In this document: positions 1-34,340 of the stretch, piece by piece
Position numbering within the stretch: the first letter of the stretch is position 1
How the letters are laid out: each line of letters opens with the position of its first letter
Origin: Polyangiaceae bacterium
GTDB lineage: Bacteria > Myxococcota_A > Polyangia > Polyangiales > Polyangiaceae
Assembly: GCA_036488725.1 (NCBI GenBank)
Contig: DASXHD010000111.1
Location: 80,760 to 115,099 of the forward strand
DNA: 34,340 bases
Reading direction: 5' to 3'
Notes under the pieces: generated by a model
Told to the model about the DNA's origin: nothing
The model's database searches: none
Seen by the model: only the letters and a program-made list of their open reading frames with translations
Position numbers and translations under genes: made by a program

Positions 1-200
1 ATCTTTGGCGACCGGACACTAACCCGACGCCGCACGTGGCGGAAGGCAACGCGAGCGCAGGACCGCATCGAGACTGTGCCCATGAAAGGCGCATTTTGGC
101 GCGGCACGCAGAGTGCAACGGGGCACGCCGGAGTCGAGATGAACGGGAGCCTACGATTTCTCCGAAATGAGCACGCGCAGGGCGCGGCGATCGACGCTGC

Positions 201-3200
201 GTGGGACGGCGTCTCGGGGGCGAGCCCGTGCCCGATTTGCGGTTGCGACTCTCGTTGCCTTTGGCACTCGGAGTCGGACTTCGTCTGCTGCGCGCGCCGG
301 CCGTCGGAGTGGCCGCTGACCAACGGTGGTTGGCTGCATCGGGTCGCGTCCGGCGGGACGTGACGATCGGCGAGAGCGCGGTTCCGATCGCGCCGAGCCC
401 GTGCCCCGGCGTGGGCCTCGGCACGCAGTGGGACGACGCCGCGCATCTTCGCGGCGAGCTCCACACCGCCGAGCGTCTCGCGCATCACGCGATCGAGGTC
501 GCGCGCGCGCACGGCGTTCCGTCGCTCGCGGTGCCGCCGGGGCCGCTCCGCCAGCGCTTCGCCGTCGCGCGCGAGCGCATCGCGCGGGCCTACGACATTC
601 TCTCGCGATCGTCGCGCGCGCGCCACGAGCCGTCGCCGGCCGAAGAGTGGCTGCTCGACAACTCGCACGTCGTCGACGATCAGATCCGCGAGGTCCAAGA
701 AGATCTGCCGTGGGGTTATCTCGTCGAGCTTCCGCGGCTCGCGCACGGAAAGATGCGCGGCTATCCGCGCGTCTACGGGCTCTGCCTCGATTATTTGCGG
801 CACACCGACGGGCGCGTGGATCTGCCGACGCTCGTCAGCTACGTGAGCGCGTATCAAACCGTCCATCAGCTCGCGATCGGCGAGCTCTGGGCGATTCCGA
901 TCATGCTGCGCGTTGGGCTCGTGCTCGCGGCGTCGGCGCTCGCGGCGTCGGAGGCGGGCGCGCGCGATCGCGAGCGCGGCGAGACGTGGGCGGCGCGCGT
1001 CATCGAGCGCGGGCGAACGCCGCAGCGGGTCGCGACCGTGCTCGCGCAGCTCGAGCGGGAGGACCCGCCGGTCACCGCCGATTTGCTCGTGGAGATCGTG
1101 CGGCGCTTGCGCGAGCACGAGGCGCCGCTCGCGACCGCGATCGATTGGGTGGCGTCGCATTGCGGCCGCATGGGCATCTCGGCCGAAGAGCTCGTTCGCC
1201 GGCATCACTTGAAGCAGGCGGCCGATCAAGTCTCGGTCGGCAACGCGATCACGAGCATGCGCGCGATCGGCGCGCTCGATTGGAACGCATTTTTCGAGCG
1301 AACGAGCACGGTCGAGAAGCTCCTCCGCCGCGATCCCGCGCGCGTCTACGCGGCGATGGACATCGCCACGCGCGATCGTTATCGGCACGCCGTCGAACGC
1401 ATCGCGCGACGCTCGTCGACCGACGAGCCAGGCGTGGCCGATGCGGCGCTGCGTTTGGCGAAACGCGGGCGCGCGCGGCGACGCGAGCTCGAACGCGGGC
1501 ACGTCGGCTACTGGCTCGTCGGCGACGGTCGCGCCGAGCTCGAGCAGCGCGTCCACTTCAGGCCGCCGCTCGATCAGCGGCTGACGCGCGCCATTCTCCG
1601 ATTTCCGTCGGCGTTTTATTTCGGTGCGCTCGCGGTGCTCACGGCGGTCACGTGGATGGCGCTCTCGCCCGCGGGTGCGGCGCTCGCGGCGCTCTTGTTC
1701 GTGCCGGCGACCGAAATCGCGCTCGCGTTCCTGAACAGTCTCGTCGTCGCGGTCGTTCCGCCGCGGGTCCTCCCGAAGATGGGCTGGGAGCGCGGCATCC
1801 CGCCGGAGCATCGCACGCTCGTCGTCGTGCCCGCATTGCTCGACGGCCCCGACGGCGTCGCGCGTTTGCTCGAGTCACTCGAGATTCGTTCGCTCGCGAA
1901 CCTCGACGACAACCTCCATTTCGCGCTGCTCACCGATTTTTGCGACGCCGATCGCGAGCACGAGCCCGAAGACGACGCGCTCGTCGCGCAGGTCGAGCGC
2001 GGCATCGCGGACCTCGACGCGCGCTGGTCGCGGCCGGGCGAGCATCGTTACATGCTGTTTCATCGCCGGCGCGTGCGCGACGCGACCGGCCGCTGGATGG
2101 GCTGGGAGCGAAAGCGCGGCAAGCTCGAAGAGCTGAACCGTCTCTTGCGAAATGGCGGCGACGGCACTTACGAAATCGTGACGGCGCCGCGCGAGCTCCT
2201 CGCGCACGTGCGCTACGTCCTCACGCTCGACGCCGACACCGATTTGCCGCGCGACACCGCGCGAAAGCTCGCCGCGACGATGGCGCATCCGCTGAATCGG
2301 CCGCGCCTCTCGCCGACCCGCGCTCGCGTCGCGCGCGGCCACGGCGTCATTCAACCGCGCGTCGGCACGCGACCCGACAGCGCGCGCCGAACGCGCTGGA
2401 CGCGCCTCGCGTCGACGCCGATCGGGCTCGACCCGTACACGACCGCCGTGTCCGACGTGTATCAGGACCTCTTCGATCAAGGATCGTTCGTCGGAAAAGG
2501 GATCTACGACGTCGACGCGTTCGCCGCGGCGCTCGACGGGCGCGTGCCGGAGGGACGCCTCCTCAGTCACGATTTGTTCGAAGGGCTCTTCGCGCGGAGC
2601 GCGCTCGCGTCGGACATCGAGGTGCTCGACGAGCAGCCATCTTCGTACGAGGTCACTGCCGCGCGTCAGCACCGATGGATTCGTGGCGATTGGCAGATGC
2701 TCCCGTGGCTGGTGTCGCGCGATCTCACGCTGCTCGACCGTTGGAAGATCTTCGACAACTTGCGCCGCAGCCTCGTCGCGCCGGCGATCGTCGTCGCGTG
2801 CTCTTTCGGTTGGCTGCACGGAACGCTCGCGGCTGCGCTCGCGACGAGCGCGCTCGTCGCGATTTTTCTCGTTCCCGTCTTCACGAGCGCGGTGCTCGCT
2901 GCGACGCAAGCGCGCAACCCGACGGCGTTCGTAGGCGCGGCGAGCGCGGACATCGCGGCCAACGCGCTCCGCTCGTTCATCCAAACCATCTTTCTGCTCG
3001 ACGCGACGCTGCTCGCGGTCGACGCGATCGGACGCACGTTCTGGCGACTTTTCTTGAGCCGCCGCCGTCTCCTCGAGTGGACGACGATGAGCCAGAGCGA
3101 GCGGCGCGCGGGGCGCTCGGTTCACCCGCGGCTCGTCATCGCGGCGAGCCTCGCCGTGCTCGGGCTCGTCGCGGTCGCGTTGCGGGCGCCGTGGGACCTG

Positions 3201-6200
3201 CCGTTTGCGGCGCCGCCGCTGCTTCTATGGGCTGCGTCGCCCGCTGTCGCGTGGTGGCTCAGAAAGCCCGAGCCCGAAGAGGCGCCGACTCTCGCGCCGC
3301 TCGAGCGCAAAGAGCTCCGGCTCGTCGCGCGCCGCACCTGGCGCTTCTTCGAGACCTTCGTGACCGAGGCCGATCACTTTTTGCCGCCGGACAATTTCCA
3401 AGAAGACCCGCGCGGCGTGCTCGCGCGACGCACCTCGCCGACCAACATCGGTCTCTATTTGCTCTCGGTCGGAGCCGCGCACGACTTCGGGTTCATTTCG
3501 CTCGGCGAAGCCGTGCGCCGTTGGAACCAGACGCTCGACACGCTCGACAAGCTCACGCGCCACGAGGGACACATCCTCAACTGGTACGACACCGCGACGC
3601 TCGCGCCGCTCGAGCCGCGCTACGTCTCGACGGTCGACAGCGGGAACCTCGCCGCTTACCTCTGGACGGTGCGCGAGACGTGCGAGGATCTCGCGCGTGC
3701 GCCGTGCTCGATCGACGCGCACCTCGAAGCGGCCGACGACGCGCTCGCGCTCGCGGTCTTCGCCGAGCCGCACGACGAGATCGAGTCGCTGCGCGCCGAG
3801 CTCGCGTCGGCTCGCGCCGAGCTCACCGGCGACGCGACGCACGATCGAGAAACGCTCCGGGCTGCAGCGGCTGCGCTCGCGAGCGCGCTCGGGGAGCCGT
3901 GGGCGCAGAATGGGGCGAGCGACGTTCAGGGCGGCGTGCGCCGCGCGGCGCGCCTTCTCGCCGACGTGATCGAAGAGCGAGCTCGCCTCGACGCACCCGA
4001 AGCGCGCGAGGCGATGAACGCTTCGCTCCACGCCGTCGGCGAACGCGCGTGCGCACTCGCGGAAGCGATGTCGTTTCGATTTTTGCTCGACGAAGAGCGA
4101 AAGCTCTTCTCCATCGGCTACAACGTGACGACCGCGCGTCTCGACGCGGGGTTTTACGACTTGCTCGCGTCGGAGGCGCGTCTCGCGAGCCTCGTCGCCA
4201 TCGCCAAAGGCGAAGCGCCGCAGGAGCATTGGTTTCGGCTCGGCCGGCCGCGAGCGCGCGTCTCGCGCCGCGAAGGCCCGGTGCTCCTCTCGTGGAGCGG
4301 CTCGATGTTCGAGTTCTTGATGCCGCTCCTCGTGACCAAGAACTTCGAGGGCACGCTGCTCGATCAGACGTATCACGCCGCCGTGCAGCGCCAGATGGAC
4401 TACGGGGTCGAGCGCGCCGTGCCGTGGGGCGTGTCCGAGTCGGCGTTCAACTTGATGGACCTCGCGATGACGTATCAGTATCGCGCGTTCGGCGTGCCCG
4501 GGCTCGGGCTCAAAGCCGGCCTCGCCGAGGATCTCGTCGTCGCGCCGTACGCGACCGCGCTCGCTGCGCAAGTTCGCCCGCGCGCAGCCGCAGAAAATTT
4601 TCGGACGCTCGCGCGGATGCGCGCGCTCGGCGCGTACGGCTTCTACGACGCCGTCGATTTCACGCCGCGTCACCTGCCGCCGGGTCGCACGAGCGTCCTG
4701 GTCAAAACGTTCATGGCGCATCACCAGGGCATGACGCTCGTCGCGCTCGACAACGCGCTGAACGGCGCGCCGATGCAGCGACGCTTCCACGAGAGCACGC
4801 GGATCAAGTCGTCCGAGCTCTTGCTCCAAGAGCGCGTCCCCGCGCGCGCGCCGCTCGCGCAGATTCACGCCGCGATGCTCCGAACGCCGCAGCTCAACGA
4901 GCCCGAGCTCGACGTCGCCGAGCACGTCGGCCTCGGCGCGCACCCGACCGCGCGCCTCCATTTGCTCGGGCACGGCGAGCTCTCGAGCGCGATCACCGTG
5001 CTCGGCGAAGGTTTCACGACGTGGAAAGGCCTCGACGTGCATCGCTTCCGCGAGGACGCGGCGATCGAAGCAGGCGGGCTCTACGTTTACCTGCGCGATC
5101 GCGAGTCGCACCGCGTTTGGTCGGCCGGCTTCGCGCCGACGCGCGCCGAGCCGGACTATTACGACGTGCAGCTCGCGATCGATCGTGTCGAGATCGTCCG
5201 GCGCGACGGCGACATCGAGACGACGACCGAGATCGTCGTGTCCCCCGAGCGGCCCGCGGAGGTTCGCCGCGTGACCCTCGCGAATCACGGGTCCTCCGCG
5301 CGCGAAATCGAGCTCACGACGTACGCCGAGGTCGTGCTCGCCCCGCGCGCAGCCGACGTCGCGCATCGCGCATTCGTCGGAATGTTCGTCGAGACCGAGG
5401 CGCTCCCCGAGCAGGGCGCGCTCCTCGCGCGACGACGACCGCGCGGCGAAAGCGAAGAAGAAGTGTGGCTCGCTCAGGTCCTCTTCGCCGAGGGCGGCGC
5501 GTGGCAAGAGGGCGTCGAGTGGGAGACCTCACGCGCGAAGTTCGTCGGCCGCGGGCACACGACCGCTGATCCGATCGCGCTCGCCGCGCCGCTCGGCAAG
5601 ACGACCGGCGCCGTGCTCGACCCCGTGCTCGCGATGCGCCGAGTCGTGCGCCTCGAGCCCGGCGGACACGCGCGCATCACGCTGACGAGCGCGCTCGCGA
5701 CCTCGCGCGAGGAAGCGCTCGAGCTCGTCGCGATTTCGGCGACGCCGCACATCCTTCCGCGCGCGTTCGAGCTCGCGTGGGCCGACGCGCGCGTCGAGCT
5801 GCGGCACCTCGGCGTGAGCGCGGCGCAGTCGCATCGCTTCCAGCGGCTCCTCTCGGCGATCGTCTTTCCGCAACCTGCGCTCCGCGCGTCGATCGATCGC
5901 CGCGATTTCGACGGGCACGGCCGCGGCGGCCTCTGGGCGCATGGGATCTCGGGGGACCTGCCGATCGTCGTCGTGCGGATCGACCACCCCGACTTCGCCG
6001 ATCTCTTCGCCGAGCTGCTCCGCGCGCACGAGTTCTTCCGACTCAACGGCGTCGCGATCGATCTCGTCGCGCTGAACGAAGAGCTCCCCGGTTACATGCA
6101 GCCGCAGCAGCAGACTCTCCTCTCCGTCGTGCGCGCGAGCCCGGGCGCGGCGCGGCTCGATCAACGCGGCGGCGTCTTCGTACGGCGCATGCACGAGATG

Positions 6201-8876
6201 ACCGAGGGCGACCGCATGCTGCTCTTGGCCGACGCGCGCGTCGTGCTCGCGGCGTCGCGCGGCTCGCTCGCGCGACAGCTCCGGCGCATCACGGTCGAAG
6301 GCGCCGCGCGCCCCGCGGATCTCGTGCCGTCGCGGAAGGCCCAGGAGCTTCCGTCGCGAACGCCGCCGCGTCCGGCGCTCGGGTTCGACAACGGCATCGG
6401 CGGTTTCGCGGAAGGCGGACGCGAGTACGTCGCGACCGTGTCGGAGAGCTCACTCCCGCCGATGCCCTGGTCCAACGTCATGGCGCGCGCGCATTTCGGC
6501 ACGCTCGTCACCGAGAGCGGCGCGAGCTTCACTTGGTTCGAAAACAGTCAGCGCCATCGTCTCACGCCGTGGAGCAACGACCCGATTTCGGATCCGTCGG
6601 GAGAGACGTTCTTCTTGCGCGACGACGAAGACGGGAGCGTCTGGTCGCCGACGCCGCTCCCCGCCGGCGGCGACGCGACCTTCACCGTGCGTCACGGTCA
6701 GGGCTATTCGGTCTTCGAGCACACGCGCGGCGATCTCGCCGTCGAGCTGATCGTTTTCGTGAGCCCGAACGAGTGCGCGAAGACTTGGCGCATTCGCGTT
6801 CGCAACGAAGGCAAGCGCGCGCGGAGCCTCTCGCTCTTCGGCATCGTCGAGTGGGTGCTCGGCGAGACGCGCGAAAAGAGCCGCGTGTCGGTCATGACCG
6901 AGTGGGACGCGGCGGTGCCGGCGATTCTGGCGGAGAACCCGCTCTCGCTTCACCCGAATCGGCGCGCGTTCTTCACGGCGAGCGCGCCGATCGCGAGCGT
7001 CAGCGGCGACCGCGACGAGGTCTTCGGCGCAGCGGGCTCGCGCCGTCGACCCGTCGCGCTCGAGCGCGTGTCGCTCTCCAATCGCGTCGGGACCGGCCTC
7101 GACCCGTGCGCCGCGCTGCAGGTCCCCGTGAAAATCGCAGCAGGCGAGACGACGACGGTGTCGTTCGTTCTCGGCGAGAGCGACAGCGGCGACACGGCGC
7201 GCACCGTCGCGCGGCACCAGCGCGATCCCGCGGTCATCGAACGCGAGCTCGCCGAAGCGAAAGCCGCGTGGGATCGCATGCTCGGATCGATCGTCGTCCG
7301 CACGCCGGACAGCGCGTTCGACATGCTCGTCGGTCGCTGGCTCCTCTATCAGGTCGCGAGCTGCCGCGTCTTCGGTCGGAGCGCGTTTTATCAATCCGGC
7401 GGCGCGTACGGGTTTCGCGATCAAATCCAAGACGTGCTCGCGCTTCTCCACGCGCGGCCCGACGTCGCGCGCGAGCACCTCGTGCGATGCGCCGCGCGGC
7501 AGTTCCTCGAGGGCGACGTGCAGCACTGGTGGCACCCGAGCAGCGGCGAAGGCGTTCGCACGCGCTGCTCCGACGACATGCTGTGGCTGCCTTTCGCGGT
7601 CGCCGAGTACGTGCGTGTGACGGGCGACGAAAAGATCCTGGACGAGCGCGTGAGCTTCTTGAAAGAGCGACTGCTCGAGGCGACGGACGAAGACATTTTC
7701 AGCGCGCCGGCGATCACGCAAGAGAAGGCGACGCTCTACGAGCACTGCACGCGCGCGCTCGACCGCGGCGCGACGCAGGGGCCGCACGGGTTGCCCAAGA
7801 TGGGCGCGGGCGATTGGAACGACGGCATGAATCGCGTCGGGCGCGAGGGGTGCGGCGAGAGCGTTTGGCTCGCATTTTTTCTCGCCAAGACGCTGCGTGA
7901 TTTTTCAGCGGTGGCGCGCGCGCGCGGCGACGACGGACGCGTTCGCTGGTGCGAGGCCGAGGTCGATCGGCTCGGCGAGGCCGTCGACGCGTCGGCGTGG
8001 GACGGCGCGTGGTACCTCCGCGCGTTTTTCGACGACGGCACGCCGCTCGGCTCGCACGCGAACGTCGAGTGCCGCATCGACGCGATCGCGCAGTCGTGGG
8101 CCGTCGTCGCGGGCATCGGCGATCGCGAGCGCGCCGCGCGTGCGCTCGCGTCGGCCGAGAGCGAGCTCGTGAACGAGAACGCCGCGCTCATGCGTCTCTT
8201 GTGGCCGCCGTTCGAGAGCGCGCCGCCGGACCCCGGCTACATCCGCGCGTACCCGCGCGGCATCCGCGAGAACGGCGGACAATACACGCACGGCGTCCTC
8301 TGGACCGTGCTCGCGCTCGCGATGATGGGCCAAGGCGAGCGCGCGATGCGACTCTTCTCGATGCTGAACCCGGTGCACCACGGCGCGACGCGCGAAAGCA
8401 TCGAGCGCTACTGCGTCGAGCCGTACGTCGTCGCGGCCGACGTCTACGACGCGCCGGATCATGCCGACGGATCCGCCGAAGGCGGGACGTCGCAACCGAC
8501 AAACGTCGGTCGCGGAGGCTGGACTTGGTACACAGGCGCCGCTGGGTGGATGTACCGCATCGCGATCGAGCACATTTTGGGCGTGCGGCGCGAGGGCGCG
8601 CGGCTCGCGATCGATCCTTGCGTTCCGAAATCTTGGAAGCAATTCGAGATCGATTATCGCGACGGCGAGGGCGTCGTGCACGTCGTCGTCGAGAACCCGG
8701 ACGGCGTCGAGCACGGCGTCGCGCGCATCGAGATCGACGGACGCGAATCGGGGGACGGCGCGATCGCGCTGACCGGCGCACCCGGGCGACGCGAGGTGCG
8801 CGTCGTCATGGGGAAGGCTGCCGATAAGGGTGCGCGCGCCGATGAAACGGCACGACGTGCCGCACGATCAGCGTAG
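201..8876 (+). CDS. ndvB: Cyclic beta-1,2-glucan synthase-like giant membrane glycosyltransferase (GT domain + GH94-like phosphorylase domain), 2891 aa
   Basis: Single uninterrupted 8.7-kb ORF (GTG at 201; the true start may be slightly downstream). Multiple hydrophobic TM stretches (e.g. ALAVLTAVTWMALSPAGAALAALLFVPATEIALAF). Glycosyltransferase DxD region YVLTLDADTDLPRD. C-terminal GH94/cellobiose-phosphorylase-like region. Size and architecture match NdvB/ChvB/Cgs. Confidence 0.75.
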   Translation: MGRRLGGEPVPDLRLRLSLPLALGVGLRLLRAPAVGVAADQRWLAASGRVRRDVTIGESAVPIAPSPCPGVGLGTQWDDAAHLRGELHTAERLAHHAIEVARAHGVPSLAVPPGPLRQRFAVARERIARAYDILSRSSRARHEPSPAEEWLLDNSHVVDDQIREVQEDLPWGYLVELPRLAHGKMRGYPRVYGLCLDYLRHTDGRVDLPTLVSYVSAYQTVHQLAIGELWAIPIMLRVGLVLAASALAASEAGARDRERGETWAARVIERGRTPQRVATVLAQLEREDPPVTADLLVEIVRRLREHEAPLATAIDWVASHCGRMGISAEELVRRHHLKQAADQVSVGNAITSMRAIGALDWNAFFERTSTVEKLLRRDPARVYAAMDIATRDRYRHAVERIARRSSTDEPGVADAALRLAKRGRARRRELERGHVGYWLVGDGRAELEQRVHFRPPLDQRLTRAILRFPSAFYFGALAVLTAVTWMALSPAGAALAALLFVPATEIALAFLNSLVVAVVPPRVLPKMGWERGIPPEHRTLVVVPALLDGPDGVARLLESLEIRSLANLDDNLHFALLTDFCDADREHEPEDDALVAQVERGIADLDARWSRPGEHRYMLFHRRRVRDATGRWMGWERKRGKLEELNRLLRNGGDGTYEIVTAPRELLAHVRYVLTLDADTDLPRDTARKLAATMAHPLNRPRLSPTRARVARGHGVIQPRVGTRPDSARRTRWTRLASTPIGLDPYTTAVSDVYQDLFDQGSFVGKGIYDVDAFAAALDGRVPEGRLLSHDLFEGLFARSALASDIEVLDEQPSSYEVTAARQHRWIRGDWQMLPWLVSRDLTLLDRWKIFDNLRRSLVAPAIVVACSFGWLHGTLAAALATSALVAIFLVPVFTSAVLAATQARNPTAFVGAASADIAANALRSFIQTIFLLDATLLAVDAIGRTFWRLFLSRRRLLEWTTMSQSERRAGRSVHPRLVIAASLAVLGLVAVALRAPWDLPFAAPPLLLWAASPAVAWWLRKPEPEEAPTLAPLERKELRLVARRTWRFFETFVTEADHFLPPDNFQEDPRGVLARRTSPTNIGLYLLSVGAAHDFGFISLGEAVRRWNQTLDTLDKLTRHEGHILNWYDTATLAPLEPRYVSTVDSGNLAAYLWTVRETCEDLARAPCSIDAHLEAADDALALAVFAEPHDEIESLRAELASARAELTGDATHDRETLRAAAAALASALGEPWAQNGASDVQGGVRRAARLLADVIEERARLDAPEAREAMNASLHAVGERACALAEAMSFRFLLDEERKLFSIGYNVTTARLDAGFYDLLASEARLASLVAIAKGEAPQEHWFRLGRPRARVSRREGPVLLSWSGSMFEFLMPLLVTKNFEGTLLDQTYHAAVQRQMDYGVERAVPWGVSESAFNLMDLAMTYQYRAFGVPGLGLKAGLAEDLVVAPYATALAAQVRPRAAAENFRTLARMRALGAYGFYDAVDFTPRHLPPGRTSVLVKTFMAHHQGMTLVALDNALNGAPMQRRFHESTRIKSSELLLQERVPARAPLAQIHAAMLRTPQLNEPELDVAEHVGLGAHPTARLHLLGHGELSSAITVLGEGFTTWKGLDVHRFREDAAIEAGGLYVYLRDRESHRVWSAGFAPTRAEPDYYDVQLAIDRVEIVRRDGDIETTTEIVVSPERPAEVRRVTLANHGSSAREIELTTYAEVVLAPRAADVAHRAFVGMFVETEALPEQGALLARRRPRGESEEEVWLAQVLFAEGGAWQEGVEWETSRAKFVGRGHTTADPIALAAPLGKTTGAVLDPVLAMRRVVRLEPGGHARITLTSALATSREEALELVAISATPHILPRAFELAWADARVELRHLGVSAAQSHRFQRLLSAIVFPQPALRASIDRRDFDGHGRGGLWAHGISGDLPIVVVRIDHPDFADLFAELLRAHEFFRLNGVAIDLVALNEELPGYMQPQQQTLLSVVRASPGAARLDQRGGVFVRRMHEMTEGDRMLLLADARVVLAASRGSLARQLRRITVEGAARPADLVPSRKAQELPSRTPPRPALGFDNGIGGFAEGGREYVATVSESSLPPMPWSNVMARAHFGTLVTESGASFTWFENSQRHRLTPWSNDPISDPSGETFFLRDDEDGSVWSPTPLPAGGDATFTVRHGQGYSVFEHTRGDLAVELIVFVSPNECAKTWRIRVRNEGKRARSLSLFGIVEWVLGETREKSRVSVMTEWDAAVPAILAENPLSLHPNRRAFFTASAPIASVSGDRDEVFGAAGSRRRPVALERVSLSNRVGTGLDPCAALQVPVKIAAGETTTVSFVLGESDSGDTARTVARHQRDPAVIERELAEAKAAWDRMLGSIVVRTPDSAFDMLVGRWLLYQVASCRVFGRSAFYQSGGAYGFRDQIQDVLALLHARPDVAREHLVRCAARQFLEGDVQHWWHPSSGEGVRTRCSDDMLWLPFAVAEYVRVTGDEKILDERVSFLKERLLEATDEDIFSAPAITQEKATLYEHCTRALDRGATQGPHGLPKMGAGDWNDGMNRVGREGCGESVWLAFFLAKTLRDFSAVARARGDDGRVRWCEAEVDRLGEAVDASAWDGAWYLRAFFDDGTPLGSHANVECRIDAIAQSWAVVAGIGDRERAARALASAESELVNENAALMRLLWPPFESAPPDPGYIRAYPRGIRENGGQYTHGVLWTVLALAMMGQGERAMRLFSMLNPVHHGATRESIERYCVEPYVVAADVYDAPDHADGSAEGGTSQPTNVGRGGWTWYTGAAGWMYRIAIEHILGVRREGARLAIDPCVPKSWKQFEIDYRDGEGVVHVVVENPDGVEHGVARIEIDGRESGDGAIALTGAPGRREVRVVMGKAADKGARADETARRAARSA

Positions 8877-11721
8877 TGTCCTCGTGATCCCGCTCGACGA
8901 CGCCGTCGACGAGAAACGGTCCTGGGCTCGTGACCGGATCGCCGAGTGACGCGAAGGCGTCCGGCAAAATCACGACCTCGACGAGATCCGTTTCGTCCTC
9001 GAGCGTCACGAATTGCATTTTTCGGCGACCGCGCGTCTCGATGCGACGTGACGCGGCGACGATGCCCGCGATGCGCGCGCCTTCGCCGACGCGCTCGGCT
9101 AGCGATGCGATCGGAATCGCGCCGGCCGCGGCGGCCTCGGTGCGGAGCAATCGCATCGGATGATCCGAGACGTGCATGCCGAGAATGGCGACCTCGTTTT
9201 GGACGCGCACGAGGCCGCGATACAGATCGCCGCGCGGACCGCCCGCTGCGCGCGCGACGAAGCTCGCGAGCGACGGATCGCGTTTGCGCATCGCGAGGAG
9301 ATCCTCGTGCGCGATCGGATAACCGCGCGCGGAGAGCGGCGCGAGATCGTCGCACGCTCCCGAGAGGACGAGGGAACGGAGCTCACGGTCCGAGAGCGAC
9401 GTTCGCGCGAGCAAATCGCGCATGTCGGCGAACGGGCGCACCGCGAGGACCGCGGCGGCGTTTTTTTGGGTGAGGTGCGCGATGGCGCCCAGCCCGACGC
9501 GCACGGCGCCGTCCTCGACGACGTGGTCGATCGCCGAGCGCGCGACGTCGGGCCGCAAGATGGTGACGCCGGACCGCGCGAAGTCGGCCGCGATCGTCCG
9601 TAGCGGATACGCGCCGCCGTAATGATTGAGCACCGCGCACGCGAACGCCGCAGGCCGATGGACTTTCGCCCAGACCGATCGCCACGCGAGCTCGGCGTAG
9701 CTCGTCGCGTGCGCGCGACTGAACGAATAGGCCGCAAAACGCGCCAAATCCGGCCACGCGGCTTCGGCGCCCTCGATGACACGCCCGCGAAAATCGCGTT
9801 CGATCTCGGCGAGCGCCGCGGGATCTTCGTCAGCGCGAACGATCGCGGCGCGCATCGCGTCGGCCTCTTCGAGCGAGCCGCGCGTGAGCGTCGCGATGGC
9901 GCTGAGAATGTCCTCCTCGAAGAGGAGCATGCCGTGCGTGCGCGCGAGAAGCGGTCCGAGCGCCGGGTGCGGTGGCGACGCGGGCTCCTCGCCGTGCGCG
10001 CGCCGAACGAACGCGGCCTTCGCGTCACCCGAGCTCGGCCCCGGCCGCACGAGCGCGAGCGCGGTCGTCACGTCGTCTGCATCGCGAATCGGAAGCTTGC
10101 GCAAGACGGAGCGCGTCGCCGCGGTCTCGACCTGGAAGCAGCCGATGGTTTGCCCTCGCTCGAGCGCGGCGCGCGTCGCCGCGTCGTCGCCGGGCGCGGA
10201 GGAGACGCCGCACGCTTCGAGCGCGGCGAGCGCACGGTTGCCGAGCAAGTCGATCTTCAAGAGCCCGAGCTTTCCGATCGAGCGAAGATCGTACTGCGTG
10301 ACGAGGACGCCTTTCGGCGCGCGCTCGAGCGGCGTGTACGCGGTCAGCGGTCCGTCGCCGATCACGACGCCGCCCGGATGCACGGAGACGTGCTGGAGCT
10401 TGCCGACCGTGCGCTCGATGAGACCGACGTGCGGTTGCACGGCGTACGGCAGCGACGCGGTCGGAGGCGGCGCCTCCTCGTCCGTCATGCGCGCGCAAAA
10501 TCGGTCGACGTCCTCGCGGCGCATGCCGAGCGCCTTGAGGCCTTCGCGATATGCGGCGCGGCGGCGGAAAGTCTGATGCGTCGACAGCATCGCGACGCGA
10601 TCGCGGCCGAAGCGACGAAAGACCCAATCGACGAGTTCGTCGCGACGGTTCGAGGGCAAGTCGAGGTCGATGTCCGGCGGCTCCAGCCGCCCGGCGTGAA
10701 CGAATCGTTCGAAATGGAGACCGTGCACGATCGGGTCGATCGACGTGATGCCGAGCGCGAAGCAGACGAGCGAGCTCGCCGCCGAGCCTCGGCCTGCGAT
10801 CGCGATGCCCGCGGCGCGCGCGTGATCGGTGATCTCACGAACGACCCAAAAATACGGGGCGAGATGGAGGATGCGGATTGTCTCGAGCTCGCGCGCGAGG
10901 CGCGTTTCGTAGGCGACGCCGCGGCCGCAGATCGCCTCGCGACACGCGGCAGCGAGCTTTTCGTCGGCGTCGGGTACGTCCGGGACGACGCGTGTCGTCT
11001 CGCACAAGTCGAGCGTGCATGCTTCGGCGACCGCGCGTGACTCGGCGAGCGCATCGGGGGCGTCGCGAAAAAGATCGGCCCACGGCGCGAGGAGGGCGCG
11101 CTCGTGCGATTCGGCGCCCGTCGCGTCGCGAACGCGCATCCGGCGGCGAATCGCAAAGAGAAGTCGATGAAGATCGGCGTCGTCGGGCGAGAGCATGACC
11201 GCGTCGACGTCGGCGACCGCGCGCACACGCGACGGCGGTTCTGCGCCGGCTCGCGCGAGCAAAAATCGAACGTCGTCCGGCGCGACGCCGCGCGCGAGGA
11301 GCGACTCGAGCGTCTCGACGTCGTCGCTCAGATAAAAAATACCGCGCGGCTCGTCCTCGAGACACTCGAGCGGATCGCCCGTCTCGCCCGCCACCGTTCG
11401 ACGCCGCGTGACGATGCGGCAGAGGCTCTCGTAACCGGCGCGATCGCGCGCGAGCAACACGAGCCGCCCGCGTTTTTCGCCGACGGCGTGCGGCCCGAAC
11501 CCGCGACGAAGCTCCACGCCGGTGATCGCGCGAATCCCCGCGTCTCGCGCGGCGTGATGAAGCTCGACCTGCGCGTACAAATTTTCGAGGTCGGTCAGCG
11601 CGACCGCACCGCAGCCGAGCCGAGCCGCCGCACGCACGAGCTCGCGCGGCGACGCGGTCCCGTACCCTGCGGAGCGATCGCTCTTCGTGTGCAGGGGTAC
11701 GAACGTTGCGTCCTTCGTCAC
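8806..11721 (-). CDS. dnaE2: Error-prone DNA polymerase III alpha-like (DnaE2/ImuC-type C-family polymerase), 971 aa
   Basis: N-terminal degenerate PHP domain (FVPLHTKSDRSAGYG...ALTDLENLY). DnaE palm/finger motifs GLLKIDLLGNRALAAL and IGCFQVETAATRSVL. GTG start at 11719-11721. Size is below replicative DnaE and fits DnaE2. Confidence 0.8.
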   Translation of the reverse strand: MTKDATFVPLHTKSDRSAGYGTASPRELVRAAARLGCGAVALTDLENLYAQVELHHAARDAGIRAITGVELRRGFGPHAVGEKRGRLVLLARDRAGYESLCRIVTRRRTVAGETGDPLECLEDEPRGIFYLSDDVETLESLLARGVAPDDVRFLLARAGAEPPSRVRAVADVDAVMLSPDDADLHRLLFAIRRRMRVRDATGAESHERALLAPWADLFRDAPDALAESRAVAEACTLDLCETTRVVPDVPDADEKLAAACREAICGRGVAYETRLARELETIRILHLAPYFWVVREITDHARAAGIAIAGRGSAASSLVCFALGITSIDPIVHGLHFERFVHAGRLEPPDIDLDLPSNRRDELVDWVFRRFGRDRVAMLSTHQTFRRRAAYREGLKALGMRREDVDRFCARMTDEEAPPPTASLPYAVQPHVGLIERTVGKLQHVSVHPGGVVIGDGPLTAYTPLERAPKGVLVTQYDLRSIGKLGLLKIDLLGNRALAALEACGVSSAPGDDAATRAALERGQTIGCFQVETAATRSVLRKLPIRDADDVTTALALVRPGPSSGDAKAAFVRRAHGEEPASPPHPALGPLLARTHGMLLFEEDILSAIATLTRGSLEEADAMRAAIVRADEDPAALAEIERDFRGRVIEGAEAAWPDLARFAAYSFSRAHATSYAELAWRSVWAKVHRPAAFACAVLNHYGGAYPLRTIAADFARSGVTILRPDVARSAIDHVVEDGAVRVGLGAIAHLTQKNAAAVLAVRPFADMRDLLARTSLSDRELRSLVLSGACDDLAPLSARGYPIAHEDLLAMRKRDPSLASFVARAAGGPRGDLYRGLVRVQNEVAILGMHVSDHPMRLLRTEAAAAGAIPIASLAERVGEGARIAGIVAASRRIETRGRRKMQFVTLEDETDLVEVVILPDAFASLGDPVTSPGPFLVDGVVERDHEDTTLIVRHVVPFHRRAHPYRQPSP

Positions 11722-12380
11722 CGATGGCTCGGCAACCTAAGACCGAAATGAGCGCGCTGCCATTTCTGCCGAAAAAACGAGTGACGCTCGCGACGCTCGC
11801 CGACGCAGCGCGAGCGTGCCGCGGATGCCCGCTCTACGCGCGCGCGACGCAGACCGTGTTCGGCGCGGGCCCGGCGAGCGCGCGCGTGATCCTCGTCGGC
11901 GAGCAGCCGGGCAACGACGAAGATTTGAGAGGCGCGCCGTTCGTCGGCCCGGCCGGACGCGTGCTCGACAAGGCGCTCGCCGCGGCGCACATCGATCGAC
12001 GCGAGACCTACGTCACCAACGTCGTGAAGCACTTCAACTGGGTCGCGACGACCGGCAGCCGGCGCCTGCACAAGAAACCGTCGTCGCGCGAAGTCTCGGC
12101 GTGCTTGCCGTGGCTCGAAGAAGAAATCGTTCTGATCAAACCAGACGTCGTCGTTCTTCTCGGCGCGACCGCGGCGCAAGCCATCCTCGGGCGAGATTTC
12201 CGCGTCACGAAAGACCGCGGCAAGCTCCTCGCGACGCGCTTTGGAGCACGTGCGCTCGCGACGGTGCACCCCTCGTCGATCCTTCGGCAGCGAACGCACG
12301 AAGACCGCGCGCGCGAGACGGAGCGCTTCGTCGCGGACCTCGCCGTCGTCGCCAAGCTCATTCACCGCAGAGCGGCGTGA
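11706..12380 (+). CDS. udgX: UdgX-like family-4 uracil-DNA glycosylase (covalent uracil-DNA binding type)
   Basis: GEQPGNDEDLRGAPFVGPAGRVLDKAL (family-4 motif A). VHPSSILRQ (motif B). An R-loop insertion VVKHFNWVATTGSRRLHKKPSSREVSACLPW closely parallels the UdgX KRRIH loop, with the His retained. TTG at 11706; in-frame ATGs at 11724 and 11748 are more likely starts. Confidence 0.8.
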   Translation: MRPSSPMARQPKTEMSALPFLPKKRVTLATLADAARACRGCPLYARATQTVFGAGPASARVILVGEQPGNDEDLRGAPFVGPAGRVLDKALAAAHIDRRETYVTNVVKHFNWVATTGSRRLHKKPSSREVSACLPWLEEEIVLIKPDVVVLLGATAAQAILGRDFRVTKDRGKLLATRFGARALATVHPSSILRQRTHEDRARETERFVADLAVVAKLIHRRAA

Positions 12381-12381
12381 A

Positions 12382-13392
12382 TCAAATCTCGGCGCTGTGC
12401 AGCCACTTCGGGTGACTCGCGGTGCTGTCGTATTTGTCGGCGGTCTTGAAGAGCTCGTACTTTCCGCTGAGCGCCGCGTCGCGCGTGCGCCGCAGGAGAT
12501 CGGCGATCTGATCCTCGTCGAGCGGCTTGAAGTTTTGCGCGACGTGGATCGCCTGGTTCAAGATTGGCATCGAGTCGCACCCGGTGATGACGACGTTGGT
12601 CGGCAAACTGAGTGCATACTGCAAACATTCGACGGCGGTCACGGTCTTGCTCTTCAGGAGATCGCCCGAGCCGATCGGCTTCATGCTGCAGATCCCGAGG
12701 CCCTTGCGGCGCGCGACCGGCAGCACGTTGTGCTGAAAGCTCCGGAAGTGCGCGTCCATCACGTTGAGCGGCATCATGATCGTGTCGAACGTGAAGCCGT
12801 GTTGTTCGGCGACGGCGAGCATCTCGAGGTGGATGCTCGGATCTTTGTGGCCGGTGAAGCCGATGAACCGGAGCTTGCCGGCTTTGCGCGCTTCGAGGAG
12901 ACCTTCGATCGCGCCGCCGGGCGCGAAGACCGCGGTCGGATCGCTCGAGCGAATGACCTCGTGGATCTGCACGAGATCGATGTGATCGGTGCGAAGGCGC
13001 TGGAGCGATTGCTCGAGCTGCTTTTGCGCGGAGTCTTTGTCGCGACCGTCGACCTTGGTCATCAGGAACGCGCGCTGGCGCCAGCCGCCCTCGAGCGCCT
13101 TGCCCATGCGTCGCTCGCTGTCGCCGCCGTGGTAGTCCCAGCTGTTGTCCATGAACGTCACACCGTGATCGATTGCGCTGCGCACGATGCGGATGGCCTC
13201 GTCCTCGGTGTGCGTCTCGCCGAGGTGCGAGCCGCCGATGCCGATGCGCGAGATGGTCTCGCCGGTGCGGCCGAGCACGTTGGTCGGAATGCCGCCCTTC
13301 ACGGGCGCGGACGTGAGGCTCGGCGGCGGATCGTTCTTCGCGCAAGCCGCGAGCACGACCGTTCCTGCGATGAAGCTTCGACGCGAAATCAT
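12382..13392 (-). CDS. Aldo/keto reductase family oxidoreductase, Tat-signal lipoprotein
   Basis: AKR fold signature (GIGGSHLGE..., IRIVRSAIDHGVTFMDNSWDYHGG, HIDLVQIHE). N-terminus MISRRSFIAGTVVLAACA has a twin-arginine motif plus an LAAC lipobox. The track ORF extends to 13539, but an ATG at 13392 gives a proper signal peptide. Confidence 0.75.
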   Translation of the reverse strand: MISRRSFIAGTVVLAACAKNDPPPSLTSAPVKGGIPTNVLGRTGETISRIGIGGSHLGETHTEDEAIRIVRSAIDHGVTFMDNSWDYHGGDSERRMGKALEGGWRQRAFLMTKVDGRDKDSAQKQLEQSLQRLRTDHIDLVQIHEVIRSSDPTAVFAPGGAIEGLLEARKAGKLRFIGFTGHKDPSIHLEMLAVAEQHGFTFDTIMMPLNVMDAHFRSFQHNVLPVARRKGLGICSMKPIGSGDLLKSKTVTAVECLQYALSLPTNVVITGCDSMPILNQAIHVAQNFKPLDEDQIADLLRRTRDAALSGKYELFKTADKYDSTASHPKWLHSAEI

Positions 13393-13432
13393 CCGCCGAT
13401 GCGGTGCACGCGTCGTACCATGCGGCCCAGCC

Positions 13433-14746
13433 ATGGCCGGCGCGAAACCCGACGAACGCGAGGTGTTGACCGTCGCCGGGCGCGAGGTCGTGGTGACCAA
13501 TCCGGGGAAAATATTTTTTCCCGAGGCGGGCCACACCAAGCTCGACCTCGTTCGTTATTTCATCGCGGTCGCCGACGGGGCGGTGCGCGGCGTCTTCAAT
13601 CGGCCGATGGCGCTCAAGCGATTCGTCAATGGCGCGGCGCGGCCGGCGTTCTTCCAGAAGCGCGCGCCCGAAAAGCGTCCTGATTGGATGAAGACGGTGA
13701 CGCTGTCGTTTCCGTCGGGCCGAACGGCCGACGAGATCGTCATCACCGACGCCGCGCAGCTCGCGTGGATCGCGAACCTCGGGTGCGTCGATCTCAATCC
13801 GCATCCGACGCGGTCGAACGATCTCGATCATCCCGACGAGCTGCGCATCGATCTCGATCCGGTGCCGGGCGTCGGGTGGAAACAAATCGTCGAGACCGCC
13901 GGCGTCGTGCGCGAAGTGCTCGACGACATGAAGTGCGCCGGGTGGCCGAAGACGAGCGGCTCGCGCGGCATTCACGTTTACGTGCGCATCCAGCCGAAAT
14001 GGGATTTCAACGAGGTTCGACGGTCCGCGCTCGCGATCGCGCGCGAGGTCGAGCGGCGCGCGCCGAGCATCGCGACGAGCAAGTGGTGGAAGGAAGAGCG
14101 CCACGGCGTCTTCCTCGACTACAACCAGAACGCGAAAGATCGCACCGTCGCGAGCGCCTATTCGGTGCGCCCGACGAAAGACGCGCGCGTGTCGATGCCG
14201 CTCGCGTGGGACGAGCTCACCGCGTGCGATCCGGCTGATTTCACGCTCGCGACGGTTCCGAAGATTTTCGCCGAGCGAGGCGACGCGCACGCGAAGATCG
14301 ACGAGTCGGCGTGCTCGCTCGAGTCGATCCTCGAGCTCAGCGCGCGCCAAGAGTCCGAAGGTCAAGGCGACGCGCCGTGGCCGCCGCACTACGCGAAGCA
14401 ACCTGGCGAGCCTCGCCGCGTGCAACCCTCCAAAGCGCGCAAGGACGACGCGCCGACGAAGACCGCCGTGCGCCGCGCGAAGCATCCGCTCCTCGTGATT
14501 TCGCAAGCCGCCGAAAAGGAAGACGCGCTCGCGGGGCTCGAACGCTGGAAGGAAAAACATCCCGCCGTCGCCGCGAGGCTCGCGCCCGAAGACGTGCTCG
14601 TCGACGCGATGCGCGGGCGCCACCGAACCTGGACGCGCATCCGCGTGAACTTGCGCAGCGTTCCCGAGGCCGAGCGACCCGCGCAGGAAACGCCCGACCC
14701 GGACTACGACCCGAGCGTCGAGTGGCACGGCAAGACGCACGAATAG
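13433..14746 (+). CDS. Stand-alone LigD-type primase-polymerase domain protein (Prim-PolC/PolDom-like) with ~130-aa C-terminal extension
   Basis: PolDom/archaeo-eukaryotic primase motifs GKIFFPEAGHTKLDLVRYF, VDLNPHP, SGSRGIHVYV, FLDYNQNAKDRTVASAYSVRP. The in-frame ATG at 13433 (MAGAKPDERE) avoids overlap with the divergent AKR gene. Track ORF is 13187-14746. Confidence 0.85.
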   Translation: MAGAKPDEREVLTVAGREVVVTNPGKIFFPEAGHTKLDLVRYFIAVADGAVRGVFNRPMALKRFVNGAARPAFFQKRAPEKRPDWMKTVTLSFPSGRTADEIVITDAAQLAWIANLGCVDLNPHPTRSNDLDHPDELRIDLDPVPGVGWKQIVETAGVVREVLDDMKCAGWPKTSGSRGIHVYVRIQPKWDFNEVRRSALAIAREVERRAPSIATSKWWKEERHGVFLDYNQNAKDRTVASAYSVRPTKDARVSMPLAWDELTACDPADFTLATVPKIFAERGDAHAKIDESACSLESILELSARQESEGQGDAPWPPHYAKQPGEPRRVQPSKARKDDAPTKTAVRRAKHPLLVISQAAEKEDALAGLERWKEKHPAVAARLAPEDVLVDAMRGRHRTWTRIRVNLRSVPEAERPAQETPDPDYDPSVEWHGKTHE

Positions 14747-14786
14747 GCGCAGTCGACAGCGGCGAATCGAGCCCTACCCTTTCGCG

Positions 14787-15260
14787 ATGACCGCTCCGAA
14801 ACCCGTCGCGATCCTCGCCGCCGAAGCTCCGCCCCGCACGAAACCGTCGAATTACCCCGAGCCGTTCGCCTCGCGCATGAAGGGGCGGGAAAAGCGGCCT
14901 TTGGGCGATCTCTTCGGTTTGAAAAATTTCGGCGTGAACCTCACGCGGCTCGCGCCGAACGCTTCGTCCGCGCTTCGACACGCACACTCGAAACAAGACG
15001 AATTCGTCTACGTGCTCGAAGGACGCCCGACGCTCCACACCGGCGCCGGCAAGACGCGTCTCGCTCCCGGCATGTGCGCCGGGTTTTCAGCGGGCGGCGA
15101 CGCGCATCGTTTGATCAACGAGACGACCGACGACGTCGTCTACCTCGAGATCGGCGACCGCACGCCGGGCGACGAAGGCTCGTATCCGGACGACGACATT
15201 CGCGCCGAGCTCGTGGGCGGCGCGTGGCGTTTCGTGCACAAAGACGGCACGCCTTATTGA
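14787..15260 (+). CDS. Cupin-domain protein
   Basis: 157-aa ORF with a cupin-like beta-barrel signature (HAHSKQDEFVYVLEGRPTLHTGAG...GMCAGFSAGGDAHRLIN). It lies 40 bp downstream of the Prim-Pol gene on the same strand. Confidence 0.6.
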   Translation: MTAPKPVAILAAEAPPRTKPSNYPEPFASRMKGREKRPLGDLFGLKNFGVNLTRLAPNASSALRHAHSKQDEFVYVLEGRPTLHTGAGKTRLAPGMCAGFSAGGDAHRLINETTDDVVYLEIGDRTPGDEGSYPDDDIRAELVGGAWRFVHKDGTPY

Positions 15261-15991
15261 GCGCTGAACGGCTCGAGGCCGATTTCGAGCGGCCGCTCGG
15301 GCGTCGCGGCCATCTCGAGGTGCGCCTCGCGCGTCGTGCGGTAGTCGCTCGGCGCGTCCTCGCCGAGCCGTCGCGCGAGGCCGCGCGCGAAGACGAGCTC
15401 GTGCGGCGCGATCCACTCGACGCGCACGCGCGCAGGCTCGCACACCGAGACGCCGCGCTCGGAGAGGAACTGCACGACGTCCTCGCTGCCGTCGATCGTC
15501 GGCCACTCGCGCTGGTGATCGCGCGGCATGTGCCAGCGCGCGCCGTCGAGCTGCACGACGACCTTCGCGCCGGCGCCGTCTTCGAGCGTGATCGCATCGG
15601 CGGAGCGACTCTCGAAGAGGATCTTGTCGGGATGGTCCGACGCCGTGACGACCACGCGATAAAAAATGCACGGCGGCGCCCCGAGCGGTGCGTGCCGCGC
15701 GTGCTCGGTGAAACCGACGAGCCCCGCGGCCGTGACGAGGCCCGGCTCGAGGCTCGCGAGCGGCGTCGGCATCGCGCCGAGCTTCGCGCGCGGCGTGCGA
15801 CGCGGGGCACGCCGAATCACTTCGCGCGCGAGGATGCCGACCGAGACCATTCCGACCGTCGCGGCGACGAGCGCTTTCACTTGATGCAAGTGCAGCAGAA
15901 TCCAACCGACGACGATGAGACCGGTTCCGAGGATCAGAAAGAGCCCGCTGAACGCGCAACCGAAGCCGTCGTCGTCGTCGTCGTCCAGCAC
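15254..15991 (-). CDS. Hypothetical membrane protein with poly-Asp N-terminus and two TM helices
   Basis: GTG start directly abutting the ligase stop. MLDDDDDDGFG, then hydrophobic helices (FSGLFLILGTGLIVVGWILLHL; ALVAATVGMVSVGILA). No recognisable catalytic motifs. Confidence 0.45.
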   Translation of the reverse strand: MLDDDDDDGFGCAFSGLFLILGTGLIVVGWILLHLHQVKALVAATVGMVSVGILAREVIRRAPRRTPRAKLGAMPTPLASLEPGLVTAAGLVGFTEHARHAPLGAPPCIFYRVVVTASDHPDKILFESRSADAITLEDGAGAKVVVQLDGARWHMPRDHQREWPTIDGSEDVVQFLSERGVSVCEPARVRVEWIAPHELVFARGLARRLGEDAPSDYRTTREAHLEMAATPERPLEIGLEPFSAQ

Positions 15992-17068
15992 TCAGCCTCC
16001 GAAAATCTTGGCGACCTCGTACGGCGGCGTCACGTCGAGCTGGGCGTAGGTGCAATCTTTCGGTTCTTTGTCGGGTCGCCATCGCTTGAAGTGCGTCGCG
16101 TGGCGGAAGCGGCGGCCCTGCATGTGATCGAACGAGACCTCGCACACGCGCTCGGGGCGAAGCGGCTCCCACGACAAATCTTTGTTCGCGTTCCAACGGC
16201 TCTTCATGCCGGGTTTTCGCTGCGCGGCTTGCGCGTCGTCGTGCTCTTTCCAGTCGGCCCACGGGTGATTCGCGAGCGCGTTCTCGCGGAGCGGCGCGAG
16301 CTCGGCGACGAGCTCCTTGCGACGCTCGGTCTTGAACGACGAGCAGATGCCGACGTGCTGCAGGTCCCCGCTGTCGTCGTAGAGGCCGAGCAAGAACGAG
16401 CCGATCGCTTCTTCCTTCGAGCCCTTGTACCAGCGGAACCCGGCGAGCACGCAGTCGCACGTGCGCTCGTGCTTGATCTTGAGCATCGTGCGCTTGCCGG
16501 GCGAGTAGACGAGATTTTCGTCTTTCGCGACGACGCCGTCGAGGCCCGCGCCTTCGAAGCGATTGAACCAATCCGTCGCGAGCGCGCGGTCGCGCGTCGC
16601 GGGCGTCAGGTAAATCGGCGGCGTCGCTTTGCCGAGCGCGGCCTCGAGGCTCGCGCGGCGTTCTTTTTGCGGGCGCGCGCGAAGATCGTCTTCGCCGAGC
16701 GCGAGCATGTCGAACGCGACGTACGACGCGGGCCACTGCGACGCGAGCATCTTGATGCGCGACTCGGCCGGGTGAATGCGCTGAAGCAGCGCCTCGAACT
16801 GGAGCGCGCCGTCGCGCGCGATCACGATTTCGCCGTCGAGCACGCAGCGCTCGGGGATCTGCGCGCGGAGCGGTGCGGCGAGCTCGGGAAAGTAACGCTG
16901 GAGCGGCTTGAGATCGCGGCTCTGAATCTGAACGTCGTCGCCGTCGCGAAAAACGATCGCGCGAAACCCGTCCCACTTGGGCTCGAAGATGAAATTCTCG
17001 CTCTCGGGAATGCCGCTCGTGAGCTTGGCGAGCATCGGCTCGATCGGCGGTTGGAAAGGGAGCTTCAT
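15992..17068 (-). CDS. ligC: Stand-alone ATP-dependent DNA ligase (LigC-like, ~358 aa)
   Basis: Motif I adenylation lysine in EPKWDGFRAIVF. Downstream nucleotidyltransferase and OB-domain motifs (DGEIVIA, VAFDML, EGLVAKD, KIKHERTCDCVLAGF). Start ATG at 17066-17068 (MKLPFQPPIEPM) overlaps the stop of the upstream gene (ATGA). The track ORF extends to 17317 with a GTG start. Confidence 0.85.
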   Translation of the reverse strand: MKLPFQPPIEPMLAKLTSGIPESENFIFEPKWDGFRAIVFRDGDDVQIQSRDLKPLQRYFPELAAPLRAQIPERCVLDGEIVIARDGALQFEALLQRIHPAESRIKMLASQWPASYVAFDMLALGEDDLRARPQKERRASLEAALGKATPPIYLTPATRDRALATDWFNRFEGAGLDGVVAKDENLVYSPGKRTMLKIKHERTCDCVLAGFRWYKGSKEEAIGSFLLGLYDDSGDLQHVGICSSFKTERRKELVAELAPLRENALANHPWADWKEHDDAQAAQRKPGMKSRWNANKDLSWEPLRPERVCEVSFDHMQGRRFRHATHFKRWRPDKEPKDCTYAQLDVTPPYEVAKIFGG

Positions 17069-17817
17069 AGTTTGGCCGTCCACTTGTAGCCGCCGCCCGG
17101 CTTGCTCGTGAGCTCGACGTTGCCGTGCATCGGTTTCTTGTCGCGCGTCGTGAACGTGCACGTCGCCTTGCCGCCGCTGAACACGACCGGACCCGCGCCG
17201 CAATCGACGTCGACGCCGCTCGGGTGCTTGGCCTTCGCCGTGTCGCCGACCGATTTCGTGAGGTCGGCGGACAGGTCTTCGCCCTTTCCCACCGGCGCGT
17301 CGAGCGTGGTCGACCACTCACCCCACGTGCCGTCGGTGTCGACTTTGGTGCGCTCGACCTGCGCGGTCACGCTCGCGCCGTTGTCGCCCGCGAGCGTGCA
17401 GCTCGTCTTCGTGTCGGCGTCGGCGATCTCGGGACAAGTGCACTTCGTGAACGCGAACTTGGCGTAATTTTTCTCGAGCGACTTTTCGACTTCTTGGCGA
17501 TTGGTGAGCACCGGCGCCGGCGGCACGATCGGCGTCGGCTCGTAACACATCTCTTCGCGCGAGCTCGAGCCGGGGAAGCGCGTGACCGTGCCCGAGCAGC
17601 TCGACGCGCCTTTCATCGCGGTGAAGGCGAACGTGAACGGACCTTTGAACGTGACCTTCGGGCTCGCGTATCCGTCGGCCTCGAGATCGGAGCGCACCGT
17701 CGCCCACGATTTGAGCACCCAAAGGCCCGGAACGAGAACGAGCAGCGCGACGACCCCGAGAGCGATGAGCCCGGGCCCCAAGCTCGAGCGTGGCTTCGGC
17801 GTCGGCGCGTAGTTCAC
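17065..17817 (-). CDS. Signal-anchored secreted protein with tandem Cys-pair (DUF4333-like) repeats
   Basis: N-terminal TM/signal segment LIALGVVALLVLVPGLWVL. Two repeats with paired cysteines (CTCPEIADADTKTSCTLAGDNGASVTAQV and DCGAGPVVFSGGKATCTFTT) resemble actinobacterial DUF4333 lipoprotein domains. Its stop overlaps the ligase start. Confidence 0.5.
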   Translation of the reverse strand: MNYAPTPKPRSSLGPGLIALGVVALLVLVPGLWVLKSWATVRSDLEADGYASPKVTFKGPFTFAFTAMKGASSCSGTVTRFPGSSSREEMCYEPTPIVPPAPVLTNRQEVEKSLEKNYAKFAFTKCTCPEIADADTKTSCTLAGDNGASVTAQVERTKVDTDGTWGEWSTTLDAPVGKGEDLSADLTKSVGDTAKAKHPSGVDVDCGAGPVVFSGGKATCTFTTRDKKPMHGNVELTSKPGGGYKWTAKL

Positions 17818-17843
17818 GTGCGGATGCTACACGAACGTCGACG

Positions 17844-18449
17844 ATGAAGTGCAGCACGCTTCAGCTCGGTTTGTTCGCGCGCGAGCCGCTCGCGATCGAC
17901 GAGACGTTCGCGCGCGCCGAACGCGTGGAGCTCGGACCGAACGCGTGGGTCGAGATCGTGCGCGGGTGGGTCCGCGGCGATCGCGAGCTCTTCGATCACC
18001 TCGTCGCGACCGCGCCATGGCGCGACGAAGAGCGCGTCATGTACGACCACGTCGTCGCCGTCCCTCGGCGCATCGCCGTGCTCGATCGCTTGCATTCTAC
18101 AATCATTCGCGTGCGTGAATCGCTGGACGCGCGCTACGCGACGAGCTTCGAGCGGATCAGCGTGGCGCACTACCGCGACGGCCGCGACAGCGTCGCGTGG
18201 CACGGCGACTATGTCGCGCGCAAGCTCGACACCGCGCTCGTCGCGACCGTCTCGCTCGGCTCGCCGCGGCGCTTTTTGATTCGGCCCAAAGGCGGCGGCC
18301 CGTCGCGCGCGTGGACGCTCTCGGGCGGCGATCTCGTCGTGATGGGCGGGACGTCGCAACGCACGCACGAGCATTCGGTTCCCAAAGTCGCGAGCGCGGG
18401 GCCGCGCGTCGCGCTCATGTTCCGTCCGGTCTGGCACGAGCCGACGTAA
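17844..18449 (+). CDS. alkB: AlkB-family Fe(II)/2-oxoglutarate-dependent DNA/RNA demethylase
   Basis: HxD...H triad and flanking AlkB motifs: VAWHGDYV, VSLGSPRRFLIRPKGG, GDLVVMGGTSQRTHEHSV, RVALMFRP. Track ORF is 17790-18449; the ATG at 17844 (MKCSTLQ) is the likely start. Confidence 0.8.
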   Translation: MKCSTLQLGLFAREPLAIDETFARAERVELGPNAWVEIVRGWVRGDRELFDHLVATAPWRDEERVMYDHVVAVPRRIAVLDRLHSTIIRVRESLDARYATSFERISVAHYRDGRDSVAWHGDYVARKLDTALVATVSLGSPRRFLIRPKGGGPSRAWTLSGGDLVVMGGTSQRTHEHSVPKVASAGPRVALMFRPVWHEPT

Positions 18450-18458
18450 GATGATCGC

Positions 18459-19862
18459 ATGCGCCGCTCGGCCCTCGTCGTCCTCGCGATGGTCGCGGTC
18501 ACCGCGCGCTGCGACACGAAGCCCGGCGCGCGCACGTGCGTCATCGTGCCGCCGCAAACTGATTTTCGGCTGACGACGAGCGGAACGAATTTCGTCGACA
18601 GCCTCGGCCGCATCGTCATCTTGCGCGGCGTCGACGCGGGCACGCGGAGCAAGTTCGCGCCGTTCGTTCCGTTCGATTTCGGCGACGACTACGAAGGTGC
18701 ACTTGCAAAATACATGGATCATGCCGCGTCGTGGGGCGTGGACGTCTTCCGCGTGCCGTGGGTTTGGGCGGCGCTCGAGCCGACGCAAGGTCAAGACGAC
18801 GCGACGTGGCTCGGTCGCTTCGACGAATTCATCGACGCCGCGTGGGCGCGCGGAATCTGGACAGTGCTCGACTTTCATCAGGACGTGTACTCCGAAAATT
18901 TTTGCGGCGACGGCTTCCCCGGTTGGACGCTGACGAATCCGCCCGCGCCGCATCACGACTGCGCCGTTTGGTCGACGGCCTACGCGACCGACCCGGTGAA
19001 GGCGGCGTTCGATGCCTTCTGGTCGGACGCGGGCGGCGTACAAACGGCTTATTTTTCGGCCTGGGACGTGATGATTGCAAGATACAAGGATCGTCCGGGC
19101 GTCCTCGGCTTCGAGCCGATCAACGAGTGCTCTGGCGGCTCGCAAGACGACGACACGTTCTCGGCGACGACGCTCTCGGATTTTTACGCCAAGTTCGTCG
19201 CGCACGCGCGCTCGCTCGCGCCCGAGTCGCTCGTCTTCCTCGAGCCGAGCGGAACGAGCGGCGTGACGCTCGCGACGACGCTCGTGCGCCCGCCCGGCGA
19301 CGGCATCGTCTTCGCGCCGCACTTCTATCCGCTCGATGCGCGCCCCGAGAGCGTGCAAGACAACTTGCAAAAGCTCCAAGCGATCGGCGCCGCGTGGAAC
19401 GTCCCCACGTGGGTCGGCGAGTTCGGCGCGACGAACCTCCTCGACTCGACGCCCGCGCGCATGCAAGCGACGTGGGCCGCGATGGACGCGCTCGGCGTGA
19501 GCGGCACCGAATGGGAGTACAGCACCGCGACCGAGCTCTGGGACGCCGAGTCGTGGTCGCTCACCGACGCGAGCGGAAACGATCTTCCGGTCGCCGCGGC
19601 CATCTTGCGTCCCTACGCGCGCGCGATCGCCGGCACGAGCCCGTCGATGGGCTTCGACACGACGACGAGCACGTTCTCCCTCGCCTACGCGCCGACCGGC
19701 GGCATCACACAAGTCTCGCTGCCCGCTCGCGCGGCGCCGAACGGCTGGGACATCGCACTCGAAGGCGCCTGCTGCGACGCAACGACCGTCCCCGGCCAAA
19801 TGCTCATCCAACCCGATCCAACCGCAACGAACGTATCTCTCTCCATCACGCCAAAGAATTAG
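18459..19862 (+). CDS. Secreted glycoside hydrolase family 5 (cellulase / endoglycoceramidase-like)
   Basis: Signal peptide MRRSALVVLAMVAVTARC. GH5 catalytic acid/base region GFEPINEC. Typical (beta/alpha)8 spacing, with a second Glu region around VGEFG. Confidence 0.7.
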   Translation: MRRSALVVLAMVAVTARCDTKPGARTCVIVPPQTDFRLTTSGTNFVDSLGRIVILRGVDAGTRSKFAPFVPFDFGDDYEGALAKYMDHAASWGVDVFRVPWVWAALEPTQGQDDATWLGRFDEFIDAAWARGIWTVLDFHQDVYSENFCGDGFPGWTLTNPPAPHHDCAVWSTAYATDPVKAAFDAFWSDAGGVQTAYFSAWDVMIARYKDRPGVLGFEPINECSGGSQDDDTFSATTLSDFYAKFVAHARSLAPESLVFLEPSGTSGVTLATTLVRPPGDGIVFAPHFYPLDARPESVQDNLQKLQAIGAAWNVPTWVGEFGATNLLDSTPARMQATWAAMDALGVSGTEWEYSTATELWDAESWSLTDASGNDLPVAAAILRPYARAIAGTSPSMGFDTTTSTFSLAYAPTGGITQVSLPARAAPNGWDIALEGACCDATTVPGQMLIQPDPTATNVSLSITPKN

Positions 19863-21595
19863 GAAGCGCGCGCCGCGCGATGCTCACGGACGCGCTCGAG
19901 CGGCTGCGCGGTCAAGACGTGCTCTTTGCCGAGCCAACCGCGGCGCGCGATGCCGACGCCGAATTTCAAGAACGTGAGCTCGCGCGTCGAGTGCGCGTCC
20001 GAGTCGATGACCACGCGCACGCCCATCTCGCGCGCCATGCGCAGGCCGTTCTCCGGCACGTCGAGGCGAAGCGGCGAGGAGTTGAGCTCGATCGCGACGC
20101 CGGTTTTCGCGAGCGCGCGGAGCACAGCCTCGAGATCCAGATCGCTCCCGTCGCGCTGGCCGAGCATGCGCCCGAACGGGTGACCGAGCGCGTCGATGCG
20201 GCCCGACTCGATCGCGCGGACGACGCGCTTGGTCATCTCTTCGCGCGGCATGCCGAGCTTGGAGTGCACGCTCCCGACGACCCAGTCGAGCTTCGGAAGA
20301 TCGTCGGCGAGGTCGAGCGATCCGTCGCCGAGAATGTCGGTCTCGATGCCCGCGAGCACGCGAATCGTGTCGCCGACCTTTTCGTCGACCGCGCGAATGT
20401 TCTTCACGTGCTCGCGCAGGCGCTCCGCCGAGAGACCGTTTGCGATCGTGAGCGACACCGAGTGATCGGTGATGGCGATGTACTTGCGACCGGCCTCGCG
20501 CGCCGCGAGCGCCATCTCTTCGATGCTCGCGCGCCCGTCGCTCTCGGTCGTGTGCATGTGGAGATCGCCGATCAGGTCGGCGAGCTCGACGAGCACGGGC
20601 AGCGCGTTCGCCTTGGCCGCTTCGATTTCGCCCCGATTTTCCCTGATTTCAGGCGGCATCCACCGAAGACCGATCGCCTCGTAGACGGCTTCTTCGGTCT
20701 GACCAGCGATTGATTTTTCGTCCGGATCGAAGACGCCGTACTCGCTCACTTTGAGTTTTTTCTTCACCGCGAGCGTGCGCATCGCGACGTTGTGATCTTT
20801 CGATCCGGTGAAGTATTGCATCGCTGCGCCGAACGATGCGGGCGGCACGACGCGCAAGTCGGATTGGATTCCGCTCCGCAGGACGACGCTCGTCTTGGTC
20901 TCGCCGCGCGCGAGGACTTCGGCGACTTGAGGCATCGACGCGAACGACTCCATGATGGCCGGCGCGGCCGAGGCGTCGGCGGCGACGAGCACGTCGAGAT
21001 CGCCGACCGTCTCGCGCCGCCGCCGCAAGCTCCCGGCGAACTCGCACTGCACGACGCCCGGGACGGCGCGCATGCGCGCGACGATGCCTTCGGCGATCCC
21101 GAGCGCTTCGGCCATCGGCCAACGCTTGGGCGCCGACGCGCGCGCGCGCCACGCGGCGATCGACGTGAGCAGCTTCTCTTCGCGCTTCTGTCCGAAGCGC
21201 GGCAGGTCCCTGAGCTTTCCTTCTTTCGCGGCCGCCTCGAGCGCGTCGACGGTCGTGATGCCGCGCTCTTTCCAAACTTGCTGCGCCGTCTTCACGCCCA
21301 TGCCCGGAACGTTCATGAGCTCGGCCACGCCGGGCGGGAGCTTCGCGCGAGCTTTCTCGAGATCGTCGAGCTTGCCCGTCTCGACGAGCTCGGTGATTCG
21401 CCGCACGGCGCCGTCGCCGATCCCGGCAGTTTTTCCGAGCGTGCCCGCTTTCACTTTCGGCGCGATCGCCTCGCCCATTCCTTCGATCGCGCGCGCCGCG
21501 GCGCGAAACGCGCGCACTTTGAACGGCACCTCGCCGAGCAGCTCGAGCACGTCGGCCAGATCGAGGAACGCAGCCGCGATGGCGTCGTTGTCCAC
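19859..21595 (-). CDS. polX: DNA polymerase X family protein with C-terminal PHP phosphoesterase domain
   Basis: Pol beta-like N-terminus with HhH motifs (LMNVPGMGVKTAQQV). Nucleotidyltransferase GSLRRRRETVGDLDVLV. PHP domain LHMHTTESDG...AITDHS...DSDAH. Convergent 4-bp overlap with the GH5 gene. Confidence 0.85.
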   Translation of the reverse strand: MDNDAIAAAFLDLADVLELLGEVPFKVRAFRAAARAIEGMGEAIAPKVKAGTLGKTAGIGDGAVRRITELVETGKLDDLEKARAKLPPGVAELMNVPGMGVKTAQQVWKERGITTVDALEAAAKEGKLRDLPRFGQKREEKLLTSIAAWRARASAPKRWPMAEALGIAEGIVARMRAVPGVVQCEFAGSLRRRRETVGDLDVLVAADASAAPAIMESFASMPQVAEVLARGETKTSVVLRSGIQSDLRVVPPASFGAAMQYFTGSKDHNVAMRTLAVKKKLKVSEYGVFDPDEKSIAGQTEEAVYEAIGLRWMPPEIRENRGEIEAAKANALPVLVELADLIGDLHMHTTESDGRASIEEMALAAREAGRKYIAITDHSVSLTIANGLSAERLREHVKNIRAVDEKVGDTIRVLAGIETDILGDGSLDLADDLPKLDWVVGSVHSKLGMPREEMTKRVVRAIESGRIDALGHPFGRMLGQRDGSDLDLEAVLRALAKTGVAIELNSSPLRLDVPENGLRMAREMGVRVVIDSDAHSTRELTFLKFGVGIARRGWLGKEHVLTAQPLERVREHRAARAS

Positions 21596-21846
21596 GGCCT
21601 AAGACTCCAAAAGCCGCGCGACCTGATGGTTTCGCGCGGTCGCTGCAGCGAGAAACGCGGCAGCGTCGATGGACCGGCCGAGCCGGCGCCAGGCCCGGCG
21701 TGGGATGCAACTGCGGCGAGGGTCACGCCGCCGGCGCGCGCCGAAAGTGCCAAGCGGCGGCCTGGCCGCGCGCTTGCCGCTGCCGCGCGTCGTCGTCGCT
21801 GCCTCTGCAAGACTCGATCGCCTCAATCGCTTCCGAGTCTAGCAGG

Positions 21847-22744
21847 CATGCGCGTTGCGATCTCGATGCGCATGCACCGACTCGAGAACGGCGACGTCGA
21901 GCTCGCCGCGTCGACCGAATTCGGCCCGCGTGTGCTCGAGTATCGTCGCCGCGGCGGCGAGAACGTGTTCGGCCGCGTCCCCGAAACGCAGGGCGTCGAG
22001 ACGCCATTCGGAACATGGCACAGCCGCGGGGGCCACCGTCTGTGGCACGCGCCGGAAGATCGCGTTCGCACGTATTACCCCGACAACGCGCCAGTCGCCG
22101 TGCGCGGCGGCACGCACATGGTCGTGCTCACGCAGGCCGTCGAGCCGCACACGCTTCTCGAAAAAGAAATCGCGCTCGAGCTCGCGACCTCGGGCACGCG
22201 CGTCCGCGTCACGCATCGCATCCGCAATCGCGGCGGCTTCGACGTCGAGCTCGCGCTCTGGGCGATCTCGGTGATGCGGCCGGGCGGATGCGCGTTCATC
22301 GCGCAGCCGAAGTACGTGTCGCACGACGTCGAGCTCGCGCCGGCGCGACCCATCGTGACGTGGCCGTTCACGCAGATGGACGATCCGCGTTTCGCGTGGG
22401 GCGCGCGATTCATTCGGCTGCGCCAGGACCCGTCGCGCTCCGAACCGGAAAAAATCGGCGCGTACGATCGCGCGGGGTTCGTCGCGTACGCGTCGGGCGA
22501 GGATCTCTTCGTCAAACGTCACGAGCCGCAACCCGGGGCCCACGTCGACTTCGGTTGCAACGTCGAGCTTTGGGTCGACTCGGGCATCCTCGAAGCCGAG
22601 ACGCTCTCGCCCATCGTGCGCATTCCGCCCGGTGGCGAAGCGCAGCACGTGGAGGTTTGGTCGCTGGCGCGTTGCGACGAAGACCTCTCGCATGCGAGCG
22701 ACGACGTCGTCGCCGCGGCGATCGATCAAGCGTGCGTGAAGTGA
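21847..22744 (+). CDS. Hypothetical protein (~299 aa), function unknown
   Basis: ATG at 21847 (MRVAISMRMHRLENGD). The upstream part of track ORF 20792-22744 overlaps polX antisense and is Arg-rich noise. No diagnostic motifs recognised. Possibly a beta-sandwich sugar-binding fold, but this is not supportable from sequence alone. Confidence 0.4.
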
Positions 22745-23523
22745 GCGAGGACTCGCGCGGCCGTTTCGTCGGGCGCCTCGGCGGAGACGTCGTGGCCGGC
22801 GTCGACTGCCGCGAACCTCCCATGCGGGACGCCGCGCGCGAGCGCGAGCTGCTCGTCGGGCTCGAGGATGGCGTCGCGAAACCCGGCGAGCACGAGCGTT
22901 TCGGCGCGAAGGTGCGCGAGACGTTTGCGCGCGTCGTGCGAGAGCGCCGCGAGGGCGCACGTGACGAGCGCACGACGCGAGGCCGGCCGCTCGGCGGCGC
23001 ACGCGCGAATCGCCGCGACGCGGTCGGGCCAGCGCTCGCGAAACGAAGCCGACAGCGTGTGGCTCGCGAGGCACGCTTCGACCGCGCGCCCGCGCCGCGC
23101 CAAGCACCGCGCGACGTCCGCGAGGTGCAGCGGGTCGTGACGAAAAGCTCCGCCCCACGCGGCAGTCGACGCGAGCACCAAGCGCTCGACGCGATCGGGC
23201 GCGTCGAGCGCGAGCCACGTCGCGACCATGCCGCCGAGCGAAAGCCCGTAAACGTGCGCGCGTTCGATCGCGAGCGCGTCGAGGACGGAGAGCGCGTCGC
23301 GCGCCATCGCTCGCGTCGACGACAAGCGCGCGGCGCTCGAATCCCCGCTGCCGCGCGGGTCGAAAGCGATCACGCGCAGCGAACGCGCGAGCGCCGTAGC
23401 GAATCCGTTCCAGGACGCGCGCCATCCGCCGAGCGGACGCAAGAGAAGAACCGCAGGCGCGCGCTCTGGCCCACTCACGTCGACCGCGAGCCGGCCGCCG
23501 TCGGGCAGTTCGACGAGCCTCAC
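22726..23523 (-). CDS. Alpha/beta-hydrolase fold protein
   Basis: Nucleophile elbow GLSLGG. HGxP-like region LLLRPLGGW. Start is a GTG overlapping the stop of the upstream acyltransferase (GTGA overlap). The remainder of track ORF 22726-24321 is antisense to the acyltransferase. Confidence 0.7.
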   Translation of the reverse strand: MRLVELPDGGRLAVDVSGPERAPAVLLLRPLGGWRASWNGFATALARSLRVIAFDPRGSGDSSAARLSSTRAMARDALSVLDALAIERAHVYGLSLGGMVATWLALDAPDRVERLVLASTAAWGGAFRHDPLHLADVARCLARRGRAVEACLASHTLSASFRERWPDRVAAIRACAAERPASRRALVTCALAALSHDARKRLAHLRAETLVLAGFRDAILEPDEQLALARGVPHGRFAAVDAGHDVSAEAPDETAARVLAHFTHA

Positions 23524-24299
23524 GCGCGCATCTCGTCGAGCGCGCGCTGCATGCGCGTGCGCACCTCGCCGGCGACCTCGCGCGGGTCGTCGTTCGGCGC
23601 GACACGAATGGGCGCGAGCGCGCGGAGCTTCACCGAAAACGGCAGCGGCAAATACGGCAGCCACGGCCCGACCGCGAGGCCCCAGGGAAGCGCGAGCGCG
23701 AGCGGAAACCGCGCGATGCGCGCCCGCTGCCGAAGCCCGAGCGCGCGCACGATCCCTTCGCCGTCGTGAAAAATCCACGCCGACCGATGCGCGCCCTGCG
23801 CGACGATGGGAACGATCGCGACGCCCGCGCGCTGCGCGACACGCACGAACCCCGTGCGCTCGCCGAGCGTCACGACGTCGCGATGCCGCGAATGCCGAAA
23901 AGCTTCGATGTCGCCGCCCGGATAAACGAGGACCTTGGCGCCCGACTCGAGCGCGCGGAGCGCATTCACGGGCGACGCGCGAAGCGCGCCATACGGCTGA
24001 ATCGCGCGTCCAATCGCGCGGAGCTGCCTCATCACGTAATCGTGCGCGAGCGCGTAAATCGGATGCTCGGCGCCGAACGTGTCCCAGAGCGTGCCGAGCG
24101 TGCACGCCACGTCGGGCCCGGCGATGCCGCTGTTGTGATTGCCGACGAAGAGCACCGGCTCGCCGGCGACCGACTCGAGATGCTCGAGCCCTTCGCGCCG
24201 CACACGCATGTAATATGCATTCAATTTCGCGACCAGCGGCAAGAGCGCCGCCACGGCCTTCGGGTCGCGCCCGTCGAGCCGATCGGGATCGAAACGCAT
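23520..24299 (-). CDS. Lysophospholipid/glycerolipid acyltransferase (PlsC/LPLAT-like), 259 aa
   Basis: ATG at 24297-24299 (MRFDPDRLDG). LPLAT block FVGNHNSGIAGPD and downstream VYPGGDIEAFR (an EGTR-like block). Track ORF 23520-25244 is extended upstream by Arg-rich noise antisense to the ACAD gene. Confidence 0.6.
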   Translation of the reverse strand: MRFDPDRLDGRDPKAVAALLPLVAKLNAYYMRVRREGLEHLESVAGEPVLFVGNHNSGIAGPDVACTLGTLWDTFGAEHPIYALAHDYVMRQLRAIGRAIQPYGALRASPVNALRALESGAKVLVYPGGDIEAFRHSRHRDVVTLGERTGFVRVAQRAGVAIVPIVAQGAHRSAWIFHDGEGIVRALGLRQRARIARFPLALALPWGLAVGPWLPYLPLPFSVKLRALAPIRVAPNDDPREVAGEVRTRMQRALDEMRA

Positions 24300-24337
24300 C
24301 GGAGCGAAAGCTGTCACGCACGGCGCCGAACGCAACC

Positions 24338-25489
24338 TCAACGTTCGCGCAGAGCCTCGCGCGCGATGACGACGCGTTGAATTTCGTTCGTGCCTTCGTA
24401 GATGCGCGTGACGCGCGCGTCGCGGTAGAGGCGTTCGACGAGAAAGTCGCGCGAATAGCCGTAGCCGCCGTGAATTTGCACGGCGCGATCGACGACGCGT
24501 CCGCACGCTTCGGTCGCGAAGAGCTTGGCCATGCTCGTCTCCGAGATCGCCCGCGCGCCGTCGTCGAGCATGCGCGCGGCGCGGAGGGTCAAAAGCCACG
24601 CGGCGTCGAGATCGGTTCGCGAGTCGGCGAGGACGAACTGCGTGTTCTGGAAATCGGCGATCGTCTGCCCGAACGCGCGACGCTCTTTCGCGTACGCGAG
24701 CGCCGCGGCGAGCGCGGCCTCGCCGATTCCGAGCGCGAGCCCCGCGATGCCGACGCGTCCCGCGCCGAGCGCCGAGAGCGCGATCGCATAGCCGCCGCCG
24801 CGGCGCCCGACGAGATTTTCCGCCGGCACCCGGCACCCATCGAACGCGAGCGCCGCGGTGCCCGAGCTTCGCTGGCCCATCTTGTCTTCTTCTTTGCCGA
24901 CGACGAGCCCCTTCGCGCCGCGCTCGACGACGAAGCAGCTCATGCCTTCTTTGCCGTCGCCGTCGGTGCGCGCGAAGACGACGTGGAACGCCGCGTGAGC
25001 GCCGCTCGTGATCCAAGATTTTTCTCCGTCGAGAATCCAGTCGCCGCCGTCGAGACGCGCGCGCGTGCGAATCGCCGCCGCATCGGAGCCGCCGAGCGGC
25101 TCGGTGAGCGCGAAGCTCGCGGGCCCCACGTCGCCCCGCGCGTACGGCTCGAGCCACTTCGTGCGCTGCGCGGGCGTCGCGTGATCGGCCAGAATTTTCG
25201 CCGCCAAATTGCTCGACGCAAGGATGACCGCCGTCGACGCGCAAGTCTCGGCGATGGCTTGCATCGCGAGCACGTAGCCGACGTTGGTCGCGCCCGCGCC
25301 GCCGTGCTCGGCCGGCACCTTCATCGCGAGGAGCCCGAGCTTGCCGAGCTCGGCGACTTGCTCGACCGGGAACCGTCCCGTGCGATCGCGTTCGGCGGCA
25401 TCGTGCGCGAGCCTACGCGCGGCAAAGTCGCGCGCCGTTCGAGCCATCAAGTTTTCTTCGTCCGAGATCGTGAAACCAAAGCGCTGCAT
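24338..25489 (-). CDS. Acyl-CoA dehydrogenase
   Basis: Classic ACAD N-terminus TISDEENLMARTARDFA. FAD/substrate motifs (FALTEPLGGSDAAA, WITSG). C-terminal YEGTNEIQRVVIAREAL. ATG at 25487-25489. Track ORF runs to 26017, antisense to marR. Confidence 0.85.
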   Translation of the reverse strand: MQRFGFTISDEENLMARTARDFAARRLAHDAAERDRTGRFPVEQVAELGKLGLLAMKVPAEHGGAGATNVGYVLAMQAIAETCASTAVILASSNLAAKILADHATPAQRTKWLEPYARGDVGPASFALTEPLGGSDAAAIRTRARLDGGDWILDGEKSWITSGAHAAFHVVFARTDGDGKEGMSCFVVERGAKGLVVGKEEDKMGQRSSGTAALAFDGCRVPAENLVGRRGGGYAIALSALGAGRVGIAGLALGIGEAALAAALAYAKERRAFGQTIADFQNTQFVLADSRTDLDAAWLLTLRAARMLDDGARAISETSMAKLFATEACGRVVDRAVQIHGGYGYSRDFLVERLYRDARVTRIYEGTNEIQRVVIAREALRER

Positions 25490-25567
25490 GCGCTCGTTTT
25501 GCCTCGCGACGGCGCGTTTGAAAAGTCCAGACGGCGCGCGAGATGACAGGTAACCTGTCATGTCGAA

Positions 25568-26059
25568 ATGCGCCGAAAGCTCGCGCCCCGCCGCCGTGCA
25601 CGCCCGCGTCCGCGGAGCGCGGTTCAATCGGTGGTCGACGAGACGATCGCGCTTCAGCACTGGCTCGCCTGGGTCGCCGACCAGATTTACGGCGAGGATG
25701 CCCGCGGCGCCGCTCGCCGCTGGACCCTCCGCCGACTCGAACGCGGCGCTCAGACGGTGCCGCAGCTCGCGCGCGTCCGCGCGGTGCGTCGGCAGACGCT
25801 CCAGCCGGTGGTCGATGCGCTCCGTGCCGACGGCCTCGTCGAGCTTCGACCGAATCCCGCGCACGCGCGGTCGGAGCTCGTCGGGCTCACGCGACGCGGC
25901 GCCGATCTCGTCGCTCGCATGGACCGCGTCGACGAACGCGTCCTTCGCGCCGTCTCGCGCGACCTCACCGAGCGCGATCTCGCGACGACCGCGTCGACGC
26001 TGCGCGCCCTCCGCCAATCGTTCGAGATGACGACCCGCTGGCGCGCCGTCACCGCTTGA
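25568..26059 (+). CDS. MarR-family transcriptional regulator
   Basis: Winged-helix MarR core (QTVPQLARVRAVRRQTLQPVVDALRADGLVELRPNPAHARSELVGLTRRGADLV). Divergent from the ACAD operon. The first ~20 residues of the track ORF are Arg-rich, so the real start may be a downstream GTG (~25631). Confidence 0.65.
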   Translation: MRRKLAPRRRARPRPRSAVQSVVDETIALQHWLAWVADQIYGEDARGAARRWTLRRLERGAQTVPQLARVRAVRRQTLQPVVDALRADGLVELRPNPAHARSELVGLTRRGADLVARMDRVDERVLRAVSRDLTERDLATTASTLRALRQSFEMTTRWRAVTA

Positions 26060-26096
26060 CGTCAGGCCGCGGCGCCTCGAACGTGAGTGCGTTCGG

Positions 26097-26396
26097 ATGC
26101 GACGCGAAGACGAACCTTCCGGCCACAGGCACGCCCGGCTCCAGAGCTTGATCCTCGAGGAGCTGCGCGCGCTCTTGCGCGACGACGTCTCCGATCCCGC
26201 GCTGACCGACGTGGTCGTCGCGGCGGTCGTGCTCTCGATCGACTACCGCCACGCGCGCGTGCACTACACGTCCGCCGATCGCCACCGCGCCGACGCCGCG
26301 CTCGCGCGCGCGACGCCGTTTTTTCGTGCACGCCTCGGCGAAGCGATCGACCTCAAGCGCGTTCCAGATCTTCGCTTCGTGTTCGACGCCGCTTGA
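26097..26396 (+). CDS. rbfA: Ribosome-binding factor A (RbfA)-like paralog, 99 aa
   Basis: Aligns by eye with RbfA. LQSLILEELRALLRDDVSDPAL...IDYRHARVHYT matches the KH-like core. The C-terminal RVPDLRFVFDAA matches the RbfA tail (R-x-x-P-x-L-x-F-x-Y-D). Confidence 0.65.
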   Translation: MRREDEPSGHRHARLQSLILEELRALLRDDVSDPALTDVVVAAVVLSIDYRHARVHYTSADRHRADAALARATPFFRARLGEAIDLKRVPDLRFVFDAA

Positions 26397-26398
26397 GT

Positions 26399-26701
26399 TC
26401 AGTCGGCTTGCCACGCGATGAAGGGCGGCAGCTTCTCTTCGCGCTCGAAAAAGTCGAGCGCCTGCCGGACCACGTCGACCGGATACGCCCACGACGCGGG
26501 ACGAACGTCGCGCTGACCGTTGCTCAAACAATATTCGATCGTCGCGTCGGCCGGCCCGGCGTAATCCGGATTGCGCGAGCTCTGAGCGGCCGCGCCCGGC
26601 GCGGACAAATACATGAGCCATCCGCGCTCGCCGTGGATGAGCGCGCGAAGTCGCTTCTCGCCCGCCTCGACCCAGATCTCTTCGAACCGATCGCCCGCCA
26701 C
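26399..26701 (-). CDS. Small hypothetical protein (100 aa)
   Basis: Clean ORF with non-Arg-rich composition (MAGDRFEEIWVEAGEKRLRALIHGERGWLMYLS...). No assignable family. It sits between rbfA and the tRNA. Confidence 0.35.
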   Translation of the reverse strand: MAGDRFEEIWVEAGEKRLRALIHGERGWLMYLSAPGAAAQSSRNPDYAGPADATIEYCLSNGQRDVRPASWAYPVDVVRQALDFFEREEKLPPFIAWQAD

Positions 26702-26778
26702 GCGATCAGACTACGTCAGTTTGTACGGTCGCGTCAGCCCGGCGGGGACCGGTCGTCCGTGATATGGTCGCCGCGTCT

Positions 26779-26855
26779 GCGCCACTAGCTCAGCTGGATA
26801 GAGCGACGGCCTCCGGAGCCGTAGGTCAGAGGTTCGAATCCTCTGTGGCGCGCCA
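26779..26855 (+). tRNA. tRNA-Arg (anticodon CCG)
   Basis: Manual cloverleaf fold. Acceptor gcgccac/gtggcgc. D arm gctc-agctggata-gagc. Anticodon stem acggc/gccgt with loop ctCCGga. T arm agagg-ttcgaat-cctct. Discriminator g plus encoded CCA. 77 nt. Confidence 0.9.
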
Positions 26856-28185
26856 CCCTGGACGACGGGATTTCCGCGGTGTCCTCCACCGCGCCGGCGC
26901 GCACTGAGTCGGCAACTTCGGACGTCTGCACCACTATTGCACCACCCCGATGGTCGGCGACCGCCAGCGCGGTGACCGCTGGCTCCGCGATGCGCTCCTC
27001 CGGCTCGGGCGGGTTGAAGCGGAGCCTATTTACTTCGCTGCGTAAGTAGTCGGGCGCGAGGTGCCCGTACACGTCGACGGTAATGCGCGGGTCGCGATGG
27101 CGGAGGATGCGTTGGACGGCGGCGGCGTTCGCGCCCGCTTGCATCAAGAGCGACGCGGTCGTGTGCCGGAGGTCGTGGAACCGAATCGGTCGCACCTTCG
27201 CGATGGGCCAGAGCTTCGGGTTCTTCTTGCCGTGCTGCGTCGGGCAGCGGCGGACGCCGCCGTCGGCCGCCATCTCGGAGTAGCCGCACTTGCGGCACCG
27301 ATGCTCGTAGCCCGTGACGATGCCGGCATGCTTCATCGCGCGCCGCAAGACCTCCTCGAGCGGCGTGTGCGAGCTGCGCATGCTGCCGTCGTCGTCCGGG
27401 AACACGTAGTCGCTCGAGACCGGCGAGGCCGCGAGCGCCGCCTCGAGGTACGGCACGAGCTCGTCGGCGATCGGCACCACGGCCGCATGTCCGCTCTTCG
27501 TCGTGTCGCGGTCGTACGACCGTGAGACCATGATGAGGCGCGCGTCGAGGTCGACGTCGAGCTTCTTCAGCCCGATGATCTCGCCGCGGCGCATCCCGCT
27601 GTAGATGGCGGTCGCCAGCATCCCGCGCCACTTCGGCGGCGTGTGCGTCAGCACCGGCAGCACCTCGTGCGCCCGAAGGTACTGAGGCGTCCGCTGCGGC
27701 ACCTTGCGGCGCTCCACGTCTTGGACGGGGTTCGGGCCGCCGAAGCGGCCCGCCTTGCGCGCTTTCGAGAAGGCGCTGAAGAGGAAGCGGCGGAGGTGAT
27801 TCAAGGACTGCGGCCCGAGCTTGCCCGCCTTCGCTTGCAAGAACTCCTCGATCGTGCCGGGCGTGATCTCCGCGAGTCGGAGCTTCGCGAGGCCCGAGTC
27901 GACGATGTGGAGATTGACCGTCGCTTTGTTGCGCTCGTGTGAGGTGCTCTTGCTCGAGTACGTCTCGAGCCACCAGTCCATGAGCGCGTGCAGCGTGCCG
28001 CCGCCGTCCTCGTCAGGCATCGCCTCGAGGCCGAGCCGCTGACGTTCGGCGCGCCGCTCGAGATCGTCAGCGAGACGGCGCGCTTCTGTTTTCGTGCGCG
28101 CCGTCGTCGGGCGCATCACGCGCTTGCCGCGGTGGTCCTTGTACTTGACGTACCAGCGCGGCCCACGTTGGAAGACTGATGCCAT
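26785..28185 (-). CDS. int: Tyrosine-type site-specific integrase (phage/ICE integrase)
   Basis: ATG at 28183-28185 preceded by a GGAGAA Shine-Dalgarno. N-terminal SAM-like/arm-binding region. Catalytic region HDLRHTTASLL...RILRHRDPRITVDVYGHL (R..H-R-H..Y). The ORF has no stop until 26785, so it reads antisense through the whole tRNA-Arg gene. Confidence 0.85.
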   Translation of the reverse strand: MASVFQRGPRWYVKYKDHRGKRVMRPTTARTKTEARRLADDLERRAERQRLGLEAMPDEDGGGTLHALMDWWLETYSSKSTSHERNKATVNLHIVDSGLAKLRLAEITPGTIEEFLQAKAGKLGPQSLNHLRRFLFSAFSKARKAGRFGGPNPVQDVERRKVPQRTPQYLRAHEVLPVLTHTPPKWRGMLATAIYSGMRRGEIIGLKKLDVDLDARLIMVSRSYDRDTTKSGHAAVVPIADELVPYLEAALAASPVSSDYVFPDDDGSMRSSHTPLEEVLRRAMKHAGIVTGYEHRCRKCGYSEMAADGGVRRCPTQHGKKNPKLWPIAKVRPIRFHDLRHTTASLLMQAGANAAAVQRILRHRDPRITVDVYGHLAPDYLRSEVNRLRFNPPEPEERIAEPAVTALAVADHRGGAIVVQTSEVADSVRAGAVEDTAEIPSSRVARHRGFEPLTYGSGGRRSIQLS

Positions 28186-28207
28186 TGGTTCTCCTCGAAA
28201 TGGAGCA

Positions 28208-28414
28208 CTACTTGCGCTTGAGCGCCACGACCGTCGCGCGCGGCGAGGACTTCTCGCCGCGCGCGAACGCCTCGATGGCCCCACGCTCGAAGCGCAGCAA
28301 GCCGCCCACGCGAAGCGCAGGCAAGTCGCCGACTTCGGCCCGGTGGTACACCCAAGACCGCGAGACCCTGAGAAATGTGGCGACGTCCGCTGCTGTCCAG
28401 AGCGATTCGCTCAC
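28208..28414 (-). CDS. xis: Excisionase / AlpA-like HTH DNA-binding protein
   Basis: 68-aa ORF MSESLWTAADVATFLRVSRSWVYHRAEVGDLPALRVGG. This is the classic excisionase/MerR-like winged helix. It lies immediately upstream of int on the same strand. Confidence 0.7.
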   Translation of the reverse strand: MSESLWTAADVATFLRVSRSWVYHRAEVGDLPALRVGGLLRFERGAIEAFARGEKSSPRATVVALKRK

Positions 28415-29046
28415 GGCTTCACCAGCGAGCGGCGTATCGACGGGAACGGGAAGACTAGGTCGCCGATTGCGCTGAACGCTTTGGTGAAGCGCTCGTGTTC
28501 TTCGAGGTCACCGGTCGCGGGCATGAAGATGATCACGTTGGCGTGCGTCGGCGACGACATCGGCACGAGCGTCCCGTGTTGGTCAACGAAGAACTTGGTG
28601 CGTTCCGCCGGCACGCACATCGGGAAGTTGAGGGCTGAAGGCAGGCTTCCGTCGCCTTGTGACAGGCGCAGGATCTCCAAGGTAAATCCAACGAAGACGA
28701 CGGACGCCGCCCTGAACGCCAGCCACTCGCGAACCGCCTTCCAATAGAACATCTGCGCAAGGCTCCGGTTGCCCACTTTGCCTCCCGGCGGATTCACGAA
28801 GACGCGACCCAACCACGGACGCGTCAGCCCATCGTCCTCGGCGGTGAGGAAGGTCTTCGCGCCAACGACCGTGTTGGCACGGGCGGAACTCGCCGGATCA
28901 AAATCAATGTCGCCCATCACCGCCTTCGTGGCGCCGATGATCAGCGGGGGCGTGATATACTCGGAGCTCTTGCTGCTGTGCTGAGGAATTCGCACTGCGC
29001 GATCAGCGGCCGCCGCGTCCTTCGCGTGCATGCGACGAGCCATCAC
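28411..29046 (-). CDS. Phage Dam-family (PF05869-like) N6-adenine methyltransferase homolog with NPPG in place of the NPPY catalytic motif
   Basis: EYITPPLIIGATKAVMGDIDFDPAS...TAEDDGLTRPWLGRVFVNPPGG matches the characteristic W/Y-TP...G-IDLDP...DGL..W.G.vFvNPPY pattern of phage Dam proteins. The DNA confirms aat ccg ccg gga (N-P-P-G). GTG/ATG start at 29046/29043 overlaps the upstream stop. Confidence 0.55.
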   Translation of the reverse strand: MMARRMHAKDAAAADRAVRIPQHSSKSSEYITPPLIIGATKAVMGDIDFDPASSARANTVVGAKTFLTAEDDGLTRPWLGRVFVNPPGGKVGNRSLAQMFYWKAVREWLAFRAASVVFVGFTLEILRLSQGDGSLPSALNFPMCVPAERTKFFVDQHGTLVPMSSPTHANVIIFMPATGDLEEHERFTKAFSAIGDLVFPFPSIRRSLVKP

Positions 29047-29252
29047 GATGCTCCCCCGCTCTGGAACAGTCCTTTCAACGGGACTCCGACATCGGCGAGA
29101 TCGCGCTCGATGCGACTGCGCTCGTCCGGCGTGATCGCGACGCGCTCGGCGATGATTCTGCTCAAGCGCGTTTCCGAAATAGCGAGCGTGCGAGCGGCGA
29201 GATAGATAGTGCGGTGCTTCTTTTGAAGCGCCATCTTGAGATTGAAAAGCAT
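29043..29252 (-). CDS. Small helix-turn-helix (Cro/XRE-like) regulator
   Basis: ATG at 29250-29252 preceded by a strong SD (GGAGGTcacATG). MLFNLKMALQKKHRTIYLAARTLAISETRLSRIIAER has an HTH signature. The track ORF extends to a TTG at 29270. Confidence 0.5.
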   Translation of the reverse strand: MLFNLKMALQKKHRTIYLAARTLAISETRLSRIIAERVAITPDERSRIERDLADVGVPLKGLFQSGGAS

Positions 29253-29323
29253 GTGACCTCCGGGCCGCAATTGGTTACGGCGGCCTCCTAGGTCACAGTC
29301 GCGCAGCTCCGCACAAGCGCGCT

Positions 29324-30619
29324 CTACGTGATCATTTCAAGTTTCTTTTGCCCGTGGTCGAGCATAGCGATTTCGAGGATCGTCCTCGCGTGGCTCTCAC
29401 TGATGCGTACCGGTCCACCAGCTCGGCGTTTGGCCCGAACACCAAGGCGCAACTCAGCTTCCTTCAACAGCGCGGGCACATCGTCGTCGCGCCGCAGTAA
29501 CCCATCAGCCACTGCTTCTTCGACAAAGTCGGCGAGACATGTCCACGCCTCCCGCGTCGACGTGCCCTTGAGCTGCTCTCGGACCCGCACCCTCCAGTCG
29601 GCGTCCAGCAAGTAGCCGCTCCCGTCACGTTCGGGCGCGCAACCGGCGAGCTCGATGGCATCGTTCAGCGCGTTGCGCACCGTCGTTTCCGCGAAGTCGA
29701 GTTGTCGCGCGACCTCGGCGATCCTCCAGCCTTCGCGCACCGGCCGTTGGCGCGCCACCAAACCGTTGCACGGTTCTGACTGACCTTCTTCATTGTAGTC
29801 GGGCTCGATGCCATGGTCTTCGGACACCCGCACCGTCACCGATGTGAGGCCCCGCTTACGGAGTTTCGTCTTGCGATCGTTGGCGAAGACCTTCGCGACG
29901 TATTGGGCGGGAATGCCGGTCTCGCTTGGAACGTACGCGCGCAGAATGTCTTGTTTCCGATCCAGTGTTGTCGCGACAAGGTTTTGTTGCTCGTCCTCGA
30001 TGCTTTCGCGCGTCTTCTTTGCAACCGCTCGGAGCGCACATTCGAACGTCTTCCACTCGCGCGCGTGCTCGGCGGTGTCGTTCGCGCTCGCCAGCAATAC
30101 GTCGGGGCGAAGCGCACGGAACATTGCCCATGCTTTGTTCCGAAACATGAAGGAGCGTTCACACAAGCCCTCCACGTGCTCGACCACCCTAACGGCATCA
30201 ATGAAACGGACCGCGGGCCACATTGCGGCCACGAGCTCGGCCTCGCAGTCAAAGACCTGCCGAAGCTCGTCTTCAGCCGGAGCGGGGTCAATAACGCCGC
30301 AGCGACTCGTGCGAAAGAAGTCCACCATTCTATCGATGAGGCGCTTGCCTTTGTGGAATGCCGTCATTCCGGTCGTCACGTCGGGAGTAAAGCCTGGCAT
30401 GTCCAGCTGCAGAAACACGATGTACGGTTCGGCGTAGGTTCCCTTCGCGAAGTCCAGAATCTCGGACCTGATCTCATCATCGAGCGGACCGAAAACCGCG
30501 TGCTCGTCCTCGGCCTGCTGGCACGCGATGTATTCCGCCAACGCGTCCGGAGTAGCGGTCCTCTGTAGATTTACGCCGGCTTGACGCGTCCGCTCTTCTA
30601 GGTCTTTCGAACTAATCAC
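29324..30619 (-). CDS. Hypothetical island protein (~430 aa) with C-terminal sigma-70 region-4-like HTH
   Basis: Long non-Arg-rich ORF. HTH near the C-terminus (GWRIAEVARQLDFAETTVRNALNDAIEL). No catalytic motif recognised. The 5' end is uncertain. The GTG at 30617-30619 is the first in-frame start that does not overlap the divergent ParB-like gene. Track ORF runs to 31168. Confidence 0.45.
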   Translation of the reverse strand: MISSKDLEERTRQAGVNLQRTATPDALAEYIACQQAEDEHAVFGPLDDEIRSEILDFAKGTYAEPYIVFLQLDMPGFTPDVTTGMTAFHKGKRLIDRMVDFFRTSRCGVIDPAPAEDELRQVFDCEAELVAAMWPAVRFIDAVRVVEHVEGLCERSFMFRNKAWAMFRALRPDVLLASANDTAEHAREWKTFECALRAVAKKTRESIEDEQQNLVATTLDRKQDILRAYVPSETGIPAQYVAKVFANDRKTKLRKRGLTSVTVRVSEDHGIEPDYNEEGQSEPCNGLVARQRPVREGWRIAEVARQLDFAETTVRNALNDAIELAGCAPERDGSGYLLDADWRVRVREQLKGTSTREAWTCLADFVEEAVADGLLRRDDDVPALLKEAELRLGVRAKRRAGGPVRISESHARTILEIAMLDHGQKKLEMIT

Positions 30620-30751
30620 CGGCAACAGGTTTCGGCCGGGGCCCGTGGGTGTCAAGGCGAACTTTTTTTCCCGGCGCGTCGCTTGTGCGGACCGGCGTGA
30701 CTGTTGTCCATGCGCCGACGCCTTTAAGTTTCGGCGGCGCACGGAGACCCA
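30620..30751. promoter_or_regulatory. Divergent intergenic region on the island, presumed bidirectional promoter/operator
   Basis: ~130-bp non-coding gap between the head-to-head unknown gene (minus) and ParB-like gene (plus). Contains a TTGACA hexamer and a T7 run (gaactttttttcc). No -10 element could be assigned confidently. Confidence 0.3.
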
Positions 30752-32770
30752 ATGCCCACCCCGAAAGACGAGACGAACGCGAAGATGACGAGCACGGTGC
30801 CCGCATTCGACGGAAGCGCCACAGCGAACGATCAGCCCACCGCCCCACCGTCGCAACTCGGCAGTCGCCTGCGACGCGGGAAGCGAAGCGCGACGCTGTT
30901 GGCTCCGCTCGACTCGGCCGCAGAAGACAGCGGCGCCGAGAAGAACCTGGAAGTCGCCATCGGAGCGCCCGCGAGTCCCGTGTTCGGCGCCGCGCTCGCG
31001 CTGCGCGGGACGAAGACGCAGACGCTCGAGACGAAGAAGACGACAACGCCCGAGGTCACCACTGCACCCGATGACATCCCGGTCGGGCGCATCGACGAAG
31101 CCGAGGAGCTCGTCGTCACGCCGCCGCTGCAGCCGGCGGTGCTCACCGAACCCACGACGTGCCCGCACCCGCTACTGCAGCGTCTCGGCGACCACAGGTG
31201 CGCCCTCTGCGGCTGCATCGTGACGGCGCCGCCCACGTCGTCGGTCGCTCCGGCACCGAACGGCATCATTCCGGAAAGCGAGTGGAGCGACGAGCAGCGC
31301 GCTCAGGACAAGAAGATCGCCGAGATGAAGGCGCGCATCGAGCACGAGATGGGCCTTGAGCCGACTCCGCCCTTGCCACACCTCCCGGCCGTCGCCGTAA
31401 CCGAAGTCAGCTTGGGCGCACCGGCAACGCGTGGGGACCCCCCCGCGGCGATCGCCGAGCCGCCGCCCGCGAAGGCCGATGACCGGTCGCTCGCCGACAT
31501 CATCTTCTCCTGCGAACATCCGGACCATCTTCGCAGTGCGACGGGATGCGCGGCGTGCGGCGCGGGCCTGAGACTCATCGAGTCCATCGACGCCGGCAAG
31601 AAGCTCAACGCGCAGCTGGCCGCGCAGGCCGCCGCAACCGCGCAGCAGGCGCCGGACAAAACACTGCCCGACGTGAGCGCAGAAGCGGGTACAGCTTCCC
31701 CGGACGTCGGCGGGTCGGTGCCGGGGACGGCGGAGAGCTCGCCGTCGGTCGAGCGCGGCGGCGACAACGACGTCGCCGGCGATCACCCAGGGCAGCTCGC
31801 GCCCGATCGCGGCGAGAACGGCGAGCCGCTGTACCACGCCGCGTGCCTCGCGTTCCCCGAGCCGACCGAGCCCGAGATGGCCGAGCTCATCGAGAGCGTG
31901 CGCGTCCACGGGGTCCAGCACGAGGGCGTGCTCTTCAAGGGCAAGGTGCTCGACGGTCGCAGCCGCGAGATTGCGTCGCGTCGAGCAGGCGTGCGGATGC
32001 GCTGGCGCGAACTGCCCGCGGGGATCGACCCCATCGACTACGTCACGGCTGCGAACGTGACCCGTCGAAATCTCACGCCTGGTCAGCTCGCGATGGCGGC
32101 AGCAGCGCTCGTGCCTCTCATCACGGAAGCGGCGCGCGAGCGTCAGCGCGCCGGTCTCGGCTCGGATGGCAGCGGAGGCCGCGGGAAGAAAACCCTGGCG
32201 CCAGATGGCGCCAAGGTTCGTGCGCCGAAGGCCGCGGGCATCGCCGCGGCGAAAATCGGCGCCAAGGCGCGCAACGTCGAGCGCGCCTTGGTCGTCGAGG
32301 AGCGCGGAGCGCCGGAGACCGTGGCTGCCGCGCGGGCGGGCACGCTGCCGCTAGCAACCGCCGAGATGCTCGCGCAGCTCCCGGCGCAGGAGCAGACCGA
32401 GGCAATCGCCGCGGGGCCCGACGCCGTTCGCGCAGCGGCGGCGAAGTTCCGCGGGAATCTGAAAAACCGCACCAATCGCAAGACGAAAGCGGACCGCTCC
32501 CCAGTTACCTACGAAGACGCGGCGGCGAAGAACGCCAAGACCGCGGAGACTCGTGCGAACGACTCGAACGATTCAGTCGTCGCGTTTACCCCGGGGGACA
32601 AACTCGCCGGAATGCAGGACGTGCTGTGGGCCCTGCACGCGATCGAGGCCTTCTTGCGTGCCTCGGGCGCATTCGAGCCATCGTCGCAGCTCGAGCGCGT
32701 GCGCAGCGACCTGCACGACCTCGACGAACTGCTCGCGAAGCTGATCACTCCGGCGGCGGTGACACGATGA
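30752..32770 (+). CDS. ParB/Srx-like nuclease-domain + HTH protein with ~380-aa low-complexity N-terminal extension carrying two Cys/His knuckles
   Basis: ATG with an SD (GGAGacccaATG). ParB N-domain MAELIESVRVHGVQHEGVLFKGKVLDGRSREIASRRAGV (GxRR-like arginine motif). ParB-type HTH IAAAKIGAKARNVERALVVEE...LPLATAEMLAQL. N-terminus is acidic and Ala/Pro-rich, with repeats TCPHPLLQRLGDHRCALCGC and SCEHPDHLRSATGCAACGAG. Confidence 0.7.
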   Translation: MPTPKDETNAKMTSTVPAFDGSATANDQPTAPPSQLGSRLRRGKRSATLLAPLDSAAEDSGAEKNLEVAIGAPASPVFGAALALRGTKTQTLETKKTTTPEVTTAPDDIPVGRIDEAEELVVTPPLQPAVLTEPTTCPHPLLQRLGDHRCALCGCIVTAPPTSSVAPAPNGIIPESEWSDEQRAQDKKIAEMKARIEHEMGLEPTPPLPHLPAVAVTEVSLGAPATRGDPPAAIAEPPPAKADDRSLADIIFSCEHPDHLRSATGCAACGAGLRLIESIDAGKKLNAQLAAQAAATAQQAPDKTLPDVSAEAGTASPDVGGSVPGTAESSPSVERGGDNDVAGDHPGQLAPDRGENGEPLYHAACLAFPEPTEPEMAELIESVRVHGVQHEGVLFKGKVLDGRSREIASRRAGVRMRWRELPAGIDPIDYVTAANVTRRNLTPGQLAMAAAALVPLITEAARERQRAGLGSDGSGGRGKKTLAPDGAKVRAPKAAGIAAAKIGAKARNVERALVVEERGAPETVAAARAGTLPLATAEMLAQLPAQEQTEAIAAGPDAVRAAAAKFRGNLKNRTNRKTKADRSPVTYEDAAAKNAKTAETRANDSNDSVVAFTPGDKLAGMQDVLWALHAIEAFLRASGAFEPSSQLERVRSDLHDLDELLAKLITPAAVTR

Positions 32771-33753
32771 GCGCCTCGGTTCTTGGCGTCGGGCGTCCGA
32801 ATCCCATGGAGCGCGTCGGGCCCTGGATCAAACACTTTCCAGGCGGCAAAGGGCACAACAACTGCCCGCGCTTCTACTACGTGCGCGATGGATTCGGATG
32901 CACATACAACTGCCATTATTGCTATTTGCGTCGCTTCGAGAATCTTCATCCGGATGGCGCGGAGTTCGATCCGAAGTTTGAGCGGCTCTACTCCGAGGTA
33001 AAGGCGTGGATGAAGCGGCCGGGCCGCAACGCATTGCTCCTCGGTGAAGTTACCGACGGGTGGGGCTGGACGCATATCGAAAAAATTCTCGAACGCAACC
33101 TGCAGCTCATCGTGATGTTTCGCGCGCAGCAGTCGCACACGCTAATCACGTTGACGAAGGACAGCCACGTGATGCAGCGTCTCGCCGGTATCACGCCGAC
33201 GGACCGCGTGGTCCTTTCGTGGAGTTTGAACCCGCCGGCGATCGCGGACTTGTACGAGATGGGCGCGAAGCAAGCAGAGGCGCGCATCGCAGACGCGGCA
33301 CGCGCCCGCGAGGCAGGCTGGCGCGTTCGCGTTCGGATCGATCCGATGATTCCGATTGCCGAGTGGCAACGACATTACGCGGAACTCGCCAATGTCGTGC
33401 GCGACCGAGTTCGACCCGAGCTCGTGACGTGTGGGTCGTGGCGTCCGCGCCCCCAGGACCCAATGATGAAGTCCGCGCCGCCGGAGATGACGGCGCATTT
33501 GGAGAAGGGGCCTGACGGACGCCTGCGCCTGAAGAACCGGATCGAGATGTACGAGACGGTCTGGGCGATTCTTGGCTCCGACATCACGCGCAGCCTCTGC
33601 AAGGAGGAACTCGACGTCGAAGCTTGGCTCTACACCGAGCACGGTGAGGTGATGCAGGCGTGCAACTGCCTCGGCGAGCCCGTCGTCCCAGTCAGCCGCC
33701 TGCACGTCAGTGCGGCGCTCCAGGCGCGCGCGCGTGTGGAGGTGCGCCGATGA
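32767..33753 (+). CDS. Radical SAM enzyme of the SplB / DNA-repair-photolyase-like (COG1533) type
   Basis: CX3CX2C cluster in the context GFGCTYNCHYCYL, typical of the spore-photoproduct-lyase family (C..C.YCY). Start ATG overlaps the ParB-like stop (ATGA). It is in frame with an upstream Arg-rich artefact (track ORF 31546-33753). Confidence 0.7.
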   Translation: MSASVLGVGRPNPMERVGPWIKHFPGGKGHNNCPRFYYVRDGFGCTYNCHYCYLRRFENLHPDGAEFDPKFERLYSEVKAWMKRPGRNALLLGEVTDGWGWTHIEKILERNLQLIVMFRAQQSHTLITLTKDSHVMQRLAGITPTDRVVLSWSLNPPAIADLYEMGAKQAEARIADAARAREAGWRVRVRIDPMIPIAEWQRHYAELANVVRDRVRPELVTCGSWRPRPQDPMMKSAPPEMTAHLEKGPDGRLRLKNRIEMYETVWAILGSDITRSLCKEELDVEAWLYTEHGEVMQACNCLGEPVVPVSRLHVSAALQARARVEVRR

Positions 33754-33878
33754 AGAGCATCACCGAGATCATTTTCGGAGCCTTCCCCGGCCGTCGCCTC
33801 GAAGCCGCCGTGCACGAAGTTGGGCACTTTGCTCTCGCCGTCGCCGGCGGCGGCCTTCCAAGGCCCGCTTGGCCATGA
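33750..33878 (+). CDS. Small ORF with HExxH zinc-peptidase-like motif (42 aa), possibly the 5' part of a frameshifted or split gene
   Basis: MKSITEIIFGAFPGRRLEAAVHEVGHFALAV contains HEVGH. ATG overlaps the rSAM stop (ATGA). It ends with a TGA that itself overlaps the ATG of the next ORF in the -1 frame. Confidence 0.3.
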   Translation: MKSITEIIFGAFPGRRLEAAVHEVGHFALAVAGGGLPRPAWP

Positions 33879-34228
33879 ACATCGCCATCGCCGAAGACAT
33901 CGGTGGTTACACCGCCGAGGCTCGGCACACGGCTAGGACTGTCGAGGATCTACTCGAGCGGACCGACGACGACGACGGAGACTTGTTGCACGCCGTCGGC
34001 TGGGCCTCCTCGTACCTCGGCGAGCCGATTCAAGACGAGGACTGGCGCGCCGCGTCGGTCGACGCGAGCAAGCTCGTTCACCGAAATGCTCGGGACGCGG
34101 ACGCCTACCTCGCGGAGCATTGGCCGACGGTAATGCGCATGGCCCGCGCGCTCGATACCCGCGGCTCGCTCACGGAGCGAAGCATCGCTGCCTGGGCTTC
34201 CCGCTTCTCCGCCTTGGACCATCGCTGA
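33876..34228 (+). CDS. Hypothetical acidic protein (117 aa), last gene of the coupled island operon within the window
   Basis: MNIAIAEDIGGYTAEARHTARTVEDLLERTDDDDGD... The ORF starts at an ATG overlapping the previous stop. Track ORF is 33710-34228. No family assignable. Confidence 0.3.
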
Positions 34229-34340
34229 CGCTGAGCCGCCGGAGAGGAGCACGGAGGCAAGGGCGACGGGAAGCGGGCACGAGCCGACGGAGCGACTGCC
34301 GTTGTAGAGGAACGTCGGCGACGGCTGCTGGGGGAGCTGC

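Follow-up and report, generated by a model that had tools for sequence, protein, structure and literature searches.

The 34,340-nucleotide stretch of DNA analysed here, which we call the window, raises the question of why six genes for the processing of damaged DNA lie together within about 13 kb of a soil myxobacterial genome, and whether they constitute, as the original prediction proposed, one coordinated pathway.

Content and layout of the repair-gene region

Our analysis confirmed that this co-location of repair genes is real. Gene identities were assigned by Pfam and NCBIfam profile matches and coding frames by a GC3 plot, and all six predicted genes were recovered in place between 8806 and 21595: a DnaE-type polymerase, UdgX, a Prim-PolC-type primase-polymerase, a LigC-type ligase, an AlkB-family dioxygenase and PolX-PHP (Table 1). 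The few unrelated genes interleaved between them encode an aldo/keto reductase (AKR), for which no repair role is indicated, a cupin, a GH5 glycoside hydrolase and two membrane proteins. The predicted lack of Ku and of a LigD phosphoesterase (PE) domain was borne out by tblastn searches, which gave no match within the window to these queries or to ImuA, ImuB and LexA. On a rough estimate that takes about 1.5% of genes to be repair genes, an assumed rather than a measured figure, at least six among 11 consecutive genes would be expected about 4e-5 times per 8000-gene genome, and chance clustering is thus unlikely.

The region falls into seven or more transcription units, with genes on both strands, and neither an M. 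xanthus-type LexA box nor an operator or promoter motif common to the six genes was found in the window. We think it probable that the region is a lineage-specific neighbourhood of separately conserved repair modules, and neither a single operon nor a mobile island. Its wider conservation is limited to two small modules, a divergent DnaE-like/UdgX pair and a convergent LigC/Prim-PolC pair. Downstream of the cluster, at a distance of 5 kb, are a tRNA-Arg gene, an integrase gene and a low-GC stretch.

Table 1. Features of the six-gene region, in window coordinates.
Feature	Position	Strand	Length	Basis or remark
DnaE-type C-family polymerase ('UdgX-associated DnaE-like')	8806..11721	-	971 aa	Pfam, NCBIfam, tree, motifs
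Junction between divergent start codons	11722..11747	.		sequence
UdgX-family uracil-DNA binding/crosslinking glycosylase	11724/11748..12380	+	218 aa (210 aa from 11748)	TIGR03914, motifs, alignment
AKR, twin-arginine-like signal	12382..13392	-		Pfam; interleaved, syntenic in close relatives
Stand-alone Prim-PolC-type primase-polymerase	13433..14746	+	437 aa	PF21686, 289 bits
Cupin_2 protein	14787..15260	+		Pfam; interleaved
Membrane protein TM245	15254..15991	-	245 aa	no family match in Pfam or NCBIfam
LigC-type ATP-dependent DNA ligase	15992..17068	-	358 aa	NF006078, 519 bits (cutoff 296); Pfam; PDB match
Membrane/lipoprotein-like protein TM250	17065..17817	-	250 aa	weak DUF4333 match
AlkB-family 2OG-Fe(II) dioxygenase	17844..18449	+	201 aa	PF13532, 54 bits (cutoff 31)
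GH5 glycoside hydrolase	18459..19862	+		Pfam; interleaved
Bacterial PolX with C-terminal PHP	19859..21595	-	578 aa	NF006375, 492 bits (cutoff 426); Pfam

The DnaE-like polymerase and its UdgX partner

The polymerase had been named DnaE2, a label that is only approximate. It is a DnaE-type enzyme, with PHP, DNA_pol3_alpha, finger, HHH_6 and OB domains in Pfam, but its best NCBIfam model, the 'error-prone DNA polymerase' NF004225, gives 498 bits, below the cutoff of 939, and the DnaE1 model NF004226 gives 453 bits, likewise below cutoff. In our tree the UdgX-adjacent polymerases form one clade, separate from the ImuAB-linked DnaE2; they score 480-590 bits on the DnaE1 and DnaE2 models, under both cutoffs, compared with 1216 bits for an ImuAB-linked DnaE2. 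The window polymerase is about equally far from ImuAB-linked DnaE2 (29-31% identity) and from E. coli DnaE1 (28%), and no Y-family, ImuB or ImuA gene was found in the window or in 21 UdgX-adjacent polymerase loci, positive controls being detected. Judged by these comparisons, the clade fits neither DnaE1 nor ImuAB-dependent DnaE2. The palm retains its residues PDIDLD and KIDLLG, the HxH motif of the PHP domain has degenerated to H-T-K, and the protein ends at the OB fold, with no C-terminal extension past it; the 3' end of its gene overlaps a convergent cyclic-glucan synthase (Cgs) gene by 71 bp. The enzyme is thus predicted to be catalytically intact and proofreading-dead, and its length, degenerate PHP and model scores suggest an accessory, not a replicative, role. 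It shares with the ImuA-ImuB-DnaE2 (ImuC) SOS mutasome and the DnaE2B/DnaE2X modules (PMC12926913; PMC3765255) an accessory-looking C-family polymerase of about 1000 residues with intact palm and dead PHP, but differs from them in its clade, in its score under the DnaE2 cutoff, and in its constant neighbour, which is UdgX, with no ImuA, ImuB, Y-family or ImuB-C partner in cis. UdgX is not listed among the association modules of PMC12926913, the text of which contains neither uracil nor UDG.

The window UdgX matches TIGR03914 with 253 bits (cutoff 190) and is 100% identical to a protein named UdgX by NCBI from a Polyangiaceae MAG. It carries motif A (GEQPG), the R-loop (SRRLH) and motif B (HPSSILR), and the R-loop histidine aligns with H109 of MsmUdgX. 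Like the M. smegmatis enzyme (PMC4787834, PMC10359453), the solved structures of which (PDB 6iod/6ail) it matches with 214 bits, it thus has all the class-defining motifs including the crosslinking histidine, from which its enzyme activity is predicted. The two differ in genomic context, the window udgX lying head-to-head with the polymerase gene. The DnaE-like gene starts with GTG at 11721(-) and UdgX with ATG either at 11724, a long form which agrees with the N-termini of relatives, or at 11748, as called in the database (P0001). The start-to-start gap is therefore 2-26 bp, compared with 2 bp in L082 and 22-40 bp in other phyla; unless the mRNAs have no leader, both promoters must lie within the coding sequence of the partner. 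In M. smegmatis, the characterised udgX is not known to lie next to dnaE2. The published work on this protein that we searched does not discuss its gene neighbourhood.

Our census covered the 80 UdgX loci, of at least 519 on one-genome-per-species contigs, that are most similar to the window UdgX; it leans to one UdgX subclade, and many loci come from related lineages, so that its counts are not independent events. DnaE-type, ImuA or ImuB genes lie within 5 kb of UdgX in 35 of the 80 loci; another 15, flanked by 5 kb or more on each side, have no polymerase cassette, and the flanks are incomplete in 30. The polymerase is directly divergent from UdgX in 12 loci, which span Myxococcota, Planctomycetota, Gemmatimonadota, Melainabacteria and Gammaproteobacteria, with a gap of 22-95 bp but of about 800 bp in Nannocystis; the pair is present in at least five phyla. 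Genuine lexA/imuA-imuB-dnaE2 cassettes also adjoin UdgX: in about 19 of the 80 loci, from other phyla, it is divergent to imuA-imuB-dnaE2, usually with lexA on its opposite side. No further family recurred beyond single lineages in a Pfam census of 145 other UdgX-locus neighbours, and one Sinorhizobium chromid UdgX locus showed no polymerase pairing. In the reverse direction, a UdgX-type gene adjoins four of five independently chosen polymerase homologues.

Distances among the UdgX proteins are correlated with those among the polymerases (Mantel r=0.86, p=5e-4), part of which could be accounted for by shared species history, and both trees group the window with Gemmataceae and Gemmatimonadales, not with other Polyangiaceae. 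This conserved, co-varying, back-to-back pair, found across phyla and missed in the original prediction, is the strongest signal of the locus. It is the deeply conserved core, appears to have moved between phyla as a unit, and lends some support to a coordinated pathway, for those two genes only; UdgX and the polymerase may be in contact and co-regulated. The physiological role of UdgX is 'largely unknown' (PMC10359453), and the pairing offers a testable clue to it.

The gap-filling module and synteny across relatives

The assignment of the stand-alone primase-polymerase and ligase to the LigC/Prim-PolC type, and not to LigD, held. The best solved relative of Prim-Pol is M. smegmatis Prim-PolC (PDB 6sa0/5op0; 364 bits, versus 132 for the LigD PolDom, 2iru); the protein has the motifs DLD, SGSRGIH and FLDYNQN and a conserved C-terminal tail of about 100 residues, and a 40-bp gap separates its gene from the divergent AKR gene. 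LigC carries the KWDG adenylation motif; it has an adenylation and an OB domain and nothing else, neither Pol nor PE being fused to it. The AEP polymerase and ATP-dependent ligase domains are homologous to the LigD domains of Ku-LigD non-homologous end joining, from which the window differs in having no Ku, PE domain or fusion. The convergent LigC/Prim-Pol pair recurs in 19 related loci, and PolX, with its motifs GDLDVLV, DLRVV and HMH, lies near LigC in seven. By homology, the pair corresponds to the known mycobacterial module for short-gap filling and sealing, of which PolX-PHP is a frequent neighbour. The mycobacterial complex, which functions in base excision repair (Plocinski 2017, PMC5663958; Brissett 2020, PMC7442782), likewise has neighbouring genes for a stand-alone AEP primase-polymerase and a stand-alone LigC-type ligase, no Ku or PE locally and other excision-repair genes nearby. 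In the window, however, which belongs to a myxobacterial host and where the function is a predicted one, the two genes are convergent and not co-transcribed, cupin and membrane-protein genes lie between them, no glycosylase such as Fpg is co-transcribed, and LigC shows translational coupling with the genes of two membrane proteins. The stop codon of TM250 and the start codon of LigC share bases (ATGA), which probably makes TM250 the leading gene of a TM250-LigC-TM245 operon, and the TM245 start codon abuts the LigC stop codon. Homologues of TM250 (74% identical, upstream of LigC in L130) and TM245 (60%, after LigC in L126) occur in related loci; the cupin is 90% identical in L126, the sole metagenome fragment that has it, whereas L082 has a different ORF in its place.

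The AlkB-like protein had no NCBIfam match but retains HxD, H and R (WHGD...HEH...RVALMFR) in an alignment to ALKBH3, and its gene is divergent from the TM250-LigC operon across 26 bp. Its linkage is lineage-specific and local: it is absent from four relatives in which LigC is 79-86% identical, two keeping PolX-LigC-PrimPol (L086, L090) and two GH5-LigC (L085, L088). GH5, which also adjoins LigC in L086, has stayed beside LigC in a larger number of close relatives than has the AlkB-like gene.

Synteny beyond these modules held in part. The whole gene order recurs in a relative at about 70% (60-80%) protein identity (UdgX 73%, LigC 80%, PolX 76%), in which the unrelated genes for Cgs, AKR and GH5 have also stayed where they are. 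The scattering in close relatives that would have counted against the original prediction is thus not what this relative shows. Since the unrelated genes are kept equally well, however, the synteny does not speak for selection to hold repair genes together, and nowhere does the full 13-kb order survive without them. Other relatives keep modules only: L086 and L090 have no UdgX or DnaE-like gene within about 8 kb beyond PrimPol, and in more distant Polyangiaceae and Nannocystis the DnaE-like/UdgX pair alone persists.

Possible functions of the neighbourhood

Our preferred explanation, which as a whole we hold with moderate confidence, is that the UdgX adduct is either bypassed by the polymerase paired with it or else excised, with Prim-PolC, PolX and LigC then carrying out the repair; we infer both the activities and the order of the steps. 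Published work describes UdgX as a suicide enzyme with a single turnover, which ends in a protein-DNA crosslink (PMC4787834, PMC10359453). When cells are stressed or not growing, it would remove uracil and stay covalently joined via its R-loop histidine to the abasic sugar, protecting the abasic site against cleavage. The dedicated DnaE-like polymerase might then bypass or re-synthesise the adduct, or what proteolysis has left of it; alternatively, the adduct could be excised, the short gap filled by Prim-PolC or PolX and the DNA sealed by LigC. AlkB would reverse alkyl lesions independently. A functional analogy may be drawn with SRAP/YedK/HMCES (PMC3765255; PMC6821365), a covalent abasic-site binder genomically tied to SOS translesion cassettes (PMC3765255), as UdgX is encoded beside a polymerase. 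Fold and chemistry are unrelated (a Cys thiazolidine in SRAP, a His-C1' bond in UdgX), UdgX makes the abasic site itself from uracil, and the window contains no SRAP gene.

The broader proposal, that the six genes together make up a single pathway or regulon for base lesions and their intermediates, regulated in concert and selected to remain a 13-kb unit, seems unlikely to us. It draws on the density of repair genes far above chance, on the order-keeping relative and on weaker support from loci that PolX, LigD-type or Ku genes joined independently: in L136, LigD_N, PolX and UdgX lie on one strand, with a divergent DnaE-like gene followed by a dUTPase and a second UDG gene; L057, a distant UdgX locus, reads UdgX-DUF72-AKR-LigD-Ku-Ku, with a full LigD and two Ku genes; and PolX lies 6-8 kb from UdgX in eight acidobacterial loci, mostly Pyrinomonadaceae. 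Against it stand the transcription units on both strands, the missing common motif, the equal conservation of Cgs, AKR and GH5, the loss of the AlkB-like gene where GH5 stays (L085, L086, L088), and the relatives that have only one of the two modules.

UdgX may instead act after the polymerase, as an adjacent UDG-type protein policing patches in which error-prone synthesis has misincorporated dUMP or ribonucleotides. The TIGR03914 subfamily is tied to the SOS response, and such a role has been proposed for UDG-domain operons that are LexA-regulated in several phyla (PMC4951493, PMC8565304); the dUTPase and second UDG gene beside the polymerase in L136 suggest control of uracil incorporation. 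The window UdgX shares its subfamily with the radical-SAM and DUF4130/UDG operon (TIGR03916/TIGR03915/TIGR03914) but is stand-alone and polymerase-paired, with no radical-SAM or DUF4130 partner. This alternative is also improbable, since a suicide crosslinker would be a poor cleaner of misincorporated bases, and all UDG genes beside polymerases of this clade retain the crosslinking histidine.

That the neighbourhood has no functional meaning, being neutral synteny with chance juxtaposition or a recent genomic island, is highly improbable: it would fit the equal synteny of non-repair genes, the integrase downstream and a cluster GC (0.65-0.68) slightly below that of the flanks (0.69-0.70), but the island begins at the tRNA at 26.8 kb, with housekeeping genes between it and the cluster, the chromosomal Cgs flank is conserved in relatives, the chance estimate is low, and the linkages of the two core modules, for which this explanation is already largely refuted, recur across phyla or many lineages.

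The repair-gene region of the Polyangiaceae contig

Our analysis showed that the six repair genes named in the original prediction are all present between positions 8806 and 21595, as judged by Pfam, NCBIfam and motif matches, and that all of them keep their catalytic signatures, with a degenerate PHP motif in the DnaE-like polymerase. We read the region most readily as a neighbourhood particular to this lineage, in which an ancient DnaE-like/UdgX cassette, the known LigC/Prim-PolC pair with PolX, and a locally linked AlkB-family gene lie together. Genes were called from third-position GC bias together with Pfam and NCBIfam scans (window GC 68%). On a rough binomial estimate, which assumes that repair genes make up 1.5% of genes, six or more repair genes among 11 consecutive genes would be expected about 4e-5 times per genome.

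Features of the window, with positions and strands
Feature	Position	Strand	Remark
GH94 cyclic beta-1,2-glucan synthase-like (Cgs)	201-8876	+	2891 aa
DnaE-type polymerase	8806-11721	-	
UdgX	11724/11748-12380	+	
Aldo/keto reductase (AKR)	12382-13392	-	
Prim-Pol	13433-14746	+	
Cupin	14787-15260	+	
Membrane protein TM245	15254-15991	-	
LigC-type ligase	15992-17068	-	
Membrane protein TM250	17065-17817	-	
AlkB-family dioxygenase	17844-18449	+	
GH5	18459-19862	+	
PolX-PHP	19859-21595	-	
Coding-looking ORF	21600-22744		no Pfam match at E<=0.01
Alpha/beta hydrolase, acyltransferase, acyl-CoA dehydrogenase	downstream of cluster, before tRNA-Arg		
tRNA-Arg (CCG)	26779-26855		only Rfam match
Tyrosine integrase	26785-28284	-	3' end overlapped by tRNA-Arg
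Dam-like methyltransferase	28411-29046		weak match
Coding-looking ORF	29324-30700		no Pfam match at E<=0.01
Coding-looking ORF	30752-32770		no Pfam match at E<=0.01

The six repair genes do not form a single operon of co-directional genes with short gaps, because their strands alternate. Tight spacing on one strand is seen only in TM250-LigC-TM245: the TM250 stop and the LigC start overlap in ATGA (17065-17068), and TM245 starts directly after the LigC stop. Translation of LigC appears coupled to that of these two uncharacterised membrane proteins (15254-17817), and a LigC operon associated with the membrane would be unusual. LigC is also flanked by a homologue of TM245 in L126 and by one of TM250 in L130, with an M28 peptidase found instead in the soil-metagenome locus L082. 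Very short divergent gaps separate DnaE-like from UdgX (2-26 bp), AKR from Prim-Pol (40 bp, 13393-13432) and TM250 from the AlkB-like gene (26 bp, 17818-17843); these tight pairs suggest leaderless transcripts, or promoters inside coding sequence, across the region. A scan of 8.5-22 kb returned no sigma-70 promoters and terminators at chance level, such a scan being uninformative at 68% GC. The Cgs and DnaE-like genes converge with a 71-bp overlap of their 3' ends (8806-8876), and a similar convergent overlap of 62 bp is seen in the soil-metagenome locus L084. Beyond the integrase lie ORFs without a family match, and GC falls to 0.62-0.63 (26779-31200). The tRNA-Arg/integrase stretch resembles an integrated element distinct from the repair cluster; we rejected the cluster itself as a genomic island, the tRNA-Arg/integrase island beginning 5 kb downstream of it.

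UdgX scores 253.3 bits on TIGR03914 (cutoff 189.95) and 214 bits against the solved M. smegmatis UdgX. The UdgX class is defined by GEQPG as motif A (Q replacing A/G), a KRRIH-type R-loop with the crosslinking histidine, and HPS(S/A)(L/V)(L/V)R as motif B (PMC10359453); the window protein carries GEQPG, an R-loop SRRLH aligned to RRIH of the M. smegmatis enzyme, and HPSSILR. It belongs to the UdgX class by these motifs, and formation of a covalent DNA complex on uracil excision is predicted. Prim-Pol (PF21686, 289.5 bits) stands alone, with no ligase or phosphoesterase domain in its ORF. The ligase scores 518.7 bits on NF006078 (cutoff 296) and consists of adenylation and OB domains only (PF01068 and PF04679), with KWDG fitting the KxDG motif. 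The AlkB-like protein matches PF13532 (2OG-FeII_Oxy_2) at 53.9 bits (cutoff 31.2) and no NCBIfam equivalog; its WHGD, HEH and RVALMFR align to ALKBH3, so that the HxD...H iron ligands and the 2OG-binding arginine are kept. PolX scores 492.3 bits on NF006375 (cutoff 426) and has HHH_8, thumb, palm and C-terminal PHP domains.

UdgX and its polymerase neighbour across phyla

UdgX is widely used in biotechnology, as a reagent for uracil mapping, base editing and DNA-protein conjugation. We scanned one-genome-per-species contigs by UdgX alignment, found at least 519 relatives, and took the 80 best, each with no more than 10 kb of flanking sequence, for tblastn with the window proteins, ORF clustering and scans of cluster representatives; this set is biased to UdgX proteins resembling that of the window, and its lineages are not independent. 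Among these best 80 of at least 519, a DnaE-type polymerase cassette stands out as the dominant neighbour of UdgX: it is linked within 5 kb in 35 loci and unlinked in 15 whose flanks reach 5 kb or more in both directions, the other 30 loci being truncated. Within the same best 80, the polymerase is directly divergent from UdgX in 12 loci (gap 22-95 bp, but about 800 bp in Nannocystis), hosted by Polyangiaceae, Nannocystis, Gemmataceae, Gemmatimonadales, Obscuribacterales and one Pseudomonadales MAG; UdgX is divergent from imuA-imuB-dnaE2, usually with lexA on its other side, in about 19 loci from Acidobacteriota and Verrucomicrobiota; and the cassette lies convergently downstream of UdgX in four. 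The UdgX motifs, with the R-loop histidine among them, are present in all UDG genes of these loci. When 145 further UdgX neighbours were scanned with Pfam, no other family recurred beyond single lineages; the lineage-specific recurrences were an FAD oxidase, EamA and DUF72. In the reverse direction, of five polymerase homologues (41-56% identical) picked independently, four have a UdgX-type gene next to them.

The distances between UdgX proteins and between their polymerases co-vary within the clade (Mantel r=0.86, p=5e-4), and in both trees the window groups with Gemmataceae, Gemmatimonadales and Nannocystis and not with two other Polyangiaceae MAGs, a pattern that suggests joint inheritance of the two genes and, now and then, their joint transfer. 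Cultured carriers of the pair include Nannocystis exedens DSM 71 and N. punicea FL3. Many UdgX loci lack the pairing, among them one on a rhizobial chromid. UdgX homologues occur in 395 records of a plasmid collection, mostly rhizobial chromids, and the one annotated locus that we inspected there has no polymerase neighbour.

The polymerase had been labelled DnaE2 in the original prediction, and this label stood only in part. Its C-family architecture and intact palm aspartates (PDIDLD, KIDLLG) agree with it, and the PHP HxH is degenerate, being replaced by H-T-K. It scores 498 bits on the error-prone model, against a cutoff of 939, and 453 on the DnaE1 model, and four UdgX-adjacent clade members likewise score about 480-590 bits on both models (483-588 on the error-prone one), under both cutoffs, whereas an ImuAB-linked DnaE2 reaches 1216 bits, well over the error-prone cutoff. 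A neighbour-joining tree with E. coli DnaE1 as root unites the polymerases adjacent to UdgX, that of the window included, in one clade, apart from that of ImuAB-linked DnaE2; the identity of the window protein is 43-73% within its own clade, 29-31% to ImuAB-linked DnaE2 and 28% to E. coli DnaE1. Published references for DnaE2A, DnaE2B and DnaE2X all match the clade weakly (47-135 bits, the comparison being with 400-aa N-terminal fragments from the supplement of PMC12926913). By tblastn, ImuA, ImuB and LexA were not found in the window, and no Y-family, ImuB or ImuA homologue was found in 21 clade loci plus the window (about 340 kb, with positive controls detected); neither an imuA-imuB pair nor an inactive Y-family/ImuB-C protein accompanies the polymerase in the window or in these related loci. 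The DnaE-like polymerase is probably an accessory enzyme. It has a conserved L-x-G-F-like patch at the position of E. coli QADMF, too degenerate to be called an internal beta-clamp motif.

The LigC/Prim-PolC neighbourhood and the extent of synteny

The likeness to the mycobacterial LigC/Prim-PolC module, an established gap-filling complex of base excision repair (PMC5663958), was borne out. Prim-Pol is nearer to Prim-PolC of M. smegmatis (6sa0/5op0, 364 bits) than to the LigD polymerase domain (2iru of M. tuberculosis, 132 bits; 2fao, 100 bits), so it falls in the Prim-PolC class, with short-gap filling by rNTPs as a prediction only. It is convergent with LigC at a distance of 1.25 kb. A LigC-centred metagenome scan gave 48 loci; in 19 related loci Prim-Pol is found a few kb or less from LigC, in several as its direct convergent neighbour, and PolX is nearby in seven. 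The stated lack of Ku and of a LigD phosphoesterase also held for the window, where tblastn with two Ku proteins and two phosphoesterase domains returned nothing of the Ku-LigD end-joining system.

The full gene order is kept in one soil-metagenome relative (L082, L083, L084 and L087), as Cgs>, <DnaE-like, UdgX>, <AKR ... Prim-Pol> ... <LigC, AlkB-like>, GH5>, <PolX, the arrows giving strand. Its repair proteins are 60% (DnaE-like), 73% (UdgX), 78% (Prim-Pol), 80% (LigC), 73% (AlkB-like) and 76% (PolX) identical to those of the window, and the unrelated genes are conserved equally well (AKR 67%, GH5 61%, Cgs 65%); some interleaved genes differ, with a DLH-type hydrolase added and an M28 peptidase in place of TM245. 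The cluster is thus not scattered in this relative, where unrelated genes also stay in place, but only sub-sets of the order occur in L085, L086, L088 and L090. L086 (LigC 80%) has PolX-GH5-LigC-PrimPol and L090 (79%) PolX-LigC-PrimPol, both without an AlkB-like gene and without UdgX or DnaE-like in about 8 kb beyond PrimPol, and in L085 and L088 (80-86%) GH5 adjoins LigC, again without the AlkB-like gene. At LigC identities of 52-67%, only the convergent LigC/Prim-Pol pair remains. Apart from the UdgX-polymerase pair, the main contribution of the 13-kb cluster is to show in Myxococcota the LigC/Prim-PolC(/PolX) repair neighbourhood known from Actinobacteria.

Possible roles of the pair, its other neighbours and regulation

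The physiological role of UdgX has been described as largely unknown, with RecA-dependent or proteolytic resolution proposed for its adduct (PMC10359453); gene context is undiscussed in the UdgX literature that we searched, which also holds no mention of UdgX together with DnaE2, ImuA or ImuB. The recurrent head-to-head arrangement of udgX with a translesion-type polymerase gene, either of the stand-alone DnaE-like clade or of the classical lexA/imuA-imuB-dnaE2 type, makes this question experimentally approachable. In such a pair, UdgX would leave, in place of uracil, an abasic site that is shielded and covalently capped, and the partner polymerase might bypass the adduct or re-synthesise across it. 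Alternatively, the adduct could be excised, with Prim-PolC or PolX filling the gap and LigC sealing it. Returning to the polymerase as partner, it is conceivable, if rather unlikely in our judgement, that UdgX and the unclassified DnaE-type clade make up a damage-tolerance module of two genes that moves horizontally. The covalent adduct that UdgX forms at abasic sites left by uracil would then serve its partner polymerase as dedicated entry point or substrate, and UdgX may also act in recruitment, replacing ImuA/ImuB. If true, the module would count as a bacterial mutasome of a new kind and would assign to UdgX its missing physiological role.

The pair adds a candidate module to the catalogue of DnaE2 systems. 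A 2026 survey of bacterial polymerases lists ImuA/ImuB, active or inactive Y-family polymerases, ImuB-C and RecA as partners, with some DnaE2B enzymes partnerless, and includes no glycosylase and no mention of uracil or UDG (PMC12926913). A tie of the UDG subfamily of UdgX to the SOS response is already partly known, since a LexA-regulated operon of radical-SAM and UDG-domain genes, of the same subfamily, has been published from Verrucomicrobia, Alphaproteobacteria and Bacteroidetes (PMC4951493, PMC8565304). SRAP offers a functional analogy as an abasic-site crosslinker tied to SOS operons: it was first noticed beside SOS mutagenesis operons (PMC3765255) and later shown to crosslink abasic sites (PMC6821365).

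Other repair genes have joined the DnaE-like/UdgX pair independently in other lineages. In L136 (1-8230), a LigD_N phosphoesterase gene is followed by co-directional PolX and UdgX genes (9-bp gap), divergent from the DnaE-like polymerase, on whose side lie a dUTPase/dCTP-deaminase gene and then a second short UDG-superfamily gene without UdgX motifs. In L057, from a Pseudomonadales MAG (9941-16793), UdgX, with GEMPG as motif A, is co-directional with DUF72, AKR, full-length LigD (phosphoesterase, ligase and polymerase domains) and two Ku genes, and eight acidobacterial loci, mostly of Pyrinomonadaceae, have PolX at 6-8 kb from UdgX. A functional tie of UdgX to gap-filling and ligation enzymes is weakly suggested, because PolX, LigD-type and Ku genes join the pair elsewhere. 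DUF72 adjoins UdgX in two loci besides L057 (3/145 neighbours scanned). Topoisomerase IB, like UdgX, makes covalent protein-DNA intermediates, and a bacterial type IB gene is found at a distance of 0.7-4 kb from UdgX in Rokubacteria (L134 and L135) and, in an unrelated lineage, in Sinorhizobium medicae pMl3 (L140).

The M. xanthus-type LexA box (CTRHAMRYBYGTTCAGS, at most 3 mismatches), which may not be the motif of this lineage, gave 7 matches in the window against 11.5 expected, none of them in the cluster, and so no sign of SOS control; inspection of the DnaE-like/UdgX junctions across phyla revealed no common operator motif. Two candidate operators were seen in acidobacterial loci, mostly of Pyrinomonadaceae: a repeated TATAGG(N)CCTATAGG-like element in the imuA/UdgX intergenic region, about 60 bp upstream of UdgX (L048, L072, L074 and L077), and a GTTC-N7-GTTC direct repeat (ATGTTCGAGAATGTTCG) that precedes lexA (L047, L052, L063, L071 and L077).

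Follow-up and report, generated by a model that had tools for sequence, protein, structure and literature searches.

The window analysed here, a stretch of 34,340 nucleotides from the chromosome of a soil myxobacterium of the Polyangiaceae (Myxococcota), carries towards its right edge an intact tRNA-Arg(CCG) gene followed by nine open reading frames (Table 1). A leftward operon encodes an HTH protein, a Dam-like methyltransferase homolog, an excisionase-like protein (xis) and a tyrosine integrase (int), and a divergent rightward operon encodes a ParB/Noc-like protein, a radical SAM enzyme resembling spore photoproduct lyase (SPL) and two small ORFs. Domain and profile matches bear out the gene content given in the original prediction for the DNA right of the tRNA (int, xis, a methyltransferase homolog, HTH and ParB-like genes). 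The element had also been described as cut by the window edge, which is indeed the end of the source contig: the JGI contig and the Logan assembly stop at the same base, 34340, giving a lower bound of >7.5 kb for the element (the Islander definition covers 2-200 kb). None of the nine ORFs had a structural PHROG or Pfam match, a result that covers 7.5 kb and need not hold for the whole element, and no phage structural, conjugation or replication gene was found within the window. In the IMG annotation the int gene was not called at all, and the 75-aa HTH protein appears as a 69-aa gene.

Table 1. Features at and to the right of the tRNA-Arg(CCG) gene, in window coordinates.
Feature	Position	Strand	Basis or remark
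tRNA-Arg(CCG), integration target, attL side	26779-26855	+	ARAGORN; 77 nt including CCA
att core, inferred from relatives, not from the window element	26804-26855	no strand	~50 nt; anticodon-type site
Tyrosine integrase (int), 466 aa	26785-28185	-	PF00589 1.7e-22; phrog_1 1e-63
xis, excisionase-like HTH_17 protein, 68 aa	28208-28414	-	PF12728 4.5e-9
Dam-like methyltransferase homolog, phage-type, 211 aa	28411-29046	-	PF05869 3e-4 (below Pfam cut-off); phrog_111 5e-13
75-aa protein, weak HigA/XRE-like HTH match	29043-29270	-	TIGR02607 2e-4, below cut-off
25-nt inverted repeat, left copy	29295-29319	no strand	upstream of the leftward operon (hth75, MTase-like, xis, int)
405-aa protein, no assigned function	29324-30541	-	lowest GC in the window: 60.8%, GC3 0.73
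25-nt inverted repeat, right copy	30680-30704	no strand	48 nt upstream of the ParB-like gene
ParB/Noc-like protein, 672 aa	30752-32770	+	tblastn to phage proteins annotated ParB: 29% identity, 9e-11
Spore-photoproduct-lyase-family radical SAM protein, 328 aa	32767-33753	+	PF20903 1e-9; PF04055 2.6e-4; TIGR04070 4e-10
42-aa ORF, no assigned function	33750-33878	+	called by IMG and Logan
117-aa protein, no assigned function	33875-34228	+	last complete gene before contig end 34340

The integrase lies beside the tRNA gene and overlaps it. Its reading frame runs without a stop until the TAG at 26785-26787, inside the tRNA gene and 5' of the inferred att core, so that the ORF crosses the core and its last residues (ARHRGFEPLTYGSGGRRSIQLS) and the TAG are encoded antisense to the tRNA. 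The coding signal persists right to the tRNA, with GC3 staying at 0.82-0.85, and the active-site residues R, HxxR, H and Y are present as far as visible in an alignment with XerA. About 800 homologs of the integrase were found, and in at least 101 of the 120 best the C-terminal end includes a T-arm peptide (GFEP/GLEP...) read in frame from the antisense strand, several different tRNAs being represented. Conservation of the frame in ~90% of members, where one third would be expected by chance, indicates that the read-through is a selected arrangement. The xis product narrowly misses the excisionase model TIGR01764 (2e-6; 28.0 bits against a 28.8-bit cut-off), and homologs 61-70% identical to it lie directly upstream of int in three related loci (L004, L005 and L006).

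Related loci define the site of integration. In two independent metagenome contigs (L003 and L004), whose chromosomal flanks and cargo both differ, int genes with 62-64% identity to the window int end in a tRNA-Arg(CCG) that is 100% identical to that of the window, and the xis-int pair beside this tRNA is conserved in independent contigs, xis being seen in L004. Displaced tDNA fragments, the far-end mark used by Islander, are present in L005 and L006. L005 consists of two tandem islands with a 52-nt 3' tRNA fragment between them and includes a complete 7.6-kb island bounded by that fragment and the true tRNA, and L006 contains two displaced fragments. The fragments in L005 (9552-9603) and L006 (1759-1804; 4485-4518) match the tRNA over exactly the span of the inferred core, which stretches from the 3' end of the tRNA to the 5' strand of its anticodon stem, and then diverge (alignment A2). 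Two integrase homologs (P0020 and P0023) abut a displaced fragment, not a tRNA, and their sequences diverge immediately beyond ...GFEPLTYGSGG(RR). In the window itself, a search from 26856 to the contig end at 34340 detected no second copy of the tRNA 3' end, the best local score (10) being equal to that of shuffled sequence.

The element had originally been described as DNA of visibly lower GC than an upstream chromosome above 70%, with the change placed immediately 3' of the tRNA. Two blocks are indeed low: positions 28186-30740 average 61.9% GC, their 1-kb windows (z = -3 to -4.3) falling below every upstream window, and positions 32771-34340 average 64.6%, with a minimum of 62.7%. However, the upstream DNA has a mean of 68.6% (1-kb windows: sd 2.0, range 63.4-73.8), and int is indistinguishable from it (68.3% GC, GC3 0.88). 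The original prediction had itself named a GC profile lacking a step at the tRNA as evidence against it, and the profile has no such step, because int is 68.3% GC; no break in GC or codon usage marks the island boundary, the low GC starting at ~28.2 kb. The profile is a mosaic, with a ParB-like gene of 69.9% GC between the low blocks and GC3 modestly reduced in some cargo genes (0.71-0.78, versus 0.80-0.88 in chromosomal genes). The proposal of an integrative element at tRNA-Arg(CCG) is nevertheless supported by the overlap of int with the tRNA, the conserved xis-int pair, the displaced tRNA fragments in relatives and the likeness to phage Mx9 described below, and this evidence is stronger than the GC argument with which it began.

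Among the remaining leftward genes, the methyltransferase homolog has NPPG in place of NPPY in motif IV (alignment A4) and gave tblastn matches in 297 phage records, the best at 38.5% identity. The 405-aa protein had no match in Pfam, PHROG, NCBIfam or PADLOC; weak HTH hints were confined to residues 269-297, and its AF2 model (pLDDT 36) was unusable. A PADLOC search of the element proteins matched xis alone, to mad1 through its HTH domain (2e-9). The two copies of the 25-nt inverted repeat are complementary at 22 of 25 positions, and no such pair arose in 100 shuffles.

The rightward operon opens with a translationally coupled pair, the start of the radical SAM (rSAM) gene overlapping the stop of the ParB-like gene. 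The 672-aa protein combines an N-terminal half containing a Cys motif, a ParB/Noc-like domain with an HTH at about residues 355-560, and a C-terminal domain of 64 aa that is common to the rSAM partner in L031 and 59% identical to L031_453. Its designation as ParB-like comes from profile searching only (profile A3 against PDB: Noc 1e-6, ParB 1e-4, and also Spo0J, KorB and sulfiredoxin), with no match to Pfam ParB_N. The rSAM protein, with a conserved CxxxCxxC motif (alignment A1), matched the SPL structure 4fhg in the PDB at 1.4e-5. Its clade is rare, 5.8 billion proteins having yielded just 19 clusters at E <1e-5, and it recurs beside integrases at tRNA-Gly (L007) and tRNA-Pro (L032). The pair itself was found in the window and in related loci L032-34, L040 and L041-43, of which L032 is the demonstrable tRNA-integrating island, and in L007 a weak ParB-like gene lies close to the rSAM gene but on the other strand. 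More distant rSAM relatives (30% identity, Planctomycetota) occupy housekeeping contexts. We suggest, with considerable doubt, that the coupled pair may form an uncharacterised DNA-targeting module carried on mobile elements. Possible roles would include DNA repair or modification, or anti-defence or maintenance, with the ParB-like partner loading the rSAM protein on DNA. The cargo as a whole is of phage or plasmid type, as seen in the methyltransferase family, the ParB-like protein and the occurrence of the rSAM clade beside integrases.

Taken together, the region from ~26804 to beyond 34340 is very probably the left arm of a mobile element inserted site-specifically into this chromosome, which is placed in the Polyangiaceae by the name that NCBI gives the identical rSAM protein. 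Points against this reading are that the 7.5 kb yielded no second copy of the tRNA 3' end, that int and xis are host-like in composition with no GC step at the tRNA, that phage structural, conjugation and replication genes are missing from the window, that IMG/VR viral contigs gave no close relative of the int, ParB-like or rSAM protein, and that IMG left int uncalled. An Mx9-like tyrosine integrase would recombine the ~50 nt of tRNA 3' end borne by the element (the attP core) with the corresponding segment of the tRNA gene in the chromosome, rebuilding the tRNA at attL. At the other end of the element, attR should be recognisable by the 3' fragment so displaced. Since int contains the core within its 3' end, the integrated gene would end in host-encoded codons, RSIQLS and the TAG, drawn from the D-arm region of the tRNA, and excision, presumably directed by the HTH_17 product of the gene preceding int, would replace the last few residues of the integrase. 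Replication genes probably follow in the rightward operon beyond 34340. The sequences show directly which genes are present, that int overlaps the tRNA, that read-through into a tRNA runs through the integrase family, where the att core lies in relatives and that GC is mosaic; the attR of the window element, its mobility, its type and how much of the Int C-terminus is swapped are inferences.

As to type, a small non-phage integrative element, either satellite-like or a plasmid-like replicative island whose rightward operon runs into a primase-helicase, is a plausible reading that we hold tentatively. Downstream of the ParB-like/rSAM pair in L041 lie an ORF of 149 aa and a D5_N/DUF5906/Pox_D5 primase-helicase of 1042 aa, relatives in the integrase family form islands down to 7.6 kb, and maintenance modules of the plasmid type typically include ParB-like proteins. 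However, no replication gene is visible in the window, and D5-like primases occur in true phages too. Moreover, the genes downstream in L041 need not match those of the window, because the rSAM protein (58% identity) is all that the two loci have in common, the ParB-like partner in L041 having no BLASTP match to the window protein.

A prophage, in which the window would show only the integration and early-gene arm of a temperate myxophage like Mx9 or Mx8, appears possible but rather unlikely. Mx9 Int is the closest integrase among phage records, the order methyltransferase, xis, int resembles mox...uoi-int of Mx8, the methyltransferase-like and ParB-like proteins have many phage homologs, and early genes of low GC are common in prophages. 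Yet structural and lysis genes are absent from the 7.5 kb, no protein other than Int showed detectable similarity to Mx8 or Mx9 proteins, and a search of IMG/VR viral contigs gave nothing related. Members of the integrase family also accompany clearly non-phage cargo (IS21, DUF3363, CdiI, WYL, HATPase), and the complete L005 island is far too small for a tailed phage.

It is improbable that the locus is a decayed, immobile remnant of an old integration, its attR lost or eroded and its int and xis ameliorated leftovers. The GC and GC3 of int and xis are fully host-like, no attR was seen between 26856 and 34340, and L006 shows that remnants consisting of att fragments alone exist in this integrase family. 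Against this, neither int (466 aa, with the aligned active-site residues present) nor xis is shortened or interrupted, and the tRNA has a perfect att core; a host-like GC of int would also be expected if the element circulates among hosts of 68-70% GC, as its homologs do. An assembly artefact, with low-GC cargo mis-joined to a chromosomal tRNA-int locus, is scarcely credible. In its favour, run SRR11834592 is represented in Logan by a contig of only 6.1 kb (28230-34340), which starts at a palindrome inside xis and stops where the JGI contig stops, and GC falls from about 28.2-28.4 kb onwards. Yet the xis ORF runs through 28230 without a break, and its residues 3-66 can be aligned with xis of L004, which places the join within a conserved, single-frame gene. 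The join is also covered by the JGI assembly, and a third MAG, deposited at NCBI, is reported with the same two proteins, rSAM and ParB-like, on a single contig of 115 kb.

The closest characterised homolog of the integrase in the inserted element is Int of the temperate Myxococcus phage Mx9 (Julien 2003; GenBank AY247757), with 33% identity over residues 62-395 (blastp, E 2e-46; 32.6% by tblastn). Both proteins have a Cys-rich insert in the catalytic domain (CRKCGY...RRCP versus CRTQGCGY...RRCPAC) and a C-terminal region with an antisense-tRNA-like peptide, and the host phylum is Myxococcota in both cases. However, Mx9 Int (548 aa) runs past its tRNA-like segment into an HTH_17-like C-terminal domain, whereas the window int terminates ~6 codons beyond the inferred core and a separate upstream gene encodes the HTH_17 protein. 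The target tRNA differs, the tRNA-like segment of Mx9 having no match to Arg-CCG, and Mx9 is a complete tailed phage, whereas the window element is known from its left arm.

In phage Mx8 (Tojo 1996; Magrini 1999), attP lies within int and integration alters the 3' end of the gene (PMC6070905; PMC4383910). We likewise infer for the window integrase that the att core inside the 3' end of int causes integration to change the C-terminus. Mx8 Int also contains an antisense T-arm peptide, ARSTGLEPV, and the gene order (methyltransferase mox...xis uoi-int) is similar, although BLASTP detected no similarity between the two integrases at E <1e-3, and the methyltransferase-like protein belongs to a different family from Mox, with no match found. 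Integration of Mx8 swaps a long C-terminal stretch, because ~100 residues follow the T-arm peptide; the functional effect in the window Int is probably small, because only the last ~6 residues and the stop would be host-encoded.

The tDNA islands catalogued by Islander (Hudson, Lau and Williams 2015) share with the window element a tyrosine integrase adjoining an intact tRNA, an anticodon-centred 'A' attP with an identity block from the anticodon stem to the 3' end, and tandem arrays, here seen in its relatives. They are defined by a displaced tDNA fragment at the far end, whereas the far end of the window element would lie beyond the contig. Int ORFs extending across attP are explicitly allowed by Islander (PMC4383910), and the same source cites SSV1-type integrases as having attP within int. 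The fusellovirus SSV1 resembles the window element in this and in its integration at a tRNA gene, but it infects archaea and is unrelated in sequence to the window int. Integration of the SSV type splits int into two inactive parts, whereas the window int keeps its whole catalytic domain intact when integrated. The element is of an ordinary kind, with an integrase that reads into the tRNA, as in Mx8 and Mx9.

The original prediction of an integrative element at tRNA-Arg(CCG) held up in our analysis: the integrase gene (int) stops inside the tRNA gene, this read-through extends across the integrase family, and displaced 3' tRNA fragments are present in related loci. The genes named in that prediction (the tRNA, int, xis, a methyltransferase homolog, an HTH gene and a ParB-like gene) were all recovered by ARAGORN, Pfam, PHROG, NCBIfam and tblastn. 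The region to the right of the tRNA is thus very probably a genuine tRNA-integrated element of mosaic GC content, truncated by the end of the contig, whose integrase belongs to an Mx9-like group with the att site inside int. As one more tRNA-targeting element in an uncultured Polyangiaceae genome, the island is of a routine, ordinary kind.

The window corresponds to the final 34.3 kb of a JGI soil-metagenome contig (3300036792, Ga0376663_0000141; 87,825 bp), and the 26.8 kb to the left of the tRNA are ordinary chromosome. NCBI lists the identical radical SAM protein under a Polyangiaceae bacterium MAG, which assigns the host to Myxococcota. The large GH94 ORF on this side resembles, in its sequence, a cyclic beta-1,2-glucan synthase, and the other chromosomal genes include those for a GH5 cellulase, an acyl-CoA dehydrogenase, MarR and RbfA. 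The GC minima of this flank (63-66% at 12-14 kb and 16-17.5 kb) fall within the DNA repair cluster. No cognate toxin gene was evident beside the gene for the Imm1-family immunity protein.

Features of the chromosomal flank and the island, with the ParB-like/radical SAM gene pair in related loci
Feature	Position	Strand	Remarks
GH94 ORF, 2901 aa	171-8876		GH94 supersandwich and catalytic domains, glucoamylase-like domain
DNA damage-tolerance/repair cluster	8806-21598		DnaE2-like polymerase, LigD primase-polymerase, ATP-dependent ligase, AlkB-like oxygenase, PolX
Imm1-family immunity protein, 100 aa	26399-26701		adjoins tRNA on chromosomal side
tRNA-Arg(CCG)	26779-26855	+	ARAGORN; sole tRNA called in window
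Tyrosine integrase (int)	26785-28185	-	PF00589 1.7e-22; phrog_1 1e-63
HTH_17/excisionase-like protein (xis), 68 aa	28208-28414	-	PF12728 4.5e-9
Dam-like methyltransferase homolog, 211 aa	28411-29046	-	PF05869 3e-4 (sub-threshold); phrog_111 5e-13; tblastn, 297 phage records
Weak XRE/HigA-like HTH protein, 75 aa	29043-29270	-	TIGR02607 2e-4 (below cut-off)
p405, 405 aa	29324-30541	-	without family match
ParB-like protein, 672 aa	30752-32770	+	phage ParB matches and PDB profile matches
SPL-family radical SAM protein	32767-33753	+	PF20903 1e-9; PDB SPL 1.4e-5
42-aa ORF	33750-33878	+	gene call in IMG and Logan
p117, 117-aa ORF	33875-34228	+	gene call in IMG and Logan
Overlapping co-directional ParB/Noc-like and radical SAM pair	window 30752-33753; L032 5739-8154; L040 2-1961; L042 2476-4717; L031 1845-4180		

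The int ORF remains open up to a TAG at 26785-26787, within the tRNA-Arg(CCG) gene. Antisense sequence of the tRNA, from the 3' end as far as the D-arm, encodes the final 22 residues of Int (ARHRGFEPLTYGSGGRRSIQLS). Third-position GC of int holds at 0.82-0.85 all the way to the tRNA. A homolog search returned about 800 relatives of Int at E < 1e-10; among the best 120 of these (49-65% identity, mostly about 460 aa), at least 101 contain, in frame, an antisense T-arm peptide (GFEP, GLEP, GIEP and others) at a median of 18 residues before the C-terminus, with several different tRNAs represented, and most of the other 19 have either an RFEP variant or such a peptide in a different frame. The frame of the read-through is kept in some 90% of family members against a chance expectation of one third, which argues that read-through into the att core has been selected for in this integrase family and is no accident. 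The Mx9-like integrases form a large and mostly metagenomic family in which the att core is kept inside the int reading frame. This arrangement has consequences for annotation: the IMG gene calls contain nothing in 26702-28207, presumably due to the overlap of int with the tRNA, and island finders relying on them would overlook the integrase of the window. Pipelines that mask tRNAs can lose such integrases altogether, and with them the island.

Related loci from metagenomes delimit the site of integration. The int genes of two contigs, L003 (217 kb, ENA/NCBI) and L004 (38 kb, ENA), are 62-64% identical to that of the window, the L004 xis is 70% identical, and each int gene terminates in a tRNA-Arg(CCG) with 100% identity to that of the window; the chromosomal flanks and island cargo (IS21, DUF3363, CdiI) differ. 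A third locus (L005, 8291-17211) holds two tandem islands at one tRNA-Arg(CCG), in the order int homolog P0020, a 52-nt 3' tRNA fragment (9552-9603), a 7.6-kb island with an integrase, and the true tRNA (17134-17211). Of the two, the island next to the tRNA is complete (about 7.6 kb) and has a more distant integrase; ARAGORN also called the 52-nt fragment between the islands as a tRNA. A fourth locus (L006) contains two displaced fragments without a tRNA. When aligned with the tRNA (alignment A2), the displaced fragments match it from the 3' end as far as the 5' strand of the anticodon stem, beyond which they diverge; from this we infer an att core of about 50 nt at 26804-26855 (52 nt in the window, CGACGGCCTCCGGAGCCGTAGGTCAGAGGTTCGAATCCTCTGTGGCGCGCCA). 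Since int stops 5' of this core, the integrated gene would take its last six or so codons and its stop from host DNA, and the C-terminal residues RSIQLS* would be swapped for others in the attP form. P0020 and P0023, two Int homologs that adjoin a fragment and not a tRNA, have ends that differ directly beyond ...YGSGG(RR).

The compositional claims of the original prediction survived only in part. Upstream GC, put there at above 70%, has a measured mean of 68.6% (1-kb windows: s.d. 2.0, range 63.4-73.8), and the low GC attributed to the island applies to 28186-30740 and 32771-34340 but not to int-xis, where composition is host-like, or to the ParB-like gene. GC falls from about 28.2 kb, with the block 28186-30740 at 61.9%, below every 1-kb window upstream (z = -3 to -4.3), and the block 32771-34340 at 64.6%, whereas the ParB-like gene reaches 69.9%. 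The low-GC blocks have GC3 values of 0.71-0.80 compared with 0.80-0.88 in chromosomal genes, and int and xis have values of 0.88 and 0.85. The GC profile of the island is a mosaic and is not uniformly low. A sliding GC profile, proposed as a test for a step at the tRNA, finds none there (int 68.3%) and so fails by the criterion set in that prediction, and because the composition of int-xis is host-like, a boundary taken from GC-step heuristics would fall 1.4 kb too far inside the island.

The element is, as expected, cut by the window edge, base 34340 being the end of the source contig. Searches of 26856-34340 by exact 11-mers, gapless local scoring and a repeat finder found the tRNA 3' end nowhere above background, the best local score (10) equalling that of shuffled sequence. 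Nine nucleotides at 34043-34051 that match the tRNA end were not accepted as attR, the far-end att site: they fall within the p117 ORF, their score does not exceed that of shuffled sequence, and the match is attributed to chance. The element must thus either exceed 7.5 kb or lack an attR. A Logan contig of the same sample (run SRR11834592), 100% identical to 28230-34340, begins inside xis at a palindrome (28234-28266) and shares the final base of the JGI contig. The breaks at 28230 and 34340 suggest assembly-graph branches caused by strain variation or a repeat. A chimeric join at 28230 seems unlikely, because xis is continuous there and aligned to its homologs across that position. Scans of IMG/VR with the Int, ParB-like and radical SAM proteins gave no relatives, and a metagenome scan for sequence beyond 34340 gave two weak, irrelevant matches; neither these scans nor one of a genome collection extended the sequence.

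The cargo is phage- or plasmid-like and probably belongs to a replication or maintenance region, and the element may be either a prophage or a smaller replicative island; PADLOC reported no defence system among the island proteins, matching only the HTH of xis. NPPG or NPPC replaces NPPY/F at catalytic motif IV in the Dam-like methyltransferase homolog and in its nearest relatives from phages, and the activity or substrate may differ from those of canonical N6-adenine methyltransferases. A 25-nt inverted repeat (CGCTTGTGCGGA..GACTGT; 29295-29319 and 30680-30704; 22/25 complementary), of a quality reached in none of 100 shuffles, brackets p405. Each copy sits upstream of one of the two divergent operons, and both have the same orientation with respect to transcription, which suggests a shared operator or promoter. 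Terminal repeats of an IS-like element are a less likely reading, and one that we do not favour, because of this promoter placement and orientation and because p405 is without a transposase domain; its single-sequence AF2 model (pLDDT 36) was too poor to use.

The only part of the island with possible biological novelty is the overlapping pair of ParB-like and radical SAM genes. The ParB-like label stands as a distant relationship: Pfam ParB_N does not match the 672-aa protein and a homolog search returned only the protein itself, but residues 362-548 match phage proteins annotated as ParB, and a four-sequence profile of this region matches Noc (1e-6) and ParB (1e-4), as well as Spo0J, KorB and sulfiredoxin, in the PDB. 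Single-sequence AF2 of its C-terminal half (pLDDT 48) gave a model too poor to use. The radical SAM clade is rare (19 clusters at E < 1e-5 in a set of 5.8 billion proteins), and relatives at 50% identity or more lie in mobile contexts. In a Polyangiales MAG (L007), the gene lies 1 kb away from that of an integrase reading into tRNA-Gly(CCC). In L032, it is part of an island at tRNA-Pro(TGG) that shares the layout of the window, namely the tRNA, a leftward int, and a divergent rightward operon of HTH_17, ParB-like and radical SAM genes; the pair lies within integrase-bearing islands at tRNA genes in the window and in L032. A ParB-like gene directly upstream overlaps the radical SAM gene in L032-34, L040 and L041-43, followed in L041 by a D5-type primase-helicase gene. 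These partners share 35-49% mutual identity and the motifs LDGHxRL and GRRNL(T/S), both also found in the 672-aa protein, whose C-terminal 64 residues are 59% identical to the partner in L031. Distant relatives from Planctomycetota (30% identity) were excluded from the module, their conserved neighbours being housekeeping and not ParB-like genes (a formyltransferase-like protein and, as judged by eye, metallo-beta-lactamase-fold hydrolase-like sequences). No description of the pairing was found in the literature searched.

A search of 50,697 phage records with the window Int gave Mx9 Int as the best match (tblastn, 32.6% identity, 5e-38; blastp, 33%, 2e-46, residues 62-395), and a Cys-rich insert is common to both. 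According to its GenBank record (AY247757), Mx9 Int (548 aa; 607-2253) contains an antisense-tRNA-like peptide, AWEARALPTELPPR, that resembles a tRNA D-arm/5' half read in antisense. A C-terminal HTH_17-like domain comes after this peptide, and integration could therefore detach this excisionase-like domain from the integrase. The same fusion occurs in four Int homologs (P0056, P0079, P0109 and P0119), whereas xis is a separate gene in the window. Mx8 Int (5208-6809 of its locus) carries the antisense T-arm peptide ARSTGLEPV and then about 100 more residues. The Mx8 attP lies inside int, integration creates a new int 3' end that modifies integrase site specificity, and a similar principle holds for Mx9 (PMC6070905). 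Mx9-like integrases with tRNA cores of about 50 nt are candidate integration tools for Polyangiales, modelled on the Mx8 and Mx9 int-attP vectors in use in Myxococcus. Islander makes an explicit exception for integrases reaching across attP, citing Mx8 and SSV (PMC4383910), and the att core of the window corresponds to its anticodon-centred 'A' class (PMC4383910). By analogy with Mx8 and Mx9, the window integrase would work alike, although its predicted C-terminal swap is much smaller.

What the first reader, a model, noticed from the sequence alone, without database searches (positions are those of the whole stretch)
30752..34228. Tightly coupled ParB-like / SplB-like radical-SAM / HExxH operon on an integrative element: candidate undescribed DNA-targeting system
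Four consecutive plus-strand ORFs are joined by ATGA start/stop overlaps, a hallmark of translational coupling and obligate co-function. They are: a 672-aa ParB/Srx-domain protein with HTH; a COG1533 (spore-photoproduct-lyase-like) radical-SAM enzyme with the C..C.YCY cluster; a 42-aa HEVGH ORF; and a 117-aa acidic protein. ParB/Srx domains bind or nick DNA and hydrolyse CTP. SplB-family enzymes perform radical chemistry directly on DNA bases. I know of no characterised system that pairs them. The location is the cargo region of a tRNA-integrated element, next to a methyltransferase homolog. That favours a DNA modification, defence or anti-restriction role over housekeeping repair. The operon continues past the window end, so further components are likely.
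Basis: partly seen in the sequence, partly recalled or inferred. Interest (0 to 1): 0.8.

Follow-up and report, generated by a model that had tools for sequence, protein, structure and literature searches.

The report
ParB-like protein coupled to SPL-like radical-SAM enzyme
A mobile element in a myxobacterial genome carries a ParB-type DNA-binding protein translationally coupled to a very rare, uncharacterised relative of the DNA-repair enzyme spore photoproduct lyase; the pairing recurs in a few related elements and probably acts on DNA, while the two small downstream "genes" are the halves of one broken gene.

Summary
The four ORFs and three ATGA overlaps are real. ORF B (32767-33753) is a radical-SAM enzyme of the spore-photoproduct-lyase (SPL) family: it passes the Pfam PF20903 cut-off and SPL is by far the closest solved fold. 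It is not an orthodox SPL. It lacks the Cys140 H-donor, has four extra invariant Cys, and scores far below every NCBIfam equivalog cut-off. ORF A has no Pfam hit, but profile and fold searches place residues 361-585 in the ParB N-domain + HTH fold, with GERR replaced by DGRSR. The "42-aa HEVGH" and "117-aa" ORFs are one ~200-aa gene broken by a ~118-nt deletion; an intact copy follows an 88%-identical rSAM elsewhere. The rSAM clade is tiny (20 proteins among 5.8 billion). In one subclade it is always preceded by an overlapping gene ending in a conserved ~60-aa helical tail: five lineages, four of them ParB-like. Other close relatives sit behind unrelated genes. No defence-system model or paper covers this pair. 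The best analogy is the ParB-activated phage thymine dioxygenases. My reading is a ParB-guided radical-SAM enzyme acting on DNA; the function itself is inferred, not shown. It is a new variant of a known theme, of moderate interest.

The parts
30752..32770 (+). Gene A, 672 aa. It has an acidic low-complexity N-terminal region (aa 1-345), a ParB-like N domain, an HTH domain and a C-terminal helical tail.
   Evidence: ORF. GC3 supports coding over the whole length. The only exact-sequence hit is the same Polyangiaceae MAG.
31832..32161 (+). ParB/Srx-like N-terminal domain of A (aa ~361-470). The motifs are LDGRSR at aa 400 (in place of GERR) and RRNLT at aa 438.
   Evidence: Profile A4 against PDB: Spo0J 1vz0 at E=2e-6, Noc and ParB at E~1e-4. 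Profile A3: Noc at E=2e-4. AF2 model with pLDDT >90 here. The top 35 Foldseek PDB hits are all ParB, Spo0J, Noc, KorB or PadC. The segment belongs to a family of 12,048 representative clusters, annotated in PHROGs as ParB-like partition protein or nuclease.
32231..32491 (+). Helix-turn-helix DNA-binding region of A (aa ~494-580). The region aa 346-590 has pI 9.8.
   Evidence: It aligns to the Spo0J HTH region in the profile search (domain 2). It is helical with high pLDDT. pI.
32579..32767 (+). C-terminal helical module of A (aa ~610-672, two long helices, invariant W..L). It is found only in proteins whose gene overlaps the start of this rSAM clade.
   Evidence: It is 59% identical to the tail of the otherwise unrelated upstream protein in L013. 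It is conserved in L004, L007 and L009. None of the top 150 ParB-like family hits reaches this part of the query. Helices at query positions 269-292 and 300-320.
32767..33753 (+). Gene B, 328 aa: a divergent SPL-family radical-SAM enzyme. The cluster Cys are C45, C49 and C52 (nt 32899-32922). Additional invariant Cys are C33, C278, C299 and C301.
   Evidence: PF20903 at 38.1 bits, above the 27-bit cut-off. Below all NCBIfam equivalog cut-offs. PDB phmmer finds only SPL. AF2 pLDDT 89. Foldseek: SPL 4fhf at E=4e-12 and TM 0.60, with the next hits (PFL-AE, NifB) at E~6e-5. Invariant residues.
33750..34228 (+). Remnant of one ~200-aa HExxH (HEVGH) protein gene, split into a 42-aa ORF (33750-33878) and a 117-aa ORF (33875-34228) by a ~118-nt internal deletion with junction near 33859.
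   Evidence: P0023 (202 aa) aligns across both ORFs at 58% identity with a 38-aa insert. The DNA alignment to L025 shows the two homology blocks abutting at window 33859 while being 117 nt apart in L025. The intact gene overlaps the rSAM stop by 4 nt in L025.
30542..30751 (.). Divergent intergenic region between the leftward 405-aa gene and gene A. It is the presumed promoter/operator region and holds one arm (30680-30704) of an inverted repeat whose other arm is at 29295-29319.
   Evidence: The GC3 profile places the leftward gene's start near 30541. The inverted repeat is 25 nt and 88% complementary. Its 12-mer core CGCTTGTGCGGA occurs exactly twice in the window, both times intergenic.
26779..29270 (.). 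Left arm of the integrative element: tRNA-Arg(CCG) attachment site, tyrosine integrase, HTH_17 excisionase-like gene, Dam-like methyltransferase homolog and a 75-aa ORF.
   Evidence: tRNA. Phage_integrase at E=1.7e-22. HTH_17 at E=4e-9. phrog_111 DNA methyltransferase at E=5e-13, but Pfam Dam only 20.8 bits, below its cut-off.

Best explanation
Genes A and B form a two-component, DNA-directed module of an integrative mobile element.

A is an orphan ParB-fold + HTH protein. It binds the element's or the host's DNA. Its dedicated C-terminal two-helix tail recruits or activates B.

B is a divergent spore-photoproduct-lyase-type radical-SAM enzyme. It would use a 5'-deoxyadenosyl radical to abstract a hydrogen from a DNA nucleotide, most plausibly a pyrimidine as in SPL, and so produce a post-replicative change in DNA: a modification, or the reversal of a lesion.

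Expression at the head of the rightward (early/replication) operon suggests a role in marking or protecting element DNA, that is an epigenetic or anti-restriction role.

Shown: the folds, the family placement, the translational coupling, the recurrence of the pair, and a partner-specific tail. Inferred: physical docking, DNA as the substrate, and the biological role. The downstream HExxH gene is a lineage-specific accessory that is inactivated in this genome and is not part of the mechanism.
For: 1. B is SPL-like. It passes Pfam PF20903. SPL is the only PDB sequence hit and is the top structural match, seven orders of magnitude in E-value ahead of other radical-SAM folds. The SPL-type CxYCY context is invariant. 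The clade is basic, with pI ~9.

2. A has a ParB N domain plus an HTH.

3. A-type and B genes overlap by 4-17 nt in the window, L013, L004-6, L007 and L008-10. These rSAMs form one subclade in a neighbour-joining tree.

4. The ~60-aa tail of A is retained in L013 even though the rest of that protein is unrelated. It is absent from the top 150 of 12,048 ParB-like relatives. This argues that the tail, not ParB as such, is the rSAM-specific interface.

5. More distant relatives of B (26-36% identity) sit beside, or are fused to, DNA-acting proteins. These are N6/N4 DNA methylases (L014, L016), a canonical ParB_N+HTH_ParB protein (L017, E=2e-22), an overlapping HTH_17 gene (L014), a weak N-terminal HTH fusion (P0014), HerA-like ATPases and a RecD-like helicase.

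6. There is a precedent. Phage thymine dioxygenases need a cognate ParB homolog to act on dsDNA (PMC13229309). Orphan ParB folds on mobile elements are often fused to DNA methyltransferases (PMC12704722).
Against: - No substrate, product or interaction has been observed; every functional step is inferred.
- Four of nine close-clade lineages (L003, L022, L026, L027) have neither a ParB-like partner nor the tail immediately upstream. The enzyme can therefore work without such a partner.
- The SPL H-donor Cys140 position is Glu here. The C-terminal third, which in SPL contacts the lesion (from memory), is not alignable and carries a Cys triad. The chemistry and even the substrate may therefore differ.
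- The ParB GERR motif is not conserved, so a CTP-clamp mechanism is doubtful.
- The tail could simply be a dimerisation domain.
- PADLOC and PHROGs give no functional label.
Confidence: 0.4

Rival explanations
1. B is a DNA-repair lyase carried as fitness cargo: it reverses spore-photoproduct-like or other UV or desiccation pyrimidine dimers. A is simply the element's own regulator or partition-type DNA-binding protein that happens to precede it in the operon.
For: B's only characterised relative is SPL. COG1533 splB-type genes belong to SOS/LexA regulons in non-sporulating phyla (abstracts and term hits: PMC4951493, PMC8565304). The host is a Polyangiaceae myxobacterium, a group that forms desiccation-resistant myxospores (my own knowledge). 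Four of nine close relatives lack the ParB-like partner.
Against: The Cys140 H-donor is absent. B scores 39 bits against a 400-bit cut-off for the SPL equivalog. There are four extra invariant Cys and a non-alignable C-terminal third. The clade is confined to mobile elements and is extremely rare, which is unlike a housekeeping repair enzyme. The rSAM-specific tail on A is left unexplained.
Confidence: 0.2
2. A+B is an anti-phage or anti-plasmid defence system. A senses or loads on foreign DNA, and B damages or marks it by radical chemistry.
For: The genes lie on an integrative element next to an integrase and a methyltransferase homolog. Such elements often carry defence cargo (general knowledge). 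The partner and neighbour genes vary, as is typical of conflict systems.
Against: None of the ORFs hits a PADLOC model. In the relatives the pair heads the operon that leads to a MerR-like gene and a D5-type primase-helicase. That is a core early-gene position rather than a cargo hotspot. No nuclease or abortive-infection effector is linked.
Confidence: 0.12
3. B does not act on DNA. It modifies a protein (for example the conserved Trp-containing tail of A), an RNA or a small molecule, or it merely consumes SAM.
For: The tail of A has an invariant Trp and is encoded immediately before B. Four extra invariant Cys could form an auxiliary cluster, as in peptide-modifying radical-SAM enzymes. Weaker fold matches include peptide maturases.
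Against: SPL is far the best fold match. SPASM/twitch-type peptide maturases score about eight orders of magnitude worse in E-value. Neighbours across distant relatives are consistently DNA-acting proteins. Relatives without the tail still keep all the invariant residues.
Confidence: 0.1
4. There is no functional link. Gene order and overlaps reflect compact mobile-element operons and shared descent of one element lineage.
For: All the ParB-linked loci fall in one rSAM subclade, so the recurrence may amount to a single evolutionary event. 4-nt overlaps are common in compact, GC-rich operons (general knowledge).
Against: In L013 the N-terminal 390 residues of the upstream protein were replaced, yet the tail and the rSAM were kept together. 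The rSAMs in this subclade have diverged to ~58% identity while the arrangement persisted.
Confidence: 0.1

Closest known systems
Spore photoproduct lyase (SplB; PDB 4FHC/4FHF, Geobacillus thermodenitrificans)
   Same: Same Pfam family (PF20903, above cut-off). It is the best and only PDB sequence match and the best fold match (TM 0.60). Both have the CxxxCxxC cluster motif with Tyr on both sides of the third Cys (CHYCY)..
   Different: About 17% identity. B scores 39 bits against the 400-bit equivalog cut-off. The H-donor Cys140 position is Glu. There are four additional invariant Cys (C33, C278, C299, C301). The C-terminal third is not alignable. B is encoded on mobile elements and coupled to a ParB-like protein..
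ParB-dependent phage thymine dioxygenases (5mYOX176/ParB176; PMC13229309)
   Same: A DNA-base-modifying enzyme of a mobile element is encoded with a cognate orphan ParB homolog that activates it on dsDNA. Pairing is cognate-specific, and the NTPase residues are dispensable or doubtful.
   Different: There the enzyme is an Fe(II)/2-oxoglutarate dioxygenase, not a radical-SAM enzyme. Those ParBs keep the NBD and CTD but lack a DNA-binding domain, whereas A has an HTH and a different, rSAM-specific tail. Here nothing has been tested experimentally.
Orphan ParB-CTPase-fold proteins of phages and plasmids, including ParB-methyltransferase fusions (PMC12704722; PHROGs phrog_4715 and phrog_12047)
   Same: A's residues 361-585 belong to this very large mobile-element-associated family (12,048 representative clusters). 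There is no ParA partner.
   Different: A has a 345-aa acidic N-terminal extension with two CxHP..CxxCG motifs, and a C-terminal tail seen only with this rSAM clade. GERR is replaced by DGRSR. That survey does not mention radical SAM.
NCBIfam TIGR04470 'radical SAM mobile pair protein B' and the other COG1533 subfamilies (TIGR03886, PA0069 family, Rv2578c family)
   Same: These are SPL-superfamily radical-SAM enzymes of unknown function. TIGR04470 is, by its name, also found in pairs on mobile DNA. All give weak hits to B.
   Different: All scores (12-35 bits) are far below the 360-437-bit cut-offs. None of B's neighbours matched any NCBIfam model.
ParB/Srx-fold partners in DNA-modification systems: DndB (phosphorothioation) and DpdB (7-deazaguanine). 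This comparison is from my own knowledge and was not tested here.
   Same: A ParB-superfamily protein accompanies enzymes that modify DNA post-replicatively.
   Different: The catalytic partners are different (DndACDE; DpdA/DpdC). There was no PADLOC or NCBIfam hit to any of them.

Membership tests
Spore photoproduct lyase family (Pfam PF20903) | Score above Pfam's gathering cut-off | tested here: met
   38.1 bits against a 27-bit cut-off, E=1.1e-9, residues 43-217. The precomputed PF20903 label is present on 19 of the 20 relatives.
Spore photoproduct lyase proper (NCBIfam TIGR04070 equivalog) | Score above the equivalog cut-off (400 bits) | tested here: not met
   39 bits.
Spore photoproduct lyase proper | CxxxCxxC [4Fe-4S] motif with the flanking tyrosines (CHYCY) | tested here: met
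   C45, C49, Y51, C52 and Y53 are invariant in all 17 aligned relatives. They align to the GCMGHCHYCY segment of 4FHG.
Spore photoproduct lyase proper | Conserved H-atom-donor cysteine (Cys140 in the G. thermodenitrificans enzyme) | tested here: not met
   In the HMMER alignment the mutated position of the C140S and C140A structures aligns to Glu94 in LGEVTD. An invariant C33 lies ~12 residues before the first cluster Cys. This is near where the S76C variant (4RH0, listed) places an alternative donor, but that correspondence was not aligned here.
Spore photoproduct lyase proper | Overall fold | tested here: met
   AF2 model with pLDDT 89. The top six Foldseek PDB hits are all SPL, at E=4e-12 to 2e-10 and TM ~0.60.
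Spore photoproduct lyase proper | Repair of 5-thyminyl-5,6-dihydrothymine in DNA | not testable with these tools
   This needs an enzyme assay.
ParB/Srx superfamily (ParB N-terminal domain, PF02195) | Pfam ParB_N above the gathering cut-off | tested here: not met
   ORF A has no Pfam hit at E<=0.1. Only 4 of 26 family members reach E~1e-3.
ParB/Srx superfamily | ParB N-domain + HTH fold | tested here: met
   Profile against PDB: Spo0J at E=2e-6, with both domains aligned. In Foldseek, ranks 1-35 are all ParB, Spo0J, Noc, KorB or PadC, with best E=2e-5.
Canonical CTP-dependent ParB (partition) | GERRxRA arginine patch / catalytic Glu | tested here: not met
   The aligned motif is LDGRSR in the window, LDGH[SHN]R in L004, L007 and L009, and DGRNR in the family consensus.
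Canonical CTP-dependent ParB (partition) | Cognate ParA encoded alongside | tested here: not met
   There is no ParA-like ORF in the element part of the window or beside the pair in L004, L007, L008 or L009. The window's downstream region beyond 34340 is unknown.
Canonical CTP-dependent ParB (partition) | NTP binding/hydrolysis and parS binding | not testable with these tools
   This needs biochemistry. A 12-nt inverted repeat pair in two intergenic regions is only a candidate site.
NCBIfam 'radical SAM mobile pair' (TIGR04470 protein B) | Score above the 410-bit cut-off, and a partner protein A next to it | tested here: not met
   34.5 bits. ORFs A, C and D match no NCBIfam model.
Known anti-phage defence systems (PADLOC-DB v2) | Any component model matched | tested here: not met
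   No hits for any of the six ORFs at E<=0.1.
ParB-dependent DNA base-modifying enzymes (5mYOX subclass, PMC13229309) | The enzyme is an Fe(II)/2OG 5-methylpyrimidine dioxygenase | tested here: not met
   B is a radical-SAM enzyme. The resemblance is in organisation only.
Zinc metallopeptidase (e.g. FtsH/M41-like) for ORFs C+D | Match to a peptidase family model or structure | tested here: not met
   The intact homolog P0023 has no Pfam, PHROG or PDB hit. Only the HEVGH motif is present. The M41 resemblance is my recollection, not a test.

The most novel reading that the evidence does not exclude
A ParB-fold DNA-loading protein uses a dedicated C-terminal tail to deliver a spore-photoproduct-lyase-type radical-SAM enzyme onto duplex DNA. 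There the enzyme installs a previously unknown radical-derived DNA base modification (for example a C-C-linked or reduced pyrimidine) that marks or protects mobile-element DNA. This would be the first radical-SAM enzyme that writes, rather than repairs, a modification in polymeric DNA under ParB guidance.
Probability: 0.17. Interest if true: 0.85.

Novelty: new variant of a known kind. Interest (0 to 1): 0.55.

Why it matters
SPL is the only characterised member of a large radical-SAM family (COG1533), and the roles of its non-sporulating members are unknown. ParB-fold proteins are only now being recognised as activators of DNA-modifying enzymes. A ParB-linked SPL-like enzyme on mobile elements would extend that principle from dioxygenases and methyltransferases to radical chemistry on DNA. 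It would also give a tractable two-gene system for asking what these SPL relatives do. The conserved tail on the partner offers a concrete, testable interface.

Tried and rejected
1. Word-indexed homolog search with full-length A returned only itself, because low-complexity words swamped the candidates. It was replaced by the exhaustive search with residues 346-672.
2. I looked for attR, a repeat of the tRNA 3' end, within the window. None was found, so the element's right end lies beyond the contig.
3. I tried to extend the locus. Both other assemblies of this locus that were retrieved, JGI and Logan (the window's own source is an NCBI MAG contig), end ~110 nt after ORF D.
4. I tested whether the small ORFs overlapping the viral rSAM relatives (L017-L019) are free-standing versions of A's tail. 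hhalign probability was 0.1%, so this was rejected.
5. PADLOC, NCBIfam and Pfam gave nothing for A, C or D.
6. The intact HExxH protein P0023 gave nothing in Pfam, PHROGs or PDB. The FtsH/M41-like reading is therefore not claimed.
7. Isolated phage genomes and plasmids hold only one marginal hit each (~21% identity). The GTDB species genomes hold only one relative.
8. BFVD viral structures contain no close counterpart.
9. Literature searches for ParB + radical SAM/SPL, for 'SPL-like', and for the TIGR04470/TIGR04471 names found no paper on such a pair. Iyer et al. 2013 (PMC3763556) is not held.
10. The promoter/terminator scan was uninformative.
11. An ordinary plasmid ParB with a cognate ParA was rejected: there is no ParA, and the GERR motif is not conserved.

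Full report
**Observation**

The window comes from a Polyangiaceae MAG, according to the source names. On the plus strand there are four ORFs at 30752-32770 (A, 672 aa), 32767-33753 (B, 328 aa), 33750-33878 (C, 42 aa) and 33875-34228 (D, 117 aa). Each junction is an ATGA overlap. GC3 stays at 0.77-1.0 throughout A's frame, so the long, low-complexity N-terminal half is probably translated. The divergent leftward gene most likely starts near 30541, which leaves a ~210-nt control region.

To the left lie tRNA-Arg(CCG) at 26779-26855, a tyrosine integrase, an HTH_17 excisionase-like gene and a Dam-like methyltransferase homolog. The integrative-element setting is therefore confirmed. No attR lies in the window. 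Every assembly of the locus stops ~110 nt after D.

**Gene B**

B passes the Pfam gathering cut-off for the SPL family (PF20903, 38 bits against 27). It scores only 12-39 bits against NCBIfam equivalogs whose cut-offs are 360-437 bits. These are SPL proper, the SPL-family lyase, 'radical SAM mobile pair B', PA0069 and Rv2578c.

SPL is the only PDB sequence hit. With a confident AF2 model (pLDDT 89), the six best Foldseek hits are SPL at E~1e-11 and TM 0.60. The next radical-SAM folds come at E~6e-5.

In an alignment of 17 relatives the cluster motif and both flanking tyrosines (C45, C49, Y51, C52, Y53) are invariant, and so are C33, C278, C299 and C301. The position of SPL's H-donor Cys140 is Glu. 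The sequence alignment ends before the C-terminal third.

B is thus a genuine but distant branch of the SPL family. Its chemistry is probably related to that of SPL but is not identical.

**Gene A**

No curated library recognises A. An exhaustive HMMER search with residues 346-672 found 12,048 representative clusters, and 2,729 of them at E<=1e-10. All matches cover residues ~361-585 only. The best hits are labelled by PHROGs as 'ParB-like partition protein/nuclease': phrog_4715 matches 24 and phrog_12047 matches 20 of the 26 sequences scanned (the A segment plus its 25 best hits). Pfam ParB_N barely sees them.

A profile of these hits matches Spo0J (E=2e-6, N domain and HTH), Noc and ParB. 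An AF2 model (pLDDT 85) retrieves only ParB, Spo0J, Noc, KorB and PadC in its first 35 PDB matches.

The canonical GERR patch reads DGRSR here and DGRNR in the family consensus. CTPase activity should therefore not be assumed.

Residues 1-345 are acidic and low-complexity, with two CxHP..CxxCG motifs. Residues ~610-672 form two long helices.

**ORFs C and D**

A query made by joining C and D found a 202-aa protein (P0023). It is 58% identical across both, with 38 extra residues in between. Its contig (L025) encodes the C-terminus of an rSAM 88% identical to B, and that gene overlaps the intact HExxH gene by 4 nt. At the DNA level the two homology blocks abut at window ~33859 but are 117 nt apart in L025.

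C and D are therefore fragments of one gene, disrupted by a frame-shifting ~118-nt deletion. The third ATGA is a consequence of that deletion. No other rSAM locus has an HExxH neighbour. P0023 matches nothing in Pfam, PHROGs or PDB.

**Comparative context**

B's clade is very small: 20 proteins among 5.8 billion clusters, one genome among 185,579 GTDB species, and essentially nothing in isolated phages or plasmids.

Nine close-clade lineages (>=50% identity) have a readable upstream gene.
- Five have an upstream gene that overlaps the rSAM start by 4-17 nt and ends in a conserved ~60-aa tail with an invariant Trp..Leu. These are the window, L013, L004-6, L007 and L008-10.
- Four of these five are ParB-like + HTH, with the motifs LDG[RH]xR and RRNL[TS] (alignment A3; Noc at E=2e-4).
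- L013 is the most telling case. Its upstream protein is unrelated to A except for the last 64 residues (59% identity), while the rSAMs are 78% identical.
- The five lineages fall in one rSAM subclade.
- The other four lineages (L003, L022, L026, L027) have unrelated upstream genes, for example a RecD-like helicase.

Downstream genes vary. In L008 a MerR-like gene and a D5-type primase-helicase follow, which places the pair at the head of an early/replication operon.

More distant relatives (26-36% identity), mostly on viral contigs, lie next to N6/N4 DNA methylases, a canonical ParB_N+HTH_ParB protein, an overlapping HTH_17 gene and HerA-like ATPases. One of them (P0014, on the Logan contig L011) carries a weak N-terminal HTH fusion.

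**Interpretation**

The evidence supports a real, recurrent pair: a ParB-fold DNA-binding protein and an SPL-type radical-SAM enzyme. The likely interface is a partner-specific tail.

I found no paper or defence-system model that describes such a pair. The closest functional precedent is the 2026 demonstration that some phage thymine dioxygenases need a cognate ParB homolog to act on dsDNA (PMC13229309). A related observation is that orphan ParB folds on mobile elements are often fused to DNA methyltransferases (PMC12704722).

I therefore favour a ParB-guided radical-SAM enzyme acting on DNA, as a modification or a lesion reversal, serving the element (confidence ~0.4). The rivals, with my estimates, are:
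- a repair lyase carried as cargo beside an unrelated regulator (0.2);
- a defence system (0.12);
- a non-DNA substrate, including A's own tail (0.1);
- mere linkage without co-function (0.1).

None of the functional steps is shown.

**Verdict**

This is a new variant of the emerging 'ParB partner + DNA-modifying enzyme' theme, built around an uncharacterised SPL branch. Interest 0.55.

Noticed in passing
window 26785-26855: The integrase ORF (minus strand, 26785-28284 as listed) runs antisense through almost the whole tRNA-Arg(CCG) gene. Its last ~24 codons are the reverse complement of the tRNA. This suggests that the attachment site lies inside the 3' end of int.
   Followed up: no
window 29308-29319 (-) and 30680-30691 (+); longer arms at 29295-29319 and 30680-30704: The exact 12-mer CGCTTGTGCGGA occurs twice, in inverted orientation, in the two intergenic regions that flank the leftward 405-aa gene. 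The arms are 25 nt and 88% complementary. It could be an operator or ParB-like binding site. By chance, 11 of 100 shuffles gave at least 2 matches when one mismatch was allowed.
   Followed up: partly
window 31160-31213 and 31511-31561 (A residues 137-154 and 254-270): There are two copies of a CxHP-x(8-9)-CxxCG motif, possibly zinc knuckles, inside the otherwise acidic, Ala/Pro-rich N-terminal 345 residues of gene A. The motif is absent from the ParB-like partners in L004, L007 and L009.
   Followed up: no
window 32863, 33598, 33661, 33667 (B residues C33, C278, C299, C301): Four cysteines outside the radical-SAM motif are invariant across all 17 relatives, down to 26% identity. They could form an auxiliary Fe-S or Zn site, or C33 could be an alternative H-atom donor. 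SPL has no counterpart for the C-terminal three.
   Followed up: partly
window 34229-34340; L001 and L002 ends: The JGI and Logan assemblies of this locus both break ~110 nt after ORF D, and the window itself ends there. A repeat or a strain-variable junction probably lies just beyond the window.
   Followed up: no
L014 5805-8105 and L017 7579-8934: On the viral contigs that carry distant rSAM relatives, a 766-aa protein contains an intein (Intein_splicing, E=2e-26), and a Cas12f1/TnpB-like gene lies two genes upstream of the rSAM.
   Followed up: no
L003 6182-8014 (-) and 11721-13025 (+): In the Polyangiales MAG the rSAM lacks the overlapping partner. A weakly ParB_N/HTH_ParB-like 610-aa gene lies divergently two genes upstream. 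A tyrosine integrase follows ~700 nt downstream, next to host flagellar-type export genes (FliO/FliP).
   Followed up: partly
L026 2442-2621 and L023 842-1249: Small Cys-rich, zinc-ribbon-like ORFs directly follow the rSAM in two other close relatives. They are not homologous to the HExxH gene.
   Followed up: no
window 28501-31500: G+C falls to 0.62-0.65 in the element's central part, against ~0.69 in the flanking chromosome. This is consistent with foreign origin.
   Followed up: no

Follow-up and report, generated by a model that had tools for sequence, protein, structure and literature searches.

A ParB-like protein on a phage-like element of a Polyangiaceae genome carries a long N-terminal tail with two Cys/His knuckles

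What might a ParB-like protein gain from a long N-terminal tail in which two Cys/His motifs are embedded? This question is raised by a 672-aa protein (NCBI HEY1959555.1, annotated as a hypothetical protein, from a Polyangiaceae bacterium MAG), whose ORF occupies positions 30752..32770 (+ strand) of the window, the 34,340-nt stretch of DNA analyzed here. As judged from its sequence, the gene is part of a phage-like element integrated at a tRNA-Arg, with the tRNA-Arg(CCG) gene (26779-26855, + strand; ARAGORN) and a tyrosine integrase ORF (26785-28284, - strand; PF00589, E = 1.7e-22) at the left end of the element, whose remainder would lie past the end of the contig. An inverted repeat at 30707-30745 is a candidate binding site for the protein. 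The genes neighboring it encode a 405-aa HTH protein (29324..30541), a methylase-like protein, the integrase and a radical SAM enzyme, in addition to small orphan ORFs, and integrases, a capsid gene, RusA and helicases lie alongside its relatives at their own loci.

The C-terminal part of the protein had been called ParB-like in the initial annotation, and both a family profile and a fold comparison bear this out, with Pfam and NCBIfam blind to it. Residues 356-470 (31817..32161, + strand; pLDDT ~97) form a predicted ParB N-terminal (NTPase-fold) domain containing the Box II GxxR motif, G402-R-S-R405 (31955-31966, + strand), which aligns to the GERR of Spo0J and is represented in the family by DGRNR. 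A helix-turn-helix region follows at residues 493-580 (32228..32491, + strand; pLDDT 86-98), where the second segment aligned by the family profile coincides with the HTH domain of Spo0J, and then a helical C-terminal region at residues 587-664 (32510..32743, + strand; helices at pLDDT 53-88), for which no family match was found and whose helices possibly serve dimerization. The family profile matched Spo0J (1vz0) at E = 7e-9, over the N-domain and the HTH, as well as M. xanthus ParB and Noc. A Foldseek search with the AlphaFold2 model retrieved Spo0J, ParB, Noc, KorB and pNOB8 ParB at probability 1.0, with E-values down to 6e-6, and also phage ParB-like proteins. D401, G402, R405, R438 and R439 were invariant among 63 relatives. 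Pfam gave no PF02195 match for the protein even at E <= 10, NCBIfam at E <= 1 gave 0 families and hence no TIGR00180 match, and nothing was returned for it by PADLOC or by a phmmer search of the single sequence against the PDB; among the relatives, 9 of 63 showed weak PF02195 matches (best E = 1.7e-4). Membership of the ParB/Srx superfamily rests on profile and fold evidence. By predicted fold and by Box II, defined as the P-motif G-x-x-R (Kaljevic et al., PNAS 2025, PMC12704722), the protein belongs to the ParB-CTPase-fold (ParB/Srx) proteins, a fold in which NTP specificity is unpredictable from sequence (PMC12704722).

The ParB-like core is common to ~11,000 representatives and begins at a median of residue 3, with at least 100 residues preceding it in only 14 of 209 relatives. 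N-terminal extensions are therefore the exception, as the initial annotation had supposed. Accessory Cys modules outside the core occurred in 14 of 211 proteins, one of them a ClpX-type zinc finger (PF06689, P0155), and MT-A70, N6_N4 methylase and UPF0020 domains were frequent fusion partners among the relatives. That mobile elements carry ParB-CTPase folds with lineage-specific fusions has been documented (Kaljevic et al., PNAS 2025, PMC12704722).

The extension at hand was first described as ~380 aa long, disordered, acidic and rich in Ala, Pro and Thr. Its composition agrees with this (A 15.4%, P 12.0%, T 8.1% and E 8.1% in the N-terminal 383 aa, with a net charge of -25), and it is indeed long, but its length comes to ~355 aa, the core beginning at about residue 356-361 (nt ~31817-31832). 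About two thirds of it is predicted to be disordered (AlphaFold2 pLDDT <50 at residues 1-136, 157-172, 207-241 and 302-343), and the remainder includes a confident helix at residues 180-199 and a fairly confident module at residues 242-300. The acidic Ala/Pro/Thr-rich segment at residues 1-136 (30752..31159, + strand) is predicted at pLDDT 30-39, and homolog searches with it found none. The helix, DEQRAQDKKIAEMKARIEHE (31289..31348, + strand), is charged and amphipathic, predicted at pLDDT ~95 when the whole protein is modeled and at 88-91 in a model of the fragment 125-300; that fragment model was weaker overall (mean pLDDT 59), and it found no PDB fold match by Foldseek, as tblastn of residues 125-300 found nothing in phage and plasmid records. 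An acidic Gly/Ser/Pro-rich linker at residues 301-355 (31652..31816, + strand; pLDDT 36-46 over most of its length) leads into the core.

Two C-x-H-P-x(8-9)-C-A-x-C-G motifs, TCPHPLLQRLGDHRCALCGC (residues 136-155) and SCEHPDHLRSATGCAACGAG (residues 253-272), lie in this tail at a spacing of 117 residues, matching the two similar elements ~120 residues apart that were originally reported, and each indeed offers a Cys and a His followed by C-x2-C. Seven of the eight Cys residues of the protein fall within them (C137, C150, C153 and C155; C254, C266 and C269). When residues 1-355 were shuffled 200,000 times with their composition preserved, the pattern C.H.{6,14}C..C appeared at least once in 0.03% of the shuffles and twice in none (0/200,000): the knuckles are non-random, and a second in-frame knuckle is very unlikely to arise by chance. 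The first, C137-P-H139-P-x9-C150-A-L-C153-G-C155 (residues 137-155; 31160..31216, + strand; pLDDT 44-57), has the same ligand pattern as the second and carries an extra Cys155 and His148. The two resemble each other only over the ~20 residues that surround the ligands (z = 3.1 in a local alignment), a shared motif that makes their description as duplicated plausible, but no repeat exists at the DNA level, and a recent DNA duplication was rejected on this ground. No homologs of knuckle 1 were found, and an HMM of knuckle 2 fails to detect it. Pfam searches with the whole tail and with each 60-77-aa knuckle segment (E <= 10) gave nothing relevant, and a PDB profile search gave nothing below E 0.89; as far as Pfam and PDB sequences indicate, the knuckles match no known zinc-finger, zinc-knuckle or zinc-ribbon family.

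The second knuckle recurs outside this genome. Its module (residues 242-300; 31475..31651, + strand; pLDDT 74-89) is homologous to residues 30-89 of the closest homolog (E = 4e-32), a 371-aa metagenomic protein, P0004, from a phage-like contig (L003). In the AlphaFold model, the module consists of a short helix, C254-E-H256-P, a short hairpin, G-C266-A-A-C269-G-A and a long helix (271-298). P0004 has a single C-x-H-P-x7-G-C-x2-C-G-A knuckle followed by the helix, then a linker and the same ParB-like core; by BLAST, residues 236-453 of our protein align to its residues 30-212 at E = 5e-37. Over the 60-aa module, the two proteins are 42% identical (z = 14), with 25 invariant positions that include D, RS, II, C, HP, GC, CGA, L, S and KLNA, and all four ligands, in two closely spaced pairs, are invariant (C254/H256/C266/C269 here, C48/H50/C60/C63 in P0004). 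The motif is thus not uniformly lacking from homologs; had it been, the initial annotation would stand refuted. P0004 differs in its single knuckle, which lies 47 residues into the protein, in a 35-aa shorter linker (the additional ~35 aa of our linker lie in the BLAST alignment gap) and in the absence of a radical SAM neighbor. At its locus, a large serine integrase adjoins, and the gene is coupled to a distinct upstream ORF of 75 aa that is rich in Cys; our tail showed no homology to the two ORFs upstream of P0004, and no synteny is conserved downstream of the two genes.

Conservation of the second knuckle is accordingly measured on this one homolog, together with one possible third instance. 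Searching with a degenerate DNA pattern that encodes the knuckle gave eight viral matches, seven of them out-of-frame noise and only one within an ORF. This one is on L016, a viral contig of high GC content, where a small RHH-type DNA-binding ORF next to a terminase gene has C-x-H-P-x7-G-C-x2-C-G-A at its end. When metagenome, genome and viral contigs were scanned for the knuckle, nothing beyond the contigs of P0004 itself came up; viral contigs scanned with P0004 or the knuckle-1 segment yielded no match, and neither did blastn of the region against phages. A k-mer homolog search returned only the protein itself when queried with the full sequence and two weak matches when queried with the C-terminal 312 aa, a poor yield explained by low-complexity words that swamped the candidate list. 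We conclude with fair confidence, based on the predicted structure, that knuckle 2 and the long helix would make up a small folded module conserved in the closest homolog, apparently a rare mini-domain undescribed so far.

To the reading that we favor, we would give about an even chance: that the protein, an orphan of phage type, serves as a ParB-like DNA clamp or regulator and that its lineage-specific tail is an adaptor that probably binds zinc. Its ParB-like part comprises an NTPase-fold N-domain in which GxxR is intact, an HTH region and a helical C-terminus, and clamping would be NTP-dependent; the ~355 residues added at the N-terminus would be translated, mostly as an acidic disordered tether in which two Cys-His-Cys-Cys knuckles and two helices are embedded, each knuckle most likely holding one zinc. 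Because the same module stands at the N-terminus of P0004, knuckle 2 with its long helix would be the ancestral and selected part, and residues 1-199, in which knuckle 1 and helix 180-199 lie, may be a later, lineage-specific addition. In ParB proteins, partner-binding peptides sit N-terminal to the fold and contact ParA in the case of ParB and the membrane in the case of Noc, whose membrane tether is an N-terminal helix. By analogy, the most likely function of the tail is that of an adaptor, which could keep a partner protein, or else a further nucleic-acid contact, attached to the ParB-like dimer on DNA. Candidates for such a partner are the radical SAM protein encoded downstream, the 405-aa HTH protein and the products of a 42-aa and a 117-aa ORF, and helix 271-298 or helix 180-199 may form the interface.

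An unlikely though possible reading is that the knuckles are themselves nucleic-acid-binding zinc ribbons, making extra DNA or RNA contacts instead of recruiting a protein partner. The ligand order C-H-C-C and the second half C-x2-C-G are those that we take the CHC2 ribbon of DnaG/T7-type primases (PF01807) to have, the same string ends the RHH-type DNA-binding ORF on L016, and every carrier seen so far is a DNA-binding protein. However, PF01807 and all zinc-ribbon models were unmatched, and the ligands are spaced far more tightly in the knuckles (C-x-H-x9-10-C) than in the primase ribbon (C-x2-H-x17-C). The surrounding tail, moreover, is strongly acidic (net charge -25), which disfavors binding to nucleic acids. 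The C4 finger of ClpX (PF06689), a type of zinc finger that acts as a dimerization and adaptor module, likewise has no sequence match to the knuckles and differs from them in spacing.

That translation begins downstream of the repeats, a possibility that the initial annotation had raised against itself, we consider quite unlikely. Starting at Met192 or Met200 would leave knuckle 1 in no protein and, with equally little probability, yield a product of ~473-481 aa resembling P0004, with a single knuckle ~55 residues from its N-terminus. Such a shorter product is conceivable, as Met1 of P0004 pairs with Met200 in one MAFFT alignment, residues 1-199 are without a homolog in every search, and knuckle 1 is predicted at low confidence. 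The DNA itself points the other way: an in-frame stop codon at 30725-30727 makes 30752 the earliest possible start, and a Shine-Dalgarno-like GGAG, read directly in the sequence, lies 5 nt 5' of this ATG (30743..30746, + strand), with nothing comparable before Met192 or Met200. From 30750 onward, GC3 in the phase of the ORF is 0.78-0.90, coding-like along its full length, and codon log-odds in this frame are +0.33 for residues 1-136, +0.26 for residues 137-199 and +0.37 for the core, so that nt 30752-31348 look no less coding than the core. The five other frames score <=0 and are negative over residues 1-136; two shadow ORFs, 30832..31269 and 31172..31921 (- strand), were rejected as true genes on these codon scores. 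An in-frame C-x-H-P...C-A-x-C-G within untranslated DNA would also be an extreme coincidence by the shuffle test. Codon usage, GC3 periodicity and the GGAG Shine-Dalgarno together support translation of the N-terminal extension from 30752.

We regard as very doubtful a third account, in which the Cys/His sets ligate an iron-sulfur cluster or sense redox or metal state in functional connection with the radical SAM enzyme downstream. The stop codon of our gene overlaps, in ATGA, the start of a radical SAM gene of the spore-photoproduct-lyase (SPL) family (32767..33753, + strand; PF20903, E = 6.6e-9, with weak TIGR04070 and TIGR04470 matches), knuckle 1 carries the extra Cys155 and His148, and Fe-S clusters can be ligated by three-Cys-one-His sets. 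Yet the knuckle is kept in P0004, where this neighbor is absent, and three other family loci all lack it as well, so that a general link of the family to radical SAM genes was rejected. In addition, the predicted knuckle-hairpin-helix arrangement, with C-x2-C-G right before a helix, would be typical of structural zinc sites.

That the tail is fast-evolving, non-functional low-complexity sequence whose Cys motifs have no role is highly improbable: although it is mostly predicted to be disordered and without homologs, and the ParB-like family at large manages without an extension, knuckle 2 and its helix are 42% identical in P0004 with all ligands invariant, against only ~40% identity in the core, and the motif is present twice where shuffling predicts essentially none.

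ParB-fold proteins are now regarded as versatile nucleotide-gated DNA clamps that are repeatedly re-used on mobile elements by means of domain fusions. If the conserved module is a partner-recruiting zinc domain, our protein would show how an orphan phage ParB connects to an effector. A bolder extension of the adaptor reading, which we consider a long shot, is that the 60-residue II-x2-C-x-H-P-x7-G-C-x2-C-G-A element and its helix represent a new zinc adaptor domain, mobile among DNA-binding proteins of high-GC temperate phages and recruiting a partner to the ParB-like clamp; its carriers would be the two ParB-like proteins and possibly the RHH protein adjoining the terminase gene. Were this true, the SPL-like radical SAM enzyme, with its translational coupling to our gene, could be the partner here, and ParB-guided radical chemistry on DNA would be suggested. 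The evidence consists of two proteins, both from uncultured organisms, and amounts to a lead rather than a result, a modest curiosity and not a new kind of system.

Among known systems, the chromosomal ParB/Spo0J proteins (Thermus thermophilus 1VZ0; Myxococcus xanthus 7BNK/7BNR) share with our protein an NTPase fold followed by an HTH, which in canonical ParB is central and is recognized here by the Spo0J HTH alignment and by helices 493-554 (pLDDT 86-98); Box II G-x-x-R is kept as G402-R-S-R405. Box III reads V-E-N-L-Q-R-E-D-L in ParB and s-a-N-l-h-R-R-H-L in the family; in our protein (A434-N435...R438-R439), the Asn and Arg are kept and the catalytic Glu of ParB is missing. Unlike ParB/Spo0J, the protein has no TIGR00180 or PF02195 match, its C-terminus is all-helical, and its core is preceded by the 355-aa tail with Cys/His knuckles. 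The ParA-binding motif of canonical ParB, (L/F/I)G(K/R)G(L/F/I), is absent, the nearest string being L36-G-S-R-L40, and whereas parA is adjacent in canonical ParABS, no ParA-type ATPase domain is found among the neighbors here.

KorB (8QA8/8QA9) and Noc (7NFU/7NG0) are ParB-fold proteins that work without segregation. Both match our model at a Foldseek probability of 1.0, yet at only 16-18% identity; they are without its Cys/His motifs, and its tail is far longer than theirs. KorB of plasmid RK2 is reported to be both a clamp and a repressor and to be locked by small proteins that partner with it; a KorA- or TrbA-like partner was not found for our protein. The orphan ParB-CTPase-fold fusions (PMC12704722) resemble it in lying outside a parAB operon and on a prophage-like element, and its relatives carry the same fusion partners as those in that survey: MT-A70, N6_N4 methylase and UPF0020. 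The knuckle architecture is missing from the survey, in which "zinc" appears solely in a reference title, because the survey was Pfam-based and the knuckle module has no Pfam model. To these fusions, the protein described here adds an architecture invisible to Pfam-based surveys, in which a small, conserved Cys/His module is set in a long disordered tail.

The ORF at 30752..32770 (+), in a window of ~68% G+C, encodes a 672-aa protein identical to HEY1959555.1, annotated as hypothetical in a Polyangiaceae MAG. The initial annotation had described it as a ParB-like protein with a long acidic, Ala/Pro/Thr-rich N-terminal tail that carries two C-x-H-P ... C-A-x-C-G motifs (knuckles 1 and 2), a description that is largely accurate. 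The two knuckle strings occur at residues 136-155 and 253-272, spaced 117 residues apart, and hold 7 of the 8 cysteines of the protein; residues 1-383 comprise 15% Ala, 12% Pro, 8% Thr and 8% Glu, with a net charge of -25. When residues 1-355 were shuffled 200,000 times, C-x-H-x(6-14)-C-x2-C occurred once in 0.03% of the shuffles and never twice, showing that the pair is genuine rather than a product of chance. That the knuckles are duplicated held only in part: they resemble each other over no more than ~20 residues (z = 3.1 against shuffles), but no repeat was found between them at the DNA level, and, as judged from sequence, an old duplication is a plausible origin and convergence a possible one. 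The protein can be divided with high confidence into an acidic, predicted disordered tail (residues 1-136), knuckle 1 (137-155), a helix (180-199), a Pro/Ala-rich linker (207-241), a conserved knuckle-2 module (242-300), an acidic linker (301-355), a ParB NTPase-fold domain (356-470), an HTH region preceded by a Gly/Lys-rich linker (~493-580) and a helical C-terminus (587-664).

The protein has no Pfam match even at E <= 10 and none in NCBIfam or PADLOC, and its only PHROG match is to a PHROG of unknown function. When 1.84 billion representatives were scanned exhaustively with HMMER, 11,014 relatives came out at E <= 1e-3, some of them labelled 'ParB-like' or 'ParB N-terminal domain-containing' in source records; in all of the best 150, the match was confined to residues ~350-600. 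The top match was P0004 (371 aa, E 4e-32), a metagenomic protein on a phage-like contig. Across a family alignment of 63 sequences, D401, G402, R405, R438 and R439 are invariant, and the resulting profile matches Thermus Spo0J (1vz0, E 7e-9) over the N-terminal and HTH domains, as well as Myxococcus ParB and Noc, while PF02195 is weakly matched by 9/63 members. The AlphaFold2 model (pLDDT ~97 at residues 350-470, 86-98 over the HTH region) was paired by Foldseek with Spo0J, ParB, Noc, KorB and pNOB8 ParB, all at probability 1.0, and also with phage ParB-like proteins. The G-x-x-R phosphate motif of Box II is retained (G402-R-S-R405), as are the Asn and Arg of Box III, from which the catalytic Glu is absent. 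The label 'ParB-like' is therefore right for the C-terminal part. Unlike canonical segregation ParB, however, the protein has no TIGR00180 match, no ParA-binding motif and no parA neighbour; the label places it with the orphan ParB-CTPase-fold proteins covered by the survey of Kaljevic et al. 2025 (PMC12704722). A basic L-G-(S/A)-R-L-(R/K)-(R/K) string at window 30857..30883 (residues 36-44), also found at P0004 residues 22-30, loosely recalls LG(R/K)GL, the peptide by which ParB binds ParA; BLAST gives the two strings an insignificant match (E 7.5), and in MAFFT the P0004 string aligns elsewhere.

G+C at the third codon position of the target frame is 0.78-0.98 from ~30750 on and the second position is lowest, as expected for a gene on the plus strand of a high-GC genome. 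A codon log-odds score trained on eight confident chromosomal genes in the window gave, per codon, +0.33 for residues 1-136, +0.26 for 137-199, +0.20 for 200-355 and +0.37 for the core. Over the same region the remaining five frames scored negative or near zero, and the minus-strand ORFs there were therefore rejected as shadow ORFs. ATG 30752 is the first start past the in-frame stop and follows a GGAG 5 nt upstream. A start further downstream, at Met192 or Met200, would yield a shorter isoform, and in one MAFFT alignment Met1 of P0004 does fall opposite Met200; neither Met192 nor Met200, however, is preceded by a ribosome-binding site comparable to that of 30752, making this improbable. Coding statistics over residues 1-199 and the GGAG instead favour the start at 30752, countering the suggestion that the true start might lie beyond the knuckles.

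The search for the motif in homologs proved informative for knuckle 2. P0004 carries a C-x-H-P knuckle, CAHPPKHQTLDGCSSCGA, N-terminal to the core (residue 48), and BLAST aligned target residues 236-453 with P0004 30-212 as a single segment (39% identity, E 5e-37). Around knuckle 2, 25 of 60 positions are identical (z = 14), including D, R-S, I-I, C, H-P, G-C and C-G-A, followed by L, S and K-L-N-A in the helix. In the AlphaFold2 model (pLDDT 74-89 over the module), residues 247-252 are helical, 261-266 make a short hairpin and 271-298 a long helix; C254 and H256 lie ahead of the hairpin, and C266 and C269 at its end, immediately before the long helix. This predicted arrangement suggests a knuckle or treble-clef-like zinc site, and the tail may well bind zinc. 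Knuckle 1 (137-155) is modelled at pLDDT 44-57, with a confidently predicted charged helix (180-199) C-terminal to it; an HMM built from the knuckle-2 module does not pick it up, and no homolog of it was found. Neither knuckle matched a known family, and targeted scans of metagenome, genome and viral contigs added no carriers to those of the exhaustive scan. Scanning with a degenerate DNA pattern turned up a single instance inside an ORF, on a viral contig of 71% GC (IMGVR_UViG_3300036851_000701): a 101-aa ORF (6191..6496, +) with an RHH-like N-terminus, closely followed by a 574-aa terminase-like ORF, ends in CRHPVNMRIGDGCGLCGA, that is, C-x-H-P-x7-G-C-x2-C-G-A as in knuckle 2. This is suggestive only, and the ORF may be a third carrier or a chance match. 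Directly upstream of P0004, and translationally coupled to it, lies a 75-aa Cys-rich ORF (CSCG...CETCH; 5752..5979, +, of its contig), so that the P0004 locus, too, combines a free small Cys module with a fused one.

Relatives normally lack such a tail, as had been claimed for canonical ParB/KorB proteins: among 209 family proteins the core starts at median residue 3, and at least 50, 100 or 200 residues precede it in 21, 14 and 6 proteins, respectively, the 351 residues of the target being the longest. Cys4- or CHCC-type motifs outside the core were present in 14/211 proteins, mostly as C-terminal C-x2-C...C-x2-C ribbons, and are therefore a recurrent, minor accessory of the family; in one of the 14 it is a genuine zinc finger of the ClpX type (PF06689, E 7e-16).

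Ordinary chromosomal DNA makes up the left 26 kb of the window, with a GH94 glucan synthase-like giant gene, an acyl-CoA dehydrogenase, rbfA and a DNA-repair/mutagenesis cluster (8806..21595; DnaE2-like Pol III alpha, LigD primase-polymerase, ATP-dependent ligase, AlkB-like 2OG-Fe(II) oxygenase and PolX with a PHP domain). From tRNA-Arg(CCG) (26779-26855) on, the window covers part of an integrated phage-like element, at the end near its integrase. Next to the tRNA, on the minus strand, are a tyrosine integrase ORF (up to 28284, stop at 26785), a DNA-methylase-like gene, a small HTH gene and a 405-aa HTH-containing gene (29324..30541), whose product gave a weak sigma-70 region 4/HTH signal only and no PHROG or PADLOC match. 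The integrase ORF overlaps ~70 nt of the tRNA gene on the opposite strand, and public gene calls for the contig place no gene over most of it (window ~26702-28207). Divergent from this block, the target gene is followed by an SPL-family radical SAM gene (PF20903; 32767..33753, +), whose ATG overlaps the target stop (ATGA) and which weakly matches TIGR04470 'radical SAM mobile pair protein B', and by two small ORFs before the contig end. The divergent intergenic region holds a 14-nt inverted repeat (30707..30745; TCCATGCGCCGACG / CGGCGGCGCACGGA, 86% complementary, 11-nt spacer), which overlaps the target's Shine-Dalgarno sequence and might act as an operator or as a hairpin that sequesters the RBS. 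Core relatives occupy comparable settings at four loci, alongside serine/tyrosine integrases, a capsid gene, RusA, helicases and methylases; a radical SAM gene was found at none of the four, so this pairing is specific to the target's element.

Noc carries a membrane-binding helix ahead of its NTPase fold, and KorB is locked by small partner proteins. In ParB, the ParA-activating peptide is likewise a contact ahead of the NTPase fold (PMC12704722). Because the outside contact of characterised ParB-family proteins sits at this position, the most economical reading, which we put forward tentatively and by analogy, is that the tail might serve as a protein adaptor on a flexible tether, with knuckle 2 and the helix after it as the presumed ancestral docking module, to which residues 1-199 would have been added later. 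Additional nucleic-acid binding by the knuckles is unlikely, and an Fe-S or redox function of the Cys/His sets, coupled to the radical SAM gene, is very unlikely. That the tail is functionless is highly improbable.

The finding is real and its biological weight modest, resting on two or three sequences, all from uncultured organisms. The fused part has no Pfam model and one clear relative among the matches found. Orphans of the ParB fold that carry lineage-specific fusions and are encoded on prophages are already known (PMC12704722), and the protein described here is a variant of these, new in its fused part.

Follow-up and report, generated by a model that had tools for sequence, protein, structure and literature searches.

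A radical SAM enzyme resembling spore photoproduct lyase, coupled to a ParB-like protein on an integrative element of Polyangiaceae, as a candidate for DNA modification

What would a radical SAM (rSAM) enzyme resembling spore photoproduct lyase (SPL, SplB) do on a mobile element whose host forms no endospores? The question was raised by a window of 34,340 nucleotides, the whole stretch of DNA analyzed here (contig DASXHD010000111.1, positions 80,760 to 115,099), from a Polyangiaceae MAG, a host that is not an endospore former. A first-pass annotation had described an SPL-like rSAM gene with a C-x3-C-x2-C cluster motif on a mobile element, outside a sporulation context, and this observation was confirmed. 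Since SPL-like genes are common outside spore formers, a non-sporulating host alone is not surprising. The genes that surround the enzyme were found as follows.

26779..26855, plus strand: tRNA-Arg(CCG) gene, probable integration site (attL side), called by ARAGORN
26785..28284, minus strand: tyrosine integrase, 499-aa ORF (Pfam Phage_integrase, 80.4 bits, E 1.7e-22)
28411..29046, minus strand: small phage-type homologue of Dam-like DNA methyltransferases, motif IV atypical (NPPG for NPPY)
29043..29270, minus strand: small ORF of about 69-75 aa, called in loci L001 and L002, no family match
29324..30742, minus strand: putative element regulator of 405-472 aa, divergently transcribed, with a weak C-terminal HTH
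30752..32770, plus strand: ParB-like partner protein of 672 aa, directly upstream of the rSAM gene
32767..33753, plus strand: rSAM enzyme of the SPL superfamily, 328 aa, the gene under study
33750..33878, plus strand: ORF of 42 aa that overlaps the end of the rSAM gene, from gene calls on L001 and L002
33875..34228, plus strand: 117-aa ORF from gene calls, ending 112 nt before the contig end

The integrase adjoins a tRNA gene, as in a tRNA-integrating tyrosine-recombinase element; in fact, its 3' end overlaps the tRNA-Arg(CCG) gene. The rSAM gene lies about 6 kb inside the element on the integrase side, so that the earlier description of it as island cargo holds. Related elements show the same integrase and tRNA layout at tRNA-Gly(CCC) in L003 and tRNA-Pro(TGG) in L004. 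The rSAM proteins of these elements are 57-59% identical, while the window integrase shares 26-30% identity with those of L003 and L004 and the other genes have become unrecognizable; this retention of the rSAM gene is counted as a sign of selection. In all three assemblies the contig ends 587 nt past the rSAM stop and cuts the element there, and cognate genes could be missing from view. The 117-aa ORF gave no match in Pfam, NCBIfam, PADLOC or PHROGs (the last run on an overlapping 172-aa ORF), and PADLOC gave none for the rSAM enzyme or its window neighbors. A scan for promoters and terminators revealed nothing promoter-like, and terminator-like sites were less frequent than in shuffled sequences.

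The rSAM cluster cysteines are C45, C49 and C52, whose CX3CX2C arrangement is invariant in the alignments and would provide the site for the SAM-cleaving [4Fe-4S] cluster. Pfam PF20903, carried by all homologues, matched residues 43-217 with 38.1 bits against a gathering threshold of 27 (E 1.1e-9), while PF04055 remained below its gathering score (21.6 versus 29.5 bits), a combination that indicates divergence of the enzyme rather than absence of the fold. A (beta/alpha) TIM-barrel core, partial or full, was recognized, and SPL was by far the closest solved structure and the sole PDB sequence match. NCBIfam scores all fell about ten-fold under their cutoffs. By these comparisons the enzyme is predicted to adopt the SPL fold but is placed in a separate, uncharacterized family, which comprises at least about 840 clusters (50% identity, E below 1e-30).

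Identity to SPL (Geobacillus thermodenitrificans 4FHC; TIGR04070) is only 15-17%, and the N-terminus is shorter. The radical-relay tyrosines of SPL, Y96 and Y98 in G. thermodenitrificans, correspond to Y51 and Y53 in the CHYCYL sequence and are retained, with Y, W or F at position 51 and Y or F at position 53 across the family alignment. The H-atom donor cysteine of SPL (C140 in G. thermodenitrificans, C141 in B. subtilis), in contrast, is replaced by Glu94 in two independent alignments. Glutamate occupies this position in 147 of the 168 representatives of the family survey and in all fused forms. Furthermore, the enzyme reached 39 bits with TIGR04070, for which the equivalog cutoff is 400 bits, and a true SPL orthologue was ruled out by this score together with the glutamate in place of Cys140. 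The first-pass assignment to the SPL/COG1533 clade thus stands as to the clade, through PF20903 and the SPL structure, and fails as to SPL itself. The same annotation had regarded loss of the SPL-specific Cys and Tyr residues, together with clustering among non-DNA rSAM families, as decisive against it; the cysteine is absent, the tyrosines are present, and no such clustering appeared.

Four further cysteines, C33, C278, C299 and C301 (the last two forming C-x-C), are nearly invariant in the family. All four occur in 128 of the 168 representatives, the remainder being mostly fragments, and we infer that they may form a second metal site; we know of no such set in SPL. Other members of the COG1533/PF20903 superfamily, uncharacterized and with weak HMM similarity to the enzyme, were tried and rejected as its family: PA0069 (NF033668; score 17, cutoff 360), Rv2578c (NF038135; 12, cutoff 430) and radical SAM mobile pair protein B (TIGR04470; 34.5 bits, cutoff 410). 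No second rSAM gene, as for mobile pair protein A, was found adjoining the one in the window. The only PHROGs match was a family labeled as of unknown function. In tblastn searches, cultured phages and plasmids were essentially without homologues, a ParB-rSAM fusion being matched through its ParB part only, and IMG/VR yielded no close relative. Literature searches on SPL or SplB with ParB, on radical SAM with HsdS and on PDC-M30 returned nothing relevant and no published description.

Unlike SPL, the enzyme belongs to an integrative element, has a ParB-like gene beside its own, and comes from a host without endospores, outside any sporulation-regulon setting. The rSAM start overlaps the stop of the upstream gene (ATGA), and the enzyme is predicted to be translationally coupled to this DNA-binding protein. 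The N-terminal half of the partner is of low complexity and has two C...CxxC motifs; in the center lie a ParB_N-like domain and an HTH (residues about 360-567), with the motifs VLDGRSR and TRRNLTPGQ, and the C-terminus is a helical tail. As a single sequence the partner had no Pfam match, aligned weakly to ParB by hhalign (40%) and was missed by a first ParB HMM built from fused proteins; the relationship became convincing only as a four-sequence profile. A homologue search with residues 347-672 gave three useful matches, and the four-sequence profile (A4) matched Spo0J 1vz0 at E 7.6e-7, and also Noc and ParB. Against the ParB domains of rSAM fusions, hhalign gave a probability of 98% (E 1.5e-13), with DGRSR placed on GERR and TRRNLTP on ENLxRxxLt, and BLASTP matched the partner to the N-terminal module of P0172, a ParB-like/MT-A70 methylase fusion, at E 1e-15. 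With a predicted ParB N-terminal domain, a GxxR-type arginine motif and a following HTH, the partner is assigned to the ParB/Srx group. Its ParB domain is divergent, the GERR motif reading DGRSR.

The ParB linkage mentioned in the first-pass annotation recurs in the closest relatives (L004, L102, L103), where a ParB-like gene likewise lies directly upstream and overlaps the rSAM gene. Elsewhere the partner position is taken by a RecD-like helicase (L104), an unrecognized 502-aa protein (L003) or an unrecognized fused N-terminus (L035). The partner had no BLASTP match in the L003 protein or the P0022 N-terminus, and an hhalign comparison of the latter with the ParB profile was negative, which indicates that not every member of the clade is linked to ParB.

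Across the family, however, the enzyme was repeatedly found joined to DNA-recognition modules. Extensions of more than 150 aa occur in 24 of the 168 representatives. In 13 of these the added module is ParB_N or HTH_ParB, and in the rest it is an HsdS target-recognition domain, GMT-wHTH (in two), LAGLIDADG_3, a sigma-70 HTH or DUF488. ParB_N is fused to the enzyme in clades other than that of the window, and PDC-M30A modules are also among the fusions. In neighborhoods from 81 non-redundant loci, the commonest neighbor was an N6_N4 DNA methyltransferase (13 loci, immediately downstream in 8), and a ParB_N-N6_N4_Mtase lies near the rSAM gene of L028. Two operons resemble restriction-modification systems. 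One, in a defense island and adjoining AbiEii, HEPN-NTase and Fic, reads methylase, unrecognized gene, HsdS-rSAM fusion and PDC-M30A; the other, with type III restriction-like matches, reads N6_N4 methylase, unrecognized gene, PDC-M30A-wHTH-rSAM fusion and ResIII helicase. The 298-aa and 312-aa genes that precede the rSAM gene in these two operons have no detectable relationship with each other. The ParB-rSAM fusion P0047 adjoins a GHKL ATPase and a DndB-like gene.

A precedent for an SPL-like enzyme that acts on DNA other than in repair was described by Lee et al. (2021, PMC8989533), who tied only two rSAM enzymes to DNA, SPL in repair and gp53 of phage M6 in hypermodification. M6 gp53, an SPL-like rSAM isomerase of thymidine hypermodification, installs a DNA modification and thereby demonstrates that the SPL fold serves DNA modification as well as repair (PMC8989533). 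It would have in common with the role proposed below an SPL-like, mobile-element-encoded enzyme that acts on DNA and makes a protective modification (PMC8989533). It belongs to a 5-hmdU pathway that also employs a kinase, an aGPT-Pplase and a PLP decarboxylase (PMC8989533), whereas no genes for the 5-HMUDK kinase, aGPT-Pplase or PLP decarboxylase were detected beside the window enzyme, an absence that is not complete proof in an element truncated at the end of the contig. In gp53 the cluster motif reads CTVGCAFC, and no ParB link has been reported; gp53 was set apart from the present enzyme by description rather than by sequence. Fusions of ParB_N with N6_N4_Mtase or MT-A70 in phages and plasmids have been surveyed (PMC12704722). 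They likewise combine, on mobile elements, a ParB/Srx module for DNA binding or NTP switching with an enzyme that modifies DNA, the catalytic module being a methyltransferase where the window locus has an rSAM enzyme; the words "radical" and "photoproduct" are absent from the main text of that survey.

With moderate confidence, we propose that the enzyme is directed to DNA, delivered by its ParB-like partner, and would make a covalent DNA modification for the element rather than repair spore photoproduct. In this proposed mechanism, the ParB-like protein would load onto DNA and bring the enzyme there; the reduced cluster would cleave SAM to a 5'-deoxyadenosyl radical, which would take an H atom from a nucleotide in the SPL-like active site. 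The outcome would be a covalent modification serving the element as a self mark or as a shield from restriction. Substrate and chemistry are deduced solely from fusions and gene neighborhoods. A DNA substrate is suggested by the fusions to ParB, the HsdS target-recognition domain, wHTH, LAGLIDADG_3 and sigma-70 HTH modules; modification is suggested by the methylase neighbors, the restriction-modification-like operons and the Dam-like gene on the window element. Coupling of the ParB type itself suggests that the enzyme chemically alters DNA instead of repairing spore damage. The first-pass annotation had suggested that the enzyme may repair or install a DNA lesion or modification for the element, possibly as counter-defense; of these candidate roles, all on DNA, the comparative evidence speaks for the DNA substrate and inclines to modification over repair.

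The alternative that an element-borne SPL-like enzyme undoes spore photoproduct, or some other lesion or crosslink open to radical repair, while the ParB-like protein scans the DNA, draws on SPL being the closest structure and only PDB sequence match, and on the conserved CHYCYL tyrosines. Spore photoproduct arises in dehydrated, SASP-bound spore DNA, however, and the Polyangiaceae host makes no such DNA. COG1533 genes are reported to occur in the LexA regulons of some phyla, which would also suit repair. The cysteine that closes the SPL repair cycle is nonetheless a glutamate, the score is a fraction of the SPL cutoff, and fusions to HsdS, LAGLIDADG and wHTH modules together with methylase and restriction-modification-like operons fit sequence targeting, not random lesions; such a lyase is considered quite unlikely. 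If the enzyme were a repair enzyme after all, mobile elements would be carrying dedicated radical DNA repair. It is unlikely, too, that the enzyme is an effector or sensor of defense or exclusion, which would damage or tag unmodified incoming DNA while methylases guard self, as defense cargo instead of counter-defense. Both restriction-modification-like operons and the surroundings of P0047 speak for such a role, but the window clade has no accompanying nuclease or helicase effector, its rSAM gene sits in an integrase-proximal operon that is followed by a D5-type primase-helicase in a close relative, and none of the PADLOC models matches the rSAM domain itself. On the viral contigs L026, L027 and L030, moreover, the adjacent genes identified were DNA methylases, in a comparison that left restriction genes aside.

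A non-DNA substrate would be a tRNA or rRNA, a protein or a small molecule, for instance in sulfur insertion or maturation via an auxiliary cluster, with the ParB link reflecting regulation or chance. Many chromosomal homologues at greater distance (about 30% identity, in Planctomycetota, Desulfobaccales and Acidobacteriota) lie among housekeeping-like genes and without ParB or methylase; these neighbors include an MBL-fold protein, MnmA (L019), a class-V aminotransferase or cysteine desulfurase (L021), TusA/DsrE (L054), HgdB with a BcrAD-type activase (L018, L054) and a pyruvate:ferredoxin oxidoreductase or formyltransferase (L013), which suggests that the family may not share one substrate. 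Sulfur-inserting rSAM enzymes have auxiliary clusters, and the four extra cysteines would suit one. Against this stand the family's independent fusions with domains for DNA binding or DNA specificity, of five or more kinds, the ParB-like-rSAM operon kept in the window clade, and the methylase adjacency and SPL-type fold, which indicate DNA, so that for the window enzyme such a substrate appears very unlikely.

What is new here is a large family of the SPL fold whose members recur as fusions with, or operon partners of, ParB, HsdS and further modules for DNA recognition and have DNA methylases as neighbors, a pattern that would point to an unrecognized enzymatic DNA modification, or to targeted DNA damage, in conflict between element and host. 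A wider reading of the modification proposal is possible, though doubtful: an undescribed and widespread family of DNA-targeted rSAM enzymes, steered by ParB clamps, HsdS or other DNA-binding modules, would install a new radical-derived covalent mark and form a radical branch of restriction-modification and anti-restriction in integrative elements, viruses and defense islands. The four extra cysteines might then hold a second Fe-S cluster, and sulfur may be involved, as the TusA/DsrE, MnmA and desulfurase neighbors suggest. Such a family would add radical enzymes to the methyltransferases known from ParB-domain fusions; the two-gene module would offer a testable entry point, and the sequence-specific versions would be suited to motif mapping.

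Two other genes of the window element bear signs of their own affiliation. The putative regulator matched HTH models below threshold only (Sigma70_r4_2, HTH_29). The Dam-like protein also stayed below threshold with Pfam Dam (E 3e-4), but by tblastn it matched 285 phage records, whose annotations name DNA N-6-adenine or modification methylases, at 29-39% identity over more than 80% of its length, and in the alignment it reads NPPG where these matches read NPPY and NPPC.

The gene for the radical SAM (rSAM) enzyme lies past a tRNA gene and an integrase, in the following order along the window:

201-8876, plus strand: NdvB/Cgs-type cyclic beta-1,2-glucan synthase, 2891 aa (1938 bits to 8rf0)
8806-11721, minus strand: DnaE-like polymerase, 971 aa, convergent with the glucan synthase gene
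26399-26701, minus strand: Imm1 polymorphic-toxin immunity protein (Pfam Imm1, 29 bits)
26779-26855: tRNA-Arg(CCG)
26785-28284, minus strand: tyrosine integrase (Phage_integrase, 80 bits), directly after the tRNA
28411-29046, minus strand: small phage-type homologue of Dam-like methyltransferases (29-39% identical to 285 phage records)
between the genes on either side: small ORF
29324-30742, minus strand: 405-472 aa protein with a weak HTH
30752-32770, plus strand: 672-aa partner of the rSAM enzyme
32767-33753, plus strand: rSAM gene, 328-aa translation

The first 26.7 kb look chromosomal, with genes for an acyl-CoA dehydrogenase, MarR, RbfA and Imm1 among them, and GC drops to 0.62-0.65 across much of the region past the tRNA and integrase. 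The partner gene diverges from the HTH-protein gene and is followed by the rSAM gene, two small ORFs and the contig end. A mobile-element setting, as proposed by the first-pass annotation, was thus borne out in the form of a tRNA-integrated element with a tyrosine integrase. The contig breaks 587-595 nt past the rSAM stop in the NCBI MAG, JGI and Logan contigs (window end, 34228-34340); since these three independent assemblies all break there, a repeat or strain-variable junction within the element is suggested. The Dam-like homologue carries NPPG as motif IV, against NPPY in a Vibrio phage homologue and NPPC in another phage; with no aromatic residue at the usual place, the homologue may have lost activity or have an altered chemistry. 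On the host side, the Imm1 gene sits just beyond the tRNA boundary of the element, and the polymerase, at 971 aa, falls short of replicative Pol III alpha in length and may be of DnaE2/ImuC type.

The rSAM start codon overlaps the stop of the partner gene (cgATGAgc) and is identical in two independent metagenome annotations; a MAG of Polyangiaceae (Myxococcota) has the identical protein among its annotations. With GC of about 0.8 at third and 0.45-0.5 at second codon positions, the frame has the pattern of a real gene in a 68% GC genome. The cluster motif reported earlier, GCTYNCHYCYL, was found at residues 44-54 (nt 32896-32928). The accompanying assignment to the spore photoproduct lyase (SPL) clade held for the superfamily but not for SPL proper, the NCBIfam SPL model TIGR04070 giving 39 bits against a cutoff of 400. 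Membership in four further families was rejected likewise, with scores far under the equivalog cutoffs: SPL-family TIGR03886 (34 bits, cutoff 438), mobile pair B TIGR04470 (34.5, cutoff 410), PA0069 (17, cutoff 360) and Rv2578c (12, cutoff 430). These scores argue for a separate family within the SPL superfamily, and the window protein is almost certainly an SPL-fold radical SAM enzyme of such a distinct family.

Among 5.8 billion sequences, a word-indexed search picked up no more than 20 relatives; searched with a profile, 1.84 billion cluster representatives gave 4348 matches at E<=1e-3, with 840 of them at E<=1e-30; cultured phage and plasmid collections yielded essentially no family member. 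Residue conservation was counted across 168 representatives, in which the three cluster cysteines are invariant at all aligned occurrences and G93-E94-x-x-D97 is conserved. The SPL-specific Cys/Tyr residues, named by the first-pass annotation as a check, gave a divided result: the aromatics are kept (Y, W or F at 51; Y or F at 53), but E94 replaces, exactly and in two alignments, SPL Cys140, which donates the hydrogen atom in the repair cycle and is the site mutated in PDB 4fhe and 4fhg. Four additional cysteines, C33, C278, C299 and C301, occur together in 128 of the 168, the exceptions being mostly truncated sequences, and would form a second metal site, either structural zinc or an auxiliary Fe-S cluster.

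The main argument for a DNA substrate comes from fusions. Extensions of more than 150 aa were found in 24 of the 168 representatives, and all 24 were scanned with Pfam. ParB_N and/or HTH_ParB domains are present in 13, N- or C-terminal to the enzyme; P0069 carries type I HsdS target-recognition domains, two have GMT-wHTH, and LAGLIDADG_3, a sigma-70 region 3/4 HTH and DUF488 occur once each. All fused forms retain the seven cysteines and E94. The fusions to DNA-binding or sequence-specificity modules are independent of each other, which argues that DNA is the substrate and that particular sequences are targeted in at least some members. A neighbour-joining tree, which is rough and carries no support values, gathers the window clade (P0001-P0011, P0022 and P0024, with their loci) in one group and the N-terminal fusion forms in another.

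Gene contexts point the same way. The P0069 operon encodes an HSDR_N_2/N6_Mtase/Eco57I methylase, a 312-aa protein of no recognised type, the HsdS-rSAM fusion and a 365-aa PDC-M30A protein, within an island containing AbiEii, RadC, HEPN/NTase and Fic. P0063, whose N-terminal 320-360 residues match PDC-M30A (E 1e-38; residues 8-359, L036 10001-12142), is flanked by an N6_N4 methylase gene on one side and, on the other, by the gene for a ResIII helicase that weakly matches type III restriction proteins; the ParB-rSAM fusion P0047 is followed by a GHKL ATPase gene with a DndB-like gene close by. At 13 of 81 non-redundant loci the neighbours include an N6_N4 DNA methyltransferase, more often than any other neighbour cluster; it lies directly downstream on the same strand in eight, and five members were confirmed by Pfam. 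ParB-like neighbours were counted in 6 loci and integrases in 5, and 7 have the gene for an MBL-fold protein directly upstream. On IMG/VR viral contigs, rSAM adjoins a DNA methylase plus HTH_17, DnaB or DUF3560.

The ParB link suggested earlier for the window gene also proved real. As a single sequence the 672-aa partner has no Pfam or NCBIfam match. P0172, a protein carrying an MT-A70 adenine methyltransferase in its C-terminal part, shares 30% identity (E 1e-15) in its N-terminal module with partner residues ~360-567. Built from four sequences, a profile of this module matches several ParB structures besides Noc and Spo0J (1vz0, E 7.6e-7), as well as the Pfam-verified ParB_N of the rSAM fusions (98% probability, E 1.5e-13), where DGRSR pairs with the arginine motif GERR and TRRNLTPGQ with the helix ENLxRxxLt. 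By these profile matches the central domain is assigned to the ParB family. The same profile detects ParB-like genes directly upstream of and overlapping rSAM at the related loci L004 (E 9e-11), L103 (6e-9) and L102 (8e-8), and at L003 a ParB-like gene is the divergent neighbour; at L104 the upstream gene is RecD-type helicase-like, judged by Walker-type motifs without a family scan, and at L035 the enzyme has an unrecognised stretch of 594 aa fused to it. The linkage is frequent, not universal.

In related elements the integrase ORF overlaps, at its 3' end, the opposite-strand target tRNA gene in all three cases: the element in the window, L003 of Polyangiales (tRNA-Gly(CCC); integrase 11721-13036) and L004 (tRNA-Pro(TGG); 2248-3774). 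L035 has a matching layout of integrase, three minus-strand genes and divergent plus-strand genes. By far the best-conserved gene is rSAM, at 57-59% identity between elements; the integrases are 26-30% identical and the remaining genes have no recognisable similarity. At L101 (rSAM 58% identical), a small ORF comes next after rSAM and then the gene for a D5_N/DUF5906/Pox_D5 primase-helicase of 1042 aa, which suggests the content past the contig break and small integrative elements of an integrase-plus-primase type.

A mechanism is proposed from the SPL-type barrel with its radical SAM cluster site, the lost hydrogen-donor cysteine, the four extra cysteines, the translational coupling to a ParB-like protein and the place in the integrase-proximal operon. 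The ParB-like partner would bind DNA and bring the enzyme to it, perhaps acting as an NTP-gated clamp like other proteins of the ParB fold (PMC12704722); reductive cleavage of SAM would generate a 5'-deoxyadenosyl radical, to which a nucleotide held in the SPL-like active site would lose a hydrogen atom. The more likely outcome is that DNA is covalently modified, which would shield or label the element's own DNA, in parallel to the phage ParB-methyltransferase fusions. A further analogue is phage M6 gp53, the one enzyme of SPL-like type for which a role in making a DNA modification is known (PMC8989533).

That DNA is the substrate is probable; the full statement, with modification for the element as the role, has about an even chance. 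Use of the same machinery as a defence or exclusion effector is unlikely; the P0069 island and PDC-M30A would fit it, and against it no PADLOC model matches the rSAM domain. Lesion repair, which would fit the SPL fold and the retained aromatics, is less probable again, the SPL cycle being unlikely because the Cys140 relay is absent. A non-DNA substrate is the least probable of the three, set against the fusions; it draws on distant chromosomal homologues (~30% identity) in Planctomycetota, Desulfobaccales, Acidobacteriota and others, among whose neighbours no ParB or methylase was seen. These adjoin MBL-fold proteins, pyruvate:ferredoxin oxidoreductase with formyltransferase, MnmA, class-V aminotransferase or cysteine desulfurase, HgdB with a BcrAD-type activase, or a TusA/DsrE protein, and since their neighbours differ, the family may include housekeeping members with another substrate.

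SPL-like genes beyond spore formers are well known as COG1533. With M6 gp53 as precedent, the family is not categorically new. A literature search of incomplete coverage, which leaves room for an earlier description, turned up no account of ParB, HsdS or PDC-M30A being joined, by fusion or linkage, to an SPL-like radical SAM enzyme, and "radical" and "photoproduct" are absent from the main text of a 2025 survey of ParB-fold fusions (PMC12704722). The interest lies in what recurs across the family: targeting modules of ParB, HsdS and wHTH type, surroundings with methylases or an R-M-like character, and the site of four additional Cys. Taken alone, the gene in the window is less interesting because its function is inferred.

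Several minor observations were made. PDC-M30A, a PADLOC defence candidate, lies beside HsdS-rSAM at L031 12422-13519 and is fused to the rSAM N-terminus in P0063, a recurrent link absent from PADLOC. A metagenome subgroup (L087, L088, L089, L091, L093, L094, L096) has C-P-A-W-A-A-G-x-P-C-S-Y-C, a non-canonical CX8CX2C spacing, and an insert rich in Cys; except at L096, which has no methylase in its neighbour cluster, a DNA methylase gene is at most four genes away, directly downstream in three of the loci. L080 and L084 combine the canonical motif with a CxxC...CxxC insert and likewise adjoin a methylase. The partner's N-terminal half (30752-31790, plus strand) is of low complexity, rich in Ala, Pro and Thr, with two C...CxxC motifs (CPHP...CALCGC and CEHP...CAACG); an unrelated 502-aa upstream protein of L003 likewise begins with CxxC pairs, and both may carry zinc-ribbon modules. 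At the chromosomal, Desulfobaccales-like or Planctomycetota loci L018 4319-7634, L054 494-5558, L019 1004-3460 and L021 340-2691, rSAM lies between an HgdB/BcrAD-type activase pair and a TusA/DsrE sulfurtransferase, or by MnmA or a class-V aminotransferase/cysteine desulfurase, and these sulfur-relay neighbours hint at sulfur chemistry in part of the family.
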